A stretch of DNA of 64,000 nt from an uncultured Thermoanaerobaculia bacterium. GTDB lineage: Bacteria > Acidobacteriota > Thermoanaerobaculia > Thermoanaerobaculales > Sulfomarinibacteraceae. The translations under genes were made by a program, and so were the position numbers. Positions 1 to 64,000 of the stretch are shown one piece after another; the first letter of the stretch is position 1; each line of letters begins with the position of its first letter. The DNA lies in NCBI GenBank assembly GCA_964440565.1, contig CAYTTB010000006.1, positions 3,199-67,198 on the forward strand. Reading direction: 5' to 3'. Under the pieces are notes generated by a model. It was not told the DNA's origin, did no database searches, and saw only the letters and a list, made by a program, of their open reading frames with translations.

Positions 1-84
1 TTCGAGGTGGACCTCCCCACCGCCCGTCGCGACCTCGACGCGTTCCTCGACGAGCTCGCCGGCGCCCTCCTGCCCCACGGCTGA
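1..84 (+). CDS. PqqD-family peptide chaperone (RRE-like), C-terminal fragment; 5' end lies outside the window
   Basis: Frame 1 reads FEVDLPTARRDLDAFLDELAGALLPHG, then TGA at 82-84. The acidic helical tail resembles PqqD/RRE C-termini. Only 27 aa are visible. Confidence 0.35.
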   Translation, partial: FEVDLPTARRDLDAFLDELAGALLPHG

Positions 85-107
85 GCGGCCCACGGCGGGG
101 CCGCAGG

Positions 108-1076
108 TCAGCTCCCCGCGGGCGCGAGGCGGGCGACGAGACTCGCGAGGGTCCCTGCGGGTTCGTCCAGGAGCCCCCGCCCCATCCGGACCTCGAACGC
201 CGGCAGCCGCTCGGCGGCCCGCGCCAGCACGGGAAGGAGCGCCGCCCGCTCCTCGCGGTACCGGGGGGCCAGGAACAGCGGGGAACCGGCGCGGATCAGC
301 GCCGCCAGAGCCTCACCGGCGGCGAGCCGCCGCACCCGGAACTCCGAGAGCCTGCGGTCGCGCCTGAGCTCCACCAGGACCACGGGCCGGACCGTGTCCG
401 CCGCGGCGCGGCCGCACCGGGACCGCCGGAGGACCCACCGCCGCTCCCACGGCAGGACGACCTCCTCGAGCCCCCTCGCCAGTCCGGGGGGTAGCAGCCG
501 CCAGCTCCCGGCACGGAACCAGAGGTCCCGGCGCAGGGGTCGCACCGCCATCCCCGGCCCGTCGAGGACCACCGCGTCGTCCGACGCCACCCGCCCGCCG
601 CTGGCGAGGACAGCCGCGGCCAGGGTGGACTTGCCCGCCTCCCGCCCGCCCACGACGACCATCCCCACGCCGTTCACCTCCACCGCCGCGGCGTGCAGCA
701 CCGCCGCGCCGTGGAGCGCCAGCGCGTGTTCCAGCGCCACACCCACCACCTCCACACTCCCGGCCGGGGGCGCCCCGACGGGAGACCGCAGCCTCACCTC
801 CGCCTCCCGCACGCCCGGGGCGATCGACACCGTGCCCCCGGGCACCACCACCCGGTCCGACCCGCCGGCGCGGCGGAGGCGTGCCCACCACCCGGGTCGG
901 CGGAGCGGAAGGCGCGCCGCCCGCGGCCGCACCTCCGCGACCCGCACCCGGTACCCCGCCGGCCCGCCGCACGGAACCGCGCACAGCGCGCGGCGCACCG
1001 CCTCCACCACCCCGGGAGGCGCCGAGAGGTGCACCGTCGCCACCTCCGCCACGCGCACGGTGGACGATGTCCGCAC
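108..1076 (-). CDS. HPr kinase/phosphorylase-like P-loop protein (HprK-related kinase)
   Basis: Track ORF 108..1283. It has a Walker-A-like VVGGREAGKSTLAAAVLASGG followed by VASDDAVVLDG, the arrangement of the HprK C-terminal domain family. The first ~50-70 codons of the track ORF overlap the divergent peptidase gene, so an in-frame GTG at 1076 is proposed as the start (uncertain). Confidence 0.55.
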   Translation of the reverse strand: MRTSSTVRVAEVATVHLSAPPGVVEAVRRALCAVPCGGPAGYRVRVAEVRPRAARLPLRRPGWWARLRRAGGSDRVVVPGGTVSIAPGVREAEVRLRSPVGAPPAGSVEVVGVALEHALALHGAAVLHAAAVEVNGVGMVVVGGREAGKSTLAAAVLASGGRVASDDAVVLDGPGMAVRPLRRDLWFRAGSWRLLPPGLARGLEEVVLPWERRWVLRRSRCGRAAADTVRPVVLVELRRDRRLSEFRVRRLAAGEALAALIRAGSPLFLAPRYREERAALLPVLARAAERLPAFEVRMGRGLLDEPAGTLASLVARLAPAGS

Positions 1077-1137
1077 CGTCCGATCATAGCCGGGTCGGGG
1101 TACACTGGCGGCTGGCGAACCCGCTCCGGAGGACGTG

Positions 1138-3291
<2,154 letters not shown>

Positions 3292-3980
3292 GCCGCGGCC
3301 GTGGCGGGCACCGCGTCGCCCACTGGAGGCGTGCGATGCCGCGCACCCACGGGTTCTCGAGGTACTTCACCGGGATCCACGCCTCGTCGGGGCGGTACGG
3401 AAACAGCGCGAGCCGCACCGGATGTCGAGTCCACCACGTCGGGCCAGAGCGTCACCTTCTCGAGCCCGTGCTCGTCGAAACGCAGCCCGAGCAACGCGCA
3501 GTTCACGCCCAGCACCGCGTCCGGCGGGATGGGCTCGCCCGTCCGCTCCCGGTACATCCTCGCCGCCGCCCTGGCGGTCCCCGGCGGCGCCACCAGCTCC
3601 TGGTGGTAGGTCACGGCGGCCTGGGTCTCGAGGAGCGCGAAGAAGCTCCCCCTCCCCACCGCCTGGAGCCCCACGACGTACAGGCCCTTCCAGCCGCCGG
3701 CGGAGATGGACGGGGGCAGGTCCCGCCCGTTGCCGTGCCGGGCCGGGCCTCGGCTCGCGCAGACACCGCGCCCGGCGGTGGGCATCGCGGGCCCCACTGT
3801 CACCCCGCGGGGCGGCCGGAGGTCGCGACGAGGGACCTCGCCGGAGGGAGGGGCGGTTCGGCGTCTCCGGCGTGAGCCCCCCGGGCCTGCGGCCCCGGGG
3901 GCCGTTCGAACGGCGCCGGAGAGCCGGCGGGTCTCACGGCGCCCGTGCCAGGGCCCCGGGCCGGCGGGGCCGGGAAGGCC

Positions 3981-5237
3981 TCAGACGAACAGCCTGCCGT
4001 TGGCGCTCTTGGCCCGGTCCCAGCGCTCGATGAGGTAGTACTTCTCGTGCTCGAACACCCGGAGGATGTTCTCCAGGTACTCCTCCGCCTCCCGTGCCGA
4101 GTGGCTGCGGGTCTTGTTGACGAACGACAGCACCCGGGCGTGATAGAGCGGGATCAGCGCCTCGAGCAGCGCCTCGCACTCGTCGTCGTGCCCCTCGCAC
4201 CCCTTGTACGCCACCGCGAAGTCGAACAGGACCTTCGCCCACAGCTGGGAACGCACGTAGAACGCGTCCTCCTCCAGGGCGCCGAGCCGCTCCACCTCCG
4301 CCATGACGGGCGCCGTGAGCACCCGCGCCCACAGCTCGCCGTGCCCCTCGAGACCGCGCCGGAAGCTCCGGTGGAGCGCCGCGGTGTCCACCTCCACCGC
4401 CGGCGGCTTCTCGTCCACCCCCAGCCCGAACCCGTAGATCGCCGAGGGGCGGCTCGCCTCGGTGTCCTTCCACAGGTACTCGAAGTCCACCATCAGGTCG
4501 AACAGGGTGGACACCACCTGGGTGAACATCTTCGACAGGTCCGCCGCCGGGTCCTTGGGGCGGTGGATCTTGGGGCTGCCGAGGAACGCCTGGCAGACGT
4601 TGAACCGGCGCGCGATGGCGATGGTGGTCATCCAGATGTCGATGCCGAAGCTCGCGACCTTCTCGTTCCACATCTTCTCGGCCAGGAACGCGCGCGCCAG
4701 GCGCCCGGAGAACCCGAAGTCGCCGCCGATCGGCTGCCGGACGCGCAGCCCGTACAGGGTGCGCAGCATCGGGTAGGCGATGTGGTTGGTGATGGTGCCG
4801 TCGTACTTGTGGCGGAGGTATATCGGGCTCACGTAGTCGAACCGTCCCGTCACCGGCTCCGCCAGCGCCCAGATCCAGCCGGGGGTGATGCTCTTGAGAT
4901 CCGCGTCCACCACCACCACCGCCCGCGCGCCCAGCTCCACCGCCGCCTTGAACAGGTTGCGCAGGTTGTTCCCCTTGCCCCGCACCCCGGGCGGGGTGGA
5001 GATGTACACCTTGGGCACCGGCGTGGGCGTGTCCAGGAACGCCTCCCGGGTGCCGTCCTCGGAGGCGTTGTCCACGTTGATGATGACGGAGGGGACACCC
5101 GGGAAGTACCGGTCCAGCCCCTCGCCCGCCATCGCCGTCGGCAGCGCGATGCTGTCCGCCTCGTTGTACGACGGGATGCCGACGATGATCTCCGCCGACG
5201 TCACGTGCTCCGGGTTCTCCACGATGGGTCGGTCCAC
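3981..5237 (-). CDS. GT-A fold glycosyltransferase (family 2-like; resembles compatible-solute type glucosyl/mannosyl-glycerate synthases)
   Basis: 418 aa. Motifs: IIVGIPSYNEADSI nucleotide-sugar binding start, VDNASEDGT, and VVVVDADL (DXD). The long helical C-terminal domain ends in KYYLIERW. GTG start at 5237. Confidence 0.7.
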   Translation of the reverse strand: MDRPIVENPEHVTSAEIIVGIPSYNEADSIALPTAMAGEGLDRYFPGVPSVIINVDNASEDGTREAFLDTPTPVPKVYISTPPGVRGKGNNLRNLFKAAVELGARAVVVVDADLKSITPGWIWALAEPVTGRFDYVSPIYLRHKYDGTITNHIAYPMLRTLYGLRVRQPIGGDFGFSGRLARAFLAEKMWNEKVASFGIDIWMTTIAIARRFNVCQAFLGSPKIHRPKDPAADLSKMFTQVVSTLFDLMVDFEYLWKDTEASRPSAIYGFGLGVDEKPPAVEVDTAALHRSFRRGLEGHGELWARVLTAPVMAEVERLGALEEDAFYVRSQLWAKVLFDFAVAYKGCEGHDDECEALLEALIPLYHARVLSFVNKTRSHSAREAEEYLENILRVFEHEKYYLIERWDRAKSANGRLFV

Positions 5238-5806
5238 TGCACCCCCCGCGCGATTGTACGGCCGGCCACCCGGACCGGCAACCGCGCCGCCTCCGCCGGG
5301 CCGCCGGCGGCGAGCCAGTTCTCCCCTGGCTCACCGCGGCGCACCCGGCCCTCGGCCACGGACGCACCTCGCTCGCCGGGGCGCCCGTCCCGACGGGCCC
5401 GACCGCGCCTCGCTCCGCGGCCGCTCGAGCCGCGTGACGACCCGCGGCACGGAGCCCGCGCGGTCGGCGGACGGCAGCGTCCACCCCGGACCGGCGGCAA
5501 CGCGCGCGGGCGCGGCGGCCGAGAGCGCGTCGAGGGCACGATCACGGACGCGGGCCCGGAAGCCGTCCCGGAGGTGGGGGCCGTCCCGCCGCAAGAGGAG
5601 TGTCCCCACCTCGACGCTCCGGCGCCGGCGCCGCCAGGGGCCCTCGAGCGGCCGGCGGCGGGGCCCTCGCCGCGCGGTGGTACGCTGGGGCGTGGCCCGC
5701 CCGCCGCGGCGCGGCGCCGGCCGGGAATCGCGCGCCGCCGCCGGCGGTTGCCGCAGGGCGGGAGCCGCCGCAGGGCGGTCGGCCCCGCCGCGAGGAGGAT
5801 CGTGCC

Positions 5807-8551
5807 GTGTCCGTGAACCGAGAGGAGCCGCCGCCGGTCCCGCCGCTGGTGTCGAGCCCGGAGTTCCTCGACGACCTGTACCGGCGGTGGAAGGCCGACC
5901 CCGCCTCGGTGGACGGGGCGTGGCGGTACTTCTTCCAGGGGTTCGAGCTGGCCATGTGCCCGCGCGACTGCGTGTCGGCGGAGCGGGCCCAGAAGCAGTC
6001 ACGGGTGGCGAGCCTGATCTACGCCTACCGCGACATCGGCCATCTCGTCGCCGACCTCGACCCGCTGGCGCCCCCTCCCGGGAGCCATCCGCTGCTGGAG
6101 CTTGCCGCGTTCGGGCTCGACGAGTCCGACCTGGACGAGGTGTTCGACACCGGTCACCTCGCCGGCGCCCCGAGGCGGGCGACGCTCGCCGAGATCCTGG
6201 CGATCCTGCGCGAGACGTACTGCCGCACCGTCGGGGTGGAGTACCTCCACATCCAGGACCCCAGGATCCGGCGCTGGCTGCAGGCAGAGATGGAGCCGCG
6301 GCGCAACCGCCCGCGCTTCCCGCCGGAGCTCCGGCTCGAGATCCTGGAGCACCTCACCGACGCCGAGCTGTTCGAGACGTTCCTCGGCAGCCGCTACCCC
6401 GGCCACAAGCGGTTCTCGCTCGAGGGGGCGGAGGCGCTGATCCCGGCGCTGCACGACGGGATCGTGGAGCTCGCCCCGGAGCTGGGCGTGGAGGAGATCG
6501 TCATCGGGATGGCCCACCGCGGCCGGCTCAACGTCCTCGCCAACATCCTGGACAAGCCGTACGAGCTGATCCTGTCCGAGTTCGAGGACGTGCCGCTGCC
6601 GGACATGTACGGCGGCGACGGCGACGTGAAGTACCACCGCGGGTTCTCCTCCGACCACGTCAGCCGCAGCGGCCGTCCGCTGCACATCAGCCTCGCCGCC
6701 AACCCCAGCCACCTCGAGGCGGTGGACCCGGTGGTGGAGGGGAAGGCGCGGGCCAAGCAGCGCCGTCGCGGGGACACCGAGCGCCGGAGGAAGGTCGTCC
6801 CCGTGCTCATCCACGGCGACGCCGCCTTCGCCGGCCAGGGGCTGGTGGCCGAGACCCTCGAGCTCTCGCAGCTGCCCGGTTACCGCACGGGCGGCACGGT
6901 GCACATCGTGATCGACAACCGGATCGGGTTCACCACCAGGCCGGAGGAGGCGCGCTCCACCCGCTACCCCACCGACGTGGCCAAGATGGTGGACGCCCCC
7001 ATCTTCCACGTCAACGGTGACGACCCGGAGGCGGTGGTGTACGTGACCCAGCTCGCCCTCCGCTTCCGGCAGGAGTTCGGCCGCGACGCGGTGGTGGACA
7101 TCGTCTGCTACCGGCGCCACGGCCACAACGAGGGCGACGAGCCCGCCTTCACCCAGCCGGTGCTCTACGAGCGGATCCGCCAGCACCCCCCGGTGCGGGT
7201 GCTGTACCGCCGTCGGCTGGTGGAGGAGGGGGTGCTCACGCCCGAGGAGGCGGACCGGCGGGCGAAGGAGTTCCGCGAGCGGCTCGACGCCGCCCACCGG
7301 ACGGTCAAGGTCGCCTGCCCCCTTCCCGACCCCGAGGAGCTCGCCTACGGCGGGGTCTGGAAGGGGCTCGACCGGCCGTACCGCCACGATCCCGTGGCCA
7401 CCGGCGTCGCCAGGGCCGACCTGGAGGCCGTGGGCCGGGCGCTGACCACCGTGCCGGACGGGTTCCGGGTCAACCCGAAGGTGGCCCGCCTGCTCGAGCG
7501 CCGCCGCCGCGCCGTGGCCGGGGAGGGGCCGGTGGACTGGCCGCTGGCCGAGCTGCTCGCCTTCGGCACGCTCCTGCTCGAGGGGGTCCCTGTCCGTCTC
7601 TCGGGCCAGGACTCCGAGCGCGGGACGTTCTCGCAGCGCCACGCCGCCTGGTACGACGTGCAGACGCAGGAGCGGTACGTCCCCCTCGACCACATCCGCG
7701 AGGGGCAGGCGCGGTTCTGCGTGTACAACTCGATGCTGTCCGAGGCCGCGGTGCTGGGCTTCGACTACGGCTACTCGCTGGTGGAGCCCCACATGCTGGT
7801 GGTGTGGGAGGCGCAGTTCGGCGACTTCGCCAACGGCGCGCAGGTGATCTTCGACCAGTTCATCGCCGCGGCGCGGGCCAAGTGGCAGCGGTCCTCGGGG
7901 CTGGTGATGCTGCTGCCGCACGGGTACGAGGGTCAGGGCCCCGAGCACTCCAACGCCTACCTGGAGCGGTACCTCGCGGCGTGCGCGGAGGACAACATCC
8001 AGGTCTGCCACCCCACCACCGCCGCCCAGTACTTCCACCTCCTGCGGCGGCAGCTGAAGCGGCCGTTCCGGCTGCCGCTGGTGATCATGACCCCCAAGGG
8101 GATGCTGCGCTCGCCGAAGATGGCCTCGCCGATCGAGGAGCTCGAGCGGGGGCGGTTCCACGAGGTGCTCGACGACCCGGCCCCGCCCGGGGCCCCCGAG
8201 CGGCTGGTGCTCTGCTCGGGGAAGGTGTTCTGGGAGCTCGCCGAGGAGCGCGACCGCGCCGGCGCGCCGGCAGCCCTGGTGCGGGTGGAGCAGCTCTACC
8301 CGTTCCACGAGGAGCTGCTGCGGGAGGTGACGGGCCGGTACGCGGGGGTCCGGGAGGTGGTGTGGGCTCAGGAGGAGCCGGCCAACCGCGGCGCGTGGAG
8401 CTTCATGTTCCCGCGCCTGCTGGAGCTGTTCCCGGAGACGCCGGTGCGGTACGCCGGCCGGCCGCCCTCGGCGAGCCCGGCGACGGGGTCGCTGCGCGTG
8501 CACCGGGAGGAGCAGGCGGCGCTCGTCCGCGACGCGCTGGGGATCGCCTGA
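5807..8551 (+). CDS. sucA: 2-oxoglutarate dehydrogenase E1 component
   Basis: In the frame of ORF 5600..8551. [31 protein letters not shown] is the canonical E1o N-terminus. The ThDP-binding region reads [15 protein letters not shown]...[10 protein letters not shown], and the transketolase-like C-terminus reads [14 protein letters not shown] 5807 lies 8 nt after GAGGAGGA; the upstream part of the ORF is Arg/Pro/Gly junk. Confidence 0.93.
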
Positions 8552-8576
8552 GAGCGGCCCGGCGGAGGAGGAACTC

Positions 8577-9929
8577 ATGACCGTCGAGGTGAAGGTCCCG
8601 TCGGTGGGGGAGTCGGTGGAGGAGGGGCTGCTCGCGGAGTGGCTCAAGGGCGACGGCGAGGCGGTGGCCGCCGACGAGCCGCTCTACGTGCTGGAGACGG
8701 ACAAGGTCACCATGACCGTCAACGCCGAGACCGCGGGACGGCTCGAGATCGTGGTGCCGGCGGGGGAGACCGTGCGGGTGGGCCAGGTGGTGGCCAGGAT
8801 CGATCCCGACGCCGCGGGCTCCACGCCCCCGCGGGAGGAGGCGGCGCCGGCGGCCGGCCACGCCGCGGGGTCCGCCACGCCCCCGCCGGTGCCGGAGGCC
8901 CCGCACCCGGAGCCGGGGCCGCCGCTCACGGTCCCCGCGGGGGCGCCCCAGGCGGCCGCGAAGCTGGAGGCGGCGGCCCACCTCTCGCCGGCGGTGCGCC
9001 GCCTGGTGCTGGAGCGGGGGCTCGACCCCGCCCGCATCCCCGCCACCGGCCCCGGCGGCCGGATCACCAAGGAGGACGTGCTCCGCCACCTCCAGGAGCT
9101 CGACGCCGCCCGCACCGCCCCCGCCGCGGAGGCCCCGGGACCGGCGGAGCCCGCCGGGGCCGCCACGGCTGCCGCGGAAGAGGCCGCGCCGGCCACGGCG
9201 CGCGCCGCCGCCGGGGCGGGCCGTCCCCGGCAGACCCGGCGGAAGATGTCGCCGCTCAGGCTGCGGCTCGCGGAGCGCCTGGTCCAGGCCCAGCGCACCG
9301 CGGCCATGCTCACCACCTTCAACGAGGCCGACATGAGCCGGGTGCTCGAGCTGCGCGCCCGCTGGCGGGAGGCGTTCGAGCGCGAGCACGGGGTGCGCCT
9401 CGGGCTCATGAGCTTCTTCGTCAAGGCGGTGGTGCGGGCACTCCAGGACCATCCCGAGGTCAACGCCTTCATCGAGGGCGACGAGATCGTGACCAACCAC
9501 TACTACGACATCGGGATCGCGGTCTCCACCGAGCGCGGGCTGGTGGTGCCGGTGCTGCGCGACGCCGACCGGCTCTCCTTCGCGGGAATCGAGCGCGGCA
9601 TCGCCACCCTCGCCGAGCGCGCGCGCACCGGGAAGCTCACGCTGTACGACCTCGCGGGCGGCGTGTTCACCATCACCAACGGCGGGGTGTTCGGCTCCCT
9701 GCTCTCCACGCCGATCCTCAACCCGCCCCAGAGCGCGATCCTCGGCATGCACGCGATCCAGAAGCGCCCCGTGGTGGTGGGGCCCGACGACCGGATCGAG
9801 GTCCGCCCCATGATGTACCTCGCGCTGTCGTACGATCACCGCCTGATCGACGGCCGCGAGGCGGTCGCGTTCCTGCGCCGGATCGTGGAGTGCCTCGAGG
9901 ACCCCGAGCGGCTGCTGCTGGAGGTGTGA
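8577..9929 (+). CDS. sucB: dihydrolipoyllysine-residue succinyltransferase (E2o)
   Basis: Lipoyl domain with [10 protein letters not shown], Ala/Pro linker, E3-binding domain ([32 protein letters not shown]), and catalytic domain ending in [13 protein letters not shown]. The RBS GGAGGAGG sits upstream of the ATG. Confidence 0.93.
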
Positions 9930-9930
9930 G

Positions 9931-11325
9931 ATGGGCGAGCGCGACGTGGTGGTGATCGGCGGCGGCCCCGGCGGGTACGTCGCCGCGATCCGGGCCGCCC
10001 AGCTGGGCCTCGGGGTGGCCCTGGTGGACGACGGCCCCGCTCTCGGCGGCACCTGCCTCAACGTGGGGTGCATCCCCTCCAAGGCGCTGCTCGAGTCGAG
10101 CGAGCTGTACTGGGCCGCCCGCCACCGGTTCGCCGGTCACGGGATCCACGTGGAGCCCCGGCTCGACCTCGCCGCCATGCAGGAGCGCAAGCGGCGGATC
10201 GTGGCCGAGCTCACCGCCGGGATCGGCCTGCTCATGAAGAAGCACCGGATCGAGGTGGTGCGCGGCCGCGGCCGGCTGCTGGGCCCGGGCCGGGTCGCGG
10301 TCCCGGGCCCGGAGGGCGAGCGCCTCCTCGAGTGCCGGCACGTGATCCTCGCGATGGGCTCGGTGCCGGTGGAGCTTCCCGGCCTTCCGTTCGACGAGGA
10401 GCGGATCCTCTCCTCCACCGGGGCGCTGGAGCTGCCCGAGGTACCGGAGCACCTGGTGGTGGTGGGCGCGGGGGCGATCGGGCTGGAGCTCGGCAGCGTC
10501 TGGGCCCGCCTCGGGGCCCGGGTCACGGTGGTGGAGGCGCTCGACCGGATCGTCCCCTTCGCCGACCGCCAGCTCGCGAGGCGGCTCCGGAAGGCGCTCG
10601 AGGCGCAGGGTCTCGCGTTCCGCCTGCGCTCGACGGTGGCCGCGGCCGTCCCCGCGGGCGAGGGGCTCGAGGTCACGGTGGAAGGCCCGGAGGGGGCCGT
10701 CGAGACGCTTTCCTGCGACCGCCTGCTGGTGGCGGTGGGACGCCGGCCCGCCACCGCCGGCCAGGGGCTCGCGGAGGCCGGGGTCCGGCTCGACGAGCGC
10801 GGCTTCGTGGTGGTGGATGGGGCCGGCCGCACCTCGGTGGACGGCGTGTGGGCCATCGGCGACCTCACGCCGGGCCCGATGCTCGCCCACCGCGCCTCGG
10901 AGGAGGGGGTGGCGGTGGCGGAGCGCATCGCGGGGCTGCCCGGGCACGTGGATCGCGACCTGATCCCCAGCGTGGTGTACACCGCTCCGGAGCTCGCCGC
11001 GGTGGGCCGCACCGAGGAGGAGCTCGAGGCCGCCGGGGTGCCGTACCGGGTGGGACGGTTCGCGTTCCGGGCCAACGGACGCGCCAGGAGCCTGGGCGAG
11101 GTGGAGGGACTGGTGAAGGTGCTCGCGCACGCCGAGAGCGACCGGATCCTGGGGGTGCACATGCTGGGGCCGCGGGTGTCCGAGCTGATCCACGAGGCGG
11201 TGGTGGCGATGGCGTTCGCCGCCTCCTCCGAGGACCTCGCCCGGATCGTCCACGCCCACCCCACCCTGGCCGAGGTGGTGCACGAGGCGGCGCTCGCGGT
11301 GGAGAGACGCCAGATCCATGGGTGA
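9931..11325 (+). CDS. lpdA: dihydrolipoyl dehydrogenase (E3)
   Basis: FAD fingerprint VVVIGGGPGGYVAA, redox-active disulfide GGTCLNVGCIPSK, and C-terminal interface HAHPTLAEV. It starts 1 nt after the sucB stop. Confidence 0.93.
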   Translation: MGERDVVVIGGGPGGYVAAIRAAQLGLGVALVDDGPALGGTCLNVGCIPSKALLESSELYWAARHRFAGHGIHVEPRLDLAAMQERKRRIVAELTAGIGLLMKKHRIEVVRGRGRLLGPGRVAVPGPEGERLLECRHVILAMGSVPVELPGLPFDEERILSSTGALELPEVPEHLVVVGAGAIGLELGSVWARLGARVTVVEALDRIVPFADRQLARRLRKALEAQGLAFRLRSTVAAAVPAGEGLEVTVEGPEGAVETLSCDRLLVAVGRRPATAGQGLAEAGVRLDERGFVVVDGAGRTSVDGVWAIGDLTPGPMLAHRASEEGVAVAERIAGLPGHVDRDLIPSVVYTAPELAAVGRTEEELEAAGVPYRVGRFAFRANGRARSLGEVEGLVKVLAHAESDRILGVHMLGPRVSELIHEAVVAMAFAASSEDLARIVHAHPTLAEVVHEAALAVERRQIHG

Positions 11326-12424
11326 GGCGCTCGTCGTCCGCTACCGGCTGGCGGTGCCGGACGGCGGCGCCGCCCGCGACCTCGCCCGCCGCATCGCCCA
11401 CGAGCAGACCGTGGAGCTGCCGCCCGCGGCGGTCCCCGGGCACCTCCGCGGGACCGTGCCGGGCCGGATCCTCGCCGTGCGCCCCGCGGGCGGCGCCCAC
11501 CTCGCGGAGATCGCGTACGCACCGTGGCAGGCGGGCCGGGACCTCGCCCAGCTGCTCAACCTGATCTACGGCAACGTCTCCATGTACGGCGGGGTACGGG
11601 TGGAAGCGGTGGCCTGGCCGGAGCCGGTGCTGGCCGCCCACCCCGGCCCCCGCCACGGGCCGGAGGGGCTGCGCCGCCTGGCCGGGGTCTCCCGCCGCCG
11701 GCCGCTGCTCGCCTCGGCCCTCAAGCCCATGGGCCTCGACCCCGCGGCGCTCGCTCGCCTCGCCCACGAGCTGGCCGCGGGCGGGGTGGACCTCGTCAAG
11801 GACGACCACGGGCTCGCCGACCAGGAGCCGGCACCGCTTGCCGAGCGCATCGCGCGCTGCGCCGAGGCGGTGGCGGAGGCCAACGCCCGTCACCGGCGCT
11901 CGGCGCTGTACCTGCCCAACCTCACCGGGCCGCCGTCGCGGATGGAGCGCGGCGCCGAGGCGGCCCTCGCCGCGGGCTGCCGGGCGGCGCTGGTGAGCCC
12001 GCTGCTCGCCGGCCTCGACGCGGCGGCCGCGCTCGCCCGCGACACCGGTCTCGCGCTGCTCGCCCATCCGGCGCTCGCGGGCGCGTTCTTCGGCCCGGAG
12101 GCCGGGATCGCTCCCGAGGTGCTGCTGGGCGAGGTGTTCCGGCTGGCCGGGGCCGACGGCGTGATCTTCCCCGACGCCGGAGGACGGTTCCCGTTCGACC
12201 GCGCCGCCTGCGAGCGCATCGGGACGGCGTGCCGGCGGGAGCTCGGTCCCGTCGGACCCGCCGCGCCGGTGCCCGCCGGAGGGATCGACGCCGCCAGGGC
12301 CGGCGAGGCGGCGCGCCGCTGGGGGCCCGACACCGTCCTGCTCCTCGGGGGATCGCTGCTCGCGACCGGGGATCCGCGCGCCGCGGCGGCGCGGGTGCGC
12401 GAGGCGCTGGAGGAGACGGCATGA
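11318..12424 (+). CDS. RuBisCO large-subunit-like protein (form IV RLP), not a carboxylase
   Basis: 368 aa. RRPLLASALKPMGL aligns to RbcL RPLLGCTIKPKLGL. AAGGVDLVKDDHGL aligns to RGGLDFTKDDEN. LLAHPALAG aligns to the H294 region. PVPAGGID and LLLGGSLL align to PVASGGIH and the GG loop. By-eye alignment gives K177 to M, E204 to H, R295 to P. The ATG overlaps the lpdA stop by 8 nt. Confidence 0.8.
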   Translation: MGEALVVRYRLAVPDGGAARDLARRIAHEQTVELPPAAVPGHLRGTVPGRILAVRPAGGAHLAEIAYAPWQAGRDLAQLLNLIYGNVSMYGGVRVEAVAWPEPVLAAHPGPRHGPEGLRRLAGVSRRRPLLASALKPMGLDPAALARLAHELAAGGVDLVKDDHGLADQEPAPLAERIARCAEAVAEANARHRRSALYLPNLTGPPSRMERGAEAALAAGCRAALVSPLLAGLDAAAALARDTGLALLAHPALAGAFFGPEAGIAPEVLLGEVFRLAGADGVIFPDAGGRFPFDRAACERIGTACRRELGPVGPAAPVPAGGIDAARAGEAARRWGPDTVLLLGGSLLATGDPRAAAARVREALEETA

Positions 12425-12891
12425 GCGGCTCCCGCGTCCTCCGTCACACCGGTTCCGGCTGGGAGGGGGTCGAGCCCACCCGCTACAAGGACCGGCCGGC
12501 GCTCTTCGCCCACATCGTCCGGCACACCCTCCTCGGCGGCGACGCCGACCCGGGGCTGCCGTTCGAGGTGCGCTGCTTCGAGATCGCCCCGGGCGGCTAC
12601 TCGTCGCTGGAACGTCACGAGCACCCGCACGCCGTGGTGATCGTCCGGGGGCGGGGCGAGGTGATCCTCGCCACCGAGGTGCACGACGTGAAGCCCCTCG
12701 ACGCGGTTCACATCGCCCCCGACACCCTCCACCAGCTCCACGCCTCGCGCGGCGAGCCGCTCCTCTTCCTGTGCGTGGTCCCGCGCCACCGCGACCGCCC
12801 GCGCGTCGCCACCCCCGAGGAGGTCCGCGCCCTCGCCGCAGCGAACCCCGACGCCGCCCGGCTGCTGCGGCGGGCGGGGCTCCTGACCTGA
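12421..12891 (+). CDS. cupin-domain protein
   Basis: 156 aa in the frame of ORF 11524..12891, starting at ATG 12421 (ATGA overlap with the RLP stop). Cupin motif 1 is GGYSSLERHEHPHAVVIVRG; motif 2 is VHIAPDTLHQLHA. Confidence 0.7.
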   Translation: MSGSRVLRHTGSGWEGVEPTRYKDRPALFAHIVRHTLLGGDADPGLPFEVRCFEIAPGGYSSLERHEHPHAVVIVRGRGEVILATEVHDVKPLDAVHIAPDTLHQLHASRGEPLLFLCVVPRHRDRPRVATPEEVRALAAANPDAARLLRRAGLLT

Positions 12892-13049
12892 GCGCCCCCC
12901 GGCGAGCGGCCGCCGGGAGCGTCGCCCGGCCCCCGCCGGTGTGCGCCGTCCCGCCCTCGCTGTCCCCCCAGGGGGTCGGTGAGCGTCACCTCGAGCGGCC
13001 GGCGGACGGGCCGGCGCCGGGATCCCGGCGCCGGCGCGCCCTCCGCGTC

Positions 13050-13065
13050 CGGCACGGAACGTGCT
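13050..13065 (+). promoter_or_regulatory. candidate sigma-54 (-24/-12) promoter upstream of the Ser/Thr kinase
   Basis: CGGCACGGAACGTGCT versus consensus TGGCACG-N4-TTGCW. GG and GC are at the correct spacing, 50 nt before ATG 13115. It is weaker than the island promoters. A TAGAAT box at 13090-13095 is an alternative sigma-70 -10 element. Confidence 0.3.
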
Positions 13066-13114
13066 TTCCCCCGTGCGGTGGCGGTGGGGTAGAATCGGGG
13101 CATAGGAGTCCGAC

Positions 13115-14968
13115 ATGAGGGAACGGATCGCTCACTACAGGATCGTGGAGGAGCTCGGCCGCGGTGGGATGGGCGTGGTGTACAAGGCGCTCGAGGAATC
13201 GCTCAACCGGTACGTGGCCATCAAGGTGCTCGGTGCCCACCTCGCGGCCGACCAGGACTACGTGAAGCGGTTCGTGCGGGAGGCACAGGCGGCGGCGGCC
13301 CTCAACCACCCCAACATCATCCAGATCTATGGGATCGGGGAGGAGGGGGGCGAGCACTACTTCGCGATGGAGTACGTGGACGGCGTGTCGCTGCAGGAGC
13401 TGATCCGGCGCGAGGGCCGCATCCCCAACCCGAGGGCGGCGGCCATCGTCCTGGAAGCCGCCAAGGGGCTCGCCGCGGCCCACGACCGCGGGATCATCCA
13501 CCGCGACATCAAGCCGGCAAACATCATGATCGACCGCCAGGGGATGGTGAAGATCGCCGACTTCGGGCTCGCCCTCCGCCCCGCGGACCAGACCCGCATC
13601 ACCGCCTCGGGTCTCCTGATGGGCACGCCGGGGTACCTCGCGCCGGAGCAGTGCCTGGACGGCGAGGTGGACCGGCGGACGGACATCTACGCGCTGGGCG
13701 TCACCTTCTTCGAGGCGCTGGCCGGCAGGCCGCCGTTCCAGGCCGACAGCCCGGCCTCGCTGATCCGCAAGATCGTGGACGGCGAGGCCCCCGACATCGC
13801 CGAGCTCGCGCCCGACGTGGACGAGGAGACGCGGGAGATCCTGGCGCGCATGATGGCGAGGGACCCCGGCGAGCGGTACCAGACGTGCTACCAGCTGGCG
13901 GCGGACCTCAAGAGCTACCTCGCGCGCCACGGCGGCGAGGAGATCGGCGCCGTGGCTCCCGCTCCTCACGCCCACGGGGCACCCGCGGACGAGGCCGCGC
14001 CCACCACGCCGGTTCCCAGCGGGCCTGGCGGGCCCGAGGCGGAGGCCCGGCGCGGGGTGCCCGCCGCGCTCCTGGCGGTGCTGCTCCTCGTGGTGCTCGG
14101 GACGGCGGGCGCCGGGGTGGTGGCGTGGCGGGCGGGATGGCTGGCCGGTGTGGGCCGGACCCTCGCCTCCGTACTGCCCGGAGGCTCCGGGCCGGACAGC
14201 TCCGGCACCTCCCCCGGGGGCGCCGCGGCCGACACCCCGCCACCGGCGGTGGCCGCGACGGAGACGGAGCTCGCCCCCGGAAGCGACGTGGCGTTCCAGG
14301 GTGCCGCCGCCCCGCAGGGCGAGGCCACCGGCGGCACGATCTCCCCGCCGGCCGGGGCCGCGCCGTCCAGCGAGGAAGGGCCCGCGGTGGCCGGCGGCGG
14401 CACCGTGGAGCTGGTGGGTGGGCGGCGGACGGCGGAGCCCGAGCCCGGGGCTCCGCCGCTCCACCCGCGGCCGGGCCCCGAGGAGCCGCTTCCACCGGTG
14501 GGCGGCCCCGCGACCGCGCCGGCGCCACCGCCGCCGCGGGGGGTGGCGGTGGTGGACCTGGGCGAGCCGCTGTTCGGCGGCGCCGCCGAGGCGTTCGTGG
14601 AGCGGGAGCTGGCCAGCCGCGGTGTCGAGGTGGTGGACGAGGCGGGGTGGTCCGACGTGGGTGCCCGGCTCGCCGCCGGTCGGCTCGCCGCACCCGAGGC
14701 GCTCGAGCTCACCCGGGGCCGCGTCGCCGCGGCGGTGCTGATCCAGGTGGAGCCGGTGGGCGAGCGGCAGCTGCGCTACATGGGGCGCTCGGACACCGCC
14801 TGGACCGCCGACGTCACCGTGACCGCCTTCGACCCGGAGACCGGGGCCTCGCTCGCGCCGCCGTGCCGCGTCCGGCTCGAGTACACCACCCTCTCGGCCC
14901 AGCGCGTCGCCGAGCAGAAGCTCGCCGACTGCGCCTGGAGCCTCGCGGACGCGCTGCTGCGCCGCTGA
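13115..14968 (+). CDS. transmembrane Ser/Thr protein kinase (Hanks type)
   Basis: Kinase motifs: GRGGMGVVYKA, AIKVL, HRDIKPANIMI, DFGLA, GTPGYLAPE. One TM segment (ALLAVLLLVVLGTAGAGVVAW), a Pro/Ala-rich linker and a C-terminal extracytoplasmic domain. RBS AGGAG precedes the ATG. Confidence 0.9.
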   Translation: MRERIAHYRIVEELGRGGMGVVYKALEESLNRYVAIKVLGAHLAADQDYVKRFVREAQAAAALNHPNIIQIYGIGEEGGEHYFAMEYVDGVSLQELIRREGRIPNPRAAAIVLEAAKGLAAAHDRGIIHRDIKPANIMIDRQGMVKIADFGLALRPADQTRITASGLLMGTPGYLAPEQCLDGEVDRRTDIYALGVTFFEALAGRPPFQADSPASLIRKIVDGEAPDIAELAPDVDEETREILARMMARDPGERYQTCYQLAADLKSYLARHGGEEIGAVAPAPHAHGAPADEAAPTTPVPSGPGGPEAEARRGVPAALLAVLLLVVLGTAGAGVVAWRAGWLAGVGRTLASVLPGGSGPDSSGTSPGGAAADTPPPAVAATETELAPGSDVAFQGAAAPQGEATGGTISPPAGAAPSSEEGPAVAGGGTVELVGGRRTAEPEPGAPPLHPRPGPEEPLPPVGGPATAPAPPPPRGVAVVDLGEPLFGGAAEAFVERELASRGVEVVDEAGWSDVGARLAAGRLAAPEALELTRGRVAAAVLIQVEPVGERQLRYMGRSDTAWTADVTVTAFDPETGASLAPPCRVRLEYTTLSAQRVAEQKLADCAWSLADALLRR

Positions 14969-15035
14969 GGACGCCGCGCGGTTCAGCGACTCGCAGGCCG
15001 CCACGCGCGCGGCCGGCCTCTGGTAGCCTTGCGGG

Positions 15036-16295
15036 GTGGAGAGGGCGCGGCTCGAAGGAAAGGGGGGTGACGTCCCCGGGGGCGCGTCGGCGCCCGCCGG
15101 GCGCGAGGGCTCCATCCGCGTGGGGGTCCTCACCACCTCGTACCCGGTGGAGGACGGCTCGGCGAGCGGGATCTTCGTCCAGCGCCTCCTGCGGAGCTTC
15201 CCGTCCTCCATCGAGCCCACGGTCCTCGCACCCGCCCCCCCGCACCGGTCGGGGTGGGTGGAGGGGGCCCGCCCTCGCGTGTTCGCGTTCCCGTACGCGC
15301 CCCCCCGCTGGCGCCGTCTCGCCCACGAACCCGGCGGGATCCCCGTGGCGCTCCGCAGGAACCCGCTGCTGTGGCTGATGGTCCCCCCGTTCCTCGCGGC
15401 GTTCCTCGCCGCCGCGCGCCGGCTCGCCCGCGAGTCGGACCTGCTCCTCGCCAACTGGGCCCCGAGCGGTGCCGTGGGCGGGGTGGCCGCCCGGGCCGCT
15501 GGCGTGCCGCTCGTGACCGTGCTGCGCGGCGAGGACGTCACGGCGCTGGCCCGCTCCCGGTGGCGCCGGGCCGCCGTCGCGGCGGCGCTCGCCCGGAGCG
15601 ACCGGATCGTCTGCGTCAGCGAGGCGATCCGGGACGCGGTGATCCGGGCGTTTCCCCGCCACCGGGACCGCATCGTGTTCATCCCCAACGGCGTCGCCGC
15701 GGCCGATCCGCCCCATCGCCCACGGCGTCGCGGGGCGCCCCTCACCGCCATCACCGTGGGTAGCCTCGTGCCGAGGAAGCGGCTGGACACGGTCCTCCAC
15801 GCCGTGGCCTCCCTCCCTCGGGAGGACGCCGTGCAGGTCCTAGTGGTGGGCGACGGACCGCAGCGGAGCGAGCTCGAGCGCCTCGCCTCCAGCCTCGGGC
15901 TCGTGCGACGGGTCCGGTTCACCGGGATGGTGGCCCCCGAGGAGGTCCCGCGCCGTCTCGCCACGGCGGACGTCTTCGTGCTCGCCAGCGAGAGCGAGGG
16001 ACGCCCCAACGCCCTCCTCGAGGCGATGGCCGCCGGGCTTCCCGTGGTGGCCACCCGCATCCCGGGTGTGCGGGAGCTGGTGGACCACGGCGTGACGGGG
16101 TTCCTGTTCGACGTCGGCGATGCCGCCGGGCTGGCCGCCGCCCTCGGCCGGCTCCGCGACGACCCGGGTCTGAGAGCACGGCTCGGAGCCGCCGGCCGCC
16201 GGAGAATCGCGGAGCTGGGGCTCACCTGGGAGCGCACGGGGCTCGCGTACGCCCGGCTGTTCACCGAGGTGCTCGCCCGGTGGCGTGCGGGGTAG
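15036..16295 (+). CDS. GT4-family glycosyltransferase
   Basis: The C-terminal GT-B motif is SESEGRPNALLEAMAAGLPVVATRIPGVRELVDHGVTGFLF (the E-X7-E region). The start is uncertain: GTG 15036, or GTG 15120 giving MGVLTTSYP. Confidence 0.8.
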   Translation: MERARLEGKGGDVPGGASAPAGREGSIRVGVLTTSYPVEDGSASGIFVQRLLRSFPSSIEPTVLAPAPPHRSGWVEGARPRVFAFPYAPPRWRRLAHEPGGIPVALRRNPLLWLMVPPFLAAFLAAARRLARESDLLLANWAPSGAVGGVAARAAGVPLVTVLRGEDVTALARSRWRRAAVAAALARSDRIVCVSEAIRDAVIRAFPRHRDRIVFIPNGVAAADPPHRPRRRGAPLTAITVGSLVPRKRLDTVLHAVASLPREDAVQVLVVGDGPQRSELERLASSLGLVRRVRFTGMVAPEEVPRRLATADVFVLASESEGRPNALLEAMAAGLPVVATRIPGVRELVDHGVTGFLFDVGDAAGLAAALGRLRDDPGLRARLGAAGRRRIAELGLTWERTGLAYARLFTEVLARWRAG

Positions 16296-16298
16296 CCG

Positions 16299-18197
16299 AT
16301 GTGCGGCATCGCGTTCCTCCTCGATGGACGTGCCCCGCGCGACCGGCGACGGGAGCGGATGGCCGCGGCGCTCGCGTGCCTCGCCCACCGCGGGCCCGAC
16401 GATCGGGGGCTCTGGGACGACGAGGTGGTCACGGTGGGGCACCGCCGGCTCTCCATCGTGGACCTCCGGGGGTCCCGGCAGCCGATGGTGGACCGCTCCG
16501 GCCGCTGGGTGCTCACCTACAACGGCGAGATCTACAACTACCGCGAGCTGCGGCGGGAGCTCGAGCCGCGGTGGACGTTCTCCACCCGCGGCGACACCGA
16601 GGTCCTGCTCGCCGGCCTGGCGCTCGAGGGGCCACGGTTCCTGGAGCGCGCCGAGGGGATGTGGGCGTTCGCCCTCTGGGACCGGCTCGAGCGGCGCCTG
16701 CTCCTGGGCCGCGACCGGTTCGGCAAGAAGCCGCTGTACTACCGTCTCCTTCCCGGCGGCCTGTGCGTCGCCTCGGAGCTCGCGGCCCTCGCCGCCCTGG
16801 ACCCGTCGTGCTGGGAGGAAGACCTCGACAGCACCGCCGACTATTTCCGCTACGGCTTCTACCTGCCCGGAACCACCGCGTACCGCGGCGTCCGCGAGGT
16901 GCTGCCCGGTCACACGGCGCGCTGGGCGGAGGGGACGCTCAGCCAGGAGCCGTACTGGCGGCTGCCCACCGGGCCGTTCGCCGGCTCGAAGGCCGACGCC
17001 ATCGCCGCGCTCCGGGAACGCCTCGAGGCGAGCGTCCGCCTCCGGCTGGTGGCCGACGTGGAGGTGGGGGCGTTCCTCTCCGGCGGGGTGGACTCGTCGC
17101 TGGTGAGCGCCCTGGCGGCGCGCGAGCTGGCCGGGGACGGACGGCGGCTGAAGACCTTCACCATCGGCTTTTCCGAGTGGAGCTTCGACGAACGGGCGTA
17201 CGCCCGCCTGGCGGCGCGCCACGTCGGCAGCGAGCACGTCGAGGAGGTGCTCCCCGGCTGGGACGAGGGCCGCCTGGAGGAGCTGCTCCTCCGTCATCTG
17301 GGGCAGCCGTTCGGCGACTCCTCCATCCTGCCCACGACCCTCGTCTCCGAGGTCGCCTCGCGGCACGTGAAGGTGGCCCTCTCCGGCGACGGGGGCGACG
17401 AGCTGTTCAGCGGCTACCAGCGGTACCAGGCGCGCGTGCTGCTGCGCTGGTACCTGGCCACCCCGTCGGCGGCCCGCGCGGCGGTGGAGCGGGTGGTCCG
17501 GGCGCTCCCGGAGCCTGCCGTCCACCACAGCCGCAGCCTCCTCAAGAAGGCGCACCTGTTCGTCCGCGCGGCTCGGCGCGCCGATCCCGACGTGCCGGAG
17601 CTCATCCCCCGCCTGTTCACCGAACCCGAGCTCGCGCGCCTGGTGCCGGATCTCGCCCGCCGTGGGCACCGCCCGCCGGCGCTGCCGGAGGCTCCCCATC
17701 TCGACGACGTGCTCCGCATGATGGCGATGGACGCGCTGGTCTACCTCCCCCAGGACATCCTCGTCAAGGTGGACCGCGCCTCGATGGCGTGCTCGCTCGA
17801 GGCGCGAGCCCCGTTCCTCGACTCCCGGCTCGCCTCCCTGGCGTTCGCCGTCCCCCGCCGGTGGCACCGCCGGGGCGGGCGCGGGAAGTGTCTGCTCCGC
17901 GAGGCGTTCCGGGACCTCCTGCCGCCCGCGATCTGGCGGCGCCGCAAGCAGGGGTTCGGCGTCCCGCTCGGCACCTGGTTCCGCGGCACGCTGGGCGACG
18001 CCCTCCTGCAGCTCGCGGGGGAGGATCCGGGGCCCGTGGCGCCGACCGAGCTCCGGGCGCTGCTCGCCGAGCACCGCGCGGGAGCGGCGGACAACGGGTT
18101 GCGGCTCTGGCCCGTGTACGCCTACCTGCTGTGGCGGCGGCACGGCGGGCGCCCGCACGGCGAGGTCCGGCCTTCCGGGAGGGGAGCGGGACCGTGA
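16299..18197 (+). CDS. asparagine synthase (glutamine-hydrolysing)-type amidotransferase
   Basis: MCGIAF Ntn nucleophile Cys2, YNGEIYNY, and the PP-loop SGGVDSS. 632 aa. It starts 3 nt after the preceding stop. Confidence 0.9.
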   Translation: MCGIAFLLDGRAPRDRRRERMAAALACLAHRGPDDRGLWDDEVVTVGHRRLSIVDLRGSRQPMVDRSGRWVLTYNGEIYNYRELRRELEPRWTFSTRGDTEVLLAGLALEGPRFLERAEGMWAFALWDRLERRLLLGRDRFGKKPLYYRLLPGGLCVASELAALAALDPSCWEEDLDSTADYFRYGFYLPGTTAYRGVREVLPGHTARWAEGTLSQEPYWRLPTGPFAGSKADAIAALRERLEASVRLRLVADVEVGAFLSGGVDSSLVSALAARELAGDGRRLKTFTIGFSEWSFDERAYARLAARHVGSEHVEEVLPGWDEGRLEELLLRHLGQPFGDSSILPTTLVSEVASRHVKVALSGDGGDELFSGYQRYQARVLLRWYLATPSAARAAVERVVRALPEPAVHHSRSLLKKAHLFVRAARRADPDVPELIPRLFTEPELARLVPDLARRGHRPPALPEAPHLDDVLRMMAMDALVYLPQDILVKVDRASMACSLEARAPFLDSRLASLAFAVPRRWHRRGGRGKCLLREAFRDLLPPAIWRRRKQGFGVPLGTWFRGTLGDALLQLAGEDPGPVAPTELRALLAEHRAGAADNGLRLWPVYAYLLWRRHGGRPHGEVRPSGRGAGP

Positions 18198-19363
18198 CCC
18201 CACACGTGCGCCTCGCGTTCGTGGTCTCCTCGCTCGCGTGCGGGGGGGCCGAGCGGGTCGTGCAACTGCTCTCGGGCGGCCTCGCGGAACGGGGGCACGA
18301 GGTCACGGTGATCACCACCACCGAGCGAGAGGACTTCTTTCACCTTCCTCCCGGGGTCGACCGGATCCGGATCGGGCTGGTGCGGTACGTGGAGGACCCG
18401 TACCCGCGGCTCGCCGATCCGCCTGCCGTCGTCCCCCTGCGCGCGATCCGGGGTGTGGTCCGCCTCCGGCGCACTCTCTCCTCCCTCCGGCCCGATCTGG
18501 TCATCGCCTTCACCGACCGGATCGCGGTGCTCACGCTGCTCGCCGCACGGGGCCTGGGGATCCCGGTGGTGGCGAGCGAGCGCTCCGACCCGGCGCTGAA
18601 GCCGCTGGGACCGGCATGGCGCCTCCTGCGGCGGGTGCTGTACCCGTCGGCCGCGGCCCTGGTGTGCCTCAGCCACGGGGTGGCGTCCCGCTTCACCTGG
18701 CTTCCCGCCGACCGGTGCCTCGCCATCCACAACCCGGTGCCCCCGCCTCCACCCGACGACGGATCGCCGCCGCCGCTTGGGCTCGCCTCCGGCGGGTACG
18801 TGCTGGGGATGGGGCGCCTCGCCCACGAGAAGGGGTTCGATCTCCTGCTTCGCGCCTACGCCCGATCGCTCGACCGGGTGGATCCGGGTCCCCTCGTGAT
18901 CGCGGGGGAGGGCGAGGAGCGCCCCCGTCTCGAGACGCTCGCGGCCGAGCTCGGCATCGCCTCGCGGCTCGTGCTGCCCGGTGCGGTGCGGGACCCGTGG
19001 CCCCTGCTCCGCCACGCCGCCTTCCTCGTGCTCTCCTCGCGGTTCGAGGGGTTCGGCAACGTGCTGGTGGAGGCGATGGCGTGCGGCCGTCCCGTGGTCG
19101 CCTTCGCCTGCCCCTCGGGCCCGGACGAGATCGTGGAACACGGCCGGTCGGGGCTGCTGGTGCCGCCGGGGGACACCGCCGCCCTGGCGCGGGCGATGGC
19201 CCGGCTCGCCGCCGACCCCGGCCTCCGCCGGAGGATGGGCGAGGCGGCGCGGGAGCGTTCGCGGGCGTTCTCGCTCGAGCGGATCCTGGATCTCTGGGAG
19301 GACCTCGTGATCGGGACCTTCGCCTCGAGCCCCGGCATCCCCGGGCGGGAGCGGCACCGGTGA
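18194..19363 (+). CDS. GT4-family glycosyltransferase (paralog of 20232..21356)
   Basis: In the frame of ORF 16280..19363 from GTG 18194 (GTGA overlap with the upstream stop). N-terminus: RLAFVVSSLACGGAERVVQLLSGGLAERGHEVTVITT. C-terminus: SSRFEGFGNVLVEAMACGRPVVAFACPSGPDEIVEHGRSGLLVP. Confidence 0.85.
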   Translation: MTPHVRLAFVVSSLACGGAERVVQLLSGGLAERGHEVTVITTTEREDFFHLPPGVDRIRIGLVRYVEDPYPRLADPPAVVPLRAIRGVVRLRRTLSSLRPDLVIAFTDRIAVLTLLAARGLGIPVVASERSDPALKPLGPAWRLLRRVLYPSAAALVCLSHGVASRFTWLPADRCLAIHNPVPPPPPDDGSPPPLGLASGGYVLGMGRLAHEKGFDLLLRAYARSLDRVDPGPLVIAGEGEERPRLETLAAELGIASRLVLPGAVRDPWPLLRHAAFLVLSSRFEGFGNVLVEAMACGRPVVAFACPSGPDEIVEHGRSGLLVPPGDTAALARAMARLAADPGLRRRMGEAARERSRAFSLERILDLWEDLVIGTFASSPGIPGRERHR

Positions 19364-20235
19364 GAGCCGGCCGGGCTCGGATCCCCCGGACGCACCGCGC
19401 GCTGCGCGCCGTGATGCGGGCGCTCTATGCGCGGCGCGGTCCCCGGACGCTGGCGCACCTTCTCCGCCCGCTGCTGCCCGGGTCGGGCTGGGTCTGGATC
19501 GAGGACTTCGACGGCGATCTCCGCTTTCGCTGCAACCTCGACGAGCACATGGGCTCGTACATCTACTGGCGCGGCGCCTACTCCTGGCGGCAGCTGCGGG
19601 TGCTGGACCGGATCCTGGAGCCGGAGATGGTCTTCCTCGACGTCGGCGCCAACCAGGGCGAGTTCACCGTCTTCGCCGCCAAGCGCCTCGTCCGGGGCAC
19701 GGTCCACGCCGTGGAGCCGATGTCCGGGATGCGGCGCCTCCTCGAGATGAACGTCCGCGCCAACGGGTTCACGAACGTCCGGGTCCACCCCGTGGCGCTG
19801 TGGCGCGGCGAGGGGCGGGCGACCCTCTACACGCGGCCGGGGAGGTTCCTCGACAGCTGCCGCCACGACGGCCTCGGGACGCTGTTCCGCTCCGAGCACC
19901 GTCCCGCCGCCGTCGAGGAGGTGGACGTCACGACCCTCGACCGGTGGGCGGAGACGGTGGACCTCGAGCGGCTCGACGTGGTCAAGCTCGACGTGGAGGG
20001 AGCGGAGCTCGGGGTCGTCCAGGGCGGTCTGGCCACCCTCGAGAGGTTCCGGCCAGTGATCCTCCTCGAGGCGAACCGGGACACCGCGGACGCTGCGGGG
20101 TGGCAGCTGGAGGAGCTATTCCGGCTCCTCGAGCCGTGGTACACGTTCGAGGCGATCACGAGCTCGGGGCGCTGCCGTCCCGTGCGCCCCGAACGGCTCG
20201 GCAGGCTCCAGGAGGTGCTGTGCCGCCCACGATGA
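19360..20235 (+). CDS. FkbM-family SAM-dependent methyltransferase
   Basis: In the frame of ORF 18238..20235. Contains FLDVGANQGEFTVFAA (SAM motif I of the FkbM family) and VDVVKLDVEGAELGVVQG. GTG 19360 overlaps the upstream stop; ATG 19414 is an alternative start. Confidence 0.75.
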   Translation: MRAGRARIPRTHRALRAVMRALYARRGPRTLAHLLRPLLPGSGWVWIEDFDGDLRFRCNLDEHMGSYIYWRGAYSWRQLRVLDRILEPEMVFLDVGANQGEFTVFAAKRLVRGTVHAVEPMSGMRRLLEMNVRANGFTNVRVHPVALWRGEGRATLYTRPGRFLDSCRHDGLGTLFRSEHRPAAVEEVDVTTLDRWAETVDLERLDVVKLDVEGAELGVVQGGLATLERFRPVILLEANRDTADAAGWQLEELFRLLEPWYTFEAITSSGRCRPVRPERLGRLQEVLCRPR

Positions 20236-21356
20236 ACCTCGCCCTGGTCGCCGCATCGCTCGACTGCGGCGGGATCGAGCGGGTGGTCCAGCTGCTCGCG
20301 CGGGGGCTCCACGAGCGCGGCCATCGCGTCACCGTGATCACCACCACCGACCGGCCGGACTTCTTCACCCTTCCCGCCGGGGTCCGCAGGGTCCGGATCG
20401 ATCTCGTGCGGACCGGGGGCGGTGGACCGGCCGGCCCCCTCGCCGCCGGGCTCAAGGCGGGCCGGGGGATCCTCCGCCTCCCCGCGCTGCGGGCCGCCAT
20501 CTCGGCCTCCCGCGCCGACGGGGTGATTTCCTTCGCCGACCAGGTCAACGTGGTCACACTCGTGGCCACGGCGGGTCTCGCGGTGCCCGTGGTGGTCACG
20601 GAGCACTCCATCGCGGAACTCGAGCGCCTGGGCCGGGGCTGGCGGGCTCTGCGGCGTCTCGTCTACCGCCGCGCGGCGCTGCTCGTCTGCCCCTCCCGGG
20701 GAATCGCGGGCCGGTTCCGCTGGCTTCCGGCGCCCCGCCGGGTGGTGATCCCCAACCCGGTGCTCCCGCCGCCTGCGATGAGCCCACCACCGCTCGGCCT
20801 CGAGCCGGGCACCTACGTGGCCGCCATGGGACGCCTCACGCGGTCGAAGGGCTTCGACCTCCTGATCCGGGCGTTCGCCAGCCTGCCGCCGGAGGCTGGG
20901 CGGCTGGTGATTCTCGGCGAGGGCCCCGAGCGCCGCGCGCTCGAGCACCTCGCGGAGGAGCTCGGGGTGCGGCGGCGCCTGGTCCTGGCCGGCCGGGTCG
21001 CCGATCCGGTCCCCGCGCTGCGTCACGCGCTCCTGTTTGTCCACCCGGCCCGGTGGGAGTCGTTCGGCAACGCCATCGTCGAGGCGATGGCGTGCGGCGT
21101 TCCCGTCGTGGCGGCTCACTGCCCGCACGGCCCCGGGGAGATCGTCACCCACGGCAGCGACGGGCTGCTGGTCCCGCCCGAGGACGTGGACGCCCTGGCC
21201 GCCGCCATCCGGAGACTCACCGAGGACGTCGCGACGCGGCGCAGGATGGCCGCCGCGGCCGTCCGAAAGGCCCGCCGGTTCCAGCTCGAGGCGGTGCTCG
21301 ACCGCTGGGAGGCGGAGGCCCTGTCCCGCCTCGGGCGGAGGGCGGGGCGGGCATGA
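20232..21356 (+). CDS. GT4-family glycosyltransferase (paralog of 18194..19363)
   Basis: ATG 20232 forms an ATGA overlap with the upstream stop. N-terminus: MNLALVAASLDCGGIERVVQLLARGLHERGHRVTVITT. C-terminus: PARWESFGNAIVEAMACGVPVVAAHCPHGPGEIVTHGSDGLLVP. It is collinear with the other GT4 along its whole length. Confidence 0.85.
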   Translation: MNLALVAASLDCGGIERVVQLLARGLHERGHRVTVITTTDRPDFFTLPAGVRRVRIDLVRTGGGGPAGPLAAGLKAGRGILRLPALRAAISASRADGVISFADQVNVVTLVATAGLAVPVVVTEHSIAELERLGRGWRALRRLVYRRAALLVCPSRGIAGRFRWLPAPRRVVIPNPVLPPPAMSPPPLGLEPGTYVAAMGRLTRSKGFDLLIRAFASLPPEAGRLVILGEGPERRALEHLAEELGVRRRLVLAGRVADPVPALRHALLFVHPARWESFGNAIVEAMACGVPVVAAHCPHGPGEIVTHGSDGLLVPPEDVDALAAAIRRLTEDVATRRRMAAAAVRKARRFQLEAVLDRWEAEALSRLGRRAGRA

Positions 21357-22681
21357 TGGGTGAGCGCCTCCCGCTGCTGCGACGCCTGCCCACGGGGCGC
21401 CTGGCGCGAGGGTTCGTCCTCACCGCCGGCGTGAAGCTCGCCGCGATGGGTCTCACGCTGTCGCTCCAGTGGGTGCTGGTGCGCCTGCTCGGCACCCGTG
21501 GGTACGGCGACTTCACCTACGCCGTGACCTGGTACGGCGCGATCCTGGCGGTGGTGGCGTTCGGCCTCCAGGAAGCAACCGTCCGCTTCGTCGCCGAGTA
21601 CCGCGCCCGCCGTGACGCGGCTGGCCTGCGCGGCTTCCTCGCCTGGTCCCGGCGCCGGGCCCTCGCCCTCGGGCTCGCCGCCGCAGCGGGAGGGCTCGGG
21701 GCGGCAGCCCTCCTCGGGCGCTCCGGGCACTCCGCCCTGGCGGCGACGGCTGTTCCCGTCGCCCTCGCCCTGGCGCCCGGGGCCATGTTGCTCCTCACCG
21801 GAGCGTTGCTCCGCGCCGAGGAGCGGTTCGTGCCCGCCCAGGCGCCCGTCCAGGTGGTCCAGCCGGCCGTGGTGATGGCGCTGGCCTGGCTCGCGGTGAG
21901 CCGCCTCGGCCTTCGCGCCGCGGCGTCCACGGCGGGATGGGCGTTCCTGGTGGCGGTCGTGGCGGCGTACTGCACCTCGAGCGCCCTCGCCGCCCCCTCC
22001 CTCCGCCGTCTCGGCGCCGGGGAGGCACGACGAGAGCCGCGTAGGTGGCGCGAGGCCACGGTGCACCTCGTGGGGCTCGCGGTGGTCCCGCTCCTCGCCC
22101 GGACCGACGTCATGATGCTGGGCGCGCTCGCGGGCACGCGCGAGGCCGGGATCTACGCGGCGGCGGTGCACCTCGCCACGGTGATCGAGACCGGCTTCAA
22201 CCTGCTGACGTCGGTGACCATGGCGAGGATCGCCGCCCTCCACGCGGCTGACGACCGCCGTGGCCTGGCCCGGCTCATGCGGCCGTTCTCGGCCGCGGCC
22301 GCGGCGACCGCGGTGCCGGTGGCGGCGGTCCTCGTCGTCGCCGGAGGTCCGGTGCTCTCCCTCTTCGGCGCCGACTTCGTGGCGGCCCGTCTGCCGCTGG
22401 CCGTGCTCGCCCTGGGCGGCCTGATCCACGTCCTCACGGGGCCCGTGGCCCGCCTCCTCACGATGACGGGGCACCACCGCCCGGCGCTGCGACTGATGAT
22501 CGCCGCCGCCGTGGCCAACCTCGTCCTCAACGCGCTGTTGATCCCGCCTCTGGGCGCTCTCGGCGCCGCGGCCGCCACGGCGTCGGCCATGGTCGCGACC
22601 AAGATCGCGGGGGTCATCCTGGTGCGCCGCCGGCTGGGGATCGACCCCACCGTGATGTCGCTGCTCCGGAGGAGAGCGTGA
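21353..22681 (+). CDS. polysaccharide flippase (Wzx/MOP superfamily)
   Basis: 442 aa from ATG 21353 (ATGA overlap). It is a multi-pass hydrophobic protein with the typical N-terminal FVLTAGVKLAAMGLTLSLQWVLVRLLGTRGYGDF. Confidence 0.75.
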   Translation: MMGERLPLLRRLPTGRLARGFVLTAGVKLAAMGLTLSLQWVLVRLLGTRGYGDFTYAVTWYGAILAVVAFGLQEATVRFVAEYRARRDAAGLRGFLAWSRRRALALGLAAAAGGLGAAALLGRSGHSALAATAVPVALALAPGAMLLLTGALLRAEERFVPAQAPVQVVQPAVVMALAWLAVSRLGLRAAASTAGWAFLVAVVAAYCTSSALAAPSLRRLGAGEARREPRRWREATVHLVGLAVVPLLARTDVMMLGALAGTREAGIYAAAVHLATVIETGFNLLTSVTMARIAALHAADDRRGLARLMRPFSAAAAATAVPVAAVLVVAGGPVLSLFGADFVAARLPLAVLALGGLIHVLTGPVARLLTMTGHHRPALRLMIAAAVANLVLNALLIPPLGALGAAAATASAMVATKIAGVILVRRRLGIDPTVMSLLRRRA

Positions 22682-23604
22682 GGTGGCCCGACTGCTTCAT
22701 CGTCGGAGCCCCCAAGTGCGGCACCACCACCCTGTACGAATGGCTGGCCGCGCACCCCCAGGCGTACATGTCCGACCCCAAGGAGCCCAACTTCTTCTCC
22801 ACCGACCTCTCCCGCTGGTGCTGGATCCGCGACGAGCGCCGGTACCTCGAGCTGTTCGCGGATGCCCGCCCCCACCACCGGGTGGTGGGTGAGGCGTCCA
22901 CCCAGTACCTGATGTCGCGGGAGGCCGTGCCGGCCATCCTCCGCCGGTGCCCCGACGCGCGGATGGTGGTGGCGCTCCGGGACCCCGTGGCCATGTTCCT
23001 CTCGTACCACAACCAGGCGCTGGCCGCCTTGCTCGAGGACCGGACGGATCCGCGGGAGGCGTGGGAGCTCTCCGCCCGCCGCCGGCGCGGCCTCGACGTG
23101 CCGCCAGCGTGCGACGAGCCGAGGCTCCTCGACTACCCCGAGGTCTGCGCCACGGGATCGCAGCTCGAGCGCCTCCTCGCCACGGTGCCGCGCGATCGGG
23201 TGCTGGTCCTGTTCCTCGACGACATCGCCGCCGATCCCAGGAGAACCTACCTCCGCCTGCTCCGCTTCCTCGGCCTCGACGACGATGGCCGCACCGAGTT
23301 CGGGGCGCGCAACGTCGCGTACCGGCTGCGCGTGCCCTGGATCTCGCGGCTCGACGGGGTCATCGGCCGGATCGGACGGCGGCCGGATCCGCTCGGGCGG
23401 GCCGTGGCCGCGGCGGTGGCGGCGGTCCGTCCCTTGGGCCGGGCGCTCCACCGGTGGAACCGGATTCCGGCCCCCCGGCGCGAGGTCTCGCCCGGGTTCC
23501 TGGCCAGCCTGCGCGAGCACTTCCTCCCCGAGGTGGAGCGGATCGAGGCGCTCACCGGGCGGGATCTCACCGCCTGGAAGCGGGGCCCGAGTCAGGGAAG
23601 CTGA
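22678..23604 (+). CDS. PAPS-dependent sulfotransferase
   Basis: 5'-PSB loop FIVGAPKCGTTTLYEWL, and 3'-PB motif VVALRDPVAMFLSYHNQ. GTG 22678 overlaps the Wzx stop. Confidence 0.8.
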   Translation: MRWPDCFIVGAPKCGTTTLYEWLAAHPQAYMSDPKEPNFFSTDLSRWCWIRDERRYLELFADARPHHRVVGEASTQYLMSREAVPAILRRCPDARMVVALRDPVAMFLSYHNQALAALLEDRTDPREAWELSARRRRGLDVPPACDEPRLLDYPEVCATGSQLERLLATVPRDRVLVLFLDDIAADPRRTYLRLLRFLGLDDDGRTEFGARNVAYRLRVPWISRLDGVIGRIGRRPDPLGRAVAAAVAAVRPLGRALHRWNRIPAPRREVSPGFLASLREHFLPEVERIEALTGRDLTAWKRGPSQGS

Positions 23605-24595
23605 GCGTCCCTCCCCGCGGCGCCCTCCCACCCGGTCCGTACAGGTGGCGCTTGTGGAGGTAGAGGAGACGCTCCTGGTTGAGGCGGATCCTGTCGAACA
23701 TGTCGGCGAGCAGGCCCACCCCCGCCACCAGGATCCCGGCGAGATCGAGCCCCCCGCCCACGAACCCGAGCACCTTGTACGGGGTCAGCGCCCCCGTGCT
23801 CAGGTAGTGGTGGAGGAGGAAGCCCAGCGCCGCGGTGCCCAGCGCCACGAGCACGGCGGCGAGCGCCCCGAAGAAGCGGAGCGGCCGGTAGTCCCGCGTG
23901 GTCCTGGCGACGATGGCGAGGCTCTGGAGGGCGTAGCGGACGAGGTTGCCCGCGACGCGCGACCGCCGGCCGGGGAAGTACCGGACCCGCACCGCGACCT
24001 CCTCGACCCGCAGCCCCTTGAAGGAGAGGTCGAGGATCGTCTCCTGGGTGTAGGTGAAGGTCCCGAACAGGTTGAGGTGGAGCAGCGCCTCGCGCGAGTA
24101 GGCGCGGAAGCCGCACGAGACGTCGCCCAGGCGTACGCCGCACAGCACCCGCAGCAGCCGGGCCATCCACAGGTTGCCCCAGTACTTGGCCAGGGGCATC
24201 CCGGCCGGACGGCGCGGCCGGCCCCGGAACCTGTTGCCGGTCACGAGATCCGCCCGCCCCTCGACGATGGGGGCCACCAGCTCCGGGATCTGGGCGGGAT
24301 CGAACTGGCCGTCCGCGTCCACCGTGACCAGCACGTCGGCCCCGTCGTCGAGCGCCACCTCGAGAGCGGTGCGGAACGCCCGGCCCACCCCCTCGTTGCG
24401 CCGGTGGCGCACGACCCGCGCGCCGTGCGCGACGGCCACCTCGGCGGTGCGGTCGGCGCTGCCGTCGTCCACGACCACGACCGCCGCCGCGGGCATCGCC
24501 TCCTGGACGGCGTCCACGACGCCGCCGACCGTCGCCTCCTCGTCGTACGCCGGCACGGCCACCACCACGCGGAGGTCACCCGAGGTCGGGCTCAT
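23567..24595 (-). CDS. GT2 polyprenyl-phosphate glycosyltransferase (DPM1/ArnC-like) with C-terminal TM helices
   Basis: Starts at the MSPTSGDL part of track ORF 23567..26254. Motifs: VVAVPAYDEE, VVVDDGSADRT, TVDADGQ (DXD). Two C-terminal TM helices. ATG 24595 overlaps the upstream stop by 4 nt. Confidence 0.85.
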   Translation of the reverse strand: MSPTSGDLRVVVAVPAYDEEATVGGVVDAVQEAMPAAAVVVVDDGSADRTAEVAVAHGARVVRHRRNEGVGRAFRTALEVALDDGADVLVTVDADGQFDPAQIPELVAPIVEGRADLVTGNRFRGRPRRPAGMPLAKYWGNLWMARLLRVLCGVRLGDVSCGFRAYSREALLHLNLFGTFTYTQETILDLSFKGLRVEEVAVRVRYFPGRRSRVAGNLVRYALQSLAIVARTTRDYRPLRFFGALAAVLVALGTAALGFLLHHYLSTGALTPYKVLGFVGGGLDLAGILVAGVGLLADMFDRIRLNQERLLYLHKRHLYGPGGRAPRGGTLSFPDSGPASRR

Positions 24596-26199
24596 CGCGC
24601 CGCCCCCGCGATCCGCGCCAGCGGGCTGCCCGGCGCGAACAGCCCCGGCGGCGCGTGGCGCACCACCCAGGGCAGGCCGTTGGCCAGGAACAGGAGGATC
24701 ACCCCGCACGCCACCGCCACCCGCATCCGGCCCCGGAACGGCCGCAGCACGCTGTCGGCGACGAGGAGGGCGGCGGGCACCAGCACCGGGAACAGGTACC
24801 GCCCCTGCACGCCGAGCAGCGGAGCGTGGGTCCTGAGGTAGTGCGTGTAGTTGAACCATCCCACCAGGATCAGGTAGTACCCAGCCACCAGCGCCGCGAG
24901 GCCGGCCCAGATCCGCTCCTCGCCCCGCAGCGAGAACCGGCGCACCCAGAGCACGAAGGCGGCGAACAGGAACGTGTCGAGAGCGGCGAGGGAGCGCGGC
25001 GAGCGCACCAGCGAGACGTGCGCCTGCACCCCGAACATGGTTGGCTCCAGCGCCCGATGCCACACCTCCCGCAGGTACGCCCAGAGCGGCAGGAGCTCCG
25101 GGCGTGCCAGCCGGTACATCCGCTCGTTGTCGAGCAGCCTCCGCGCGTGGTCGCGATCCCCGGGGTTCCGGATACGCGCGGTCTCGCGCCACGCCTGGGC
25201 GTAGCTCATCCGCCCCTCCAGGTACTGTCGGAACACCCAGTCCCGCGCGAAGATCCGGTTCTCCAGGCACTGATCCAGTGTCAGCACCTGGGTGCACCCC
25301 GGCACCAGCCGCCCGAAGCGGACCAGGTTCCCGCCGTAGAGGACCACACCCGTCGCGGCCGCGAGACTCACCGCCGCCGCCAGCGCCAGCGCCGCGGGCC
25401 GGAGCGCGCGGAGCGCCCCCCACGCCTCCCCCACGCTCGTCCACAGCTGGCGCCAGGCCATCGCCGGAACGAGCACGGCGAGCAGCGCCGCCACGGGCAG
25501 GAAGGTCACTTTCGTGAGGCACCCCAGGGCGCCCCACAGGCCGAGCCGGAGCAACGGCCGCCAGCCGGGTTCCCGGACCAGCGACACCGCCTCCAGCACC
25601 GCCAGCGTCGCGAGCAGGTTGGTGAGGTTGTCGTAGCTCACGGAGGCGCCGAGGAACACGAACATGGAGACCCCGCCCAGGATCCCCGCCAGCGCGGCCC
25701 ACACCGTGGGATCCCGCGACACGCGGCGGGCCAGCGCGAGGCCCGCGAGCACCGTCAGCAGCGCCAGCGCGGCGTCGAGCAGGCGCAGCGGCACCGTGGG
25801 ATCGGTATCCGCGGGCAGCGCCGCGGCCGCGGCACCCATCACCACGTAGTAGAGGTTCGGCGTGTGGCTCACGAGTCCCAGCCGGTACGACGCCGGCGAG
25901 TCGGCGACCGAGAGCGCCGGGAACTGCCGGCGGTACAGCTCGACGATCCCCAGGTGGGTGCTCTCGTCCGGAGGCACGCCAGCCGGCACCGACACCGCCA
26001 CCAGGACCAGCTGCACCGCGAGCCAGGCCACCGTCGCAGCCACGAGCCAGCGCATCACCCGCTCCCGGCGCCCGCCCGCGCCGCCGGCCACGTCGTCCCC
26101 GTGCCGCATCCCGTCCACCCTCCCGAGCATACCGTCGCCTCCGCTGGCACACCCGCCCGCGGCGCCCGCCACGGTCCCTCTCCGCTCGCCCCCCGTCAC
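24592..26199 (-). CDS. GT-C fold membrane glycosyltransferase (ArnT/PMT_2-like)
   Basis: Multi-pass membrane protein with an acidic first-loop motif (VPPDESTHLG), paired with the GT2 downstream. GTG 26199 forms a GTGA overlap with the upstream stop, and the Gly-rich N-terminal extension keeps high GC3. ATG 26055 (MRWLVAAT) is an alternative start. Confidence 0.65.
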   Translation of the reverse strand: MTGGERRGTVAGAAGGCASGGDGMLGRVDGMRHGDDVAGGAGGRRERVMRWLVAATVAWLAVQLVLVAVSVPAGVPPDESTHLGIVELYRRQFPALSVADSPASYRLGLVSHTPNLYYVVMGAAAAALPADTDPTVPLRLLDAALALLTVLAGLALARRVSRDPTVWAALAGILGGVSMFVFLGASVSYDNLTNLLATLAVLEAVSLVREPGWRPLLRLGLWGALGCLTKVTFLPVAALLAVLVPAMAWRQLWTSVGEAWGALRALRPAALALAAAVSLAAATGVVLYGGNLVRFGRLVPGCTQVLTLDQCLENRIFARDWVFRQYLEGRMSYAQAWRETARIRNPGDRDHARRLLDNERMYRLARPELLPLWAYLREVWHRALEPTMFGVQAHVSLVRSPRSLAALDTFLFAAFVLWVRRFSLRGEERIWAGLAALVAGYYLILVGWFNYTHYLRTHAPLLGVQGRYLFPVLVPAALLVADSVLRPFRGRMRVAVACGVILLFLANGLPWVVRHAPPGLFAPGSPLARIAGAAR

Positions 26200-28124
26200 C
26201 GCGTGCCTCTCCGCCGCGCCGCCCGCACCCGCTCCAGGTTCTCGCGCATCGCACGGTCCTCCGGCCGGAGCGCCACCGCCCGCTCGAGCAGCCGCTGGGC
26301 CCGTTCCAGCCGGCCCTCGCGGTAGGCGATGAAGGCGAGCTCGTTGAGCGCCGCCACGTTCTCCGGCTCCAGCGCCAGGAGCCGCTCGAACGCCCGCTCG
26401 GCGGCGTCGAGACGTCCGCGCTCGAGCTCCAGGCTTCCCAGCCTCCCGAGAAGCCGCGCCCGCGGCCCCCCCAGGGCCAGGGTTCTCCGGATGTTCTCGA
26501 TCTCGAGCTCCGGCCGGCCGAGAAGCGCCAGGAACCGCCCGAGGATCAGGCCGTCGTCGGGACGCCGGGGCCGGGGCAGGCGCCCGGGGTCACCGAGGTC
26601 AACCTCCGGCACGCCGGGATAGGCCGAGGTCAGGACCCAGAACGAGGCGGCCGTGTCGAGGTAGACGAGCCGCCACCGTCGGTCGCGCGCCACCTCGGGC
26701 ACGATGGCCGCCGCCTCGGGCGAGGTGTGCGCGAGCAGCAGCCCCCGGATCCCGTAGCGCGCCACCACCCGTCGCCACGCGCCCGGCCGCCGCGAGTCGC
26801 GAAGGACCTCCTCGAGGGCCCGGGGCTCGTACACCTCCCACCGCCCATCGGTCAGCGGCAGGCGCCCGGGATACCCCCAGTACAGGTAGAAGCCACCGAG
26901 CGTGTTGGAGTTGAGCACGTTCCCGCGGAAGCCGATCCGGTCCAGGAAGGCGGGCAGGCGGTGCGGGAAGAACGATGGCGTGGCCCCGAGGCCGAACCGT
27001 GCCGGGATCTCCATGTGGAGGTAGTAGCCCCCGGAGAGGGGGTACCACGCCCACCCCAGTGACGCCGCGATGGCCACCGCCGCGCCCGCACGGCGCAGTG
27101 CCGGTCCGGGCGAGGGCAGCGCGGCCGCGGCCTCGGCCACCAGCGGCGCGGCCACGAGCGCGAACAGCACCACGTTGCGGCGCCCGGTGAGCGCAGCGGC
27201 CAGGAGGGCGGCGGCGATGGCCAGCCGGGGCCAGGCCTCCCGCCGCCGCACGAGCGCCACCGCCGCCGCCGTGGCCAGGGCGACCAGGCCGGCGAAGAAC
27301 CAGAACGCGGGCGAGGAGCGTGCGGCCGTTCCCAGCACCGGCGAGAGCTCCCCCAGACCCGCGAACACGGCCGGTCCCCGCCCCCCGGCCTCGGTCGCCA
27401 GGAGGACGGCGTACCGCCAGCCGGCGAGCGGATGCGGCGAGAGCAGCGTACCCCCCGCGATCACGGCGAGCGCCGCCAGGCGGCCCCGGCGGTCGCGCAG
27501 CGCCACCCGACCGCCGGGCAGCCACGCATCCAGCGCGTAGCAGAGCGCCATGAAGGGACCGAGGACGAACAGCCCGTGGGCGTTGGTCCAGACCGCCCCC
27601 AGCGCGCCCAGGGCGACGAGGCCGGTGGGCGAACGCCACGCGCGCCGCTCGAGCAGGAGCCAGGTCCAGGCGATACCCACGTACGTGACCAGCTCCGGCC
27701 GCGGCAGGAACCGCTCCACGGAGGCCATCGCCGCGAGCCAGGCGAGCGCGGCCGCCGGGGCCGCGGCCACCCGGCGCCGGCACGCCCGGTACACCGCGAC
27801 GAGCGCGACCGTCCAGAGCGCCACCGCGAGCGCCTCCACCCCCGCCATCCCCGCCACCCGGTCCGCGAGCGCCGCCACCACCTGGAACAGCCAGTGGGAG
27901 TCGTGGTACGGCCGGCCGAGCCCCAGGACCGTGTACCGGTCCACACGCGGAATCGCGAGGCGCGCCAGGATGTCGCGCCCGATGGCGACCTGCCACCAGA
28001 CATCGAGCGAGTACACCTCGCACACCAGGAAGGCGAGGACGCCGGCGGCCGCCGCGGCCGGGACCGCCGCCTCGAGGCGGGACCTCCGCCCGCCGGAGAT
28101 CCCGCCCTCAGTGCGCCCGGGCAT
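26196..28124 (-). CDS. large multi-pass membrane protein with C-terminal TPR repeats (putative GT-C-like)
   Basis: 642 aa with about 10 hydrophobic segments. The C-terminal TPR region reads LGSLELERGRLDAAERAFERLLALEPENVAALNELAFIAYREGRLERAQRLLERAVALRP. No catalytic family is confidently recognised. Confidence 0.65.
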   Translation of the reverse strand: MPGRTEGGISGGRRSRLEAAVPAAAAAGVLAFLVCEVYSLDVWWQVAIGRDILARLAIPRVDRYTVLGLGRPYHDSHWLFQVVAALADRVAGMAGVEALAVALWTVALVAVYRACRRRVAAAPAAALAWLAAMASVERFLPRPELVTYVGIAWTWLLLERRAWRSPTGLVALGALGAVWTNAHGLFVLGPFMALCYALDAWLPGGRVALRDRRGRLAALAVIAGGTLLSPHPLAGWRYAVLLATEAGGRGPAVFAGLGELSPVLGTAARSSPAFWFFAGLVALATAAAVALVRRREAWPRLAIAAALLAAALTGRRNVVLFALVAAPLVAEAAAALPSPGPALRRAGAAVAIAASLGWAWYPLSGGYYLHMEIPARFGLGATPSFFPHRLPAFLDRIGFRGNVLNSNTLGGFYLYWGYPGRLPLTDGRWEVYEPRALEEVLRDSRRPGAWRRVVARYGIRGLLLAHTSPEAAAIVPEVARDRRWRLVYLDTAASFWVLTSAYPGVPEVDLGDPGRLPRPRRPDDGLILGRFLALLGRPELEIENIRRTLALGGPRARLLGRLGSLELERGRLDAAERAFERLLALEPENVAALNELAFIAYREGRLERAQRLLERAVALRPEDRAMRENLERVRAARRRGTR

Positions 28125-29784
28125 GTCCCCCCTCCATCGCCCGGAGCCTCGCCGCCACCCGGCGAGCCACCTCGGCGAGCTCGGGGGGTGCGACGCGGAG
28201 GAAACGCCGGTACAGGCGCACCGCCTCCTCCATCTCCCCGCGTCGCTCGAGCGCCTGCGCCAGGTTGTAGACGGCCTCGGCGTTCTGCGGATCGAGGCGC
28301 ACCGCCTCCCGGAACTCCTCGAGGGCCCGGTCGGCGAGGCCGGCGTCGTTGTACGCGGCGCCGAGCTGGTTGTGCGCCCAGGAGGAGTCGGGGGCGAGCT
28401 CCACCGCGCGCTTCAGCGGCGCGATCGCCTCGAGCGGCCTGCCGTGGACGCCGAGGTACGTGCCGAGGTTGAACCACGGACGGAACGTGCCGGGCGCCTT
28501 CCGGGCGGTGTCCCACCGGAGGGCCACCGGGTCCGCCCACACCTCGTTCCGGGCCCGCGTCGCTCCCGCGAGTGCCGCCGCCGCCACCACCGCCGCCACC
28601 GCCGCCGCGCGCCACCACCGGCGCGGCATCTCCGCGAGCACCACCGCGACCAGCAGCACCAGGGCCGTCATGGGGAGGTACATGCGGTGCTCGAACATCA
28701 GCTCGAGGTTGAGCGGCCCCGCCTCGAGCAGGTGCCACTCCAGGTAGGCGAGGAGGGGGAACCCGTACCGCGGACGCCGCCGGGCGAGCGCCACCGCCGC
28801 GACCACGATCCCGGCCCAGACCACCGCTGCGGCGAGCGTGGCCGGGGGGTCGAGAAGGCCCCGCGACACCGTCACCTCGTGCTCCAGGGCGAGCCGCCCC
28901 GGCGAGGGCCAGAGCAGGAGCCCCAGGTACTCGAGCTGCACCCGCAGCTGGGTCAGCATCCGCTCGAGCCCGTCGTAATCGCGGTTCGGCCACCTGTGGA
29001 GCAGCCCCACCGTGCCGGGTCCCATGGCGCGCCACAGCGCCGCCACCCCCGCCGCAACGACGAGCGGACCGGCCACGACGGCCGCCCGCCTCCGAGCGGC
29101 GGGCATCTCCCGCCACCGCCGCCGCCACTCCCCGCCGTGTACGGTCACCTCGTACGTCGCGAGCACGAGCGGCAGGAGCACCGCGTTCTCCTTGCTGCCC
29201 AGCGCGAGCAGCCACGACACCACCGACAGCGCCGCCACCGCCAGGCGCCGGCGGCCCGCCGGCAGGCCACGGGCCTCCAGGTAGGCCGCCATGGAGAGCA
29301 CGCAGAACAGGGCCGCCAGCGACGCCATCCGCTGCACGACGTACGTCACCGCCTGCGTGCCCAGCGGATGCAGCAGGAAGAGCGCGGTGGCCAGGCCCGC
29401 GGCCACCGCGGGCGGCATCCCACCGTCGCGCTCGACCGCCGGGGCCGTCCGCCGGAGGTACACCATCGCGAGCCAGAGCAGCGCCGGCCCCATGAGGAGA
29501 TGGATCGCGAGATTCACGACGTGGTAGCCGTGCGGATCCAGCCCGCCGGCGAGGTAGTTGAGGGCCAGCGTGAGGTTGGCCACCACCCGGCGTGGGTTGG
29601 GCGTGGCCTCCACGAGGGCGCGGACCCACCGCCCCGAGATGGACGTCCAGTGGACTCCGGGCGCCTCGATGATGTTGGGGGCGTCGTCCAGCACGAAGCC
29701 CGCCCGGAGCGCCGGGGCGTACGCCCATGCCGTGACCAGGAGCGCGCCGGCGAGGACGGCGACGGCGGCCCGCCGGCCACTCAT
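28108..29784 (-). CDS. TMTC/PMT-like membrane protein (DUF1736-type) with C-terminal TPR repeats
   Basis: Real start taken as ATG 29784 (MSGRRAAVAVLAGALLV); the upstream 156 codons of track ORF 28108..30252 are junk. It has the FVLDDAPNI loop motif typical of TPR-containing protein O-mannosyltransferase-like proteins, and TPRs at the C-terminus (WAHNQLGAAYNDAGLADRALEEFREAVRLDPQNAEAVYNLAQALERRG). Confidence 0.7.
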   Translation of the reverse strand: MSGRRAAVAVLAGALLVTAWAYAPALRAGFVLDDAPNIIEAPGVHWTSISGRWVRALVEATPNPRRVVANLTLALNYLAGGLDPHGYHVVNLAIHLLMGPALLWLAMVYLRRTAPAVERDGGMPPAVAAGLATALFLLHPLGTQAVTYVVQRMASLAALFCVLSMAAYLEARGLPAGRRRLAVAALSVVSWLLALGSKENAVLLPLVLATYEVTVHGGEWRRRWREMPAARRRAAVVAGPLVVAAGVAALWRAMGPGTVGLLHRWPNRDYDGLERMLTQLRVQLEYLGLLLWPSPGRLALEHEVTVSRGLLDPPATLAAAVVWAGIVVAAVALARRRPRYGFPLLAYLEWHLLEAGPLNLELMFEHRMYLPMTALVLLVAVVLAEMPRRWWRAAAVAAVVAAAALAGATRARNEVWADPVALRWDTARKAPGTFRPWFNLGTYLGVHGRPLEAIAPLKRAVELAPDSSWAHNQLGAAYNDAGLADRALEEFREAVRLDPQNAEAVYNLAQALERRGEMEEAVRLYRRFLRVAPPELAEVARRVAARLRAMEGGHARAH

Positions 29785-30038
29785 TCCGAACGCCCCTCCC
29801 CGCCCACGGTCACCTCCGGATCCCGATCCCGGTGTGCCGGCGCTCGCCGCACCCCGCCCTCCCGGCACGTGGACATCATACCGGGGCCCCGCGGCGCTCC
29901 GGCCCGGCCACGCCTCGGCACCCCACCTCCCGCCCCGGCCCGGACCGGGCCGCCCCGAGGTTGCGGAATACTCCGCACCCACGCTGCGCCCGGTGCGGGA
30001 AAACCCGGATCCTGGAGCCCGTGCGGCGGCGGCTGCGG

Positions 30039-30054
30039 TGGCACGGGCCTTGCG
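30039..30054 (+). promoter_or_regulatory. sigma-54 (-24/-12) promoter for the pentaheme small cytochrome
   Basis: TGGCACGGGCCTTGCG versus consensus TGGCACG-N4-TTGCW, with one mismatch at the last base. It lies 26 nt before ATG 30080, and GGAGG at 30069-30073 serves as the RBS. Confidence 0.7.
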
Positions 30055-30079
30055 TGGCCGTGCACGCCGGAGGCGTAAC

Positions 30080-30784
30080 ATGGGACGGTGGCGATACACC
30101 CTGATCGCGCTGGTGGCGGTCGCGGTGGGGATCGCGTCGGTGGTGCTGGCGGGGTCGGTGGCCGGCACCAAGCACGATCTCTCGACCAACTTCGACCAGT
30201 ACTCCAACCGCGTGTGCGTGTACTGCCACACGCCACACTTCGCCAACACCACGTTGAGCTACCAGGCCCCGCTGTGGAACCGCTACGTGGACGTCTCCAA
30301 GACGTTCACGCCGTACTCGAGCGACACCATGGACACCACCCCGGGCGACGTGCGGACCACGGTCTCCATCCTCTGCCTCGGCTGCCACGACGGCACGCTG
30401 GGGACCGCGGTGGTCAACGGGTACACCGGCAGCGACAAGCACGACCTGGTCAACGCCCCCGGCCCCGGCGGCATCCCCGACACCACCTCCTGGCCCAACT
30501 GCGAGCGGTGCCACCCCGACAAGTACCACGGCGGCCCACCCGTGCAGTGGATCGGGACCGACCTCTCCAACGATCACCCCATCACCATCTCCTACCCGAC
30601 CCCCTCGCAGGACCCCGACTTCACCACTCCCCCCGATCCCGTCAGCGGCTGGAGCGACGTTCCGCTCTATGACGGTCGCATCGAGTGCCCCACCTGCCAC
30701 GAGCCCCACGACGCCACGTACGCCCCGTTCCTGCGGATGGACAACCAGAACAGCGCCCTCTGCACGCGCTGCCACGTCAAGTGA
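30080..30784 (+). CDS. small pentaheme c-type cytochrome (paralog family with 51018..51665 and 55436..56116)
   Basis: 234 aa with an N-terminal signal/TM. Five CXXCH motifs: CVYCH, CLGCH, CERCH, CPTCH, CTRCH. Shared family motifs: GTKHDLS, VCVYCHTPH, PLWN, LCLGCHDGT, GTDLSNDHPI, and the C-terminal NSALCTRCHVK. Confidence 0.85.
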   Translation: MGRWRYTLIALVAVAVGIASVVLAGSVAGTKHDLSTNFDQYSNRVCVYCHTPHFANTTLSYQAPLWNRYVDVSKTFTPYSSDTMDTTPGDVRTTVSILCLGCHDGTLGTAVVNGYTGSDKHDLVNAPGPGGIPDTTSWPNCERCHPDKYHGGPPVQWIGTDLSNDHPITISYPTPSQDPDFTTPPDPVSGWSDVPLYDGRIECPTCHEPHDATYAPFLRMDNQNSALCTRCHVK

Positions 30785-31967
30785 CCGCGGGCGGCTCGGC
30801 CCCCGCCCCGCGGGAGGCCGCGGCCCGGACCGGTACCCGGGAGGACACGAAGTGGGCGGTGCCCCGCCGCTCGAGACAGCGCCGGAGGGCCCCCACCACC
30901 TCGGGATCGAACTGGCTCCCCGCGCACCGCTCGATCTCCTCGAGCGCCGCCTCGGGAGTGCGCCGCCTCCGGTACGGCCGCGGCATGACCATGGCGTCGA
31001 AGGCGTCGCAGACGCCGATGACGCGGCTCTCCAGCGGGATCTCGTTCCCGCGGAGACCGTCGGGATAGCCGCTTCCGTCGAGACGCTCGTGGTGCCCCCG
31101 GATCAGCGGTGCGAGATCGCTCAGCAGCGGAATCTCGCCCACCATCTCGGCCCCGAGGACCGGGTGGCGGCGGACCAGAAGCCACTCGGCGGAGCTCAGC
31201 GATCCCGCCTTGTTGAGGACCCGCTCCGGCACGCCGATCTTGCCGATGTCGTGGAGCGAGGCCGCGACCTCCAGCCGCCGGAGGCTCGCCCACCCGAGGC
31301 CCAGCTCTTCCCCGAGGTGGGCGCTCAGGTGAGCCACCCGCGCCGAGTGGCCCCGGGTCACCGCGTCCTTGGCCTCGAGCGCGGTGGCGAGGCCGCGGAT
31401 GATGCCCAGGAGGTTGCGGGCCTCGGCCTCCCGGTACCGCCTGCACCTGAGCCCCAGCGCCAGGCTCGCCGCCAGCGCCTCGGCGGCCAGCAGGTCGTCC
31501 TCCCCGAGCGCCCGGGGCTCCGGGCTCGCCAGCGTGAGTACGCCGAGGAGCTGCCCCTGGTACTCGATGGGCACGCTCACCGCGCTCAGGCGCTCGTACC
31601 CGAGCGCCGAGACCGGGGTGAACCTCCGGTCGGCCGTGATGTCGTGCACGAGGACCGGGCGCCCGAGCGCGGCCACGTACCCCGAGAGCCCCTCTCCCAG
31701 GACCACCTCGCCCCGGCCCGCACCACCGCCCCCGTCGAGCCCGCGCGCCGCGGCCACGCGGAGCTTGCGGCCGTCGTCGTCCACGACGAGCAGCAGGCCC
31801 ACGGGTACGCCCAGGTGGCGGCACGCGGCCTCCAGCGCCTCGTCGTGCGCCCTCTCGCTGTCTCCCACCAGGCAGTGCCCCGCCTCGGCCACCGAGCGCA
31901 GGCGGGCCACCGCACGCGCCGCCACCTCTTCAGGCCCCCCCACTGGCCGCTGCGGATCGTTACCCAA
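30777..31967 (-). CDS. GAF domain-containing HD-GYP phosphohydrolase (c-di-GMP phosphodiesterase type)
   Basis: N-terminal GAF domain (GEGLSGYVAALGRPVLVHDITADRRF). The HD-GYP domain carries HSARVAHLS, LHDIGKIGVP and HHERLDGSGYPDGL. TTG start at 31967 lies 5 nt after GGAGGG. Its stop overlaps the convergent cytochrome stop by 8 nt. Confidence 0.88.
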   Translation of the reverse strand: MGNDPQRPVGGPEEVAARAVARLRSVAEAGHCLVGDSERAHDEALEAACRHLGVPVGLLLVVDDDGRKLRVAAARGLDGGGGAGRGEVVLGEGLSGYVAALGRPVLVHDITADRRFTPVSALGYERLSAVSVPIEYQGQLLGVLTLASPEPRALGEDDLLAAEALAASLALGLRCRRYREAEARNLLGIIRGLATALEAKDAVTRGHSARVAHLSAHLGEELGLGWASLRRLEVAASLHDIGKIGVPERVLNKAGSLSSAEWLLVRRHPVLGAEMVGEIPLLSDLAPLIRGHHERLDGSGYPDGLRGNEIPLESRVIGVCDAFDAMVMPRPYRRRRTPEAALEEIERCAGSQFDPEVVGALRRCLERRGTAHFVSSRVPVRAAASRGAGAEPPAVT

Positions 31968-32034
31968 GGACGCCCTCCACGATGGGCGAGAATCCGCACG
32001 CCGGGCGCGCGACGCCCACCGTGAGGTTCCTTCA

Positions 32035-32050
32035 AGCAGGCACCGTGCCA
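32035..32050 (-). promoter_or_regulatory. candidate sigma-54 (-24/-12) promoter for the HD-GYP gene
   Basis: The minus strand reads TGGCACGGTGCCTGCT (TGGCACG-N4-CTGCT). It lies 8 nt downstream of the radical SAM stop and about 69 nt upstream of the TTG start at 31967. Confidence 0.5.
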
Positions 32051-32057
32051 GCCCGGG

Positions 32058-33587
32058 TCAGGCGTCCGGGTCGGCGGCGTCCCGCGCATGACCCGGGGCG
32101 TCGCCCAGGACGATACCGGCACGCTCGAGCATCCGCTCCATCGCCGGTGGCATCCCGGCCTCCGCCGCCATCCGCCGCATCTGCTCCCCCAGGTAGCTGT
32201 GCTCGATGAGGAGCTTGAGCACCGCCACCATGAACCGGCGCTTGTGCCCGGGCAGCTCCCCGAGGCGGCGGAACCGATCCCTGAAGAACTCCCCCGTGGC
32301 CCGGTGCAGCTCGCGGTTCATCTCCTCGACGGTCATCGCCCGCGGCTTCACCACCGCCTCCACGAGGTTGTACCTCCGGTAGTCGCGCGTCGCGAGGTAC
32401 GGCTCCAGCTCCGGGTAGATCTCGGCGTACGGCCACGGGGTGATGGCCAGGAAGAACGCCATGTCCGGCCCGTACCACTTGGCGAGCTCCACGGTGGCCC
32501 GGATGCTCTCCGGCGTCTCGTCCGGGGTGCCGAGGACGAAGCTCGTCTCGCTCACCATGCCGTGCGCGTTGATCAGCTCGATGGCGCGACGCGACTCCTC
32601 CACCTTCACGTCCTTCCGGTAGAGGTCGAGCGTGGCCTGGCGGGTGGATTCCACGCCGACGTAGATGTGCGCCACCCCGGCCTCGGCGTACCGCTCCAGG
32701 ATGTCCTCGTCGCGCACGATGTCCACCACACGGGTCTCCAGCAGCAGCTGCACCCCGACCTCGCGCTCGACGAGAAGGTCGAGGATGCGCTCCCACCGCT
32801 CCCGGGAGACCGTGGGCGTCTCGTCCGAGAGCATCGCCACCCGGACGTCGTACCGGTCGCGGAGGTGCTCGAGCTCGGCCACGAACGACTCCGGCGACCG
32901 CGCGCGCCAGCTCCGCTCCCAGAACAGCTGCTGCGAGCAGAAGGAGCACCGCTGGCGGCACCCCCGGGAGGAGCAGACGATGGCCAGCCGCCCGTCGGGG
33001 TACGGGCGGTACCGGTACGGCGTCCAGTCGAGCAGGTCCCACGCCGGGTGCAGGGCATCCAGGTCCGCCACGTACCCCCGCGGCGGGGTGCACACCGGGC
33101 GGCCCTCGTGCCGGAAGGCGATCCCCTCCACCTCCGCCAGGCTGCCGCCGGCGGCGACCGCCCGCACCAGGTCCGCGAGGGTCGGCTCCCCCTCCCCCCG
33201 GACGACGACGTCCACGTCAGGATCCTGCGACAGGATCTCGCGCCAGCAGAAGGTGGGGTGGACGTTGCCCAGCACCGTGAGGATTCCCGGGGCGATCCGC
33301 TTCGCGGTGGCGCACACCTCGCGGGCGTCGGGCTCCATCGCGGTGATCGCCGTGACCCCCACGATGTCCGGACGCCACGTCTCGATCTCGCGCGCGATGT
33401 CCTCGTGCGTGTGGTCGAGCGACATCGCGTCGTAGATCCGCACCTCGGCGCCCGCCTCCCGCGCGGCGCCGGCGAGGTAGACGAAGTGGAGCGGCAGCCA
33501 GGTCCCGGCCGACTCCACGACGCCCGAGTGGTACGGTGGCGTCACCAGCATCACCCGGGGCCGCCTCCGGCGCGTCACGACCTCCAT
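32058..33587 (-). CDS. B12-binding-domain radical SAM protein (BchE-like class B)
   Basis: Real start taken as ATG 33587 (MEVVTRRRRPRVMLVTPPY). N-terminal cobalamin-binding Rossmann region (VRIYDAMSL...DIVGVTAITA). Radical SAM cluster motif CSSRGCRQRCSFC (CX3CX2C). 509 aa. Last gene of the minus-strand cytochrome operon, 8 nt after the preceding stop. Confidence 0.85.
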   Translation of the reverse strand: MEVVTRRRRPRVMLVTPPYHSGVVESAGTWLPLHFVYLAGAAREAGAEVRIYDAMSLDHTHEDIAREIETWRPDIVGVTAITAMEPDAREVCATAKRIAPGILTVLGNVHPTFCWREILSQDPDVDVVVRGEGEPTLADLVRAVAAGGSLAEVEGIAFRHEGRPVCTPPRGYVADLDALHPAWDLLDWTPYRYRPYPDGRLAIVCSSRGCRQRCSFCSQQLFWERSWRARSPESFVAELEHLRDRYDVRVAMLSDETPTVSRERWERILDLLVEREVGVQLLLETRVVDIVRDEDILERYAEAGVAHIYVGVESTRQATLDLYRKDVKVEESRRAIELINAHGMVSETSFVLGTPDETPESIRATVELAKWYGPDMAFFLAITPWPYAEIYPELEPYLATRDYRRYNLVEAVVKPRAMTVEEMNRELHRATGEFFRDRFRRLGELPGHKRRFMVAVLKLLIEHSYLGEQMRRMAAEAGMPPAMERMLERAGIVLGDAPGHARDAADPDA

Positions 33588-33595
33588 ACGCCCCC

Positions 33596-33934
33596 CTATC
33601 CTCCCAGCATCCGCACCGTCCGCCACTGCCACCAGGTGCCGAGTCCGAACACCACGAGGAGCACCACGTGCTTGATCACCAGCAGCCGCCGTCTGGCGCG
33701 CTCCGCGTCGGGCCCGTAGACGTCGGGGACGTAGGTGAACCCGCGCCCGGCGCCGGTGAGCAGGACCACGGCGATGGCCGCGAGCCCCATGTGGAGATGA
33801 GCGCGGGCCAGCTCCGCGACGAGCTCGCCGGGCCCCCGGCGGGCGAGCACCCACACCGCCACCACCGTCGCGGCCCAGAACCCCGCCGCGAGGTCGTGGA
33901 CGAACCCGATCACGATGGAAAGCGCCGTCCGCAT
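33596..33934 (-). CDS. small integral membrane protein (3-4 TM), unknown function
   Basis: 112 aa from ATG 33934 within track ORF 33596..34873. Hydrophobic helices include ALSIVIGFVHDLAAGFWAATVVAVWVL and VIKHVVLLVVFGLGTWWQW. It starts 9 nt after the ccsA stop. Confidence 0.5.
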   Translation of the reverse strand: MRTALSIVIGFVHDLAAGFWAATVVAVWVLARRGPGELVAELARAHLHMGLAAIAVVLLTGAGRGFTYVPDVYGPDAERARRRLLVIKHVVLLVVFGLGTWWQWRTVRMLGG

Positions 33935-33942
33935 CCCAACCC

Positions 33943-34764
33943 TCACTGGAAGTACGCGGAGTGCAGGGTCGGCATCAGGAACGGCAGCACCAGGAGCGTG
34001 AGCACCACCAGCGCGAAGGCGCCGACGGCCGACCAGGCGGTGGCCCTCGGGCCCATCCGGAAGAAGCGCCGGGCGTGCAGCAGCGAACCGTAGGCCAGCC
34101 AGGTCACCAGAGACCACGTCTCGATGGGGTCCCACCCCCAGTACCGCCCCCACGCCTGGTTCGCCCAGATGGCGCCCGCCGCGATGTTCACGGTCCAGAA
34201 CACCATCCCGAATCCGACGGCGCGGACCAGCGTCGCGTCCAGCACCTCCACCGGCGGCACGCGGTCCGCGAACCGGCCCCACGCCCGGCCGCCGCGGAGC
34301 ACGAGCACCGCCAGTCCCACGGAGACCAGGAAAGCCGCCGCCGAGAGCTTCGCGAAGGTGACGTGGAACACCAGCCAGATCGAACGCAGGGTCGGCGGCA
34401 CCTCGCGGATCGCGGGGTCCGCGAACTGCGCCAGCGCCACCATCAGGATCGCCGCCGGCAGGACGACCACGGCGACGGGCAGCCATCGCGGCCGGAAGCG
34501 GACGAAGAGGAGCAGGGCCGCCACCATCACCCAGGCGTCCGACGACAGCACCTCGAACCGCATCATGTACGGCCCATGGCCGGCGGCGATCCAGCGGCCG
34601 ATCAACGCCGCCCCGTGGACGGCGAGACCCCCGGCCGCCGCCCACAGCCCGGCCCGCGCCCACCTCTCGCGCCCGAACAGGGTACCCGCGGTGACTCCCA
34701 CCGCGGCGAGGATGTAGACACCCACCGCCGCCCACTGGAGCCCGATCTGCCAGGCCGCGCTCAC
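33943..34764 (-). CDS. ccsA: cytochrome c biogenesis protein CcsA (System II heme-handling subunit)
   Basis: Trp-rich heme-binding motif WANQAWGRYWGWDPIETWSL with flanking conserved His residues (FHV, LLHARR). GTG 34764 forms a GTGA overlap with the upstream lipoprotein stop. The rest of track ORF 33943..35220 is shadow. Confidence 0.85.
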   Translation of the reverse strand: MSAAWQIGLQWAAVGVYILAAVGVTAGTLFGRERWARAGLWAAAGGLAVHGAALIGRWIAAGHGPYMMRFEVLSSDAWVMVAALLLFVRFRPRWLPVAVVVLPAAILMVALAQFADPAIREVPPTLRSIWLVFHVTFAKLSAAAFLVSVGLAVLVLRGGRAWGRFADRVPPVEVLDATLVRAVGFGMVFWTVNIAAGAIWANQAWGRYWGWDPIETWSLVTWLAYGSLLHARRFFRMGPRATAWSAVGAFALVVLTLLVLPFLMPTLHSAYFQ

Positions 34765-35267
34765 CGCCCGCTCCCGTGCGGTGCTCGGCCCCCACCCTCC
34801 CATCCGGGGAGACGGCGGCCCACCCTGGGCGGCTCCCGGAACCAGGTACGCGCCACGATCCACTCCCCCCCACGGCGCTCGAGGCGGTACGCCACGCGAT
34901 ACTCGTCCTCGGACTCCGGACCCGTGGGCCGGCCGCTCCCCAGCTCCCGCTCGCGGTACCGCCACCGCTCGTGCGTCACCGCGGTCACGGAGCCGTCCTC
35001 CTCCCGGCGGAACCCTTCCAGCTCGAGCTCGACGAGCTCCGCATCCAGCACCCGGCCCATGTCGAGCCGGACACCGATCAGACCGGTGATCTTCTTCGCC
35101 TCCTCCGGGCCGGCCACCGACTCGACCAGTGCGGGGTCCGCGGTGCGGTACGCCTCGACCACAGTGCGATTGTAATTCAGAATCGCCTTCTCCACGGTCG
35201 AGGCCGCGGGCCGCCCGCACCCTGCCACCGCGCCCGCCAGCGCCACCGCCGCCGCGAGCCTACGCAT
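34761..35267 (-). CDS. lipoprotein of unknown function inserted between ccsB and ccsA
   Basis: 168 aa. Signal plus lipobox MRRLAAAVALAGAVAGC. The soluble domain reads AILNYNRTVVEAYRTADPALV...EWIVARTWF. Both ends are translationally coupled. Confidence 0.6.
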   Translation of the reverse strand: MRRLAAAVALAGAVAGCGRPAASTVEKAILNYNRTVVEAYRTADPALVESVAGPEEAKKITGLIGVRLDMGRVLDAELVELELEGFRREEDGSVTAVTHERWRYRERELGSGRPTGPESEDEYRVAYRLERRGGEWIVARTWFREPPRVGRRLPGWEGGGRAPHGSGR

Positions 35268-36498
35268 CCGTGCACGCCCTCTCCCGCGCGGCGATCCGCT
35301 CGAGCAACGTCGCGCCGAGCGGGACGAACCGGCGCGGCCACACGGCCACCGTCACCCGCTCGACGTCCCCCTGGGGCTCCACCACCACCGCGACGTCGGC
35401 CGGTACCACCGCGAACAGCAACGTCACCCCCAGCACCACCAGCCCCATGCCGAGCCACGCCAGCACCAGGAACGGATCCTGGCCGCCCAGCAGCCGCACC
35501 CAGGGACGCACCCCCCTGTGGGTGACGCGTCCGAGTCCGGGAACGAACGCCGACTCCCCGGGCGCGAGCGACCCCACCCACACCGCCACCCCATCGCGGA
35601 GGAGGCGCAGGGCCGCCACCCCCGAGGGCGCCACCCGGACGCGCAGCTCCGATCCTCCGCCCAGCCGGGCCCGTCCGCTCGCCGCGGCGCCGGGGCGGTG
35701 CTCCGCCAGCACCGCGAGCCGGCGGCTGCCCACCTCGAGCAGGGCGGCGACCCCGTGCCGCTGGTCCAGCCACACGGTTCGCGAGCCCAGGTGCAGCGGC
35801 CGGTTGATGGCGAGGCGGCGCTGCCGGCCGGCCACGGAGACCACCGCCTCCAGCGCCCTGAGACGTCCACCCTCGCCGTACTCGGCGTGAACGCGCCGCA
35901 GCGTGAGGGGCCGCCGGAGTGCGAACGACCGGCCCAGCGCTCCCGGCCATTGCGCCGCCCACGCCGAGGAGACGGGGCGCAGCGTCTCGCCCTCCAGGAG
36001 GTCCACCACCCCGCCCGCCCCCAGGAGCGCACGCAGCATCCCCGCGATCGCCACCAGCAGGAGCCCGAGGTGCAGGAGCGGGGAGCCCGCCAGACCCAGG
36101 CGGCCGTGCCGCCTCACCCACGTCCTTCCCCCACCCGCCGGCCGCGTGAAGACCGTCCTGTGTGGCGCGGCGAGCAGCCGCCCGGGGGTGGGCCGGCGGC
36201 GCCACTCGCGTGGCAGGCGCCCGAGCAGGTCCCACGTCACCACCGCCAGCGAGGCGGTGCACGCCGTGACCACCGCCACGAACGGCCACGATGCGAACAC
36301 GTGGTCGAGGCCCAGCGCCGCGGCCCATCCGGGCGTGGGAGGCCCCGCGGCGCCGCGCTGCGGGATCGCCGCCCCCACCACCGCCAGGACGGCGAGCGCG
36401 CCGAGCTCCGAGGCGATCACCGCGCGGCGGCGCAGCACCCTCCCCGGACGGAGTCGCCGGGGGAAGGCCGCGGCGGCGCGCGCGGCGGTGACCGCCAT
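35260..36498 (-). CDS. ccsB: cytochrome c biogenesis protein CcsB/ResB-like
   Basis: ATG 36498 overlaps the giant cytochrome stop (TGATG). N-terminal TM with the VVGAAIPQ motif, a second TM (FASWPFVAVVTACTASLAVV), a large periplasmic domain and a C-terminal TM. This is the typical ResB architecture. Confidence 0.7.
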   Translation of the reverse strand: MAVTAARAAAAFPRRLRPGRVLRRRAVIASELGALAVLAVVGAAIPQRGAAGPPTPGWAAALGLDHVFASWPFVAVVTACTASLAVVTWDLLGRLPREWRRRPTPGRLLAAPHRTVFTRPAGGGRTWVRRHGRLGLAGSPLLHLGLLLVAIAGMLRALLGAGGVVDLLEGETLRPVSSAWAAQWPGALGRSFALRRPLTLRRVHAEYGEGGRLRALEAVVSVAGRQRRLAINRPLHLGSRTVWLDQRHGVAALLEVGSRRLAVLAEHRPGAAASGRARLGGGSELRVRVAPSGVAALRLLRDGVAVWVGSLAPGESAFVPGLGRVTHRGVRPWVRLLGGQDPFLVLAWLGMGLVVLGVTLLFAVVPADVAVVVEPQGDVERVTVAVWPRRFVPLGATLLERIAARERACTDA

Positions 36499-39400
36499 CA
36501 GTTCCAGTTCTCCGTCGCCGCCCGCCTGTGGTTGCCGGTGCACGCCGCCTGACAGTTCCGCTTGTTGTAGTTGTTGTACGCCGACGCCTTGGTGAACGAC
36601 TGGATCTGCATGGTGTTGAGATCACCGTTGTAGGCGTACCGGGGCGGCATCGCAGAGTCCCGGTCACCGATCAGGCGCGACATCTTGCCCCCGTGCGGGA
36701 TCACGATGTGGCAGGAGTAGCACCTGATGCTGGTCCGGTTGTGGTCCCCTTTCGAGTGCACGTTGTTCACGTTGACGTGGCAGTTGGCGCAGAAGCTCTG
36801 GTCGTACTGGTTCAGCTGCAGGTTCGGCCACGCGGTGTTGGGCCCGCGCAGCAGGAACTGCGCCGCCGAGCCGTGCGGTCCCTGGACCGCCCCAGCCGCC
36901 GTGTCGTCGTTGTCGTGGCAGTCCGAGCACATCATGGTCTGGTTGCCCGGGTTCGTATTCCACGGTGCCTTGAGCTGGGCCGCGGCCAGCGGCGTGGTGT
37001 TGGGGCCCGAGCCGGTCGTGGCCACCACCGGATGGAACGACCGGTTGTTGGGGTTGAACTCCTGCGCCACGTCGGTCTCCGGTGCGTTGGCCTGGCTCCC
37101 GTTGGCCGAGATGCCGTTCGGGGGGTTCACGCCGAAGGCGAAGGAGCTGTGGCACTTGAAGCAGATCTCGTACTCGTAGGTGGCCTCGTTCACCGGCGTG
37201 AAGTTGGACGCCGTGGTCCCCTGGAAGTTCGCCAGGCCGGCGTACGCGAAGCTCACCCCGGAGACCCCCTTGAGCGGGCTGTCCGCCGCGATCTGGTTGC
37301 GGCTGGCGGTGGCCGTGGCGCTCCAGTCGTGCCGGGTCGGCCCGGCGGCGTGCGGCGCGTGACAGTCGAGGCAGCTCACGTGGCGGCTGGCACCCGAATA
37401 GGTGCCGTCGTTGTAGCCCGCGCCCTGCTCGGCCACGGTGTCGTGCACGGTGTCGGCCTCCACCGGGTGGGCGACCGTCTTGGCCATCACCGTGGCCAGG
37501 TCCTTCCCCGAGAGGTCCTGGCCCTTCGTCCCGTTGCCGTGGCAGTTGTAGCAGATGAAGTCGGCGGGGGTGCCGGCTGGGTTGATGGAGCCCGCGAGCA
37601 GCTTCGGGTAGTCGGAGAAGTGCACCGCACCGAGGCCGGTCCCCGAGGCATCGGGGAACCCGTCGGTGCGGTTCGCGTGGCACTTGGTGCAGTTGCGGTC
37701 GAACGTCGAGCCGTCGTGGAGGGTGTACGTCCAGGTCCCGTACGCGTTGGCGGTGTAGTTGTGGGCCGAGGCGGCAAAGGTCGCCGCGTCGATCGCCGGC
37801 CGCCCGGTGGCCACCGCGTTGCGGTGGCACGAGACGCACATCCCGCCGCTTCCCGCTCCGGCGTCGAAGTCGGTCCTGGCCGGCGACCCGGCGGTCACGA
37901 GCCCGCCGCTGTCCCGGGCAACGGAACGGCTCGCCGCCGTCGAGGCGTCGGTGTGGACGTCGTACTCGTGGGTCGTGGAGCCCGGCGTGTTGTGGACGTG
38001 GTCGGTGTGGCACATGTTGACGCACGAGCGGTCCGCGGGAGCCACCGTGTCGAGCGGCGCGGTCCAGCTCACGCCGGAGTCCTGGAACGAGTCGTTCACC
38101 TCCCGGACGTTGCCCAGCGCGTGCCGGCTGGTCTTGGGCACGGCCCCCGTCATCCCCTCCCAGATGGTGGCGTGACACACGGAGCAGTCGGCGCGGCCCT
38201 TGCTCTCGCCGGCGGCGAACCCGTTCGAGTGCGGGTGACAGCCCACGCAGCGGGTGGCCTGGTTGTGGGTGTGGTCCCCGCCGGAGGTGTCGTTGCGGTA
38301 GTGGTTCGTCTTGGTGTGACAGACCTCGCAGATCCCGTCGGAGTAGTCGGTCAGCGAGGCACCGAGGTAGCCGCCCGAGGCCGGGTTGGTCGCGCCGGCG
38401 CGGTCGTCCTGGCGGAACACGACCGTCTTCACCCCGCTCGAGGGCGTGCGGAGCTGCTCCCGGATCAGGTAGATGTTCGTCGTCCCGTGCGGCGTGTGGC
38501 AGGTGAGGCAGTCCACCGCCCAGGACCCGTAGTTGCCTCCGGTCCGCTGGCTGGAGTGGGTCGGGATGTTGTGGCAGTCGAGGCAGATCTGCGATCCGTG
38601 CGTCCGCCGCAGGAGGGTCCCGCCCCCCGCCGGGCGCCCGCCGGCGTTCGCCACCTTGAACCCGCGGCCCGCCCGCGCCACGTTGCCCGCGGCGTCGGTG
38701 GCCTCCACCTCCAGGCGGTGGAAGCCGCCCGCGAGCACCGTGGTGTCGAGGGTGATCTCGTACACCGTGCAGGAGGGCCCGCAGTCGTAGTTCGCGCTCG
38801 CCGTCACCGCCGTCGACCAGCTCCCGCCGTCGAGGCGCCAGCGGACCGCCGAGCCCCCGGCCAGCCCGCCCTCGTCGTACACCTGCACCTTCGCCACCTC
38901 CGTCCCGCCCACGACGGCCCCCTCCGCGGGCACCAGGAAGACGATGGTCGGGGCCGCGGTGTCGGCGCCGCAGGCGGGGGTCGTGTACGGCCCCAGCACC
39001 TCGGGGTTGGTTCCGGTGACGCCGTCGGGGTCCGTGTAGGTCACCCGCAGCCAGTACTGGGTGCCCGGCGTCAGGTTGGTGACCAGGCAGACGCGCGGCG
39101 ACGGTCCCGTCACGGCGGCGCACGCCGTGGTCCCCGGCCACGCGTTCGTGGTGTTGTACTCCACGGCCATCGAGCCGTCGCCGTCCTCGTCGCCGGTGAA
39201 GTCGCCCGTCACGGTGATCTGCCGGCACGCCGACACCACGGCCGAGTTGGCGACGATGGTGGTGTCGTTCACGGTGCAGGCGGGAGTGGTGACCGGCCCC
39301 ACCACCTGCGGGTTGGTCCCGCTGACACCGTCGGGGTCGGCGAAGGTCACGCGGTAGTAGTACGTCGTCCCCTCGGTCAGGCCCGTATCCACGCAGACGC

Positions 39401-40994
39401 GCGGCGAGGGCCCGGTGACCCCGGAGCACACCGCCGTCCACGGGCCCGTCGCCGAGGCCCCGCGCTCGAAGGTGGTGCTCCCGTCCCCGTCGCTGTCCCC
39501 GTCGAACGGGGCCTGCACCGTGATCTGGCTGCACGAGTCGGCGGCAGCGGTCGCCGTGCCCACGGTGGTGCCGGGGACGGGCGCAGTCGGCGTGTGCGGC
39601 CCCGTCTCGCTCCCCACGGAGTAGTTCCCGCAGCCGTCGCGTGAGAAGATCTTGTAGTAATACCCGACACCGTTGACGAGACCCGTGTCGGTGAAGCTCG
39701 CGCCCGCGCCGACGTAGACCACCGTCGCGGTGCCGATGGTCTGCCCCGCGGTGTAGGTGGTCCCCTCCGCCGGCGCGACCCCTATCGAGACCGTGTCGCG
39801 GAGGATGAGGACATCGGCGAAGTCGGCGTCCCCCGGGTTGGTCCACGAGAGCGAGACCTGGCCGTCGCCCGGGGTCACCGTGCCCCACGTGGCGTCTCCC
39901 GGCGACAGGTTGTCCACGGTGATCGTCCCGTCCGTCGTGTCGTTGTACCGGACGGTGTTCGCGAGCGCATGGGCGATCCCGGTGACGGACGCGGTCACGG
40001 CGTACGCAGCGCCGGGCGGCGCGGGCATCGCCGCGTGTGTCCTGGGCACGACGTAGATCCGGTACGGGGTCGGGGTCCCGCTGGGCGCACTGAGCGACAG
40101 ACCGCTCACCGTCCACTGGTCGCCGCTCGGCGTCGTGGTGCTGCCGAGCACCGTGGTGCCGCTGCCGTCCCGGACCTGGACCTCGCCCACGCCCGCCGAC
40201 GTGCCGGCGGCGAGGGTCACGGTCACGGCACTGATCGTGTCCGCCGAACCCGCCGTGACCGAGAGATCGAACCCGTCCGCGAAGAGCGCTCCGTCACCGG
40301 GGCACGCCGAGGCGGAGGGCGCCTTCGCCGTGCCGTCGCCCACCACCGTCTCGGGCGTCACCGGCGTCGGGAAGCGGACCCACGCGTTGGCGCTCTCCAC
40401 CTCGAACTGGAACGCGTAGTCGCCGTTGTTGTCGTAGTTCACCCAGTACTCGATGACGAGGTAGTCGTTCGGCCCGAAGGTGTAGGAGGTCGTCTGGGTG
40501 GACAGGATGTTCTCGGAGTAGGTGCCGGTGCCCGTCGCGAAGTTGAACGTCCCGGAGACGGAGAACAGCAGCGTCCCGGACGTTCCCGTGCTGGCCCGGA
40601 ACACCCGCGCCTGGACGGTGGCGGTTCCTCCGGCCTGGTACTGGGTGACCCGGATCTGCCAGTTGAACGCCCAGTCCCCGGCGGGGATGACCCCATCGAT
40701 CGGGCTGGCACTCGCCCATCCGTACTGCGGGTTGGCACCCTGGGTGTCGGAGCCCAGGTGGTCCTGCCCCGGGTAGAAGAGGTAGGTGGTGCCGGGCCCC
40801 TGAGCCGGTGCCGCCACGAACAGCCCGGTCGTGAGGTCGGCGTTGTTGCCGGCGGTGGCGCTCATCTGCCAGTACTTCGTCCCGAAGGCGTGCTGGCTGT
40901 TTCGCAGGTAGAGCGTCGTCTGCGCGCCGGCGATGCTCGCCGTGCCGAGCAGGAGCAGCGCGAGCGCGATCCCGTGCGAGCCGCGGCGGATCAT
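36498..40994 (-). CDS. giant exported FN3/Ig-domain multiheme c-type cytochrome (13 CXXCH + 1 CX3CH)
   Basis: 1498 aa from ATG 40994 (ATGA overlap with the upstream stop). Signal peptide MIRRGSHGIALALLLLGTASIAGAQ. About 780 N-terminal residues are heme-free beta-rich modules (FN3-like, Ig-like). The C-terminal ~700 aa carry CLDCH, CLTCH, CEVCH, CVGCH, CSVCH, CVNMCH (CX3CH), CVSCH, CTKCH, CYNCH, CLDCH, CFKCH, CSDCH, CANCH and CYSCH. Confidence 0.9.
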   Translation of the reverse strand: MIRRGSHGIALALLLLGTASIAGAQTTLYLRNSQHAFGTKYWQMSATAGNNADLTTGLFVAAPAQGPGTTYLFYPGQDHLGSDTQGANPQYGWASASPIDGVIPAGDWAFNWQIRVTQYQAGGTATVQARVFRASTGTSGTLLFSVSGTFNFATGTGTYSENILSTQTTSYTFGPNDYLVIEYWVNYDNNGDYAFQFEVESANAWVRFPTPVTPETVVGDGTAKAPSASACPGDGALFADGFDLSVTAGSADTISAVTVTLAAGTSAGVGEVQVRDGSGTTVLGSTTTPSGDQWTVSGLSLSAPSGTPTPYRIYVVPRTHAAMPAPPGAAYAVTASVTGIAHALANTVRYNDTTDGTITVDNLSPGDATWGTVTPGDGQVSLSWTNPGDADFADVLILRDTVSIGVAPAEGTTYTAGQTIGTATVVYVGAGASFTDTGLVNGVGYYYKIFSRDGCGNYSVGSETGPHTPTAPVPGTTVGTATAAADSCSQITVQAPFDGDSDGDGSTTFERGASATGPWTAVCSGVTGPSPRVCVDTGLTEGTTYYYRVTFADPDGVSGTNPQVVGPVTTPACTVNDTTIVANSAVVSACRQITVTGDFTGDEDGDGSMAVEYNTTNAWPGTTACAAVTGPSPRVCLVTNLTPGTQYWLRVTYTDPDGVTGTNPEVLGPYTTPACGADTAAPTIVFLVPAEGAVVGGTEVAKVQVYDEGGLAGGSAVRWRLDGGSWSTAVTASANYDCGPSCTVYEITLDTTVLAGGFHRLEVEATDAAGNVARAGRGFKVANAGGRPAGGGTLLRRTHGSQICLDCHNIPTHSSQRTGGNYGSWAVDCLTCHTPHGTTNIYLIREQLRTPSSGVKTVVFRQDDRAGATNPASGGYLGASLTDYSDGICEVCHTKTNHYRNDTSGGDHTHNQATRCVGCHPHSNGFAAGESKGRADCSVCHATIWEGMTGAVPKTSRHALGNVREVNDSFQDSGVSWTAPLDTVAPADRSCVNMCHTDHVHNTPGSTTHEYDVHTDASTAASRSVARDSGGLVTAGSPARTDFDAGAGSGGMCVSCHRNAVATGRPAIDAATFAASAHNYTANAYGTWTYTLHDGSTFDRNCTKCHANRTDGFPDASGTGLGAVHFSDYPKLLAGSINPAGTPADFICYNCHGNGTKGQDLSGKDLATVMAKTVAHPVEADTVHDTVAEQGAGYNDGTYSGASRHVSCLDCHAPHAAGPTRHDWSATATASRNQIAADSPLKGVSGVSFAYAGLANFQGTTASNFTPVNEATYEYEICFKCHSSFAFGVNPPNGISANGSQANAPETDVAQEFNPNNRSFHPVVATTGSGPNTTPLAAAQLKAPWNTNPGNQTMMCSDCHDNDDTAAGAVQGPHGSAAQFLLRGPNTAWPNLQLNQYDQSFCANCHVNVNNVHSKGDHNRTSIRCYSCHIVIPHGGKMSRLIGDRDSAMPPRYAYNGDLNTMQIQSFTKASAYNNYNKRNCQAACTGNHRRAATENWN
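38970..39569 (-). repeat. tandem ~100-aa FN3-like module duplication inside the giant cytochrome
   Basis: Two adjacent units (39276..39569 and 38970..39275). Each carries an acidic DG(D/E)GS motif (DGDSDGDGS / GDEDGDGS). Both then share the block TGPSPRVC(V/L)..(G)LT.GT.Y..RVT(F/Y).DPDGV(S/T)GTNP.V.GP.TTPAC. Confidence 0.6.
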
Positions 40995-42013
40995 GGGCCG
41001 TCCTCCGTCTGCGTGTTGCCGTCCGCGTAGTGGACCCCGTGGCAGCTCAGGCACTGCACCCGGCCCGCGGCATCGAGGAGGTAGTCGTCACTCGCGATGC
41101 CGTCGCCCCCCGCCCCCTGGACGGAGCCGTCGCCGTCGAGCGGCGCCGTGCGATCCCACCCGTGGCCGTTGCTGCCCAGCGCCACCCCCACCGGGTGGCT
41201 CTTCACCGACCCGTCGTAGGTCTCCACCGCCGTGTGATCCATGGCCCACGCGCGGTGGCAGTCGCGGCAGAACCGGCTCCCCGCGGTGTTGTCCCCGGTG
41301 TCCAGCGGCACCCTCAGGAACGGGTAGGATGCCGTGAACCGCCACCGCTCGCCCACCGCGTAGGTGCCGGAGCCGAAGGTGATCGTGACCCCGCTGTCGA
41401 GCGCGATCGGGGTGCCGATGGTGATGCTCCTGTCGGGGAACCAGGTGGCGCCCTCGTCCTTGGAGTACTTGAAGCTCGAGTCCGCCACCGTGATCTCGAT
41501 CAGGTACGAGACACCGGACGCCCCGGTGTACGATCCACCCGCGGTCACGGTGCCGGTGCTTCCCAGGGAGGTCAGCCTGGCGACGGCACTGATCCTCGCG
41601 CGGCCTCCGTTCGCCGCCGAGGCCGCGTGCTGGTTGTGGCAGGTGGAGCACACGATGGAGCCCCCGTACACCCGCAGCGCCATCTCCTGGTTGGCCGGGA
41701 GCTGGGTGCCGACCGTCGGGTTGACCGCCGCCACCCCGTAGGCGTGGGAGATCCCGCTCTGCCCCAGCACGGCCATGTCGCCCGAGTTGATGGGCAGCGC
41801 GGAGGCGGTCCCCGTGGGGTTGTGGCACGACTGGCAGAGGTTCACGTTGCCGGCCACCGACGTGAGCGTCACCCCGGGGGCCGAGTGTCCCGTGTGGCAC
41901 GAGTCGCAGTCCATCCCCGCGCCCCAGTGGGGCGGATCCACGGCGGCCGCCGGTACCGAGACCGCGAGCGCCACGATCCCGACCCACACGCCTCGCCGTG
42001 CATGCGCCATCAT
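40991..42013 (-). CDS. pentaheme c-type cytochrome with a central non-heme beta domain
   Basis: 340 aa from ATG 42013 (MMAHARRGVWVGIVALAVSVPAAA signal). CXXCH motifs: CDSCH, CQSCH, CSTCH, CRDCH, CLSCH. A ~110-aa heme-free insert lies between hemes 3 and 4. The upstream part of track ORF 40991..42268 is junk. Confidence 0.85.
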   Translation of the reverse strand: MMAHARRGVWVGIVALAVSVPAAAVDPPHWGAGMDCDSCHTGHSAPGVTLTSVAGNVNLCQSCHNPTGTASALPINSGDMAVLGQSGISHAYGVAAVNPTVGTQLPANQEMALRVYGGSIVCSTCHNQHAASAANGGRARISAVARLTSLGSTGTVTAGGSYTGASGVSYLIEITVADSSFKYSKDEGATWFPDRSITIGTPIALDSGVTITFGSGTYAVGERWRFTASYPFLRVPLDTGDNTAGSRFCRDCHRAWAMDHTAVETYDGSVKSHPVGVALGSNGHGWDRTAPLDGDGSVQGAGGDGIASDDYLLDAAGRVQCLSCHGVHYADGNTQTEDGP

Positions 42014-42015
42014 GG

Positions 42016-44619
42016 TCACACCCCCCGTCTCGAGAGCACCGCCACGCCCGCGGCGGCGATCAGCAGCACGAGCAGCGCCCTCCCCGCCGGGCCCTGGACG
42101 GGTATGCCCGTGGCGGTGACGCCCGTCCCCTCGACGTACGCCACGTCCGGGCTCGACGGGGCGTCGCTTCTCACCTCGAGCACGGCGGTCCTGGTCCCCT
42201 CGGCGGTGGGCGCGAAGACGATCCTGAGCTCGCACGACCCACCCGGATCGAGCGTCCGGCCCGTGCACCCGTCCGCCGCCACGTCGAAGTCAGCGGGCTC
42301 GCGGCCGGAGAACGTGACCGCGCCGAGGTTCACCGCCGCTCCACCCACGTTCGAGACCGTCAGCACCCGCTCGAGCGACCTCCCGCCCACGGGCACGGCC
42401 CCGAAGACCACGACGCTCGCCGACAGGTCCAGGGAGGGACCCGCGATCACGCCCCGTCCGGCGAGAGCCACGGACACCGAGCCGGCCGGGGCGGCGAGGG
42501 CGATGCGGAGCGACCCCGCCCAACGGCCCGTCCCCTCCGGCCGGAAGCTCACGGACACCGAGCACACGCCGCCCGCCGGCACCGTACCGCCGCAGGTGGA
42601 GCCCACCACCCGGAACGGGGCCGCTGTCGCGACCTCCGACACCGCGAGCGGCCCCGCGCCGACGTTCCGGAGGTTCACCACCAGCGGAGCGCTCTCCACG
42701 CCCACCTCCTGGGGCCCGAAGTCCAGCGCCTCGGGCAGGGCCAGCGGCTGCCCGGCCCCCACCGCGGCGCCGTACCCCTCGAGCGCCACCGTCTGGGGCG
42801 TTCCCGGGGCGTCGGTGCGGAACGCCAGGGTCCCCTCCCGGGCGCCCGGCACCGCCGGCACGAACGTCACCGCGACCGTGCAGCTCTCGCCGGGGGCGAG
42901 CTCCCACGGGCAGGTGCCCGACACACGGAAGTCGCCCGTGGCCTCGACCCCGAAGAGGGCGAGCGGCGCCGACCCGGCGTTGGTGAGCGTGACCTCGCGC
43001 GGCCCGCCCACGGCCCCCACCGCGACGCTGCCGAAGGCGACCGCCGTCGGGTTCACGGCAGCGGCGGGAGCCGCGAGCTGGGTGTCCGAGAGGCGGAACA
43101 CCTCGAGCCGCCCGGTGTTCGCCGAGGCCACCACCAGCCGGCCCACGTCCTCCGCCACGGCAGCGTCGGTGGGCGTCTTCAGCTCGCCCAGCTCGTCACC
43201 GTACGTGCCCAGGATGTCGCGGAGCTGCCCGTCGAGGGTGAAGCTCTGCACCCGGTCCTGGAATGCATCCGCAGCGAACACCAGCCCGCCCGCGCTCGCC
43301 ACCGCTCCCTCGAGCTGGCCGAACTCGCCGGGCCCGCCCCCGAGGCCGCCGAACGACCCCAGGTACGTCCCGGTGCCGTCGTACCGGCGCACCACGCCGG
43401 CCACCGTGTCGGCCACGGCGAAACCACCTCCCGGAAGACCCTCGACGTCACGGGCCCCGAGGAGCTCGCCCGGCCCGCTTCCGTAGCCGCCGAAGCCGAA
43501 CAGCGCCTTCCCGGCCTCGTCGAACACCACGACCCGCCCACGGTCCCCGTAGAGCACCGCGTACCGGCGGCCCGTCCGGTCCACCGCCACGGCCAGCGGC
43601 GACACCGACCCGTCGCCCGGGTCCAGGTCACGCACCGGCCGCCCGAGCCGGTTCACCACCCTCGCCCCCGACGGGGTCGCCAGCACCAGGTTGCCGTCCC
43701 AGTCCACCTCGAGGTCGTGGACCGGCCCGAGCGGGAGAAAGGTCACGACCTCGCCCGAGGCGAGCCCCACCACCGCCACCCCCTCGAGCCCGTCGTCGGC
43801 GACGTACACCAGGCCGCCGGGCCCCGCCGCCACCCGGTGGGGCGCCACCAGCCCCGCGCTGATGAACTTCTCGGGCACGGCGTCGGTCACCGCCACGCCG
43901 ACCGTGGCGGTCGCGATCCCTCCGTTGCCGTCATCGGCGGTGCAGGTGACGGTCACGATCCCAGGGGTGGCCGGGGCCGAGAGCTCCGCGGTGAACGACC
44001 CGGTGGGGGTGATCGTCCCCGCATCGGCCGTCCACGTGAGCGTGACCGGGTCGCCGTCCGGGTCCGACACGGTCGCCGTGATCACGCTTGTCCCGCCGGG
44101 CAGCACCGCCTGCGGATCCGCCACCAGCGCGTCGAACACCGGGGGCTGGTTGCCGCCGGTGGTCACCTGGATCTGGAGGGTGGCGGTGGCGGTCTGCCGC
44201 CCGCCGCAGAGGAAGGTGCCGCTGTCGGCGATGTCCACCGTGATGGTGTAGCTCCCCTCGACGGCCGGCGCCTGCCAGGTGGCGGTGGTGGTGTACGGAG
44301 AGGCGGAGACACCGGGGTCGATGGCGGTGAACGTTCCGCCCGAGGCCGACCACGATGTGAGGTCGGCCCGGATGTACAGTCCACATCCGCTCGTACACGT
44401 GCCGGTGCAGTCGGGGTCGTGGGCGTCCAGCACCAGCGACACCGTGCCACCGGGAGCCACGGACGGCGGGCTCGCGGTGAACGCGTCCACCACCGGCGCC
44501 GCCGCGCGCGCCACCCCCGGGGCGGCGAGCAGCGGGGCCACGATCCCGGCGGCCAGGACGGCGCGCGGGATTCTCCCCAACTCGACCGGCGGAATGCGAA
44601 AAATTCCGCGCTTCGCCAT
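42016..44619 (-). CDS. exported multidomain surface protein: Ig/PKD-like domains + NHL-type propeller + three ASH/choice-of-anchor-D-like beta-sandwich repeats + C-terminal hydrophobic anchor
   Basis: 867 aa from ATG 44619; the 5' 503 codons of track ORF 42016..46128 are antisense to the kinase gene. Signal peptide present. Ig-like modules (TATVSDPDGDPVTLTWTA). NHL-like blades (GSGPGELLGARDV, GGGPGEFGQLEGAV, DRVQSFTLDG). Three repeats of the type FG.V.VG......L.N.G...L........F......C.....PG.SC...V.F.P. The tail reads IPVQGPAGRALLVLLIAAAGVAVLSRRGV. Confidence 0.8.
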   Translation of the reverse strand: MAKRGIFRIPPVELGRIPRAVLAAGIVAPLLAAPGVARAAAPVVDAFTASPPSVAPGGTVSLVLDAHDPDCTGTCTSGCGLYIRADLTSWSASGGTFTAIDPGVSASPYTTTATWQAPAVEGSYTITVDIADSGTFLCGGRQTATATLQIQVTTGGNQPPVFDALVADPQAVLPGGTSVITATVSDPDGDPVTLTWTADAGTITPTGSFTAELSAPATPGIVTVTCTADDGNGGIATATVGVAVTDAVPEKFISAGLVAPHRVAAGPGGLVYVADDGLEGVAVVGLASGEVVTFLPLGPVHDLEVDWDGNLVLATPSGARVVNRLGRPVRDLDPGDGSVSPLAVAVDRTGRRYAVLYGDRGRVVVFDEAGKALFGFGGYGSGPGELLGARDVEGLPGGGFAVADTVAGVVRRYDGTGTYLGSFGGLGGGPGEFGQLEGAVASAGGLVFAADAFQDRVQSFTLDGQLRDILGTYGDELGELKTPTDAAVAEDVGRLVVASANTGRLEVFRLSDTQLAAPAAAVNPTAVAFGSVAVGAVGGPREVTLTNAGSAPLALFGVEATGDFRVSGTCPWELAPGESCTVAVTFVPAVPGAREGTLAFRTDAPGTPQTVALEGYGAAVGAGQPLALPEALDFGPQEVGVESAPLVVNLRNVGAGPLAVSEVATAAPFRVVGSTCGGTVPAGGVCSVSVSFRPEGTGRWAGSLRIALAAPAGSVSVALAGRGVIAGPSLDLSASVVVFGAVPVGGRSLERVLTVSNVGGAAVNLGAVTFSGREPADFDVAADGCTGRTLDPGGSCELRIVFAPTAEGTRTAVLEVRSDAPSSPDVAYVEGTGVTATGIPVQGPAGRALLVLLIAAAGVAVLSRRGV

Positions 44620-44645
44620 CGGCAGGCCTCCCCCCTCCCGGTCCG

Positions 44646-44661
44646 TGCAACCAGGATGCCA
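44646..44661 (-). promoter_or_regulatory. sigma-54 (-24/-12) promoter of the 12.6-kb minus-strand cytochrome operon
   Basis: The minus strand reads TGGCATCCTGGTTGCA (TGGCAT-N5-TTGCA). It is followed by CGGACCGGGAGGGGGGAGGCCTGCCG and ATG 44619, so the promoter, RBS and start codon are all in register. Confidence 0.75.
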
Positions 44662-44721
44662 GAGCGCGCGCCCCGGCGCCACCCCTCCGCAGCGGGCGTA
44701 CAATCGTCCTCCGGAGGGGGC

Positions 44722-46191
44722 GTGGAGAGAAGCCAACCCAGCACCGGCCGCGCATGGCGGCTTCCGTGGCCGCCGCGGACCGTGTTCGTCGTGATCCCCC
44801 TCCACCTGGTGGCGTTCCTGTTGCTCTACCTCGGCGTGGTCCAGCTCGCGCTGAACCAGGTGACGGTGGCCCACGAGCAGGACATCAAGGTGATGATCCG
44901 GACGGTGGTCGAGGAGCTCCACCCCGCCATGGTGTGCGGCGACGCAGAGAAGGTCCGTGAGCGGCTCGCCCAGTACGTCGCGGCGCACCGGCTGCTGGCT
45001 CTGGAGCTGTACGACCGCCGGGGGCGCCCCCTGGGGCCCACGGCGCGGCAGGACCCCGAGGTGCGGGCGTTCCTCATGGCTCCGGAGCACGAGTCGTACC
45101 GGGTGATCCGCGCCGCGGGCTCGTCGGTGCAGCTCGCCCTGATGCGGATCACGGCGGAGGAGCGGTGCGCGCCCTGCCACACCCCCGGCGAGCCGCTCGG
45201 GGTGGCCTCCGTCGCCCGCGACCTGCGACACGAGCTCGCCGAGACGAAGCGCCGCCTCCGGGTGCACGCGGGGCTCCTCACCGGCGGCTGGATCCTCCTC
45301 GTGGGTCTCCTGAACCTCGTGCTGTCGCGGGCCGCCCGGCGGACCGTGCGGTCGCTCGCCGCCGGCGGCGAGGATGCCAGGCCCTCGCTGGCCATGGACC
45401 CCGTGGCCCTGGAACTCTACCGCTCGCTGCGCGCTACGCTCCGGGCCCGGCGCGAGGAGCGGCGGCGGATGGACGACCACCTCCAGCGCACCGACCGTCT
45501 CGCCACCGTCGGCACCATCGCCGCCGGGATCGCGCACGAGATCAAGAACCCGCTGGCCGGCGTCCAGGGGGCGCTCGAGCTGCTCGTGGAGGAGTGCCAG
45601 GACCACGACCGGCGCGACCTGTTCGAGCGAATGCTGGAGGAGATCCGGCGGGTACAGCGGACCGTGCAGTCGTTGCTCGCCTTCGCGCGGCCCCGGCCCG
45701 TCCAGCCCCGCGTGGCGGACCTCGGCGCCCTGCTGGCCGACGTCGCCGCCCTGCTCGAGCCCGCCTGCCGGCGGCAGGGGATCGAGCTCCGGACCCGCGT
45801 CGCGGCGGGCACCGGAAGCTTCGTGCTGGATCCCGAGCAGATCCGGCAGGTGCTGGTCAACCTGGTCACCAACGCGATGGAGGCCACCGGCCGCGGTGGC
45901 ACCGTCGAGCTGTCGGCGGCGCCGCTCCCGGAAGGTGACGGGGTCGTGCTGGCGGTGCAGGACGACGGCCCGGGAGTCGCCCCGGAGGTGGCCGGACGGC
46001 TGTTCGAGCCGTTCGTGACGACGAAGCTGCACGGCACGGGGCTCGGTCTCGCCGTGGCGCAGCGGATCGTGGAGGAGCACGGGGGCGAGATTCAGGTGGA
46101 GAGCACGCCGGGCCGGACCATCTTCCACATCGTCCTGCCGGCCCGGAGGGGAGGGGAAACGGATGCCGCTGATCCTGATCGTCGAGGATGA
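44722..46191 (+). CDS. sensor histidine kinase (NtrB-like) with a CXXCH heme-c motif in the extracytoplasmic sensor domain
   Basis: In the frame of ORF 41998..46191. TM1 is VFVVIPLHLVAFLLLYLGVV. The ~130-aa loop contains ERCAPCH (45166..45180). TM2 is LLTGGWILLVGLLNLVL. H-box GIAHEIKNPL, N-box VLVNLVTNAME, G-boxes DDGPGV and GTGLGL. Start is uncertain (GTG 44722 after GGAGGGGG; alternatives ATG 44656 and GTG 44782). Confidence 0.85.
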   Translation: MERSQPSTGRAWRLPWPPRTVFVVIPLHLVAFLLLYLGVVQLALNQVTVAHEQDIKVMIRTVVEELHPAMVCGDAEKVRERLAQYVAAHRLLALELYDRRGRPLGPTARQDPEVRAFLMAPEHESYRVIRAAGSSVQLALMRITAEERCAPCHTPGEPLGVASVARDLRHELAETKRRLRVHAGLLTGGWILLVGLLNLVLSRAARRTVRSLAAGGEDARPSLAMDPVALELYRSLRATLRARREERRRMDDHLQRTDRLATVGTIAAGIAHEIKNPLAGVQGALELLVEECQDHDRRDLFERMLEEIRRVQRTVQSLLAFARPRPVQPRVADLGALLADVAALLEPACRRQGIELRTRVAAGTGSFVLDPEQIRQVLVNLVTNAMEATGRGGTVELSAAPLPEGDGVVLAVQDDGPGVAPEVAGRLFEPFVTTKLHGTGLGLAVAQRIVEEHGGEIQVESTPGRTIFHIVLPARRGGETDAADPDRRG

Positions 46192-47524
46192 GGACCTGCT
46201 GCGCTGGTCGCTCCAGCGGCGGCTCGAGAAGGCGGGGCACGAGGTCCACCTCGCGGCGGACCTCGCCGAGGCCGAACGCCACCTGGAGCAGCACCAGCCC
46301 GACCTCCTCCTCCTCGACCTCGCCCTCCCCGACGGTCACGGGCTCGACTTCTTCGAGCGCAACCGGGAGAAGCTGGCGCCCACCGTGGTGATCGTCATGA
46401 CCGCCGTCGGCGAGGTCGAGGACGCGGTCCGGGCGATGAAGCTGGGCGCGCTCGACTTCCTCACCAAGCCCGTGGACCACGACGACCTTCTCGACCTCGT
46501 GCACCGGTCGCTCGAGCGCCGCCAGGAGCAGCTCGACGCGGAGGCGGCGCGGCGCGACCGGCAGCTCCTGATCAGCTCCGACATCGTGGCCCACTCCGAG
46601 GCGTTCCGGCGCACGCTGGCCATCGCGTGCGAGGTGGCCCGGTCGGAGATCGCCACGGTGCTGATCACCGGGGAGAGCGGGACCGGGAAGAACGTCGTGG
46701 CGAGGTACATGCACGCGGTGTCCTCGCGGGCCGAGCGTCCGCTCCTCGAGGTCAACTGTGCGACGCTGCCCGACCAGCTCGTGGAGAGCGAGCTGTTCGG
46801 TCACGAGCGCGGCGCGTTCACCGACGCCAAGACGCTCAAGCGGGGCACCCTGGAGCTCGCCGACGGCGGGACCGTGGTCCTCGACGAGATCGGGGAGCTG
46901 CGGCTGGACGTGCAGGCCAAGCTGCTCCAGTTCCTCGAGAACCGGAGGTTCCGCCGGGTCGGGGGCGTGCGCGAGATCCAGGTGGACACGCGGGTGTTCG
47001 CCCTCACCAACCGCGACCTCACGGCGATGGTGGCCTCGGGCGAGTTCCGCAAGGATCTCTACTACCGGCTCTCGGTCTTCCCCATCGTGGTTCCGCCCCT
47101 TCGCGACCGGCGCGAGGACATCCTCCCGCTCGCGCGTCATTTCCTCCACACCCTCCAGCCGAAGGTGGGACGGCGCTTCGACGGCTTCAGCCGCGAGGCG
47201 GAGAACCGCCTCCTCGCCCACGACTGGCCGGGCAACGTCCGGGAGCTCCGCAACGTCGTGGAGCGGGCCGTGATCCTCGCGCAGGGCCCCACGGTGGGCC
47301 CCGAGTCGCTGGTGCTCGACGTCCGGATGGCGGGCTCCGCGGTGGACGAGTCGTCCGCGGTCCGCGGGATCATCCCCCTGGCCGAGGCGGAGCGCCAGCT
47401 GGTGGAGCGCGCGATGGAGGCCGCCGGAGGCAACCAGACGCGGGCCGCGGAGCTGCTCGGCATCACGCGCGACCAGCTCCGCTACCGGCTCCAGAAGCTC
47501 GGGCTGCTTCCCCGCCGCAAGTGA
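46163..47524 (+). CDS. sigma-54-dependent response regulator (NtrC family bacterial enhancer-binding protein)
   Basis: REC domain (LIVEDE...DLLLLDLALPDG). AAA+ domain with GESGTGKNVVARYMH, the sigma-54 contact loop ESELFGHERGAFTDA and VRELRNVVERA. C-terminal Fis-type HTH RAAELLGITRDQLRYRLQKLG. Confidence 0.92.
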   Translation: MPLILIVEDEDLLRWSLQRRLEKAGHEVHLAADLAEAERHLEQHQPDLLLLDLALPDGHGLDFFERNREKLAPTVVIVMTAVGEVEDAVRAMKLGALDFLTKPVDHDDLLDLVHRSLERRQEQLDAEAARRDRQLLISSDIVAHSEAFRRTLAIACEVARSEIATVLITGESGTGKNVVARYMHAVSSRAERPLLEVNCATLPDQLVESELFGHERGAFTDAKTLKRGTLELADGGTVVLDEIGELRLDVQAKLLQFLENRRFRRVGGVREIQVDTRVFALTNRDLTAMVASGEFRKDLYYRLSVFPIVVPPLRDRREDILPLARHFLHTLQPKVGRRFDGFSREAENRLLAHDWPGNVRELRNVVERAVILAQGPTVGPESLVLDVRMAGSAVDESSAVRGIIPLAEAERQLVERAMEAAGGNQTRAAELLGITRDQLRYRLQKLGLLPRRK

Positions 47525-47526
47525 TC

Positions 47527-47542
47527 CGGCACGCAACTTGCA
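47527..47542 (+). promoter_or_regulatory. sigma-54 (-24/-12) promoter of the pseudo-receiver / 21-heme cytochrome / NHL operon
   Basis: CGGCACGCAACTTGCA matches TGGCACG-N4-TTGCA at every position but the first. It lies 3 nt after the regulator stop and 22 nt before GTG 47564, which has GAAGGAG as its RBS. Confidence 0.65.
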
Positions 47543-47563
47543 GGTCGGCGAGCCCGAAGGAGC

Positions 47564-47983
47564 GTGACGCGGATGCGGCTGATGCTGATGGAGGCGTCGC
47601 CAGTCACCGGCTGGCTGATCCGCCGGCTTCTCCCGCCGGACGTGGAGCTGGTGCAGGTCTCGGATCCCGAGGAGGCCGAGAGGGTGCTGCGCGAGGAGCC
47701 CCTCGACGGCGCCGTCTTCGGGCTCACCACGGCGAGCCTCCCGTGGTCGCGGCTGCGCGACCTGTGCGAGCGCCGGGTCCCCCGGATCCCGCACATGTGG
47801 TATTACTCCCTGTGCGAGGTCCCGGGCGACGGCGAGCTCTCGCCGGAGGCCGCGCCCGAGCTTCCTCCGGTTCTCCTCGAGGAGCTCGAGGAGCGGCTCG
47901 CACGGTTCCTTGCCCGGATCGGGGCGGGCCGCACGGAGCGTCCGGTGCGCGCCAACCCCGGGGAACGGAGGGTACGAGAGTGA
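47564..47983 (+). CDS. small cytoplasmic protein, possibly a degenerate receiver (pseudo-REC) domain
   Basis: 139 aa with very high GC3 throughout. Its RBS sits directly after a sigma-54 promoter. The RLMLMEASPV...VELVQVSDPEEAERVLREEPLDGAVFGL pattern resembles REC beta1-alpha1-beta2-alpha2-beta3, but with Gly where the phospho-acceptor Asp is expected (by-eye alignment). Confidence 0.5.
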   Translation: MTRMRLMLMEASPVTGWLIRRLLPPDVELVQVSDPEEAERVLREEPLDGAVFGLTTASLPWSRLRDLCERRVPRIPHMWYYSLCEVPGDGELSPEAAPELPPVLLEELEERLARFLARIGAGRTERPVRANPGERRVRE

Positions 47984-49689
47984 GGCGTGCGATGCTGCTG
48001 CTGGCGCTGGCCCCGGCCGTGGCGATGGCGGCGCGACACCCGCGGCTGGTCTCGGTGGAGAACACCCGCTGCACCACCTGCCATGCGGAGAAGACGCGCG
48101 GCACGACCGTGCATCCACCCGCGGCCGAGGACTGCACCACGTGCCATGAGATGACCATCGCCCCCTCCGGCACCACCGTGGCGCTGGCCGAGGAGGAGCC
48201 GGCGCTGTGCGTGGGCTGCCACGACGACAAGGCCGCCGCCGCGGAAGGCGAGCTGCCCTCCCCCCACGCCCCGGTCACGGACTCCTGCCTCGACTGCCAC
48301 GACCCGCACGCCACCGACACTCCACATCTCATCACCGCCGACTCGGTACCCGAGCTGTGCACCGGCTGCCACGATCCCGGCGACCTCGAGGGTCCGCACG
48401 GAGGCGTCCTGCCGAGGAACGCCCGGTGCACCGCCTGCCACCTGCCGCACGGCGGACCCAACCCGAAGCTGCTCCGCGCCGCCGGTCAGCACCCGCCGTT
48501 CGCGGAGGGCTCGTGCGACGCGTGCCACCGCAAGCCGCTCGGCCCGCGGATGCGGCTGCGCGGCCGGATCGGCCGGATCTGCTCCTCCTGCCACGGCGAC
48601 CTCACCGAGGGGAGCACGGTCACCCACCCGGCACTGGACCGGCGGCGCAATCGGCGCCAGTGCGTGGCCTGCCACGACCCTCACATGAGCGACGTGGAGC
48701 CGCTGCTGCGCGCCGAGGGACCGGCTCTCTGCGCGAGCTGTCACCCCGGTGAGGCGAAGGCGGCGACGGGGGACGGCGGTCACGCGCCCGCCGCCGAGGC
48801 GTGCACCACGTGCCACCAGCCGCACGCCGCGGCGCGCCGGTACCTCCTCGACGACGCGCCGCCCGAGCTGTGCCTGGGCTGCCACGACGCCGACGACCTG
48901 CGCGCGCCCCATCTCGGGGCCGATCCGGAGTCGCTCACGTGCACCGACTGCCACACCCCGCACGGCTCCGACAACCCGAAGCTCCTCGCCGCGAACCTCC
49001 ACCCTCCGCTGCTCGACGGGTGCGACACCTGCCACGAGGGGGCGTACGACCGTCTCGAGGCCGACGGCGGCTCCGAGCTGTGCCTGGCCTGCCACGACGA
49101 CATCGGCGAGGCGGCGGCGGCGGCCAAGGTCCCGCACCCGGCGATGGAGCTGGCACGGTGCGCCGACTGCCACAACCCGCACGCCTCGCCGCAGGAGCAC
49201 CTGGTGAAGGAGCCCGCGGGTGGCGAATGCCTCGCCTGTCACGACGACATGGGGCCCCGGGAGGGGGAGACCGCGCACGGGGTCATCACGCTGATCGGCT
49301 GCCGCGCATGTCACGAGCCCCACGGCGGACAGCGGCCCAGGCTGCTCCGGGCGGAGGGCGACGCCCTGTGCCTCGCCTGCCACGACGCGAGCCACGCCCC
49401 GGCGCGCGGCAGCTCGCAGCCGGTCACCGTGCTGGGGCGGTTCGAGGTACCGGCGCACGCCGCGCGGCGGATGGCGGTGGTCGAGCTCACCGACGGGAAG
49501 GGGCACCCCGTCAGCGGCCACCGCGCCGTGGGTCCACCCACCCGGCAGGAGGTGGAGCGGGCCGAGACGACCTTCACCGGCACGCTGGGCTGCCTCACCT
49601 GCCACGACCCGCACCGGGGACGGTACAGGCTGCTGCGCTGGGACGCGGAGTCCCCGTTCGCGGCGTGCTCCCACTGCCACCCGAAGTGA
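47980..49689 (+). CDS. 21-heme c-type cytochrome (modular, c7/doubled-CXXCH-like repeats)
   Basis: 569 aa from GTG 47980, which lies 7 nt after GGAGGG and overlaps the upstream stop. Signal VRRAMLLLALAPAVAMA. 21 CXXCH motifs counted, arranged in repeating H-P-P...C..CH / C..CHD / C..CH.PHG..NPKLL units. Confidence 0.9.
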   Translation: MRRAMLLLALAPAVAMAARHPRLVSVENTRCTTCHAEKTRGTTVHPPAAEDCTTCHEMTIAPSGTTVALAEEEPALCVGCHDDKAAAAEGELPSPHAPVTDSCLDCHDPHATDTPHLITADSVPELCTGCHDPGDLEGPHGGVLPRNARCTACHLPHGGPNPKLLRAAGQHPPFAEGSCDACHRKPLGPRMRLRGRIGRICSSCHGDLTEGSTVTHPALDRRRNRRQCVACHDPHMSDVEPLLRAEGPALCASCHPGEAKAATGDGGHAPAAEACTTCHQPHAAARRYLLDDAPPELCLGCHDADDLRAPHLGADPESLTCTDCHTPHGSDNPKLLAANLHPPLLDGCDTCHEGAYDRLEADGGSELCLACHDDIGEAAAAAKVPHPAMELARCADCHNPHASPQEHLVKEPAGGECLACHDDMGPREGETAHGVITLIGCRACHEPHGGQRPRLLRAEGDALCLACHDASHAPARGSSQPVTVLGRFEVPAHAARRMAVVELTDGKGHPVSGHRAVGPPTRQEVERAETTFTGTLGCLTCHDPHRGRYRLLRWDAESPFAACSHCHPK

Positions 49690-49705
49690 GACCGCGGAGG
49701 GACCG

Positions 49706-50746
49706 ATGCGACATCTGACCTGGCGTGTCCTCGCCGCAGCCCTCACGCTCTGGCTCGCCGGCTGCGCCTCCACCGGCCGGCGCCCCGTCCAGGACCCGTA
49801 CGCCGAGTACGTCTGGCCGCCGCCCCCCGACCCGCCCCGGATCCGCCTCGAGACGATCCTCACGGGCCGCGCCGACGTCGAGGCCGAGTCGGGATGGCGG
49901 AAGGCGCTGATCGGGGCCGGCCCGAAGAACCCGTACGACCGGCTCCGCAAGCCGTTCGGCGTGGCGTTCGACGGTCAGGGCCGGATCCTCGTCACCGACA
50001 CCGCGCTCCACGCGCTGGTGCGGTTCGACCGGGAGGGCCACCGCTACGACGTGTTCGGCACCCGCGGGCCCGCCCGGCTCCGCCTGCCGCTGGGTCTCGA
50101 CGTGGCCCCCGACGGGACCGTCTTCGTGGCCGACGCCGGGCGTGCCCAGGTGGTGGCCTACACCGCCGAGGGGAAGCTCGTCGCCCTCTACGGACAGCCC
50201 GGAGAGCTCGTGAACCCCACCGACGTGGCGGTGTCGCCCGACGGCACCCGCCTGTACGTCGCGGATTCCAAGGCGCACCGGATCGTCGTCTACGGCCGCG
50301 CCGACGGGCACCGGGAGGGGGCCTTCGGACGCCGCGGCGAGGGCCCGGGCGAGTTCGCCTTTCCCACCTCGCTCGCCTTCACCCCCGACGGCGACCTCCT
50401 GGTGGTGGACCAGCTCAACTCCAGGGTGCAGCTGCTCACCGACGAGGGCGAGTACCTCGACGAGTTCGGCGGGCTCGGGACCGGCTTCGGGAACTTCGTG
50501 CGCCCCAAGGACGTGGCCGTGGACCGGGAGGGGATCATCTACGTCACCGACGCGGCCTTCAACAACGTCCAGCTGTTCGACTCGGACTTCGAGCTGCTCA
50601 CCTTCGTCGGCGAGGGCGGCGCCGGGCCGGGGCAGTTCCGCATCGCCGCCGGCGTCGCGGCCCACGGCGACCGGTTCGCGGTGGTGGACCAGCTCAACCG
50701 GCGGGTGCAGGTCTTCCGCTACCTCCAGCCCCGCGGTGGGGAATAA
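49706..50746 (+). CDS. NHL-repeat beta-propeller lipoprotein
   Basis: Lipobox LTLWLAGC. Six NHL-like blades, for example FGVAFDGQGRILVTDTALHALVRFD, PLGLDVAPDGTVFVADAGRAQVVAY, PTDVAVSPDGTRLYVADSKAHRIVVY, GPGEFAFPTSLAFTPDGDLLVVDQLNSRVQLL, PKDVAVDREGIIYVTDAAFNNVQLF. Confidence 0.85.
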   Translation: MRHLTWRVLAAALTLWLAGCASTGRRPVQDPYAEYVWPPPPDPPRIRLETILTGRADVEAESGWRKALIGAGPKNPYDRLRKPFGVAFDGQGRILVTDTALHALVRFDREGHRYDVFGTRGPARLRLPLGLDVAPDGTVFVADAGRAQVVAYTAEGKLVALYGQPGELVNPTDVAVSPDGTRLYVADSKAHRIVVYGRADGHREGAFGRRGEGPGEFAFPTSLAFTPDGDLLVVDQLNSRVQLLTDEGEYLDEFGGLGTGFGNFVRPKDVAVDREGIIYVTDAAFNNVQLFDSDFELLTFVGEGGAGPGQFRIAAGVAAHGDRFAVVDQLNRRVQVFRYLQPRGGE

Positions 50747-50768
50747 TACGCACTCCGCCGCGGCCCCT

Positions 50769-50797
50769 GCGCGATTTCGCGCGCGCCCGAAGCGCGC
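50769..50797 (+). terminator. two adjacent GC-rich hairpins downstream of the NHL gene (candidate terminator or protein-binding palindrome)
   Basis: GCGCGA-TT-TCGCGC (50769-50782), then GCGCGC-CCGAA-GCGCGC (50781-50797). They start 23 nt after the stop at 50746 and lie about 150-175 nt upstream of the sigma-54 promoter at 50944. No U-tract follows. Confidence 0.3.
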
Positions 50798-50943
50798 GGT
50801 GTGCGCCCACCGCAGGGCGGCGCGCGTGCGCCGGCCGCGGGAGCGCCCGCGGCGCCCCGAGAGCGCGGCCTCCCGGGCGGTTCGACGGCGTGCAGGACGC
50901 CGCCGCGACGGGATCCGCGGCGGTCACCGCCCGCCCGCCCGCG

Positions 50944-50959
50944 TGGCACGCGCCTTGCA
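50944..50959 (+). promoter_or_regulatory. sigma-54 (-24/-12) promoter of the tetraheme cytochrome / PPIase / barrel / NHL / cytochrome operon
   Basis: TGGCACGCGCCTTGCA is a perfect match to TGGCACG-N4-TTGCA. It lies 59 nt before ATG 51018, with GGGAGGG as the RBS. Confidence 0.8.
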
Positions 50960-51017
50960 GCGGGAGGGGCGGCCCCCGGGAAGGGGCCGCGCGAAAAACC
51001 ACACGAGGGAGGGTCTG

Positions 51018-51665
51018 ATGAAGCGCATCGCAACTGTCACCCTGGCGGTCCTGGCCGCCGCGAGCCTGGCCGGGGCGGGCGTGGTCGGGTCCAAGCACGA
51101 CCTCAGCTCCACCGGCCCGGGGGCCACGACCAACGTGAACCGGGTGTGCGTGTTCTGCCACACCCCGCACCAGAGCGGGACCAACGTGGACCCGCTGTGG
51201 AACCACACCCTGTCCACCGTCACGAGCTACGGCGTGTACTCGTCGTCGACGCTGAACGCCACCCCCACCGACATCGGCGGCGGGAGCGCGGTGTCGAACC
51301 TCTGCATGTCGTGCCACGACGGCACGGTGGCGGTCCACTCGCTCTACAACGAGCCGAACGAGGTGGGCACCATCACCCTCACCTCGGGCGGCAACGTGGA
51401 CAGCAACGGGTTCATGACCGGCACCCCGAACCTGGGCACCGACCTCACCAACGACCACCCGATCAACTTCACCTACGACACCGCGCTGGCCAACGCCGAC
51501 GGCGAGCTGGTGGATCCGGCGACGAACAGCACGGTGGCCGGCCTGCTGTTCAGCGGCACGGTGCAGTGCGCGTCCTGCCACGACCCGCACGACGACACCA
51601 ACGCGCCGTTCCTCGTGATGAGCAACACCAACAGCGCTCTCTGCACCACCTGTCACATCAAGTGA
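51018..51665 (+). CDS. small tetraheme c-type cytochrome (paralog family)
   Basis: 215 aa. Signal MKRIATVTLAVLAAASLAGAG. CXXCH motifs: CVFCH, CMSCH, CASCH, CTTCH. Family motifs: GSKHDLS, VCVFCHTPH, PLWNH, LCMSCHDGT, GTDLTNDHPI, and the C-terminal NSALCTTCHIK. Confidence 0.88.
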   Translation: MKRIATVTLAVLAAASLAGAGVVGSKHDLSSTGPGATTNVNRVCVFCHTPHQSGTNVDPLWNHTLSTVTSYGVYSSSTLNATPTDIGGGSAVSNLCMSCHDGTVAVHSLYNEPNEVGTITLTSGGNVDSNGFMTGTPNLGTDLTNDHPINFTYDTALANADGELVDPATNSTVAGLLFSGTVQCASCHDPHDDTNAPFLVMSNTNSALCTTCHIK

Positions 51666-51699
51666 CCGTGGCCCGGGTCCACCGGGTTCTGCTACTGTC

Positions 51700-51726
51700 C
51701 GGGCGGGGCCGAGGCCCCGCCCGTTT
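51700..51726 (+). terminator. intrinsic-terminator-like hairpin (possible intra-operon attenuator) after the tetraheme gene
   Basis: GGGCGGGGCC-GA-GGCCCCGCCC followed by GTTT. It lies 35 nt after the stop at 51665 and 13 nt before ATG 51739. Confidence 0.45.
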
Positions 51727-51738
51727 CCTGGAGGTTCG

Positions 51739-52716
51739 ATGCGACGCGCCACCGTCCTGCTGCTCGCGCTCCCCCTCCTGCTCGCCGCCCGTCCCTCCGG
51801 CCAGGTGGTGGCCCGCGTGGGCGACCGGGTCATCACCCGCGCCCTCCTGGACGCCGCCGTGGACCAGGCCCTCAACTCCCGCTTCCGGCACGCGGCGCTG
51901 ACCCACGAGCGGCGCCTCCAGCTCGAGCGGGAGCAGCTCCGCACGCTGATCCGGAAGGAGCTGTCCGTGCTGGGCGGGCTCGACGCGGGGATGGAGCTGC
52001 CGCTTCAGGAGGCGGAACGGCGGCGGCGCGAGATCCGCGAGCGTCTCGGCCGGAAGCGGTACCGCGAGGGGCTCCGGGCCGCCGGGATGACCGTGCGCCA
52101 GCACCGCCGGGCCATCGCCGAGACCCTGCTCGCCGAGCAGGCCTACCGGCGGTTCGTGAAGGAACGGGCCGCGGTGACCGATGCCGACGTCCGCGCGGCG
52201 TACGACGCCGATCCCGGCCGCTGGCGCCGGCCCGAGGCCCGCCGGCTCCGCCACCTGGTGCTGGCGGTGCCCCCGGGCGCGGACGCCGCCACCGTCGCCC
52301 GCGTGGAGCGGGAGGCGCGGGAGCTCCTCCGCCGGATCCGGGCGGGGGAGCCGTTCGAGAAGCTCGCGGCCGAGCGCAGCGCCGACATGTACCGGATCCG
52401 CGGGGGCGACCTGGGCTGGGTCCACCGGGGCCGGCTGCTGCCGGAGCTCGAGGCGGCGGCGTGGAGCGCGACGGTGGGCGAGGTGGTGGGGCCGATCCGC
52501 ACGGACACCGGCTACCACCTGCTCCAGATCCTCGAGGTCCGGCCCGAGGCGCAGCTGAGCTTCGACGAGGCGGCACCCATGATCCGGAAGAAGCTGGAGG
52601 CCGAGCGGCTCGAGGCCGCCGAGTCGGCGTGGTTCGGCGAGCTGGCCCGCCGCCACCCGGTGGCGGTGCTCGTGCCCGAGCTGGCCGCCGCCTGGGACGG
52701 TGCGGGAGGTCGGTGA
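51739..52716 (+). CDS. exported parvulin-type peptidyl-prolyl cis-trans isomerase (SurA/PpiD-like chaperone)
   Basis: Signal MRRATVLLLALPLLLAA. N-terminal SurA-like helical region. PPIC domain RLRHLVLAVP...FEKLAAERSADMYRIRGGDLGWVHRGRLLPELEAAAWSATVGEVVGPIRTDTGYHLLQI. Confidence 0.85.
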   Translation: MRRATVLLLALPLLLAARPSGQVVARVGDRVITRALLDAAVDQALNSRFRHAALTHERRLQLEREQLRTLIRKELSVLGGLDAGMELPLQEAERRRREIRERLGRKRYREGLRAAGMTVRQHRRAIAETLLAEQAYRRFVKERAAVTDADVRAAYDADPGRWRRPEARRLRHLVLAVPPGADAATVARVEREARELLRRIRAGEPFEKLAAERSADMYRIRGGDLGWVHRGRLLPELEAAAWSATVGEVVGPIRTDTGYHLLQILEVRPEAQLSFDEAAPMIRKKLEAERLEAAESAWFGELARRHPVAVLVPELAAAWDGAGGR

Positions 52717-54487
52717 GGTGGGCGCCCGGCGAGCGCTCCTCCCCATCGTGACGCTGGCGCTGGCGGCCGCGGCCCCCGCCGCGGCGCAGCGGTACGGGCA
52801 GTGGTGGCTGGACGGCCGGATCGGAGCGGAGTACCGCTCGTACGAGAACCGCACCGACGGCGAGCTCGCCTCCCGTTACGACCAGCGGCGCTACCGCCTG
52901 AGCCTGGCCCTCAACGGCTACATCGTCCACCCGGCGCTGGCCTCGTTCCGCCTGGAGCTCGAGGGGATCCTCGACCGGTACCGGGACGGGTTCGGTCTGG
53001 ACAGCGACCGCACCGGGGCGCGGGCGGAGATCCGCCTCTTCCCCGAGGGGTGGTACCCGATCCGGCTGTGGGTGGGACGCACCGCGTACAGCTACGACAC
53101 CCGGGCGACGCCCCGGCAGGGAACGTTCCTGCCCGCCATCCCCGACACCCAGACCGTGGCCGGGGGCCGCCTGAGGTTCAGACGGGGCCCGCTGCGCGGC
53201 ACGCTCCTGGGTGTGGACCGCTCCACGCTGCGCCTGGTGGACGGACGCCGCCAGCGGGACGACCGCGAGTTCGTGGACTGGGCGCCGGGCAACGGCCCGC
53301 TCGGGCACCACTACCGGCTCGAGCACCGCGTGCTCCGCTACGCCGCCACCCCGTACACCCTCGACGACTGGACGTTCAACGGCGACGAGCACGGCGACAT
53401 CGGCCGGGGCTGGCGCTGGGACATGACCGCCGTCGGCGTCCGGCGCGGTTTCGAGGCCGCCGGGACCACCCTCACGACCACCGTGACCCGGCTGGCCAAC
53501 CGGTTCACGCGCCAGACGGCCCACCGCGGCCTGCTCACCCTCGGCTACACCGCCGGCTGGACCTCCTCGGACGCGATCACGAGCTCCAGCCACCTGGTGG
53601 AGGCCCGCTGGGAGCGCGACCTGGGGAAGGGAGTCCGCGCCGGTCCGTTCGCCGCCCTGGCGTACAGCACCGGCGGCGGCAGGTCCTCGAGCAGCCAGCG
53701 CCTGGGAGGGTACCTCACCTGGTCCGGCGCGGCGGGTCCCCTCGACAGCGTGGTCTCCGCCCAGGTGGCGGCGGGACGGTTCGCGCCGCCCGAAGGGCCC
53801 GCGCGGACCTCCAGCTCGCTGGCCCTCGCGACGACCCTCGGCCACGGCACGGAGGAGACGCTGCGCAGCGAGCTGGAGCTCGGCTGGACGCACTCCACCG
53901 CCGACATCGCGGGACCGGAGGCCGCACTGCCCGATCTCGGCGCCGCCGTGATCGGCTCCGCCACCGCCGACAGCACGCGCGCCCGGCTGAGCCTCCGGCG
54001 CCGGTTCGGGAGAACCCGGGCCTACGCCTACGCGGAGCTCCGTCGGCGCGAGGGCCAGAGCCTGCTGCGGGTCGGCCGGTCCACCGTCGAGGGACGGACC
54101 TACTCCGCGCAGGTGGACGGCGGCCGCCTGACGCTCGCCGTCCTGCACACCGAGGTGGACTCCATCGCCGGCTCCCGTCAGCGGGTCGAGGCCGACTCGG
54201 TCTCGCTGGGGTTCCGTCCCTTCAGGGCGCTCTCGCTGCACGCCTCCTACCGCACCGACGTCCGCCATCTCGAGCTCGTCCCCGACGTGGACGGGGAGCA
54301 GCTGCAGGCCCAGCTCACCTTCCACCTCGGGATGCTGGACCTCCGGGCGGAGTTCTACGACAGCCGCGAGCGGCTCGAGGGGGACGGGGATCGCCGCAAC
54401 CGGGGCGTGGTGGTGATCCTCTCGCGCCGCTTCGCGACGCTCCTGCCCATCGTGACGGCGCCCGAGCGGCGGGGGGTGATCCGGTGA
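52700..54487 (+). CDS. putative outer-membrane beta-barrel protein (no family recognised)
   Basis: Signal ALLPIVTLALAAAAPAAAQ. The rest is dominated by alternating-polarity strands rich in R/Y/G/T (RYRLSLALNGYIV, ARAEIRLFPEG, RARLSLRRRFGRTRAYAYAELRR, QLQAQLTFHLGMLDLRAEFYD). A late strand, GVVVILSRRF, ends in Phe. Start is uncertain (52700 or GTG 52718). Confidence 0.55.
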   Translation: MREVGEVGARRALLPIVTLALAAAAPAAAQRYGQWWLDGRIGAEYRSYENRTDGELASRYDQRRYRLSLALNGYIVHPALASFRLELEGILDRYRDGFGLDSDRTGARAEIRLFPEGWYPIRLWVGRTAYSYDTRATPRQGTFLPAIPDTQTVAGGRLRFRRGPLRGTLLGVDRSTLRLVDGRRQRDDREFVDWAPGNGPLGHHYRLEHRVLRYAATPYTLDDWTFNGDEHGDIGRGWRWDMTAVGVRRGFEAAGTTLTTTVTRLANRFTRQTAHRGLLTLGYTAGWTSSDAITSSSHLVEARWERDLGKGVRAGPFAALAYSTGGGRSSSSQRLGGYLTWSGAAGPLDSVVSAQVAAGRFAPPEGPARTSSSLALATTLGHGTEETLRSELELGWTHSTADIAGPEAALPDLGAAVIGSATADSTRARLSLRRRFGRTRAYAYAELRRREGQSLLRVGRSTVEGRTYSAQVDGGRLTLAVLHTEVDSIAGSRQRVEADSVSLGFRPFRALSLHASYRTDVRHLELVPDVDGEQLQAQLTFHLGMLDLRAEFYDSRERLEGDGDRRNRGVVVILSRRFATLLPIVTAPERRGVIR

Positions 54488-55443
54488 GGCGGGCGCTCGT
54501 GACGATACTCGCGGCCGCTCTCGCCGCCTGCACCGCCACGGGAGGCTGGCGGCGCCCCGGCACCACCGTCACCGCGGGACCGGCCACCATCGCCGTGGAG
54601 CGTGTGTTCGCGGGCGGCGGCCGGCGCGGGGTGGTGGGCTGGCTCACGGGACGCCGGCCCGGTCCGGCGCTGGTACGTCCCTACGGGGTGGCGTGGGACG
54701 GCGACGATCTCCTGGTGACCGACCCCGGGGCCGGCCGCGTGGTCCGCATCGGGCCCGGGGGCCGGCTGCGGGGCGGGCCCCGCGGCGGACTCGCCTCGCC
54801 GGTGGGTGTCGCCGTGTGCACCGATGGGATCCTGGTCACGGACTCTCGGGCGGGGACCGTGGTCCGCCTCTCCCGGGGACTGCGGCCCGCCGCACGGCTC
54901 GCCGAGGGGCTCCTCCGCCCCACCGGCATCGCCTGCGTCGGCGGCGCGGTGGTGGTCGCCGAGACCGGCGCCCACCGCCTGGTGGTTCTGGATCCCGGCG
55001 GCGGCCGGCGGACCATCGGGCGCCGTGGGAGCGGACCGGGCGAGTTCAACTTCCCCACCGCGCTCGCCGCCGACGGCGACACCGTCTGGGTGGGTGATAC
55101 CCTCAACTTCCGCCTGCAGCGGATCCGGCTTGCCGACGGGGAGCCGCTCACGGTGTTCGGGCGCCTCGGCGATGCCCCGGGCGAGCTGCCCCGGGTGAAG
55201 GGGATCACCGTGGACCCCGCGGGCCGCCTGTGGGTGACGGAGGAGCGGCTGGACCAGGTGATCCTGTTCCGGAGAGACGGCACGCTGCTGGCCACCGTCG
55301 GCGGATCGGGCCAGGAGCCGGGCCGGTTCGCGTTCCCGGCGGGGATCGCCGCCCGGCCGGACGGCGCGGTGGCGGTGGCGGACTCGCTGAACCGGCGGGT
55401 GCAGGTGCTGCGCCTCGTCGTGGAGGGGGTGGGCCATGGCTGA
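54484..55443 (+). CDS. NHL-repeat beta-propeller lipoprotein
   Basis: In the frame of ORF 52801..55443 from GTG 54484 (GTGA overlap). Lipobox ILAAALAAC. NHL-like blades include PYGVAWDGDDLLVTDPGAGRVVRI, PVGVAVCTDGILVTDSRAGTVVRL, GPGEFNFPTALAADGDTVWVGDTLNFRLQRI, GRFAFPAGIAARPDGAVAVADSLNRRVQVL. Confidence 0.8.
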   Translation: MRRALVTILAAALAACTATGGWRRPGTTVTAGPATIAVERVFAGGGRRGVVGWLTGRRPGPALVRPYGVAWDGDDLLVTDPGAGRVVRIGPGGRLRGGPRGGLASPVGVAVCTDGILVTDSRAGTVVRLSRGLRPAARLAEGLLRPTGIACVGGAVVVAETGAHRLVVLDPGGGRRTIGRRGSGPGEFNFPTALAADGDTVWVGDTLNFRLQRIRLADGEPLTVFGRLGDAPGELPRVKGITVDPAGRLWVTEERLDQVILFRRDGTLLATVGGSGQEPGRFAFPAGIAARPDGAVAVADSLNRRVQVLRLVVEGVGHG

Positions 55444-56116
55444 CGCTCGAGCCCGATGGATCGGCGCCGGGGTCGCGCTGGCGCTCGCCGGCACCGCGCT
55501 GGCGCAGCAGGCCGGCGTCGCCGGCACGCTGCACAACCTCTCCGTGAGCGGACCGGGCGAGGTCAAGTCCCTCACCGAGACCCAGGTGTGCAAGTTCTGC
55601 CACATCCCGCACAGCGCCGTGGTGCCGCAGCCGTTGTGGGGGCACAGGCTCCCGGAGAACGTGCGCTACCGGACGGCCGAGCCGTGGCGTGGCCGCGGCC
55701 AGCGGGAGACGCTCCCGCAGCCGGACGGCGCCTCGCGCTTGTGCCTGTCCTGCCACGACGGGACGGTGGCGCTGGGCGACGTCGCCGGGGAGCCGCGTCC
55801 CATCCCGATGGCCGGCTCGCAGCGGCTGGAGCCGGGACGGCCCGGGTACATCGGGACCGACCTGAGCGGGTCGCACCCGATCTCCTTCCGGGTGACCGAC
55901 CAGGTGCCGCTCGCGCCCGAGCAGGACATGGGCGTCAAGCCGCTCGACGCCATCCGCTCCGATCCGGACGTCCGCCTCGACGCCGAGGGCAAGATGCAGT
56001 GCACCACCTGCCACGATCCGCATTCGGACGCCAACTACAGGCCCGGCGTGACCCCCCACTTCTGGGTCAAGCCCACCGTCACGGAGGTGTGCGCCACATG
56101 CCACGAGCTGCGCTGA
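55436..56116 (+). CDS. small tetraheme c-type cytochrome (divergent paralog of 51018..51665)
   Basis: 226 aa with a signal peptide. CXXCH motifs: CKFCH, CLSCH, CTTCH, CATCH. Family motifs are retained: GTLHNLS, VCKFCHIPH, PLWGH, LCLSCHDGT, GTDLSGSHPI. The ATG overlaps the upstream stop by 8 nt. Confidence 0.85.
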   Translation: MADARARWIGAGVALALAGTALAQQAGVAGTLHNLSVSGPGEVKSLTETQVCKFCHIPHSAVVPQPLWGHRLPENVRYRTAEPWRGRGQRETLPQPDGASRLCLSCHDGTVALGDVAGEPRPIPMAGSQRLEPGRPGYIGTDLSGSHPISFRVTDQVPLAPEQDMGVKPLDAIRSDPDVRLDAEGKMQCTTCHDPHSDANYRPGVTPHFWVKPTVTEVCATCHELR

Positions 56117-57204
56117 GCGCCGCCATCGTCCTCGCGGCGGCAGGCCTCGCCACCGCCGCGAGCCCCCACCTGGACCCGTCCCTGATGCTCGCGGGGTGCG
56201 CCTCGTGTCACGCGGGCCACGGCGCCTCCGGATCGCCGATGCTGCCGTCGGGACAGACCGAGCTGTGCCTGAGCTGCCACGGTTCGGAGAACGACGTGCA
56301 GCGACGGATCGCCGAGGGCGTGCTCGCCGCCGGGGCGGCGCCGCCCCTCCTCGACACCGCGCTGGCGCAGCCACACCGCCACCGTCTCGACGCGGCCGCC
56401 ACCTCGCGCTTCGAGACCCAGGCGGTGACCTGCACCTCCTGCCACGCTCCCCACCGCGGGCTGCCGCCGGCGAGCGACACGGGTCCCGGCCGGAGGAAGC
56501 TGTCGCCACTCGACCCCTCCCGGTTCGAGTTCCAGCTCTGCGAGGGATGCCACGGAGGGGCCGGTGCCGCCACCCAGGACCTGCTCGACATCTCGCGGCT
56601 GCTCAGCCCCGAGAACCGGTCGTTCCATCCCGTGGAGGCGCCCGCACCGGACCGCTCGCCGTCGGTCCGGCCCGAGCTCTCCGGGCAGTACATCAACTGC
56701 ACCGACTGCCACGGCAATGACGACCCGGCCGGGGCACGCGGGCCCCACGGCTCCAGCGTCGAGAAGCTGCTCGTGGCCTCGTACGTGCGGACCGACGGCA
56801 GCCCCGAGTCGGCCGACACCTACGCCCTGTGCTACCGCTGCCACAACCGCGCCGCGCTCCTCTCGGGGAGCGGCCCGTTTCCCGAGCACCGCACGCACGT
56901 GGTGGAGGAGCGCACCGCCTGCGCCACCTGCCACAACCCCCACGGCTCGGTGACCAACCGCGCCCTGATCCGGTTCGGCGAGGAGACCACCCTCGGAGGC
57001 GTGAAGCCCTCCTCCTCCGGGCGCCTCGAGTTCCTCTCCCCGGGCCAGGGCTCCGGGCTGTGCTACCTCACGTGCCACGGGGAGGATCACGATCCGAAGG
57101 GGTACGGCGCCGGCGCGGCCCTGATCGGGCGGACCGGGGAGCCGGTCCGGGTCCTCTCCACGCGGCCGCCCCGACGGCCGGTGGCACGGCCCCCGCGGCG
57201 GTAG
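56098..57204 (+). CDS. multiheme c-type cytochrome (7 CXXCH + 1 CX3CH), homologous to the C-terminal part of the giant cytochrome
   Basis: 368 aa from ATG 56098 in the frame of ORF 55456..57204. Signal MPRAALSAAIVLAAAGLATAA. Heme motifs: CASCH, CLSCH, CTSCH, CEGCH, CTDCH, CYRCH, CATCH and CYLTCH. It shares the NRSFHPV...C.DCH.NDD...GPHGS block with residues ~1337-1396 of the giant protein. Confidence 0.85.
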   Translation: MPRAALSAAIVLAAAGLATAASPHLDPSLMLAGCASCHAGHGASGSPMLPSGQTELCLSCHGSENDVQRRIAEGVLAAGAAPPLLDTALAQPHRHRLDAAATSRFETQAVTCTSCHAPHRGLPPASDTGPGRRKLSPLDPSRFEFQLCEGCHGGAGAATQDLLDISRLLSPENRSFHPVEAPAPDRSPSVRPELSGQYINCTDCHGNDDPAGARGPHGSSVEKLLVASYVRTDGSPESADTYALCYRCHNRAALLSGSGPFPEHRTHVVEERTACATCHNPHGSVTNRALIRFGEETTLGGVKPSSSGRLEFLSPGQGSGLCYLTCHGEDHDPKGYGAGAALIGRTGEPVRVLSTRPPRRPVARPPRR

Positions 57205-57241
57205 GCGCCGTGGTACCCTGCCCCGCCACGGGGTACGGGAG

Positions 57242-58054
57242 GTGCGGATGCCGCGACGGGTGCTGGCGCTGGACTTCGACGGCGTGATCGCGGACTCGGC
57301 GCCGGAGTCGTTTCTCGTGGCGTGCACCGCGTTCCGGGAGATGCGGCCGGGCTCGCCGCTCGCCGGCCGGCTCCCCGTGGCGGCTCCCGGCCGCCTCCGC
57401 CCGCCGTCCCCCGAGGACCCGGTGTTCCGCGCCTTCCTCGCCGGGATGCCGCTCGGAAACCGCGCCGAGGACTACGCGGTCCAGCTCCTCGCTCTCGAGC
57501 GCGGCCTCGAGATGCCCGACCAGGAGGCGCACGACCGGTTCAAGGCCGGGCTCGACCCCGAATGGCTGGCGGCCTTCCACCGCCGGTACTACGAGGTGCG
57601 GCGCCGCCTCCAGGACGGCGATCCGGAGGGATGGCTGGCCCTCATCCGCCTCTACCCGCACGTCGCCGCGACGCTTCCCGGGCTGTCCCGATCGTGGACG
57701 CTCGCCATCGCCACCGCCCGCGACCGCGAGTCCGTGGACCGGATCCTGGCCCGCCACGGCCTCTCCGCCCTCTTCCCCGGCGAGCTGATCCTCGACAAGG
57801 AGACCGGGGTGTCCAAGGCGGCGCACCTGCGGACGCTGGCCGGGCGGACGGAGATCGCACCCGGCCGCATCGTGTTCGTGGACGACAAGGTCAACCACCT
57901 CGACGCCGTGGCGCCGCTCGGCGTCCGCTGCGCCCTGGCCACCTGGGGCTACAACGGCGAGCGCGAGGCCCGGCTTGCGCGCGAGCGGGGATACACGTTG
58001 CTCGGTCCGGAGCGGCTCGGCGACCAGCTCGAGGCGCTGGTGCCCGCCGGCTGA
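57242..58054 (+). CDS. HAD-superfamily hydrolase (phosphatase-like)
   Basis: Motif I VLALDFDGVIADS, motif II IATARD, and motif IV FVDDKVNH. ATG 57248 is an alternative start. Confidence 0.8.
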   Translation: MRMPRRVLALDFDGVIADSAPESFLVACTAFREMRPGSPLAGRLPVAAPGRLRPPSPEDPVFRAFLAGMPLGNRAEDYAVQLLALERGLEMPDQEAHDRFKAGLDPEWLAAFHRRYYEVRRRLQDGDPEGWLALIRLYPHVAATLPGLSRSWTLAIATARDRESVDRILARHGLSALFPGELILDKETGVSKAAHLRTLAGRTEIAPGRIVFVDDKVNHLDAVAPLGVRCALATWGYNGEREARLARERGYTLLGPERLGDQLEALVPAG

Positions 58055-58094
58055 GGGCGGGCGCGCGCCGCGGGACACCCCGGAGCGCGGGCGG

Positions 58095-58817
58095 TCACCG
58101 CTCTCCCCGCGCTCCCGGGCCCGGCGCGGGCACCACCTCGAGCGGGGTGCGGCAGGGCGGCCCACCGGCGTGCCGGGCTCGCCAGCCGCCCTCGCCCAGG
58201 AGGGCGACGGTGGCGCTCACCGTGCCCGCAGCGGGTGCGTGGCGACAGGAGACGGGGTGCTCGTGGCGGGCGAGGAGGGCCACCAGCCGCTCCGTCCACG
58301 CGGCCGCCCCCTCGCCAGGGCGGGGCCTCCCGAGCTCGAGAAGCGCCTCCACCCTCGGATCGCCCTCGAACGCCGGGCGGTTGCCGAGGGCCAGTGTCAC
58401 GGTCTCGAGCTCGCGGACCTCGGGACGGGGCACGTTGGTCGCCACCACCAGCCGAGCCGGCGAGGCCACCACCACGTTCGCCGGCGCGTACCGCGCGAGC
58501 GGCTCGCGCCGGAGGCGGTCCGCGGCCGTCCCGGCAGTGGGCTCCGCGGCGAGGTCGAGAACGAGCAGGCCCCGCGAGCGCTGGCCCTCCCGGCGGCGCG
58601 CCCCGAGCCGCGCGTTGGTCACCGCCACCAGGAAGCCCGAGCCCGACAGCGCGAGCCAGCTCCCGCCGGCCTCGGGGTCGTGCCCGCCCCACACCTCGGG
58701 CGTCTCGCTCAGCCTGGCCCATCCGCCCACCGCCCGCGCGTGCAGCTCGTCGCGGGCCGCGGCCACGGCCAGCGCCACCCCGGGGAGCGGCCGCCGGTAG
58801 AGCAGCAGCGTGCACAC
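58095..58817 (-). CDS. NRDE/TANGO2-family protein
   Basis: Real start taken as GTG 58817, giving MCTLLLYRR (N-terminal Cys2, typical of the family) and AAARDE (NRDE-like motif). 240 aa. The upstream part of track ORF 58095..59168 is junk. Confidence 0.6.
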   Translation of the reverse strand: MCTLLLYRRPLPGVALAVAAARDELHARAVGGWARLSETPEVWGGHDPEAGGSWLALSGSGFLVAVTNARLGARRREGQRSRGLLVLDLAAEPTAGTAADRLRREPLARYAPANVVVASPARLVVATNVPRPEVRELETVTLALGNRPAFEGDPRVEALLELGRPRPGEGAAAWTERLVALLARHEHPVSCRHAPAAGTVSATVALLGEGGWRARHAGGPPCRTPLEVVPAPGPGARGER

Positions 58818-58953
58818 CGTGCCAGTGTACCCGCAGGTCGCACCCACGCCCGCCATGGCGCGGCCAGGATCCGTGCCGGCCAGCTTCTCCGGGGAGCCCG
58901 CGGCGGTTGCCTGGATCCCGGGCTCGTGCGAGGATACGCGCCGGAGGTCATCC

Positions 58954-60039
58954 GTGCGCCGATTCGCCGTGCTCGTCCTCGCCGTCCTCGTTCCCGCCTG
59001 CTCCCGCGGCCCCTCCCAGGAGCCCGCGCGCGCCGCCGGCGCCAGCGGGCAGGTCCCCCGGGTGGTCCAGCCCGACCCCAGGGAGGTCCACTTCTCGGAG
59101 CTGCACATGCTCACCGACGGCGGGGAGAATGCCGAGGCGTACTTCTCGTTCGACGGCTCGAAGCTCATCTTCCAGTCGACGCGGCCGCCGTTTGCCTGCG
59201 ATCAGATCTTCGTGATGGACGTGGACGGCTCCGGGCCGCCGCGGCTGGTCTCCACCGGGAAGGGACGCACCACCTGCGCCTACTTCTACCCCGACGGCGA
59301 GCACATCCTCTACTCCTCCACCCACCTCGCATCTCCGGACTGCCCCCCGCCGCCCGACCGGAGCCAGGGGTACGTCTGGGCGCTCTACCCGGGCTACGAC
59401 ATCTTCCGCGCCAACGCCGACGGCACCGGGATCGAGCGGCTCACCGACACGCCGGGGTACGACGCCGAGGCCACGATCTCGCCCAGGGGCGACCGGATCG
59501 TCTTCACCTCCATGCGCGACGGCGACCTCGACATCTACACCATGAACCTCGACGGTTCCGACGTGCGCCGCCTCACCCACGAGCTGGGGTACGACGGCGG
59601 GCCGTTCTTCTCGCCCGACGGCAGCAAGATCGTCTACCGCGCCTACCACCCGAGGACGCCCGAGGAGATCGAGGACTACCGGCGCCTGCTCGCGCAGGGC
59701 CTGATCCGGCCCACCACCCTCGAGATCTGGGTGATGAACGCCGACGGCTCCGGCAAGCACCAGGTGACCCACCTCGGCGCGGCCTCCTTCGCGCCGTTCT
59801 TCCACCCCTCGGGCGAGAAGATCATCTTCTCCTCCAACTACGGCGATCCCGAGGGGAGGGAGTTCGAGCTGTACCTGGTGAACCTGGACGGATCGGGGCT
59901 CGAGCGCGTCACCTACTCCCCGGAGTTCGACGGGTTCCCGATGTGGGCCCCGGACGGGAAGACCTTCGTCTTCTGCTCCAACCGGATGAACTCCCACCCG
60001 CACGAGACCAACGTGTTCGTCACCCGCTGGCGGGAGTAG
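58954..60039 (+). CDS. TolB-like WD40/PD40 beta-propeller lipoprotein
   Basis: GTG 58954 follows GGAGG. Lipobox-like AVLVPAC. PD40 repeats: YFSFDGSKLIFQS, YFYPDGEHILYSS, TISPRGDRIVFTSMRDGDLDIYTMNLDGS, FFSPDGSKIVYRA, FFHPSGEKIIFSSN, MWAPDGKTFVFCSNR. Confidence 0.8.
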   Translation: MRRFAVLVLAVLVPACSRGPSQEPARAAGASGQVPRVVQPDPREVHFSELHMLTDGGENAEAYFSFDGSKLIFQSTRPPFACDQIFVMDVDGSGPPRLVSTGKGRTTCAYFYPDGEHILYSSTHLASPDCPPPPDRSQGYVWALYPGYDIFRANADGTGIERLTDTPGYDAEATISPRGDRIVFTSMRDGDLDIYTMNLDGSDVRRLTHELGYDGGPFFSPDGSKIVYRAYHPRTPEEIEDYRRLLAQGLIRPTTLEIWVMNADGSGKHQVTHLGAASFAPFFHPSGEKIIFSSNYGDPEGREFELYLVNLDGSGLERVTYSPEFDGFPMWAPDGKTFVFCSNRMNSHPHETNVFVTRWRE

Positions 60040-60042
60040 ACG

Positions 60043-60978
60043 TCAGCGGACGCGGGTGGCGCGCGTCGGCTGCGCCAGGAGGCCGGGGGGCGGCCCCACG
60101 CACGCGATCTCCAGGACCGCCCCCTCCCAGCGTCCCGGGAAGAGCCACTCCCTCTCCCCGGGCAGCGCCACCACCGGCACGGCCCCTCCGTCCGGAAGCC
60201 GCACCTCCGCCCGCCGCCAGCCGCCTTCCGGTTCGGTGAGCCACACCAGCCCGCCGAACCCCTCCCCCAGGCGGTACCGCCAGACGCCGTCACCCGGCTC
60301 CGGCCGCACCCGCCACCGCTCCCCGGTCACCGCCTGCTCGAGCGGCACCGCGTGGAGCCGCGGCACCGGGTACGACCACGGGTGGTCCGGCGGCGACCCC
60401 CAGATCCACGGCGCGGCGCCCCCGCCCACCCCCTCGTCCAGCGCGTCGCGGCTCCACTCCCGGAGCACCCGCCAGTCGCGCCCGGAGACCACCACCGACC
60501 GCCCCGCCGGGTCGCCCGCGGCACGGCCCTCCGGGGTGGGCTCGAGGTCGAGGGCGAACAGCGCCGCCCCCACCGAGGTGGGGCTGCGCACCTCGAGCGC
60601 GAGCACGTTGCGGCCGGGGCGGAGCAGGTCCGTCACCGGCACCACGTCGAGGGGAAACCCGGGCCGGCTCCGTCCGGCGGCGACCGGCTCGCCGTTGACC
60701 CAGAGCACGTACTGCCGGTCGCCCGAGACCTTCGCCACCGCCCGGCGGGGGCGCGCCGCGAGCTCGAGCGTGCGCACGAACAGACCCGCCGTGGGCCGGG
60801 GCTCGGCCACGTCGTCGCTGACCCACATCCACGCCGCCGCGCCCGTGAGGTGGTACAGCTCGTGACGGTAGAACGAGCGCAGGTAGAGGAGCAGCGCGAG
60901 GCCGGCGACGAACGCCACCATCCACCGGAGCCGCCACCGCCGGCGCAGCTCGCGCGGGCCCGGGCCGCCACCGCCCAT
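60043..60978 (-). CDS. membrane-anchored hypothetical protein with a galactose-binding-like domain
   Basis: 311 aa with an N-terminal TM (WMVAFVAGLALLLYL). The segment AKVSGDRQYVLWVNGEPVAAGRS...VPVTDLLRPGRNVLALEV resembles the sugar-binding jelly-roll of GH2/rhamnosidase N-terminal domains. Confidence 0.5.
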   Translation of the reverse strand: MGGGGPGPRELRRRWRLRWMVAFVAGLALLLYLRSFYRHELYHLTGAAAWMWVSDDVAEPRPTAGLFVRTLELAARPRRAVAKVSGDRQYVLWVNGEPVAAGRSRPGFPLDVVPVTDLLRPGRNVLALEVRSPTSVGAALFALDLEPTPEGRAAGDPAGRSVVVSGRDWRVLREWSRDALDEGVGGGAAPWIWGSPPDHPWSYPVPRLHAVPLEQAVTGERWRVRPEPGDGVWRYRLGEGFGGLVWLTEPEGGWRRAEVRLPDGGAVPVVALPGEREWLFPGRWEGAVLEIACVGPPPGLLAQPTRATRVR

Positions 60979-60981
60979 GGC

Positions 60982-61989
60982 TCAGCAGCTGCGTTCGAGG
61001 AGGAGGTTCGCGGCCCGTTCCAGGGCCGCGGCCTCCGGCCGCCCCCGGAACTCCGCGAGCTGGGCCACCGCCTCCGCCGCGAACCGCTCGGCCCGGCGGC
61101 GCACCTCGTCCAGGACGCCGGAAGTCCGCACGAGCTCCAGCAGCTCCGGGGCGGTGATGGCCCCGAACTCGCCCTCCCGCGCGATCCGGGCGATGGCCTC
61201 GCGCCGCATCCCGTCGAGGCGCGGCAGGAGCAGGATGAGCGGCAGCGTCACGCGTCCCTCGCGCAGGTCGGCGAGCACCGGCTTGCCGAGCTGCTCGGCG
61301 CTCGCCGTGTAGTCCAGCACGTCGTCGATGAGCTGGAAGCAGAGGCCGAGGCTGCGCCCGAAGGCGGCGAGCTGGCCCGTGAGGTGCAGGGTCGAGGGCT
61401 GGAACAGCGCCGGCAGGGCACACGCGGCGGCGAACAGCTCCGCCGTCTTGCGCCGCGTGATCTCCATGTAGGTGTCCTCGTCGAGGTCGATGCGCCCCCG
61501 CACCTGGTCGGCCAGGATCTCGCCCTCGATCATCTTGAGGGTCGCTCCAGTGAGCAGGCGCATCACCTCCACGTCGCCCAGCTCGAGGCAGAGGTCCATC
61601 GTGCGGGTGTAGAGCCAGTCGCCCACCAGCACCGCCGGCTGGTTACCCCACCGCCTGTTGGCCGTGGGCCGCCCCCGCCGCAGCTCCGACTCGTCGATGA
61701 TGTCGTCGTGGATGAGCGTGGCGGTGTGAATCAGCTCCACCACCGCCGCGTAGCGCACCGAGCGCTCGCCCTCGTACCCCAGCATCCGCGAGATCAGGAG
61801 CACCAGCGCGGGCCGGATCCTCTTGCCGCCGCCGCCCAGCACCCACCCCGCGACCTCACGCACCATCGGCAGGGCCCCGGCGAGCTCCCGCTCGAAGAAG
61901 GCCTCCACGCCCTCGAGCTCCGACCGGACCGAGCCGAACACGTCGCGGATCTCCCGCGCGTGCTTCAGGGAGCGAACCGGACTCTCCAC
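60982..61989 (-). CDS. trans-polyprenyl diphosphate synthase (IspB-like)
   Basis: First Asp-rich motif LIHDDIIDES, second Asp-rich motif FQLIDDVLD, and GKRIRP upstream. 335 aa. Confidence 0.88.
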   Translation of the reverse strand: MESPVRSLKHAREIRDVFGSVRSELEGVEAFFERELAGALPMVREVAGWVLGGGGKRIRPALVLLISRMLGYEGERSVRYAAVVELIHTATLIHDDIIDESELRRGRPTANRRWGNQPAVLVGDWLYTRTMDLCLELGDVEVMRLLTGATLKMIEGEILADQVRGRIDLDEDTYMEITRRKTAELFAAACALPALFQPSTLHLTGQLAAFGRSLGLCFQLIDDVLDYTASAEQLGKPVLADLREGRVTLPLILLLPRLDGMRREAIARIAREGEFGAITAPELLELVRTSGVLDEVRRRAERFAAEAVAQLAEFRGRPEAAALERAANLLLERSC

Positions 61990-62196
61990 CGCTGCAGTCT
62001 AACCGGGAACGTCGGCGGGGACAACGCCATCCGGGGCAAGAAGCTCGCCCAGGATCGCTGCACCACCGCCTCGGCGCCGGCGGGCAGCACCGACGGCTCG
62101 AGCGAAGGCGCGATCCGCTGCCTCCGGCGGCCCCCTTCCCCTCCGCCGACGGAGCGACGGCCGGGGCCGGGCGAGGCGAGGGACCGCCCGGCGCAG

Positions 62197-62316
62197 GTGA
62201 CGTGAGGCAGCGAGCCGCGCAGCGGCTCGCGCGGCCGAACGTCACCCCGAGGGCGAAGCCCGAGGGGTCTCATCCCCAAGAAGCCGCAACGTGCTTCCCG
62301 TGGATGAGCTCCCTCG
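62197..62316. other. cluster of strong hairpins in a 467-bp non-coding gap (terminator array or unclassified structured RNA)
   Basis: Hairpin 1: GTGACGT..GCGAGCCGC-GCA-GCGGCTCGC..ACGTCAC (62197-62245). Hairpin 2: a small GGGC-GAA-GCCC (about 62250-62260). Hairpin 3: CGAGGGGTCTCATCC...GAAGC-CGCAACGT-GCTTC...GGATGAGCTCCCTCG (62261-62316). No convincing ORF lies across 61990-62456. Confidence 0.35.
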
Positions 62317-62456
62317 TCGCGGCCCCCGGCCGCTCGTCGGGATGACGGGGGCCCCGCACGGCCCCCCGCCGGGCCGGGCGCGGCCCGCAGGGTGGTGGCA
62401 GCCTTCACGGCCGTCTCGCCCCGACGGGCCGAAGGCCGCGCTCCCCGGGGCGTCTC

Positions 62457-63092
62457 TCACCCCGGCCGCGGAGGATCGGCGTCGGCGCAGCGGACGCCCG
62501 GGGGTGGCTCCGGCAGCCACGAGGCGGGCGGGGCCACCGGCGCCCAGCCCAGGAACCGGATCCGGTTCACCGCCCCGGCGGCGTCGTGCAGCGTCACCAC
62601 CGCGGGCAGCCCGTCGCCGCCGACGACGAGCTCCACCCTGGCGATGTCGCCCGGCGTCCGCGGGACCAGCACCACCGTCCCGCCCTCCTCGAGGATCGTG
62701 AACCGTTCCACCGCCCGGCCCGGATCCACCACCGCGGTGAGCGGCAGCCGCGCCCACTCCGCCGCGCCGAGCGTCCGCTCCTCGCAGCTGCCCACCTCGA
62801 GGTCCACGAGCCGTACCCGCCGCCCCGCGGCGCCCAGCCAGCGTACGGGCGGTTCGCCGGTCGCCCACAGGGCCCGGTCCGGCCATCCCACCCACACCTC
62901 GCCCCTCGCCGTCTCCCCCTCGGCGAACCCGGCCGGCACGTACCGCTGCTCGTAACGGGCGTGCCACGCGGGCCGGGTCCGGAACGTGTCCGCCAGGCGC
63001 TGGAGGCGCTCGAGCCCGCCGCCGGCCGCGGAGGGCGCGGCCGCGAGCGCCAGGGTCGCCAGGAGCGCGAGCTCAGCCCTCGATCTCCACAC
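62457..63092 (-). CDS. LolA-like outer-membrane lipoprotein carrier family protein
   Basis: Signal ELALLATLALAAAPSAAG. It has a LolA-like N-terminal pattern (LERLQRLADTFRTRPAWHARYEQRYVPAGFAEGETARGEVWV) and LolA-like length. Confidence 0.5.
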   Translation of the reverse strand: MWRSRAELALLATLALAAAPSAAGGGLERLQRLADTFRTRPAWHARYEQRYVPAGFAEGETARGEVWVGWPDRALWATGEPPVRWLGAAGRRVRLVDLEVGSCEERTLGAAEWARLPLTAVVDPGRAVERFTILEEGGTVVLVPRTPGDIARVELVVGGDGLPAVVTLHDAAGAVNRIRFLGWAPVAPPASWLPEPPPGVRCADADPPRPG

Positions 63093-63504
63093 CCTGAACC
63101 GCCCGCGCCACCACGAAGACGCGCTCGTTGTTGCTCTCGGGGTCGGTGGGAACCAGCATGAACCCGCGATCCTTCACCGAGTAGTGGTGCACGAGCCCCC
63201 GCATCACCTCGCCGTCCACGAAGTCCACCCGGGCCCGCGCCCCGCGGAGGTGCTCCCGCCCCCCGAAGGCGAGGTCGGCCTCGCGCTGGGCCGGGTGCTT
63301 CAGGAAGAACACGGCCTTGAGCGCGGGAAGCGGCGCCACCACCCGCTCCCCCTCCGGCGTCGTCACCGTCACCTCGTCGGTCCCCCGCGGGTCGAACGGC
63401 CCCTCGAGCCGTCCCCTGACGGTGCGGCCATCGAGGTAGCGGAGGACCACCTCAGGGCTCTCGCGTTCCATGCCGCGCACCTCCGGCTGCCTCCAATCGT
63501 ACAC
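63073..63504 (-). CDS. hypothetical protein (two-module beta-rich, unknown function)
   Basis: 143 aa with high GC3. Repeated pattern VLRYLDGRTVRGRLEG / VDFVDGEVMRGLVHHY. The start may be the internal MERESP. Confidence 0.45.
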   Translation of the reverse strand: MYDWRQPEVRGMERESPEVVLRYLDGRTVRGRLEGPFDPRGTDEVTVTTPEGERVVAPLPALKAVFFLKHPAQREADLAFGGREHLRGARARVDFVDGEVMRGLVHHYSVKDRGFMLVPTDPESNNERVFVVARAVQGVEIEG

Positions 63505-63507
63505 CGG

Positions 63508-64000
63508 TCAGTGCCGGAAATGGCGCCGCCCGGTGAACACCATCGCGAGGCCGAGCCGGTCGCAGGCGGCGACCACCTCCCGATCGCGGATGGAGCCCCC
63601 GGGCTGGATCACCGCCCGCACGCCCGCCGCCGCCAGTGCCTCGACGCCATCCGGGAACGGGAAGAAGGCGTCCGACGCGGCCACGCTCCCCTCCAGCGGG
63701 TGCTGGAACTGCCTCGCCTTCTCCACCGCGATCCGCGCCGCGTCCACCCGGCTCATCTGGCCCGCCCCGATCCCCAGCACCCGGTCGGCCGTGCCCACCA
63801 CGATGGCGTTGGAGCCCACGTGCTTCACCACCCGCCAGGCGAGCTCCAGCGCCTCCATCTCCTCGGGCTCCGGCGCGCGCCGGGTCACCACCCGCCGCTC
63901 CTCGCCCTCCCACCCCTCGTCCGCCGCCTGGAGCAGGAACCCCCCGTCCACGGAGCGCACCACCGGGACGCCGGGCACCGGAGGCGTCGCCTCGAGCACC
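63508..64000 (-). CDS. purH: bifunctional AICAR transformylase / IMP cyclohydrolase, C-terminal part (5' end outside the window)
   Basis: Canonical PurH C-terminus: [69 protein letters not shown] followed by a stop. Confidence 0.9.

Follow-up and report, generated by a model that had tools for sequence, protein, structure and literature searches.

A RuBisCO-like protein and cupin appended to a sucAB-lpdA operon: a probable further member of the MTA-isoprenoid-shunt module in an uncultured bacterium

A RuBisCO-like protein (RLP) gene and a cupin gene at the end of a sucA-sucB-lpdA operon raise two questions: which reactions the pair might catalyse, and whether its attachment to the genes of the 2-oxoglutarate dehydrogenase complex carries meaning. 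Both genes lie in the window, the whole 64-kb stretch of DNA analysed here. The pair is probably a further member of the known MTA-isoprenoid-shunt module, and its suc position is probably incidental, the outcome of a rearrangement specific to this genome. The genes, their junctions and two synteny markers are the following.

5600..8551, + strand: sucA, 2-oxoglutarate dehydrogenase E1 (NF006914, 1220 bits against a cut-off of 764)
8577..9929, + strand: sucB, E2 succinyltransferase (NF004309, 532 bits against a cut-off of 449)
9931..11325, + strand: lpdA, E3 dihydrolipoyl dehydrogenase (TIGR01350, 527 bits against a cut-off of 408.8)
11318..12424, + strand: RLP, 368 aa (PF00016)
12421..12891, + strand: cupin, 156 aa (PF07883)
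11318..11325, + strand: overlap of the lpdA stop and RLP start, ATGGGTGA (sequence), the putative rearrangement junction
12421..12424, + strand: overlap of the RLP stop and cupin start, ATGA (sequence)
3981..5237, - strand: GT2/MGS_GT glycosyltransferase, synteny marker (Pfam)
13115..14968, + strand: Ser/Thr protein kinase, synteny marker 3' of the cupin gene (Pfam Pkinase)

From sucA to the cupin gene, the intergenic distances are 25, 1, -8 and -4 nt. The NF006914 match in the sucA product starts only at residue 87, and the real start codon probably lies downstream of 5600. Both overlaps had been described in a sequence-only reading of the locus and are present as described. The 8-nt overlap is firm because the conserved first β-strand of the RLP (residues 5-11) requires a start at 11318, the furthest-upstream possible start in its frame. 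TIGR01350 covers Lpd to residue 463 of 464, so lpdA carries no extension. The same reading had called the pair "translationally fused" to the operon; the overlap and translational coupling stand, but fusion does not, as the open reading frames are separate and their frames differ. A possible ribosome-binding site, GGAGAG, precedes the RLP gene at 11301-11306.

Between sucA and the cupin gene's end, a sequence scan turned up neither promoter- nor terminator-like sites; its sole promoter-like match is on the minus strand (5281-5253), upstream of sucA. The gene spacing and this absence of detectable signals suggest that RLP and cupin are co-transcribed with the suc genes. A JGI metagenome contig (L002) independently covers sucB-lpdA-RLP-cupin at 99.78% identity, with 9 mismatches; the suc/RLP junction is real because this independent assembly spans it, which rules out an assembly chimera. 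Within the window, no SAM or other riboswitch was matched by Rfam, and the spacer between cupin and kinase genes folds no more stably than shuffled sequences (z = -0.41).

The RLP is nearer to 3qfw, an RLP from Rhodopseudomonas palustris, than to YkrW, Photo, NonPhoto or form III proteins, by sequence and by fold. It scores 69.6 bits against PF00016 (cut-off 30.1), and its best phmmer match in the PDB is 3qfw (1e-65), with MtnW-type proteins next (1e-41); the corresponding bit scores are 226 for 3qfw, 147 for 4nas, 142 for 2oek, 112 for 2qyg and 70 for 3nwr. An AF2 model of the protein (pLDDT 94, pTM 0.92) retrieves RLPs or RuBisCOs throughout its top Foldseek matches, led by 3qfw, "Rubisco-like protein from R. 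palustris" (TM 0.91/0.95, rmsd 1.5 Å). Identity to the characterised R. palustris RLP1 is about 39-43%. In a neighbour-joining tree of 85 family sequences, which is distance-based, carries no support values and does not include the R. rubrum RLP, the window RLP, 3qfw and 83 locus-derived homologues are monophyletic with respect to MtnW (2oek), 4nas and spinach RbcL. Phylogenetic placement had been proposed as a check on the sequence-only reading, and by this analysis of sequences the window RLP belongs to the DeepYkr clade with 3qfw. Within the tree, 3qfw is closer to a transketolase-associated subclade than to the subclade of the window RLP.

The active site follows the same clade. In a MAFFT alignment of 88 sequences, with spinach numbering validated on 1ir1/8ruc, the RLP retains K175 (K136), K201 (K161), D203 (D163) and H294 (H250), together with the glycine loops at G380/381 (G321/322) and G403/404 (G344/345). 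E204 is replaced by H164 and R295 by P251, and K177 is absent, a one-residue alignment gap with M138 alongside; the sequence-only reading had made all of these calls, its "M at K177" being an equally valid wording for the gap, and none proved to be an artefact. Its assignment to form IV, with no carboxylase activity, is borne out as well: K177, E204, R295, H298, H327, K334 and S379 are all replaced or deleted (7 of 11 catalytic residues), which rules out a carboxylase identity. The E204-to-H change had been regarded as foreign to described RLP systems, yet 83 of 85 family members have the KDDH motif, including 3qfw, the R. palustris enzyme. The histidine is therefore a clade signature and its reading as an anomaly is corrected.

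The full signature, derived from the 85 members including 3qfw, comprises N123, K175-P176, no K177, K201-D-D-H, H294-P295 and R334-F335 in a protein of about 365-385 aa. Asn in the N123 column, Pro in place of R295 and Arg in place of K334 are each found in 85/85 members. The window RLP fits with N86, K136-P137, K161-D162-D163-H164, H250-P251, R290-F291 and 368 aa, and keeps all the family-invariant residues (N123, K175, P176, K201, D202, D203, H-204, H294, P-295 and R-334). It also retains 56 of 58 family-conserved columns, more than 3qfw itself, which rules out that the RLP has been decaying or has become a pseudogene since its relocation.

The cupin is homologous to the partner of the R. 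rubrum RLP. It scores 40.8 bits against PF07883 (cut-off 27.2), with a weak match to PF01050 (18.6 bits, below the cut-off of 23.6). Its PDB matches are 3ibm (4e-35), 3kgz (3e-26) and 3jzv, which is R. rubrum Rru_A2000 (2e-24; 41% identity), other cupins matching at 1e-5 or worse. The cupin keeps all ten residues that do not vary among RLP-linked cupins and the PDB references (46/46): R51, E64, H66, H68, H70, G77, D94, H104, F116 and C118. The motif set, E-x-H-x-H-x-H followed by a later His and an FLC Cys, is present, and these invariant residues presumably provide metal ligands and a nucleophilic Cys. From its sequence, the cupin is a predicted 1-methylthioxylulose-5-phosphate methylsulfurylase of the Rru_A2000 family. 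The sequence-only reading had considered that the cupin might come from an unrelated family of the adjacent glycan locus; it accompanies the RLP instead, and a sugar isomerase of that locus is ruled out by its homology to Rru_A2000 and its co-inheritance with the RLP.

Pairing with a cupin recurs among relatives, and linkage to suc genes does not. A cupin gene lies at most 500 nt downstream of the RLP gene in 41 of 85 related loci across many phyla. The recurring neighbours other than cupin are MtnA and MtnK; MtnA lies within 10 kb of the RLP in 11/85 loci, and one locus (L046) is an RLP-cupin-MtnA cluster. SucA was found within 10 kb of the RLP in 0/85 related loci, and two Chromatiaceae loci carry SucB/Lpd-like genes more than 4 kb from the RLP, without SucA. 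In four relatives (L083, L086, L088 and L089), the GT2 gene lies directly upstream of RLP-cupin on the same strand, with no suc genes there. The window GT2 is 80% identical to its L083 and L086 counterparts, and the window kinase is 75% identical to the gene 3' of the cupin in L086 (tblastn). Downstream of the cupin gene, L086 and L089 have a Ser/Thr kinase and L088 has a helicase, while L083 ends too early. The overlap of RLP and cupin genes is also seen in L083 and L086. Elsewhere, the upstream neighbours of the pair are highly variable: its partner is an XRE-M78 regulator in some relatives and a GFO/IDH gene in others. In three relatives, the pair is coupled to the regulator of the isocitrate lyase/malate synthase genes.

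Because the closest relatives share the flanking genes but have no suc genes at this position, the suc linkage is, as judged from the loci compared, a rearrangement specific to this genome. The idea that co-transcription with suc is a feature of the RLP system is thus not upheld by synteny, and the literature searched held no precedent for a suc/RLP-cupin linkage. The nearest relatives' RLPs have 13-15 additional N-terminal residues and their own upstream spacer of 80-160 nt. Through the rearrangement, the window pair would have lost the upstream region that was its own, along with the N-terminal extension. Its RLP now begins within the last lpdA codons and is most likely expressed through transcriptional read-through from the suc operon and translational coupling.

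These observations point to the MTA-isoprenoid shunt, whose reactions are proven in vivo and in vitro for R. palustris RPA2169 (RLP1) and RPA2170 (cupin) and for R. rubrum Rru_A1998 and Rru_A2000 (PMC5893883, PMC4334135). A shunt-like salvage reaction had been suggested from the RLP-cupin pairing, with the R. rubrum system as precedent, and the placement in the 3qfw clade and the cupin's homology to Rru_A2000 strengthen the link to the R. rubrum-type shunt. The RLP is a predicted 5-methylthioribulose-1-phosphate 1,3-isomerase, which would convert 5-methylthio-D-ribulose-1-phosphate (MTRu-1-P), the MtnA product, which stems from methylthioadenosine (MTA), a by-product of SAM, to 1-methylthio-D-xylulose-5-phosphate. 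The cupin would then strip the methylthio group with a thiol reductant, giving methanethiol together with 1-deoxy-D-xylulose-5-phosphate. The latter would serve as an isoprenoid precursor, and the methanethiol would be recaptured into methionine. None of mtnP, mtnN, mtnK and mtnA is among the roughly 40 genes of the window; in R. palustris, the genes for the route to MTRu-1-P (RPA4820/4821) are unlinked to RPA2169/2170 (PMC5893883).

Other functions of the pair carry less weight. It is unlikely that the main substrate of the two enzymes, under the same chemistry, is some other 5-substituted ribulose-1-phosphate or keto-sugar phosphate, for example 5-deoxyribulose-1-P from radical-SAM 5'-deoxyadenosine, in place of the MTA-derived sugar. 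An identity of only about 40% to the characterised enzymes and a window without mtn genes are compatible with such a shift, and functional drift is plausible in a family whose subclades differ in partner (cupin or split transketolase). However, the clade-invariant active-site residues are all kept in both proteins, the makers of MTRu-1-P recur as neighbours, up to the RLP-cupin-MtnA cluster already described, and removal of a methylthio group, the only known role of the cupin, would serve no purpose on a deoxy sugar. An MtnW/YkrW-type 2,3-diketo-5-methylthiopentyl-1-phosphate enolase of classical methionine salvage is scarcely credible. The top NCBIfam matches of the RLP are indeed MtnW models, NF007095 (175 bits) and TIGR03332 (134 bits), but the equivalog cut-offs, 409 and 513.6 bits, lie far above both scores. 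The tree sets the RLP apart from 2oek and 4nas, and no mtnB, mtnX or mtnD genes lie near it. The N123 column holds Lys in MtnW (K98 of Geobacillus kaustophilus, which we take to be the enolase general base) and Asn in the window RLP and 85/85 family members; E204, kept in MtnW, is His (H164) in the window RLP family. The sub-cut-off scores, the tree and these two columns together rule out an MtnW identity.

The suc linkage itself might be functional, there being a reason to express the shunt together with the 2-oxoglutarate dehydrogenase complex, although this is improbable. Dihydrolipoamide/Lpd might give the cupin methylsulfurylase its thiol reductant, or succinyl-CoA might be converted to O-succinylhomoserine, recapturing methanethiol as methionine. 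The tight packing of five genes with stop/start overlaps and no intervening promoter- or terminator-like site, the presence of the junction in an independent assembly, and the coupling of the pair to an isocitrate lyase/malate synthase regulator, another central-carbon locus, in three relatives all favour such a link, as does the need of the cupin reaction for a thiol reductant, which is glutathione in R. rubrum (PMC4334135). Against it, the linkage is conserved in none of the 85 loci, and the closest relatives, which share the flanking genes, lack it; the variability upstream of the pair and the lack of precedent in the literature searched weigh in the same direction. An adaptive form of this idea is very improbable: the attachment would match the shunt to respiratory TCA flux via the 2-oxoglutarate dehydrogenase transcript, and the complex would serve the shunt directly. 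In one version, dihydrolipoamide/Lpd would act as the cupin's thiol reductant, the organism possibly lacking glutathione; in the other, O-succinylhomoserine fed by succinyl-CoA would recapture methanethiol as methionine. If so, the regulator coupling in the three relatives would be a second wiring of MTA salvage to central carbon.

With the pair read as a shunt module in an incidental position, the locus would bring an uncultured high-GC lineage, probably Acidobacteriota, within the range of the R. rubrum-type MTA-isoprenoid shunt. A census counts at least 587 species-level genomes with the RLP motif, and the adjacent cupin in about half of the 85 inspected loci indicates that the pair is widespread. 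The suc linkage would mainly exemplify how a rearrangement can append a module of two genes to a housekeeping operon, with a new overlapping start codon as a result; new biochemistry would be implied only by the low-probability functional coupling.

Among known systems, authentic RuBisCO (forms I-III) shares with the window RLP the fold, the carbamylatable K201, D203, H294 and the glycine phosphate-binding loops. Carboxylase activity is not expected of the window RLP because it lacks the seven residues listed above and its N-terminal domain is truncated. MtnW/YkrW (G. kaustophilus 2oek and Bacillus subtilis 2zvi; DK-MTP-1-P enolase) has the same RuBisCO large-subunit fold, also serves MTA/methionine salvage, and shares K175, the carbamate-Lys K201, D203, H294, P295 and the loss of K177. 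Besides the N123 and E204 columns, MtnW/YkrW differs in being about 40 residues longer and in forming a separate clade.

The transketolase-associated subclade (for example Chloroflexus sp. MS-G, L062, and Alkalispirochaeta alkalica, L030) is part of this RLP family, has its invariant residues, and is linked to MtnK and MtnA and therefore to MTRu-1-P. Here the cupin is missing, and its place as partner is taken by a split transketolase (N and C subunits) immediately upstream of the RLP; the window RLP falls outside this subclade in the tree. Nothing on this transketolase-linked variant was found in the literature searched.

The closest known counterparts are the R. palustris and R. rubrum pairs. 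The window pair differs from these in being only about 40% identical, in its host, an uncultured bacterium with 74% GC that is probably one of the Acidobacteriota to judge by its nearest RLP homologues, and in lacking its own upstream region, being appended to sucAB-lpdA through the 8-nt overlap. In both species the cupin gene lies near the RLP gene, as in the window, with adjacent tags for RPA2169/RPA2170 and tags one apart for Rru_A1998/Rru_A2000 (PMC5893883). RPA2170 and Rru_A2000 (3jzv) are of the same cupin family as the window cupin, with the invariant His/Cys set. RLP1 (RPA2169, 3qfw) and Rru_A1998 share the clade of the window RLP, with about 370 aa, KDDH, K175, P295 and R334, and the window model superposes on the R. 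palustris structure at the 1.5 Å given above.

Five ORFs run in one direction within 5600-12891 of the window (G+C 74%), and the RLP and cupin genes close the string:

5600-8551, plus strand: sucA, product above the NCBIfam equivalog cut-off
8577-9929, plus strand: sucB, product above the NCBIfam equivalog cut-off
9931-11325, plus strand: lpdA, product above the NCBIfam equivalog cut-off
11318-12424, plus strand: RuBisCO-like protein (RLP), 368 aa, above the PF00016 cut-off
12421-12891, plus strand: cupin, 156 aa, above the PF07883 cut-off

Successive gaps from sucA to the cupin gene are 25, 1, -8 and -4 nt; ATGGGTGA is common to the lpdA stop and the RLP start, and ATGA to the RLP stop and the cupin start. 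The RLP reading frame has no possible start upstream of 11318, and this start is required because the conserved first beta-strand would otherwise be cut. JGI contig L002 (9 mismatches) independently spans sucB-lpdA-RLP-cupin, which rules out an assembly artefact at the junction. ORFs, spacings and L002 bear out the layout and overlaps described in a sequence-only reading of this DNA; its term "translationally fused" holds for the overlap and not for a fusion, and lpdA, RLP and cupin are probably translationally coupled. No promoter- or terminator-like site was found from sucA through the end of the cupin gene, the sole promoter-like match in the scanned stretch lying upstream of sucA on the minus strand (5281-5253), and the entire window has no match to an Rfam family. 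Co-transcription of the pair with the suc genes is likely. An inverted repeat at 13000-13045 (23-nt arms, 87% complementary, no spacer, core GCCGGCGCCGGGATCCCGGCGCCGGC) lies in the 223-nt intergenic stretch beyond the cupin gene and is possibly a terminator without a U-tail for the five-gene string; the post-cupin spacer as a whole folds no better than shuffled sequences.

The top solved relative of the RLP by sequence is 3qfw (1e-65, 226 bits), with lower scores for 4nas (147 bits), the MtnW enolase 2oek (142), the Photo RLPs 2qyg and 1ykw (112 and 102), form III RuBisCO 2cwx (111) and the NonPhoto RLP 3nwr (70). A confident AlphaFold2 model (27 aligned input sequences; pLDDT 94, pTM 0.92) likewise has 3qfw as its top Foldseek match (TM 0.91/0.95, rmsd 1.5 Å). 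The 3qfw record is titled "Rubisco-like protein from Rhodopseudomonas palustris"; since the annotation rlp2 for that species belongs to 2qyg, 3qfw must be RLP1 (RPA2169), a DeepYkr-clade 5-methylthioribulose-1-P (MTRu-1-P) 1,3-isomerase of the methylthioadenosine (MTA)-isoprenoid shunt, established in vivo and in vitro (PMC5893883). The family compared here holds 85 sequences: the window RLP, 3qfw, 78 of 80 species-representative homologues and the five nearest metagenomic relatives. In a distance-based neighbour-joining tree without support values, these 85 form one group, with spinach RbcL, MtnW (2oek) and 4nas outside, and the sister of the window RLP is a pair of homologues from related contigs L083 and L086.

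Canonical RuBisCO positions were mapped in an 88-sequence alignment against spinach RbcL, a reference identical to 1ir1/8ruc over 475 residues (100%):

Kept (spinach = window): E60 = E29, N123 = N86, K175 = K136, K201 = K161, D203 = D163, H294 = H250
Kept glycines (spinach = window): G380/381 = G321/322, G403/404 = G344/345
Changed: K177, absent from the RLP (a gap beside M138)
Changed (spinach to window): E204 to H164, R295 to P251, H298 to A254, H327 to I283, K334 to R290, S379 to A320

The residues called by eye in the sequence-only reading were correct, and the changes rule out a RuBisCO carboxylase, as that reading held. Its view of E204-to-H as unprecedented does not survive: His occupies position 204 in 83/85 family members, 3qfw among them, and P295 and R334 are present in all 85. 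The resulting KDDH motif is a clade signature. A decaying RLP is also ruled out, because, of 58 columns with a family conservation of 90% or more, the protein matches 56 (family median 1 deviation; 4 in 3qfw). The RLP at L086:3103-4254 (P0004) reads "SVLSPPPPPGG" at the H294 motif, against "AVLAHPSLAGG" in the near-identical P0123 and P0125; the difference probably stems from a local error in the assembly or sequence of that contig and not from a real loss of the catalytic His.

The closest solved cupins are 3ibm (4e-35), 3kgz (3e-26) and 3jzv (2e-24), every other one scoring 1e-5 or worse. The 3jzv record is titled "uncharacterized protein Rru_A2000", and Rru_A2000 is the Rhodospirillum rubrum 1-methylthioxylulose-5-P (MTXu-5-P) methylsulfurylase, whose thiol reductant in vivo is glutathione (PMC4334135, PMC5893883). 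Ten residues are invariant among 46 aligned cupins (the window cupin, 42 from RLP loci, nearly all directly adjoining the RLP, and three PDB proteins), and the window cupin has them all: R51, E64, H66, H68, H70, G77, D94, H104, F116 and C118. This homology and the invariant residues do not support the alternative of a sugar isomerase of the glycan locus.

A homologue scan using one genome per species finds at least 587 genomes encoding an RLP relative, from which 80 loci were retrieved; with five close metagenomic relatives, 85 loci were surveyed for context. A cupin gene lies within 500 nt downstream of the RLP in 41/85, and MtnA within 10 kb in 11/85, one locus (L046) having the order RLP-cupin-MtnA. 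About 21 of the 85 have a split transketolase directly upstream of the RLP in place of the cupin, often preceded by MtnK and MtnA. The recurring MtnA/MtnK linkage argues for MTRu-1-P as the family substrate. The cupin-less subclade with N and C transketolase subunits (L062:5695-11047 of Chloroflexus sp. MS-G, L030, L039, L052, L058, L074, L080 and others) suggests a different fate of the RLP product, possibly cleavage of MTXu-5-P by transketolase; no description of this variant was found in the literature searched.

Homology, signature residues and conserved pairing predict that the window pair is probably an MTA-isoprenoid-shunt module, and the shunt idea drawn earlier from the pairing was right in that a 3qfw-like RLP stands beside an Rru_A2000-type cupin. 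MTA would be converted to MTR-1-P by MtnP (or MtnN and MtnK) and then by MtnA to MTRu-1-P, with these genes placed elsewhere. The RLP would isomerise MTRu-1-P to MTXu-5-P (1,3-isomerisation), and the cupin would remove the methylthio group in a thiol-dependent step, giving 1-deoxyxylulose-5-P (DXP) and methanethiol; the chemistry of both is modelled on PMC5893883 and PMC4334135. The main rival, the same chemistry on a shifted substrate, is unlikely. Relative to L083/L086, identity is 58-60% for the RLP and 65-67% for the cupin, against 80% and 75% for the neighbouring GT2 and kinase; the pair evolves at a higher rate than its neighbours, with all family-invariant residues retained. A functional tie to 2-oxoglutarate dehydrogenase, for example through dihydrolipoamide serving as reductant or succinyl-CoA feeding O-succinylhomoserine, is without comparative support and highly improbable: SucA is near the RLP in 0/85 loci, and in two Chromatiaceae loci SucB/Lpd-like genes occur without SucA, at a distance of more than 4 kb.

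By gene context, the closest RLP homologues (57-60% identity) form two groups. Loci of the first (L083, L086, L088, L089 and short contig L090) run GT2/MGS_GT, RLP, cupin, and suc genes are absent from all five. A Ser/Thr kinase follows the cupin in L086 and L089. On the other side, L083, L088 and L089 have saccharopine dehydrogenase upstream of GT2, and RecD2 lies further up in L083 and L088. In the second (L084:894-7101, L085:2077-8342, L087:795-7023), isocitrate lyase and malate synthase diverge from a regulator with XRE/HTH and M78-peptidase domains; the regulator's stop overlaps the RLP start, and the cupin comes next, a second case of RLP-cupin appended to a central-carbon locus. One further relative has a GFO/IDH oxidoreductase upstream of the RLP. 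Two genes of the first arrangement are present in the window:

3981-5237, minus strand: GT2, 80% identical to GT2 of L083 and L086
13115-14968, plus strand: Ser/Thr kinase, 75% identical to the kinase of L086

These identities point to an ancestral order GT2-RLP-cupin-kinase; the window has GT2 in the opposite orientation, with sucAB-lpdA separating it from the RLP. RLPs of the relatives are 13-15 residues longer at the N-terminus, and their genes are preceded by a spacer of their own, 80-160 nt long. The window RLP starts four residues ahead of the first conserved strand, its ATG falling in the final codons of lpdA, which is itself full-length (the TIGR01350 alignment of Lpd reaches residue 463 of 464). 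The shorter N-terminus and this start put the breakpoint at the very 5' edge of the RLP gene; the native upstream region of the pair has been lost. The suc linkage, earlier taken as an unfamiliar system feature, is best read as a rearrangement of this genome and not as a conserved functional operon.

The region downstream of the kinase differs in relatives from the glycan locus of the window. Other genes in the window are as follows:

15036-23604: glycan/exopolysaccharide locus with two GT4 glycosyltransferases, asparagine synthase, FkbM methyltransferase, Polysacc_synt flippase and sulfotransferase
30777-31967: GAF-HD protein
32058-33854: B12-binding radical SAM enzyme
60982-61989, minus strand: polyprenyl synthetase (isoprenoid chain elongation)

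Within 30777-41054, 50736-51665 and 55436-56116 lie several multihaem cytochrome c genes, one coding for 1518 aa and two smaller, with paired CXXCH motifs, together with a ResB/CcsA-like cytochrome c assembly pair. The cytochrome c, radical SAM and GAF-HD genes have no connection to the RLP-cupin finding, and the polyprenyl synthetase, about 48 kb from the pair, lies too far off to count as evidence of linkage to a shunt that yields DXP.

Among known systems, MtnW differs from the RLP clade, whose motif is KDDH, in retaining E204 and in carrying Lys at the N123 column. The window pair extends the known RLP-cupin type, its E204 change belonging to the clade and its suc link to a single lineage.

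Follow-up and report, generated by a model that had tools for sequence, protein, structure and literature searches.

The DNA analysed here (the window; 64000 nt, scanned on both strands, equivalent to 128 kb of strand) carries a multihaem cytochrome island of approximately 27 kb, and the question it raises is how the separate transcription units of this island are controlled. The original prediction was that five near-consensus sigma-54 promoters (P1 to P5) head these units and that one two-component system switches them all. We estimate a probability of roughly 0.7 that P1 to P5 are functional sigma-54 promoters, each heading one unit of a conserved multihaem electron-transfer island, and that they operate by the mechanism proposed below.

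All five 16-mers are present as originally quoted: P1 (TGGCACGGGCCTTGCG; 30039-30054, plus strand; 15.8 bits), P2 (TGGCACGGTGCCTGCT; 32035-32050, minus strand; 16.2 bits), P3 (TGGCATCCTGGTTGCA; 44646-44661, minus strand; 17.8 bits), P4 (CGGCACGCAACTTGCA; 47527-47542, plus strand; 14.6 bits) and P5 (TGGCACGCGCCTTGCA, an exact consensus; 50944-50959, plus strand; 20.2 bits). These scores come from a sigma-54 weight matrix whose frequencies are approximations of those in the Barrios 1999 compilation. When every position on both strands of the window is ranked with this matrix, P1 to P5 are the top five (14.6-20.2 bits). For counting, we used the pattern TGGCAC-N5-TTGCW and 100 dinucleotide-preserving shuffles of the window. 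With at most one mismatch there are five matches compared with 0.84 expected, and none of the 100 shuffles reaches five. The signal is restricted to this near-consensus class, since there is no enrichment when up to two mismatches are allowed (16 matches in the window compared with 14.6 expected). The base composition that had been guessed (G and C near 0.36, A and T near 0.14) is close to the actual values (G = C = 0.372, A = T = 0.128), from which approximately 0.012 exact matches to TGGCAC-N5-TTGCA are calculated per window, far fewer than one per 64 kb, as had been supposed.

Position provides further evidence. Intergenic DNA makes up only 4162 of the 64000 bases (6.5%) and includes all five sites; the chance that five random matches would all be intergenic is approximately 1e-6. 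Each site faces the next gene, at a distance of 25 nt (P1), 67 nt (P2), 26 nt (P3), 21-30 nt (P4) or 58 nt (P5) from the start codon, with a GGAG-type ribosome-binding site in every case. The claims that the sites head the transcription units of the island from within its intergenic gaps, and that they lie 20-70 nt before a start codon with a good ribosome-binding site, are thus both borne out. A consensus scan of the P1 to P5 promoter regions revealed no sigma-70-type promoters, and the window contains no Rfam families.

Gene identities were checked with Pfam. P1 precedes the ATG of a pentahaem c-type cytochrome gene (30080..30784, plus strand; 234 aa, five CXXCH; Paired_CXXCH_1 and Cytochrome_C7). 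P2, which begins 7 nt past the stop codon of the radical-SAM gene that lies upstream, precedes the TTG start of a GAF and HD-GYP (HD_5) gene (30777..31967, minus strand), a predicted c-di-GMP phosphodiesterase. Both genes are as originally described. They are convergent, with an 8-nt overlap.

P3 precedes an eight-gene, 12.56-kb operon (32058..44619, minus strand) whose first gene starts with ATG. The genes encode, in order of transcription, an 867-aa Ig-like/NHL protein (42016-44619), a 5-haem cytochrome (40991-41989), a 13-haem cytochrome of 1498 aa (36498-40994), ResB (35260-36438), a 161-aa protein of unknown family (34761-35246), CcsA (33943-34764), a CopD-like protein (33596-33946) and a B12-binding radical SAM protein (32058-33587). 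The site had been placed before a giant-cytochrome operon; the minus-strand operon is indeed there, but its first product, the Ig-like/NHL protein, is haem-free.

On the other side of P3 lie the two regulatory genes. The first (44722..46191, plus strand) encodes a 489-aa sensor histidine kinase with two membrane helices, a periplasmic c-haem sensor domain, HisKA and HATPase_c. The periplasmic domain carries CAPCH at residue 149 and can be aligned to PDB 3B47 (E = 3.4e-5) and 3B42 so that the CXXCH motifs coincide; its Pfam score is 29.7 compared with a curated cut-off of 27, and each of the nine kinase orthologues has one CXXCH. The nearest likeness of the catalytic core is ZraS (9jfj, E = 1.6e-39), itself the partner of a sigma-54 activator. 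The kinase gene itself contains a 13.9-bit matrix match, at 44810. The second gene (46163..47524, plus strand) encodes a 453-aa sigma-54 activator (bEBP) with a receiver, an AAA+ Sigma54_activat domain (E = 2e-62), an AAA lid and HTH_8; the phospho-acceptor Asp and the Walker motifs are intact. No other bEBP is encoded in the window, and the prediction of one bEBP with a partner kinase in the middle of the island is upheld. Its loop reads GAFTDA, as do 33 of 171 activator loops of related loci. It is a common natural variant, and the Desulfovibrio vulgaris sigma-54 regulome paper places it among the loop variants taken to retain function (PMC4641369). A conserved element, GTACAATCGTCC (44698..44709, plus strand), lies 13 nt before the GTG start of the kinase; it occurs at a similar distance in L167, L170 and L173 and is present also in L164 and L169. 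By inference, this element is a candidate -10 box (TACAAT) of the sigma-70 type for the kinase-activator operon.

P4 starts 3 nt past the activator stop codon. It had been assigned to a 21-haem operon, and the 21-haem cytochrome gene (47992-49689, plus strand) does belong to the unit, together with a gene for an NHL beta-propeller protein (49706-50746, plus strand). The first gene, however, encodes a receiver-like protein of 136 aa (47573..47983, plus strand; 139 aa if translation starts at the GTG at 47564). This pseudo-receiver has no Pfam or NCBIfam match and was recognised by alignment to the receiver domain of the activator. It is found in all eight loci aligned and lacks the phospho-acceptor aspartate, which is replaced by G, N or S. 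P5 heads an operon (51018..57204, plus strand) encoding a tetrahaem cytochrome (from the ATG; 51018-51665), a SurA-like PPIase (51739-52716), a 589-aa secreted protein of unknown family (52718-54487), an NHL protein (54499-55443), a second tetrahaem cytochrome (55436-56116) and a 7-haem MtrC-like cytochrome (56089-57204), in agreement with the tetrahaem/PPIase operon first described.

We compared the island with 11 related loci from metagenome-assembled genomes, whose activators are 66-73% identical. The island comes from an uncultured bacterium of high G+C content, whose nearest named relatives are Thermoanaerobaculia/Acidobacteriota metagenome-assembled genomes. Counting weaker matches and L001 (whose counterparts of the P3 operon genes show 41-49% identity), a -24/-12 element stands at the equivalent place in 4/4 loci for P1, 3/4 for P2, 10/10 for P3 (nine distinct sites, since L164 and L171 share an identical one), 7/8 for P4 and 4/4 for P5. 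P1 equivalents precede the orthologous gene at L167:171, L171:11947, L172:11974 and L173:11957, three of them with TTGC replaced at -12 by TTGTA or TTGAT. P2 has equivalents at L172:9920 (15.9 bits), L173:9902 (10.8) and L167:2223 (10.7) and none in L171; the convergent gene pair is kept in L167 and L171-L173. P3 equivalents occur in L164, L171, L167, L170, L173, L169, L165, L166 and L001. The P4 equivalent lies 5-40 nt after the activator stop in L164, L165, L167, L168, L169 and L170, further downstream in L166, and is absent in L001. P5 equivalents score 18.7-19.6 bits (L164:14833, L167:15063, L169:11953 and L170:8165), and the gene order of the operon is the same in these four loci.

In ten orthologous loci (187 kb), 20 of the 21 matrix matches of at least 13 bits are at equivalent gene heads. 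The GG-N10-GC frame is kept and spacer positions 8-11 vary, although the invariance of GG and GC is partly circular because these sites were picked with the same approximate matrix; only their positions are therefore independent evidence. Several P3 and P2 equivalents are weak (10.7-11.4 bits, with CGGAAC or CGGCAT at -24). Taken together, the top-five scores, the intergenic location, the orientation and the conservation of position while the spacer varies strongly support the identification of P1 to P5 as sigma-54 promoters.

The matches could instead be due to chance, or to another repeated or regulatory element resembling TGGCAC-N5-TTGC in a 74% G+C genome. The lack of excess at two mismatches, the match within the kinase gene and a 14.1-bit match at the activator gene start in L167 would fit such an explanation. 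We nevertheless regard it as highly improbable, and it was already disfavoured by the shuffles: the five best scores all fall in the small intergenic fraction facing a gene, equivalents precede orthologous genes in ten further loci where the flanking sequence has diverged, a sigma-54 activator is encoded alongside, and no Rfam family is present in the window. Granted that the promoters are real, the view that one two-component system switches the whole island is partly supported: P3 and P4 always flank the kinase-activator pair, but P1, P2 and P5 are tied to it only by conserved neighbourhood, and the motif search that had been suggested detected no shared UAS. Dyad enumeration, k-mer enrichment, pairwise BLAST and a 30-sequence comparative set revealed no activator site common to the regions upstream of P1 to P5; the enriched words were traced to coding sequence or to the conserved element on the kinase side.

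The local activator might thus serve only P3 and P4, with P1, P2 and/or P5 under sigma-54 activators encoded elsewhere and different parts of the island therefore responding to different signals. In L165, L166 and L168, where the large island is missing, the kinase, activator and pseudo-receiver trio persists with P3-type and P4-type promoters alone, which ties the pair tightly to these two. In addition, P1 and P2 have flavours of their own, conserved among orthologues (P2 always C/T-CTGCT at -12, P1 often TTGTA) and related lineages have many bEBPs (1785 homologues at E <= 1e-100). Against this, the pentahaem/HD-GYP pair and the tetrahaem/PPIase operon, in all of the loci that carry them, share the island with the kinase and activator genes, the window encodes a single bEBP, and, with just five G+C-rich sequences to compare, the failure to find a common activator site weighs little. 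We consider divided control unlikely, though a serious contender. Slightly less probable is an input other than haem-based redox sensing: the CXXCH domain might bind another cytochrome or some small ligand, or might now be vestigial, with some other cue such as c-di-GMP acting through the GAF/HD-GYP protein. The match to 3B47 is modest and the Pfam score barely exceeds its cut-off, the HD-GYP gene has its own sigma-54 promoter, and the activator receiver domain shows a faint VpsR-domain match. However, all nine orthologues keep the CXXCH, which is aligned with the CXXCH that binds haem in solved Geobacter sensor domains, and the island itself carries cytochrome c maturation genes.

Control of the kind we favour, by a sigma-54 activator acting on multihaem cytochrome units, is already known. 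In Geobacter sulfurreducens, BccR (GSU0598) activates the sigma-54-dependent cbcBA operon and is needed for cytochrome induction at low redox potential (Joshi, Chan & Bond; bioRxiv 10.1101/2021.04.15.440034). For RpoN of Geobacter, the consensus reads TTGGCACGGTTTTTGCT and the regulon includes extracellular-electron-transfer cytochromes (PMC2725144). The BccR layout is similar to that of the island: a receiver/AAA+/HTH activator divergent from a cytochrome operon with a -24/-12 promoter, the operon also holding a response-regulator-like gene and hypothetical proteins. Whereas cbcBA encodes one inner-membrane bc-type complex, the present island, from a different (Acidobacteriota-like) lineage, has five promoters over approximately 27 kb. 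It encodes large cytochromes of the extracellular type together with maturation proteins and what is likely to be an outer-membrane conduit, and next to the activator gene lies that of a cognate kinase whose periplasmic sensor is of the c-haem type; the BccR paper names no kinase. The sigma-54 regulome predicted for D. vulgaris by comparative genomics (PMC4641369) likewise contains a sigma-54 activator, DVU3142, divergent from an operon for an octahaem cytochrome, ohcBAC, but this is a single operon with a different sensor arrangement in a different phylum. Systems of the NtrB/NtrC and ZraS/ZraR types share the activator domain architecture, the canonically spaced -24 GG and -12 GC and, for ZraS, the kinase catalytic core; they differ in that the present kinase has a periplasmic PAS-like sensor domain of the c-haem type, the activator loop has GAFTDA in place of GAFTGA, and a palindromic enhancer of either type is not recognisable. 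The sensor is homologous over approximately 100 residues, with CXXCH aligned, to the G. sulfurreducens chemoreceptors GSU0582/GSU0935 (PDB 3B47, 3B42; Pfam PF21563), but is fused to a histidine kinase paired with a sigma-54 activator instead of a chemoreceptor signalling domain.

We therefore propose the following for the island, as a model. Transcription of the kinase and activator genes probably starts at a sigma-70-type promoter of their own. Judging from the homology of its sensor domain, the kinase would bind a c-type haem covalently and use it to sense a signal in the periplasm; this signal may be redox state or a haem ligand. It would then phosphorylate the receiver domain of the activator, as the domain architecture suggests, and the AAA+ domain would open sigma-54 closed complexes at least at P3, on the divergent operon, and P4, and most likely also at P1, P2 and P5. 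The two-component system may in turn be subject to feedback from the aspartate-less receiver-like protein. Once switched on, the units would provide cytochromes for the periplasm or the cell exterior, ResB and CcsA as a System II pair dedicated to cytochrome c maturation, what is likely to be an outer-membrane conduit, and a predicted HD-GYP c-di-GMP phosphodiesterase.

The five 16-mers given in the original prediction as sigma-54 (-24/-12) promoters, heading the transcription units of the ~27-kb multihaem-cytochrome island, are all present in the window with the coordinates and strands attributed to them: P1 at 30039 (+), P2 at 32050 (-), P3 at 44661 (-), P4 at 47527 (+) and P5 at 50944 (+). 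The criterion applied was a GG and a GC separated by 10 bases, inside the pattern YTGGCACG-N4-TTGCW. All five sites carry GG-N10-GC, and each shows 0-1 mismatch to TGGCAC-N5-TTGCW. On both strands of the window exactly five sequences match this pattern with at most one mismatch, while dinucleotide-preserving shuffles average 0.84 and not one in 100 attains five. With up to two mismatches there is no enrichment (16 matches compared with 14.6 expected in the window), and the signal is therefore confined to the near-consensus class. The composition guessed at the outset was near the actual one (74% G+C; frequencies 0.372 and 0.128), with which about 0.012 exact consensus matches would be expected per window.

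Every position on both strands was also scored with a sigma-54 weight matrix, whose frequencies approximate those of the Barrios 1999 compilation. P1-P5 provide the five highest scores of the window (20.2, 17.8, 16.2, 15.8 and 14.6 bits, in ranked order); the sixth (13.9 bits) falls within the sensor histidine kinase gene. All five sites are intergenic and oriented towards the next gene. By our gene map, intergenic DNA amounts to 4162 of the 64000 bases (6.5%), and the chance that five random matches would all be intergenic is ~1e-6. Their placement ahead of start codons also holds: the distance from 16-mer to start is 25 nt for P1, 67 nt for P2, 26 nt for P3, 21-30 nt for P4 and 58 nt for P5 (21-67 nt overall), with a GGAG-type ribosome-binding site in each case. 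A consensus scan of the promoter regions found no sigma-70-type promoters. The sigma-54 reading of the five sites is thus well supported in silico, and we estimate its probability at about 0.9.

Because the high G+C content makes raw ORF lists useless, the gene map was drawn from third-position G+C, CXXCH counts, Pfam, NCBIfam and the gene calls made independently on publicly available copies of the contig (JGI metagenome 3300023442; runs SRR9849954/55). P1 precedes a pentahaem cytochrome gene (30080-30784) and P2 a gene for a GAF and HD-GYP protein (30777-31967). These two genes, each with its own sigma-54 promoter, are convergent and their 3' ends overlap by 8 nt (30777-30784), an arrangement retained in four related loci (L167, L171, L172 and L173). 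P3 heads eight genes running from 44619 to 32058, which encode an 867-aa Ig-like/NHL protein, a 5-haem cytochrome, a 1498-aa 13-haem cytochrome, ResB, an unknown protein, CcsA, a CopD-like protein and a B12-binding radical-SAM enzyme. The end of this operon (32058-36438) comprises the genes for ResB and CcsA (System II cytochrome c maturation), the CopD-like membrane protein and the radical-SAM enzyme; all four are missing from L164/L171 and L167, in which the HD-GYP gene comes directly after the cytochromes. The unit behind P4 includes a receiver-like gene (47573-47983), a 21-haem cytochrome gene (47992-49689) and an NHL gene (49706-50746). P5 is followed by six genes (51018-57204), for a tetrahaem cytochrome, a SurA-like PPIase, a secreted 589-aa protein without a recognised family, an NHL protein, a second tetrahaem cytochrome and a 7-haem MtrC-like cytochrome. 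The gene labels of the original prediction were right and needed refining at two points: the first gene after P4 encodes the small receiver-like protein, and the first gene after P3 carries no haem motif.

The 589-aa protein (52718-54487) occupies the same operon position in L164, L167, L169 and L170 (589-592 aa). It has no Pfam or NCBIfam match, a word-based search recovered only two homologues, and its AlphaFold model is unusable (mean pLDDT 31.5). From its sequence pattern, our guess is that it might be an outer-membrane beta-barrel porin. No Rfam family was found in the window. The only terminator-like site from the terminator scan (57293-57309) lies past the last cytochrome gene of the island and does not exceed the shuffle level. 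G+C-rich inverted repeats without a T-run are found 20-45 nt past the stop codon of the NHL gene, at 50765-50800 and at L164:14640-14665. As an enhancer for P5 these were rejected: their sequences differ among orthologues and they fold as hairpins. Their folding z-scores are modest (-2.1, -1.9, -0.07 and -1.85), a weak indication that they may be terminator-like stems parting the P4 and P5 units.

Related loci were sought with the activator, that is, the bacterial enhancer-binding protein (bEBP) gene at 46163-47524 (+). Among the matches listed, a scan of the genome collection gave mostly paralogues, the best match being 66% identical (L001), and a scan of the metagenome collection gave mostly paralogues with none above 53% identity; L001 was the one true orthologous locus. 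Its identities to the window are 40% for the kinase, 66% for the activator, 41% for the Ig-like protein and 49% for the giant protein. A protein search with the activator returned more than 100 orthologues (63-73% identity), several of which carry NCBI names of Thermoanaerobaculia, Thermoanaerobaculales or Acidobacteria metagenome-assembled genomes. In those named Thermoanaerobaculia or Acidobacteria the activator is 66-68% and the HD-GYP protein ~60% identical, and these names are the basis for placing the source in Thermoanaerobaculia/Acidobacteria. The activator led to seven of the loci sampled (L164-L170) and the HD-GYP protein to a further three (L171-L173). The island is conserved near gene-for-gene in L164, L167, L169 and L170; in L165, L166 and L168 all that remains is the kinase, the activator and the small receiver-like gene, accompanied in L165 and L166 by one divergent cytochrome gene of ~980 aa.

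L001 and L164-L173 were scanned with the same approximate sigma-54 matrix. P1 has equivalents in 4/4 loci (L167, L171, L172 and L173; 14.7-17.6 bits) and P5 in 4/4 (L164, L167, L169 and L170; 18.7-19.6 bits). For P2 there are three in four loci (L167, L172 and L173), the absence being in L171, whose HD-GYP gene comes straight after the giant cytochrome gene. P3 equivalents occur in 10/10 loci as nine distinct sites (L164, L171, L167, L170, L173, L169, L165, L166 and L001); those of L164 and L171 are identical and some are weak (10.8-11.4 bits, of the CGGAAC type). P4 equivalents are found in seven of eight loci (L164-L170), 5-40 nt past the activator stop codon in six and ~460 nt downstream in L166; the one missing is that of L001, which has an apparent toxin-antitoxin insertion in its place. 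To judge from the L001 sequence, small toxin-antitoxin-like gene pairs (7580-8010 and 11480-11720) appear to have been inserted in the gap that separates the kinase from the divergent operon and just past the activator. Over the 187 kb of L164-L173, 20 of the 21 matches scoring 13 bits or more fall at equivalent positions, the exception overlapping the activator start codon in L167. A compilation of 31 sites shows free variation at spacer positions 8-11 and fixed elements on either side. The matrix itself served to choose the sites, which makes the constancy of GG and GC partly circular; the independent evidence is that the sites recur before the same genes. The orthologous P1 sites at L167:171, L172:11974 and L173:11957 read TGGCACGGTTCTTGTA or end in TTGAT; they keep their position before the pentahaem gene and lack the C of the -12 GC. 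This C is usually invariant in sigma-54 promoters.

The island was also said to encode a single bEBP with a GAFTDA loop and a partner kinase. This was borne out, and no other such activator was found in the window. The activator has the NtrC-family architecture (receiver, AAA+ sigma-54 interaction domain and Fis-type HTH), with Pfam matches to Response_reg (2e-27), Sigma54_activat (2.1e-62), AAA_lid_14 (3.7e-25) and HTH_8 (6.2e-15). As read from the sequence, it retains the acidic pocket and phospho-acceptor Asp of the receiver, a Walker A motif (GESGTGK) and a Walker B motif (VLDEIGE). In NtrC-family bEBPs the GAFTGA loop contacts sigma-54. Here the loop is GAFTDA, as in 33 of the 171 loops in the related loci fetched, and this is a common natural variant. 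GAFTDA is also among the loop variants taken as function-retaining in the D. vulgaris sigma-54 regulome (PMC4641369).

In the adjoining kinase (44722-46191, +), two membrane helices flank a periplasmic domain of ~140 residues with a single CXXCH (CAPCH). This sensor domain (window 44851-45276; residues ~44-185) scores 29.7 bits against Pfam PF21563 (curated cut-off 27). With phmmer it matches PDB 3B47 (E = 3.4e-5), and in its alignments to 3B47 and 3B42 the CXXCH motifs coincide; we take these structures to be the c-haem PAS-like sensor domains of the Geobacter chemoreceptors GSU0582 and GSU0935. The single CXXCH is conserved in nine of nine orthologous kinases. By homology, the domain belongs to the c-haem PAS-like sensor family. 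The catalytic core is closest to ZraS, itself the partner of a sigma-54 activator. A second, more distant family of kinases lies beside sigma-54 activators in L010, L018, L023, L027, L033, L048, L077, L090, L091, L098 and L108. Its members have one CXXCH ~198 residues ahead of the H-box, compared with ~125-135 in island-type kinases, and several adjoin multihaem cytochrome genes (for example in L048, where a 19-bit sigma-54 site is located right after the activator).

No promoter was found by the scans ahead of the kinase and activator genes. A conserved GGACGATTGTAC stands beside the kinase start, and in the window GTACAATCGTCC occurs at 44698-44709, 13 nt before it. This element lies 13-28 nt ahead of the start in the window, L167, L170 and L173, is also present in L164 and L169, and is back to back with P3 in the 102-nt intergenic region. 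To judge from its sequence, it may be the TACAAT -10 box of the kinase-activator operon.

The first gene after P4 encodes a small protein that aligns full-length with the receiver domain of the activator, with the phospho-acceptor Asp replaced by G, N or S in each of the eight aligned loci. We refer to it as the pseudo-receiver. Its coordinates are 47573-47983 in the window, L164:11419-11811, L165:11436-11843, L166:11861-12250, L167:11405-11791, L168:7235-7642, L169:8248-8703 and L170:4687-5067. It has no family match and always follows the activator and a P4-type promoter. A feedback role would be our guess.

A more ambitious claim of the original prediction was that the whole island forms one sigma-54 regulon switched by a single two-component system. 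Sequences bound by such activators are typically situated 80-200 nt upstream of the sigma-54 promoter. Dyads, words, BLAST and a 30-sequence comparative set together gave no convincing activator-binding dyad or word common to the regions upstream of P1-P5. No inverted repeat, exact or with one mismatch, was common to at least three of the five upstream regions, and in pairwise BLAST of these regions nothing beyond the -24/-12 elements stood out. Three candidate words were rejected as enhancers. Copies of the shared word TTCCGCTACCT vary in position and orientation, and two of them are within coding sequence. The strongest word of the 30-sequence set, AATCGTCC, is explained by GGACGATTGTAC near the kinase start together with GIVPL codons in the activator. 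The third, TCCGCGG, is present in six copies compared with 0.63 expected, an enrichment that is borderline after correction for 851 tests. Four of these copies (47336-47451) fall within the final 190 nt of the activator gene, where it encodes the linker ahead of the HTH, just upstream of P4; one pair of them brackets the perfect inverted repeat GGACGA-G-TCGTCC. The cluster could be a coding-embedded enhancer or a coincidence; being borderline and having four copies within the 3' coding region of the activator, it was not accepted as enhancer evidence.

Gene neighbourhood is more informative for some promoters than for others. P3 and P4 are found on either side of the kinase-activator pair throughout, even in the minimal loci, which is good circumstantial evidence that the local activator serves these two promoters. 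In every locus with both ends visible, the units of P1, P2 and P5 occur only within islands that also hold the pair. For P1, P2 and P5 the evidence is that of neighbourhood and falls short of proof. We consider that the local activator probably drives P3 and P4; that it drives all five is a proposition for which the odds are even. The single regulon is plausible but unproven. Indirect support for a sigma-54 (rpoN) gene in the genome comes from the intact activator on the same contig; a literature search on rpoN in Acidobacteria found nothing usable.

The circuit that we propose would operate as follows. The haem of the kinase would report periplasmic redox state or a ligand, the kinase would phosphorylate the receiver of the activator, and the activator would remodel sigma-54 closed complexes. 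The genes turned on would be those for the cytochromes, the System II maturation proteins, a probable outer-membrane conduit, the HD-GYP c-di-GMP phosphodiesterase and the pseudo-receiver. Parts of this scheme that were observed or have homology support are the -24/-12 elements at the five unit heads, the intact activator with its phosphorylatable receiver, and the partner kinase with a domain of the c-haem sensor family.

Comparable arrangements have been described in other bacteria. In G. sulfurreducens, BccR (GSU0598; receiver/AAA+/HTH) is encoded divergently from the sigma-54-dependent cbcBA cytochrome operon and is needed for its induction at low potential; no kinase was named for that system (bioRxiv 10.1101/2021.04.15.440034). 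The island system, likened to BccR by description and not by sequence, is treated as an analogue and not a member; its targets are cytochromes other than a cbcBA-type bc complex. The Geobacter RpoN regulon includes extracellular-electron-transfer cytochromes and has the promoter consensus TTGGCACGGTTTTTGCT (PMC2725144), which many sites of the window and the related loci match closely. In D. vulgaris the activator DVU3142 is divergent from the octahaem ohcBAC operon (PMC4641369). Compared with these systems, the island adds another phylum, five promoters over ~27 kb, an adjacent c-haem sensor kinase and a conserved pseudo-receiver. As the principle is already known from Geobacter and has been predicted for Desulfovibrio, what is gained is breadth and a candidate sensor, and not a new mechanism.

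Multihaem cytochrome clusters thought to serve extracellular electron transfer are widely reported in uncultured Acidobacteriota (for example, 10.64898/2026.05.27.727921). That peat preprint, which dates from 2026 and deals with conserved porin-cytochrome clusters of Acidobacteriota, mentions no sigma factors, kinases or response regulators. The island offers a testable circuit for such clusters, with five predicted promoters, one adjacent activator and a kinase whose sensor should carry haem. Kinase, activator, pseudo-receiver and the two flanking promoters form a compact conserved module that could be transferred to a tractable host to find the inducing signal. Sigma-54 promoters are silent without their activator, from which it is predicted that the whole island would be off until the signal is present. 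This off-state would matter both for the reading of metatranscriptomes and for the expression of these systems. A bolder and, in our view, rather doubtful reading is that the c-haem kinase, activator and pseudo-receiver constitute a conserved three-gene redox module that would use the haem of the kinase to read the redox state of the periplasmic or extracellular cytochrome pool and act as master switch of complete extracellular-electron-transfer islands in Thermoanaerobaculia-like Acidobacteriota. If true, the module would name a sensor for potential-dependent cytochrome switching.

Follow-up and report, generated by a model that had tools for sequence, protein, structure and literature searches.

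A sigma-54-type operon linking a giant multiheme cytochrome to System II synthase genes and a BchE-like radical SAM enzyme in an uncultured Thermoanaerobaculia bacterium

Multiheme cytochromes drive metal respiration, growth on electrodes and interspecies electron transfer, and they are assumed to mature with unmodified heme at attachment sites of the CXXCH type. The closest described gene arrangements come from Geobacter, where Aklujkar et al. reported in 2009 that G. sulfurreducens and G. metallireducens each have four ResB and ResC/HemX pairs; every pair is co-transcribed with multiheme cytochromes and was proposed to serve those encoded nearby (PMC2700814). A first, sequence-only reading of the locus described here had called a System II synthase inside a cytochrome operon unusual, a view that these Geobacter cases contradict. 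Dedicated System II lyases for non-canonical motifs have been described in Wolinella succinogenes, namely NrfI for CXXCK and CcsA1 for CX15CH (PMC12285233). Large multiheme cytochromes are also known to evolve by modular "grafting and pruning" (bioRxiv 10.1101/2025.05.29.656830).

Here, we analyze an operon within a 64,000-nucleotide stretch of DNA, referred to below as the window. We read the operon, with a probability of roughly one half, as encoding a sigma-54-controlled complex for envelope or extracellular electron transfer together with a specialised maturation cassette for a non-canonical C-terminal heme site.

Eight coupled genes behind a sigma-54-type promoter

The operon, its promoter element and its neighbors are as follows:

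46163-47524, plus strand: divergent NtrC-type response regulator/sigma-54 activator; Response_reg, Sigma54_activat (E 2e-62) and HTH_8 (Pfam)
44722-46191, plus strand: divergent sensor histidine kinase; HisKA, HATPase_c and sensor domain (Pfam); start codon uncertain
44646-44661, minus strand: sigma-54-type -24/-12 promoter element TGGCATCCTGGTTGCA, an exact match to TGGCAYN5TTGCW
42016-44619, minus strand: g1, 867 aa, secreted NHL/Ig anchor-type protein
40991-42013, minus strand: g2, 340 aa, pentaheme c-type cytochrome with signal peptide
36498-40994, minus strand: g3, 1498 aa, giant cytochrome, defined by its open reading frame and third-codon-position GC
35260-36498, minus strand: g4, 412 aa, ResB/CcsB-like membrane protein
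34761-35267, minus strand: g5, 168 aa, lipoprotein with lipobox VAGC
33943-34764, minus strand: g6, GTG start, 273 aa, CcsA (ResC-like), the heme-handling subunit
33596-33934, minus strand: g7, 112 aa, small CopD-like membrane protein
32058-33587, minus strand: g8, 509 aa, cytoplasmic BchE-like B12-binding radical SAM enzyme
30777-31967, minus strand: ninth gene, GAF-HD-GYP protein, about 90 nt downstream of g8

All eight minus-strand genes that the sequence-only reading had placed between 44619 and 32058 are present there, joined from g1 to g8 by a 2-nt gap, ATGA, TGATG, an 8-nt overlap, GTGA and two 8-nt gaps. Third-codon-position GC is 0.88-0.97 in the eight reading frames, gene calling by JGI on the same DNA independently yields identical lengths for all seven genes from g2 to g8, and a protein identical to g3 is called in a JGI metagenome. 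The search inside the operon for a sigma-70-like promoter or a minus-strand terminator was negative, which is weak evidence at 74% GC. The GAF-HD-GYP gene may be co-transcribed with g1 to g8; in relatives that lack the cassette formed by g4 to g8, it lies directly 3' of the giant.

The promoter element ends 26 nt before the g1 start codon. Its consensus occurs twice in the window, against 0.02 occurrences expected, and the closest relative (locus L082) has TGGAACCGGGCTTGCA at the equivalent position. The frame of the divergent histidine kinase is backed by the third-codon-position GC profile, and its synteny is kept in L082 and L086. A consensus match with an adjoining NtrC-type activator points to sigma-54-dependent transcription, which is a prediction, and agrees with the promoter that had been proposed upstream of the operon. 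Promoter and junctions together also support the proposed single, tightly coupled unit.

The first two genes encode candidate partners of the giant. In g1, PKD/Big_9-type Ig domains, an NHL-like propeller and three choice-of-anchor-D/ASH Ig domains (Pfam, NCBIfam) precede a C-terminal hydrophobic helix, seen in the hydropathy profile and followed by RRGV. NHL is absent among its Pfam matches, and the assignment draws on an NCBIfam ScyF/NHL match that scores far too low for that family, together with resemblance in tblastn to the NHL proteins of the window. A homologue of g1 is fused to the pentaheme protein in two relatives (L086 and L088). The pentaheme protein g2 carries five CXXCH motifs and a Paired_CXXCH_1 match, and it is the only protein with MtrC-MtrF domain matches, which are weak (E 6e-4; 19.8 bits, cut-off 30).

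A chimeric giant cytochrome and its C-terminal module

Four parts of g3 matter for what follows:

38625-40994, minus strand: residues 1-790, signal peptide, N-terminal beta domain and tandem FN3/Ig-like modules, free of heme motifs
38007-38024, minus strand: CVNMCH, the single CX3CH motif, residues 991-996
36501-37350, minus strand: C-terminal five-heme module, about residues 1215-1498, from alignment and HMM
36501-36557, minus strand: C-terminal tail NCQAACTGNHRRAATENWN with a non-canonical Cys-x3-Cys-x3-His site

The earlier description of the giant as an FN3/Ig front joined to 14 heme motifs holds, with about 790 residues of predicted beta-sandwich followed by 13 CXXCH motifs and one CX3CH, all from residue 804 on. 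An AlphaFold2 model of the N-terminal region, built on a 28-sequence alignment, is all-beta over residues 25-800 (mean pLDDT 79.8), and its Foldseek matches in the PDB are strings of FN3/Ig domains (E 1.7e-13 to 1e-9), including those of fibronectin, contactin, RPTP-sigma and titin-associated proteins. The Pfam fn3 match alone is sub-threshold; judged by the model, the front appears to be an array of tandem FN3/Ig-like beta-sandwich folds. A sequence search of the PDB with g3 returned nothing better than E 0.4 and no similarity to extracellular cytochromes of the MtrC/OmcA or OmcS/OmcE/OmcZ types.

The only part of g3 that is conserved beside the cassette in other phyla is the last stretch of about 285 residues, the five-heme module, which ends ...NC-x3-C-x3-H...ENW. 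Matches to an HMM of this module always lie at a protein C-terminus, and the family comprises 734 representatives at E<=1e-10. The tail adds a 15th candidate heme site to the 14 motifs. When tails are compared, ...YDKDNCNSKATGC-HTG... of L140 aligns in position with ...YSKSNCSSATNGCTTHSG... of L099, and by this alignment the tail is positionally homologous to the C-xn-CH motifs of related proteins. Because of this shared position, we infer that the tail may be a degenerate sixth heme site of the module. Modelling of residues 1161-1498 with AlphaFold2 from 21 aligned sequences gave no usable fold for the C-terminal module (pLDDT 39), and so does not place the tail at a heme pocket.

The module has a different history from the rest of the giant. 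Against P0122, a cassette-free relative, g3 is 72% identical in its N-terminal part and 85% identical over hemes 1-9, and 33% identical in the C-terminal module. Against P0123, P0126 and P0128, which have type-A tails and of which P0123 alone is confirmed to have the cassette, the corresponding values are 48-54%, 50-58% and 56%. DNA homology to L082 ends at 37350 and restarts at 31656. By these comparisons, the giant is a chimera, with a body like that of cassette-free relatives and a module and cassette like those of cassette-bearing ones. Even read conservatively, the graft is a clear natural case of a heme module travelling with its own biogenesis genes. The same relatives bear on the CX3CH motif at residue 991, which we considered as the reason for a private synthase and rejected because the closest relatives keep CVNMCH and have no cassette.

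The maturation cassette, its linkage and the type of tail

The first gene of the cassette, g4, overlaps the g3 stop codon with its start (TGATG). Its product matches Pfam ResB (PF05140) with 66.2 bits (cut-off 24.6), over model positions 8-262 of 486 only, and has four hydrophobic segments, thus combining a ResB domain with a multi-helix topology. The lipoprotein g5 probably has an NTF2-like fold, going by sub-threshold Pfam matches in three of five homologs; its sole cysteine is that of the lipobox, on which ground a ResA/CcsX-type thiol reductase was rejected. With a match to Cytochrom_C_asm (PF01578; E 6e-33; 114.7 bits, cut-off 29.9), a WWD motif, and W.WDP.E.W, LH.R and other His conserved in 54 homologs, g6 has the features of a System II CcsA/ResC subunit. 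It scores 153.7 bits against the general CcsA equivalog TIGR03144, under the curated cut-off of 187.6, so we regard it as a divergent CcsA paralog. The small protein g7 has three transmembrane helices, a sub-threshold CopD-like match and conserved His13/Asp14 and Lys88/His89.

The linkage of the module with ResB, the NTF2-like lipoprotein, CcsA and the BchE-like enzyme, in that order, is seen in two independent scans and at least six phyla. A forward scan with a g8 alignment against one genome per species matched 404 stretches, 43 of them loci flanked by 8 kb or more on each side. Among these 43, ResB or CcsA lies within 10 kb of g8 in 34, g7 within the same distance in 34 (usually directly adjoining) and a multiheme ORF in 30; the hosts are Myxococcota, Acidobacteriota, Binatota, Victivallales, Nitrospirota and Desulfobacterota. 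A reciprocal scan of metagenome loci started from the cytochrome module, independently of g8, and yielded 34 loci that extend 4.5 kb or more downstream. ResB directly follows the cytochrome stop codon in 27 of the 34, with CcsA in 27, g5 in 26, the BchE-like enzyme within 6 kb in 22 and g7 in just two.

The radical SAM gene follows the type of tail. It is present in 21 of 25 loci in which the tail His is displaced by 1-6 residues from the last Cys and in none of eight in which Cys and His are adjacent (Fisher p = 3.6e-5), or, per 60%-identity cluster, in 10/14 versus 0/5; this correlation could be partly due to shared descent. Exceptions occur in both directions: L099/P0127, L101, L129 and L137 combine a displaced-His tail with no radical SAM gene nearby, and L048 has CSGYCH together with one. 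Nitrospirota and Geobacterales loci hold additional radical SAM paralogs and a LuxE-like enzyme, which suggests a more complex or different pathway there.

The synthase covaries with the tail as well. A clade of 74 CcsA sequences includes 44 of the 46 CcsAs that adjoin displaced-His tails and neither of the two labelled as lying beside adjacent Cys-His tails, and other CcsA copies from the same loci lie outside it. Related genomes have up to three ResB/CcsA pairs within one locus, with two to three per locus in L084, L033, L062 and L093; no other ccs or ccm genes were found within the 64-kb window. The ResB/lipoprotein/CcsA set looks dedicated rather than generic, since it was grafted with the module, its CcsA clade tracks the module and up to three pairs share a locus. 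It is also encoded beside a cytochrome with a non-canonical motif, the C-x3-C-x3-H tail, as is the case for dedicated lyases of the NrfI/CcsA1 type. From the sequence-only reading, which saw in the operon a self-contained production line for an unusual cytochrome, we thus keep the dedicated-looking set that moved with the module and give up the rarity of the embedding and the CX3CH motif as its cause.

That reading included neither the role of the C-terminal module, with its non-canonical tail, as the conserved partner of the cassette nor the affinity of g8, which by profile score is closest to BchE, a tetrapyrrole enzyme. Its domains, B12-binding (PF02310, 4e-27) and Radical_SAM (PF04055, 2e-24), are those of a B12-dependent radical SAM enzyme, and C210, C214 and C217 of its CX3CX2C motif are invariant in 25 sequences. 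NCBIfam BchE (TIGR02026) is the best curated match, at 400.8 bits under a cut-off of 481.35, with g8 residues 11-462 aligned to model positions 1-457 of 497. The second best is HpnR, at 173 bits against a cut-off of 650, with a weaker match to HpnJ, and peptide-modifying families reach at most 136 bits; a search of PDB sequences found only distant B12 radical SAM enzymes. Identity is 65-77% among the homologs listed and 54-75% for loci in other phyla. We rejected g8 as a true BchE, given a score under the cut-off, no bch or chl families among the approximately 50 window proteins scanned and non-phototroph hosts, and rejected a hopanoid methylase on the HpnR score. BchQ and BchR are BchE relatives that methylate tetrapyrrole side chains. 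A literature search on BchE or B12 radical SAM enzymes with CcsA, ResB or multiheme cytochromes found no link between radical SAM enzymes and maturation.

Possible roles of the cassette and comparison with known systems

On our preferred reading, g1 as NHL/Ig anchor, the pentaheme g2 and the giant g3 would form the electron-transfer complex, with a predicted location in the envelope or outside the cell. The cassette (ResB, the NTF2-like lipoprotein, CcsA, the CopD-like protein and the BchE-like radical SAM enzyme) would serve the five-heme module, and a synthase of matching specificity would act on its tail, C-x3-C-x3-H...ENW-COOH. In the cytoplasm, the radical SAM enzyme, aided by g7, might act on a tetrapyrrole, putatively heme, before export. 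The private ResB/CcsA pair would then export that heme and, with lipoprotein g5, attach it to the tail as a candidate heme-binding site. For the ordinary CXXCH sites, either the private synthase or a general one could do the work. The substrate is suggested to be heme and not a peptide because g8 keeps 54-77% identity from phylum to phylum, unlike the freely varying tails, and because its nearest curated family is BchE, which is membrane-associated (PMC10114771). The more specific proposal, that a BchE-family enzyme modifies heme or prepares the site and a dedicated synthase attaches heme at a C-terminal Cys-xn-Cys-x1-3-His, is tentative, and we would sooner bet against it than for it. If true, cytochrome c maturation would gain its first radical SAM step and a new heme c variant, attached at a new kind of covalent site in a widespread family of large multiheme cytochromes; the arrangement occurs in at least six phyla and, judged by gene order, in Geobacter sulfurreducens too.

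Alternatively, the ResB/CcsA pair may be an ordinary System II synthase, present in an additional, co-regulated copy to supply the approximately 20 hemes required by the operon, and the radical SAM enzyme and g7 may have a separate task, for instance in lipid modification or anaerobic tetrapyrrole supply. All heme motifs but one are canonical CXXCH, and the Geobacter pairs were proposed to aid "efficient expression" of neighboring cytochromes (PMC2700814). Certain g7-g8 pairs, L079 for example, are not accompanied by ccs genes within 10 kb and lie by unrelated-looking genes, and g8 does match hopanoid enzymes, though HpnR falls far short of its cut-off. However, the cassette moved with one C-terminal module and not with the heme load, relatives with equal numbers of hemes have no cassette, and the radical SAM gene follows the tail type. 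In most loci, moreover, ResB starts at, or a few bases from, the cytochrome stop codon. We consider this explanation unlikely, if still worth weighing.

It is also conceivable, but in our view quite improbable, that g8 modifies the extreme C-terminal tail itself in the cytoplasm, for example through C-methylation or cross-linking of Cys, His or Trp residues, before the last residues pass the Sec channel. The odd motif sits in the part of the protein that is exported last, Trp is the final residue in 109 of 121 tails, the radical SAM gene usually lies 2-4 kb from the cytochrome end, and the lower-scoring NCBIfam matches of g8 include RiPP C-methyltransferases, the MCR glutamine methyltransferase and a Trp 2-C-methyltransferase. 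Against this, g8 is much nearer to BchE than to any peptide-modifying family, it is strongly conserved where tail sequence and spacing vary widely among module family members, and a number of g8 loci lack a cytochrome of this kind within 10 kb. A long shot, finally, is a tail that holds no cofactor, with the Cys pair as a disulfide, the His as distal ligand of a regular heme and the link to the cassette as inherited history rather than function: the module does hold more conserved His than five bis-His hemes require, some family members have a single tail Cys and we know of no heme c site with its His apart from the second Cys, but the site is positionally homologous to C-xn-CH motifs, its association with the cassette spans at least six phyla and survived the graft, and the CcsA clade covaries with the tail type.

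If, as we prefer, the radical SAM enzyme is part of the maturation line, a family of hundreds of sequence clusters would use an unrecognised cofactor or attachment chemistry, and attempts to express such cytochromes in other hosts would fail unless the cassette were supplied. With BchE, g8 shares the B12-binding domain, the radical SAM CX3CX2C motif and a near full-length alignment; unlike BchE, it occurs in metal- and sulfur-respiring anaerobes next to cytochrome maturation genes. As with NrfI and CcsA1, a CcsA-type paralog is encoded beside a cytochrome with a non-canonical motif (PMC12285233). The Wolinella lyases are, however, fused CcsBA proteins with genetically proven specificity, and Cys-xn-Cys-x1-3-His at a C-terminus is a motif of another kind than CXXCK or CX15CH. 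To our knowledge, NrfI and CcsA1 have no radical SAM, NTF2-like lipoprotein or CopD-like partner. Like the cytochromes that evolve by grafting and pruning, the giant joins heme modules to domains of other families, but here the grafted module came with five maturation genes.

The nearest match in gene content is Geobacter biogenesis cluster #3, GSU2885-GSU2893 / Gmet_0592-0598 (PMC2700814, Table S5), which has ResB-like, conserved hypothetical, ResC/HemX-like, hypothetical and radical SAM genes, accompanied by genes for an NHL-repeat protein and for large and 7-heme cytochromes. The link to the GSU genes is drawn from gene order and heme counts rather than direct sequence comparison; L062, a Geobacter sp. 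locus with a g8 family member and a 7-heme protein bearing the C-terminal module, has the gene order of cluster #3. For GSU2887 and GSU0702, an extracellular location has been predicted and no role is known (bioRxiv 10.1101/2022.05.22.492868), and the literature searched for GSU2888, the radical SAM gene, and GSU2889 had no mention or reported function of either. The Geobacter cluster has an additional acyl-protein synthetase, whereas the operon described here has a giant with a heme-free FN3/Ig front half and sigma-54 control. The GSU2885-GSU2893 cluster of Geobacter sulfurreducens is a genetic model in which the question is directly testable.

Gene content, promoter and products of the operon

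The cytochrome operon consists of eight minus-strand genes, g1 to g8, that run from an ATG at 44619 to a stop at 32058 and are joined, in order, by a 2-nt gap, ATGA, TGATG, an 8-nt overlap, GTGA, an 8-nt gap and an 8-nt gap, with g6 starting on a GTG at 34764. Because ORF lists are noisy at the window's GC content of 71-79%, third-codon-position GC was used to pick reading frames. The same DNA is present on a JGI metagenome contig with independently made gene calls, whose lengths equal those of g2 to g8 here (340, 1498, 412, 168, 273, 112 and 509 aa). The eight genes and their junctions are exactly those proposed in the sequence-only reading, and the sigma-54 element placed ahead of them also holds:

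44646-44661, minus strand: sigma-54 promoter TGGCATCCTGGTTGCA, consensus match

Only two matches to the consensus pattern exist in the 64 kb, where 0.02 would be expected. Divergent from the operon run genes for a histidine kinase and an NtrC-type sigma-54 activator, and the closest relative locus, L082, has TGGAACCGGGCTTGCA at the equivalent position. Within the operon, neither a sigma-70-like promoter nor a minus-strand terminator was found, which at 74% GC is weak evidence.

g1 carries Ig-type Big_9/PKD domains, three choice-of-anchor-D/ASH domains, an NHL-like propeller (assigned from sub-threshold matches) and a C-terminal hydrophobic helix followed by RRGV. g2 has five CXXCH motifs. The equivalents of g1 and g2 form one ORF in two relatives, L086 (6708-10004; 1098 aa) and L088 (2416-6867; 1483 aa), and this fusion suggests that the two proteins may act together, as a complex. 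In the giant cytochrome g3, 13 CXXCH and one CX3CH all lie beyond residue 804, the AlphaFold2 model of residues 25-800 is all beta (mean pLDDT 79.8), and Foldseek matches that model to strings of FN3/Ig domains, confirming the anticipated beta-sandwich front and heme-bearing C-terminal part. The N-terminal beta domain (residues ~25-260; window ~40200-40920) shares 40-48% identity with the N-terminal ends of very large FN3/DUF2341-type proteins that are not cytochromes, from Vicinamibacterales, Latescibacteria, Parcubacteria, Nitrospirae and Geobacter. A surface location is plausible for the predicted complex given the anchor-type domains in g1 and, in g3, both the FN3/Ig arrays and an N-terminal domain in common with giant non-cytochrome surface proteins.

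The remaining genes encode a ResB-like protein (g4), a lipoprotein whose homologs give recurrent sub-threshold NTF2-like matches (g5), a CcsA that retains the WWD motif and falls short of the curated score of the general enzyme (g6), a CopD-like membrane protein of three transmembrane helices in which two histidines are conserved (g7) and a B12-binding radical SAM protein (g8). The best curated match of g8 is, by a wide margin, BchE (401 bits, below the family cut-off of 481), followed by HpnR (173 bits).

Several other features were observed in the window. A second cytochrome cluster (47564-57204, plus strand) encodes a 565-aa protein with 11 paired-CXXCH matches, three smaller multiheme proteins, two NHL propellers, a SurA-like prolyl isomerase and a 595-aa protein without a Pfam match. 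The one perfect sigma-54 consensus in the window besides the operon promoter, TGGCACGCGCCTTGCA at 50944-50959, falls within this cluster, which presumably resembles the accessory clusters beside nanowire cytochromes. Just beyond the operon, two large TPR proteins (26196-29784, minus strand) match the CcmH/CycH TPR domain below threshold (E 3e-4 and 7e-6). A RuBisCO-like protein followed by a cupin (11318-12891, plus strand) is unrelated to the cytochrome operon.

A C-terminal heme module and its probable maturation genes

Homologs of g8 share 65-77% identity with it among those listed, and 54-75% at loci in other phyla. When one genome per species was scanned, 404 stretches matched, in Anaeromyxobacteraceae, Thermoanaerobaculia, Binatota, Victivallales, Nitrospirota, Geobacterales, Desulfarculales and Desulfurivibrio. 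Local profiles were searched against six-frame ORFs at 80 loci; among the 43 with at least 8 kb on each side, ResB or CcsA was present in 34, g7 in 34 and a multiheme ORF in 30. Loci from Thermodesulfovibrio and Geobacterales (L068, 2809-11476; likewise L052, L060, L063, L064, L066, L070, L073 and L074) have several genes between CcsA and g7-g8: one or two further paralogs of the B12 radical SAM, a LuxE-like acyl-protein synthetase (GSU2893 of G. sulfurreducens also carries the annotation acyl-protein synthetase) and a pilin-like gene. These hint at a longer pathway there. In Thermoanaerobaculia, one 20-kb locus (L084, 1-19263) has three ResB/CcsA pairs and two BchE-like radical SAM genes flanking a trio of NHL protein, pentaheme and giant.

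The cytochromes just upstream of ResB in other loci range from 235 to more than 2700 residues, with 4 to 51 CXXCH. What they all have in common is a final stretch of ~285 residues that invariably forms the extreme C-terminus, so that on this comparison the conserved partner of the cassette is the end of the giant only. This module comprises five CXXCH in characteristic surroundings (CxDCHxPH, EYQICFKCHS, EFNPNNxSxHP, MxCSDCH...GPHGS, FCxNCH and CxxCHIxVPHGG) and a terminal Cys...His tail, which in g3 reads NCQAACTGNHRRAATENWN. When 1.84 billion representative proteins were searched exhaustively, 734 relatives emerged at E<=1e-10. Among the best 149 of these, 121 have a histidine 1-6 residues past the last cysteine of the tail (displaced-His tails), and 109 of the 121 end in Trp (...E-N/T-W-COOH; representatives P0209-P0357). 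In the same representatives, tails with adjacent Cys-His mostly end in Pro.

A reciprocal scan of metagenome contigs used the module alone as query and was hence independent of g8. Where at least 4.5 kb of downstream sequence was available (34 loci), ResB started at or near the cytochrome stop codon in 27, CcsA was present in 27 and g5 in 26, and a BchE-like enzyme lay within 6 kb in 22. Together with the tail and graft evidence below, these associations support g4-g8 as a maturation cassette dedicated to the C-terminal module.

Radical SAM presence is predicted by tail type. In the unbiased metagenome set, the enzyme accompanies 21 of 25 displaced-His tails and none of eight adjacent tails (CX3-7CH; Fisher's p = 3.6e-5), or 10/14 versus 0/5 after clustering at 60% identity. 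Four of the adjacent-tail loci retain a fused CcsBA and g5, and four have neither. The two tail types can be aligned position for position, the displaced type resembling the CH type with 1-3 inserted residues. In a neighbour-joining tree of 96 CcsAs, one clade of 74 sequences includes 44 of the 46 that adjoin displaced-His tails and none of those adjoining adjacent tails (two so labelled), and further CcsA copies at these loci lie outside the clade. A rival reading is that the ResB/CcsA pair provides extra synthase capacity, not specificity.

Module and cassette as a grafted unit

The closest relative of g3, P0122, is encoded in the same setting (kinase, activator, NHL protein, pentaheme, giant and GAF-HD protein) without any of g4-g8. 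DNA homology between the window and L082 extends from 47830 to 37350 (g3 residue ~1215), is then interrupted, and resumes at 31656, within the GAF-HD gene. Protein identity changes along g3 as follows; among P0123, P0126 and P0128, the cassette was established for P0123, and the other two were compared by protein identity only.

Identity of g3 to related giant cytochromes, by region
P0122 (cassette absent): N part 72%; hemes 1-9 85%; C-terminal module 33%
P0123, P0126, P0128 (cassette in P0123): N part 48-54%; hemes 1-9 50-58%; C-terminal module 56%

The identity pattern and the homology break at 37350/31656 show that the window operon is a chimera: a P0122-like body received, in one graft, a C-terminal heme module together with five maturation genes. 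The tail of P0122 and of P0124, neither of which has the cassette, is C-x5-CH. A gene for a 234-aa multiheme cytochrome (30080-30784, plus strand) is convergent with the GAF-HD-GYP gene, and the pair is kept in L082 and L086.

Proposed radical SAM chemistry and comparison with known systems

These observations point to the tail as a putative sixth heme site, degenerate and non-canonical. We favour heme rather than peptide as the likely substrate of the radical SAM enzyme, because g8 is highly conserved whereas the tails are not, and because its nearest curated family, BchE, is an anaerobic tetrapyrrole cyclase, reported to be membrane-associated (PMC10114771), which would fit a small membrane partner like g7. 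Alternatively, the tail may be modified ahead of Sec export, or may be without a cofactor.

Dedicated lyases for odd heme motifs are established in Wolinella (PMC12285233), and private ResB/ResC pairs within Geobacter cytochrome operons were described in 2009, with the proposal that each pair serves the neighbouring cytochromes (Aklujkar et al., PMC2700814). Contrary to the sequence-only reading, a synthase inside a cytochrome operon is thus not unusual. Overall, that reading's observation is confirmed, and its idea of a self-contained production line for an unusual extracellular cytochrome is partly supported. One such locus, GSU2885-GSU2893, lists ResB, a hypothetical protein, ResC, an acyl-protein synthetase, a hypothetical protein, a radical SAM protein, 27-heme and 7-heme cytochromes and an NHL protein (PMC2700814, Table S5). 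Four findings appear to be new: that the radical SAM protein is BchE-like, that the giant's C-terminal module is conserved along with its tail, that tail type and radical SAM are linked, and that module and cassette were grafted together; we found no paper on any of these or on GSU2888/GSU2889. A Geobacter locus in our g8-scan set has the gene order of GSU2885-GSU2893 and carries both g8 and the module. A radical SAM step in dedicated System II maturation can be put forward as a concrete hypothesis, open to testing in a model organism.
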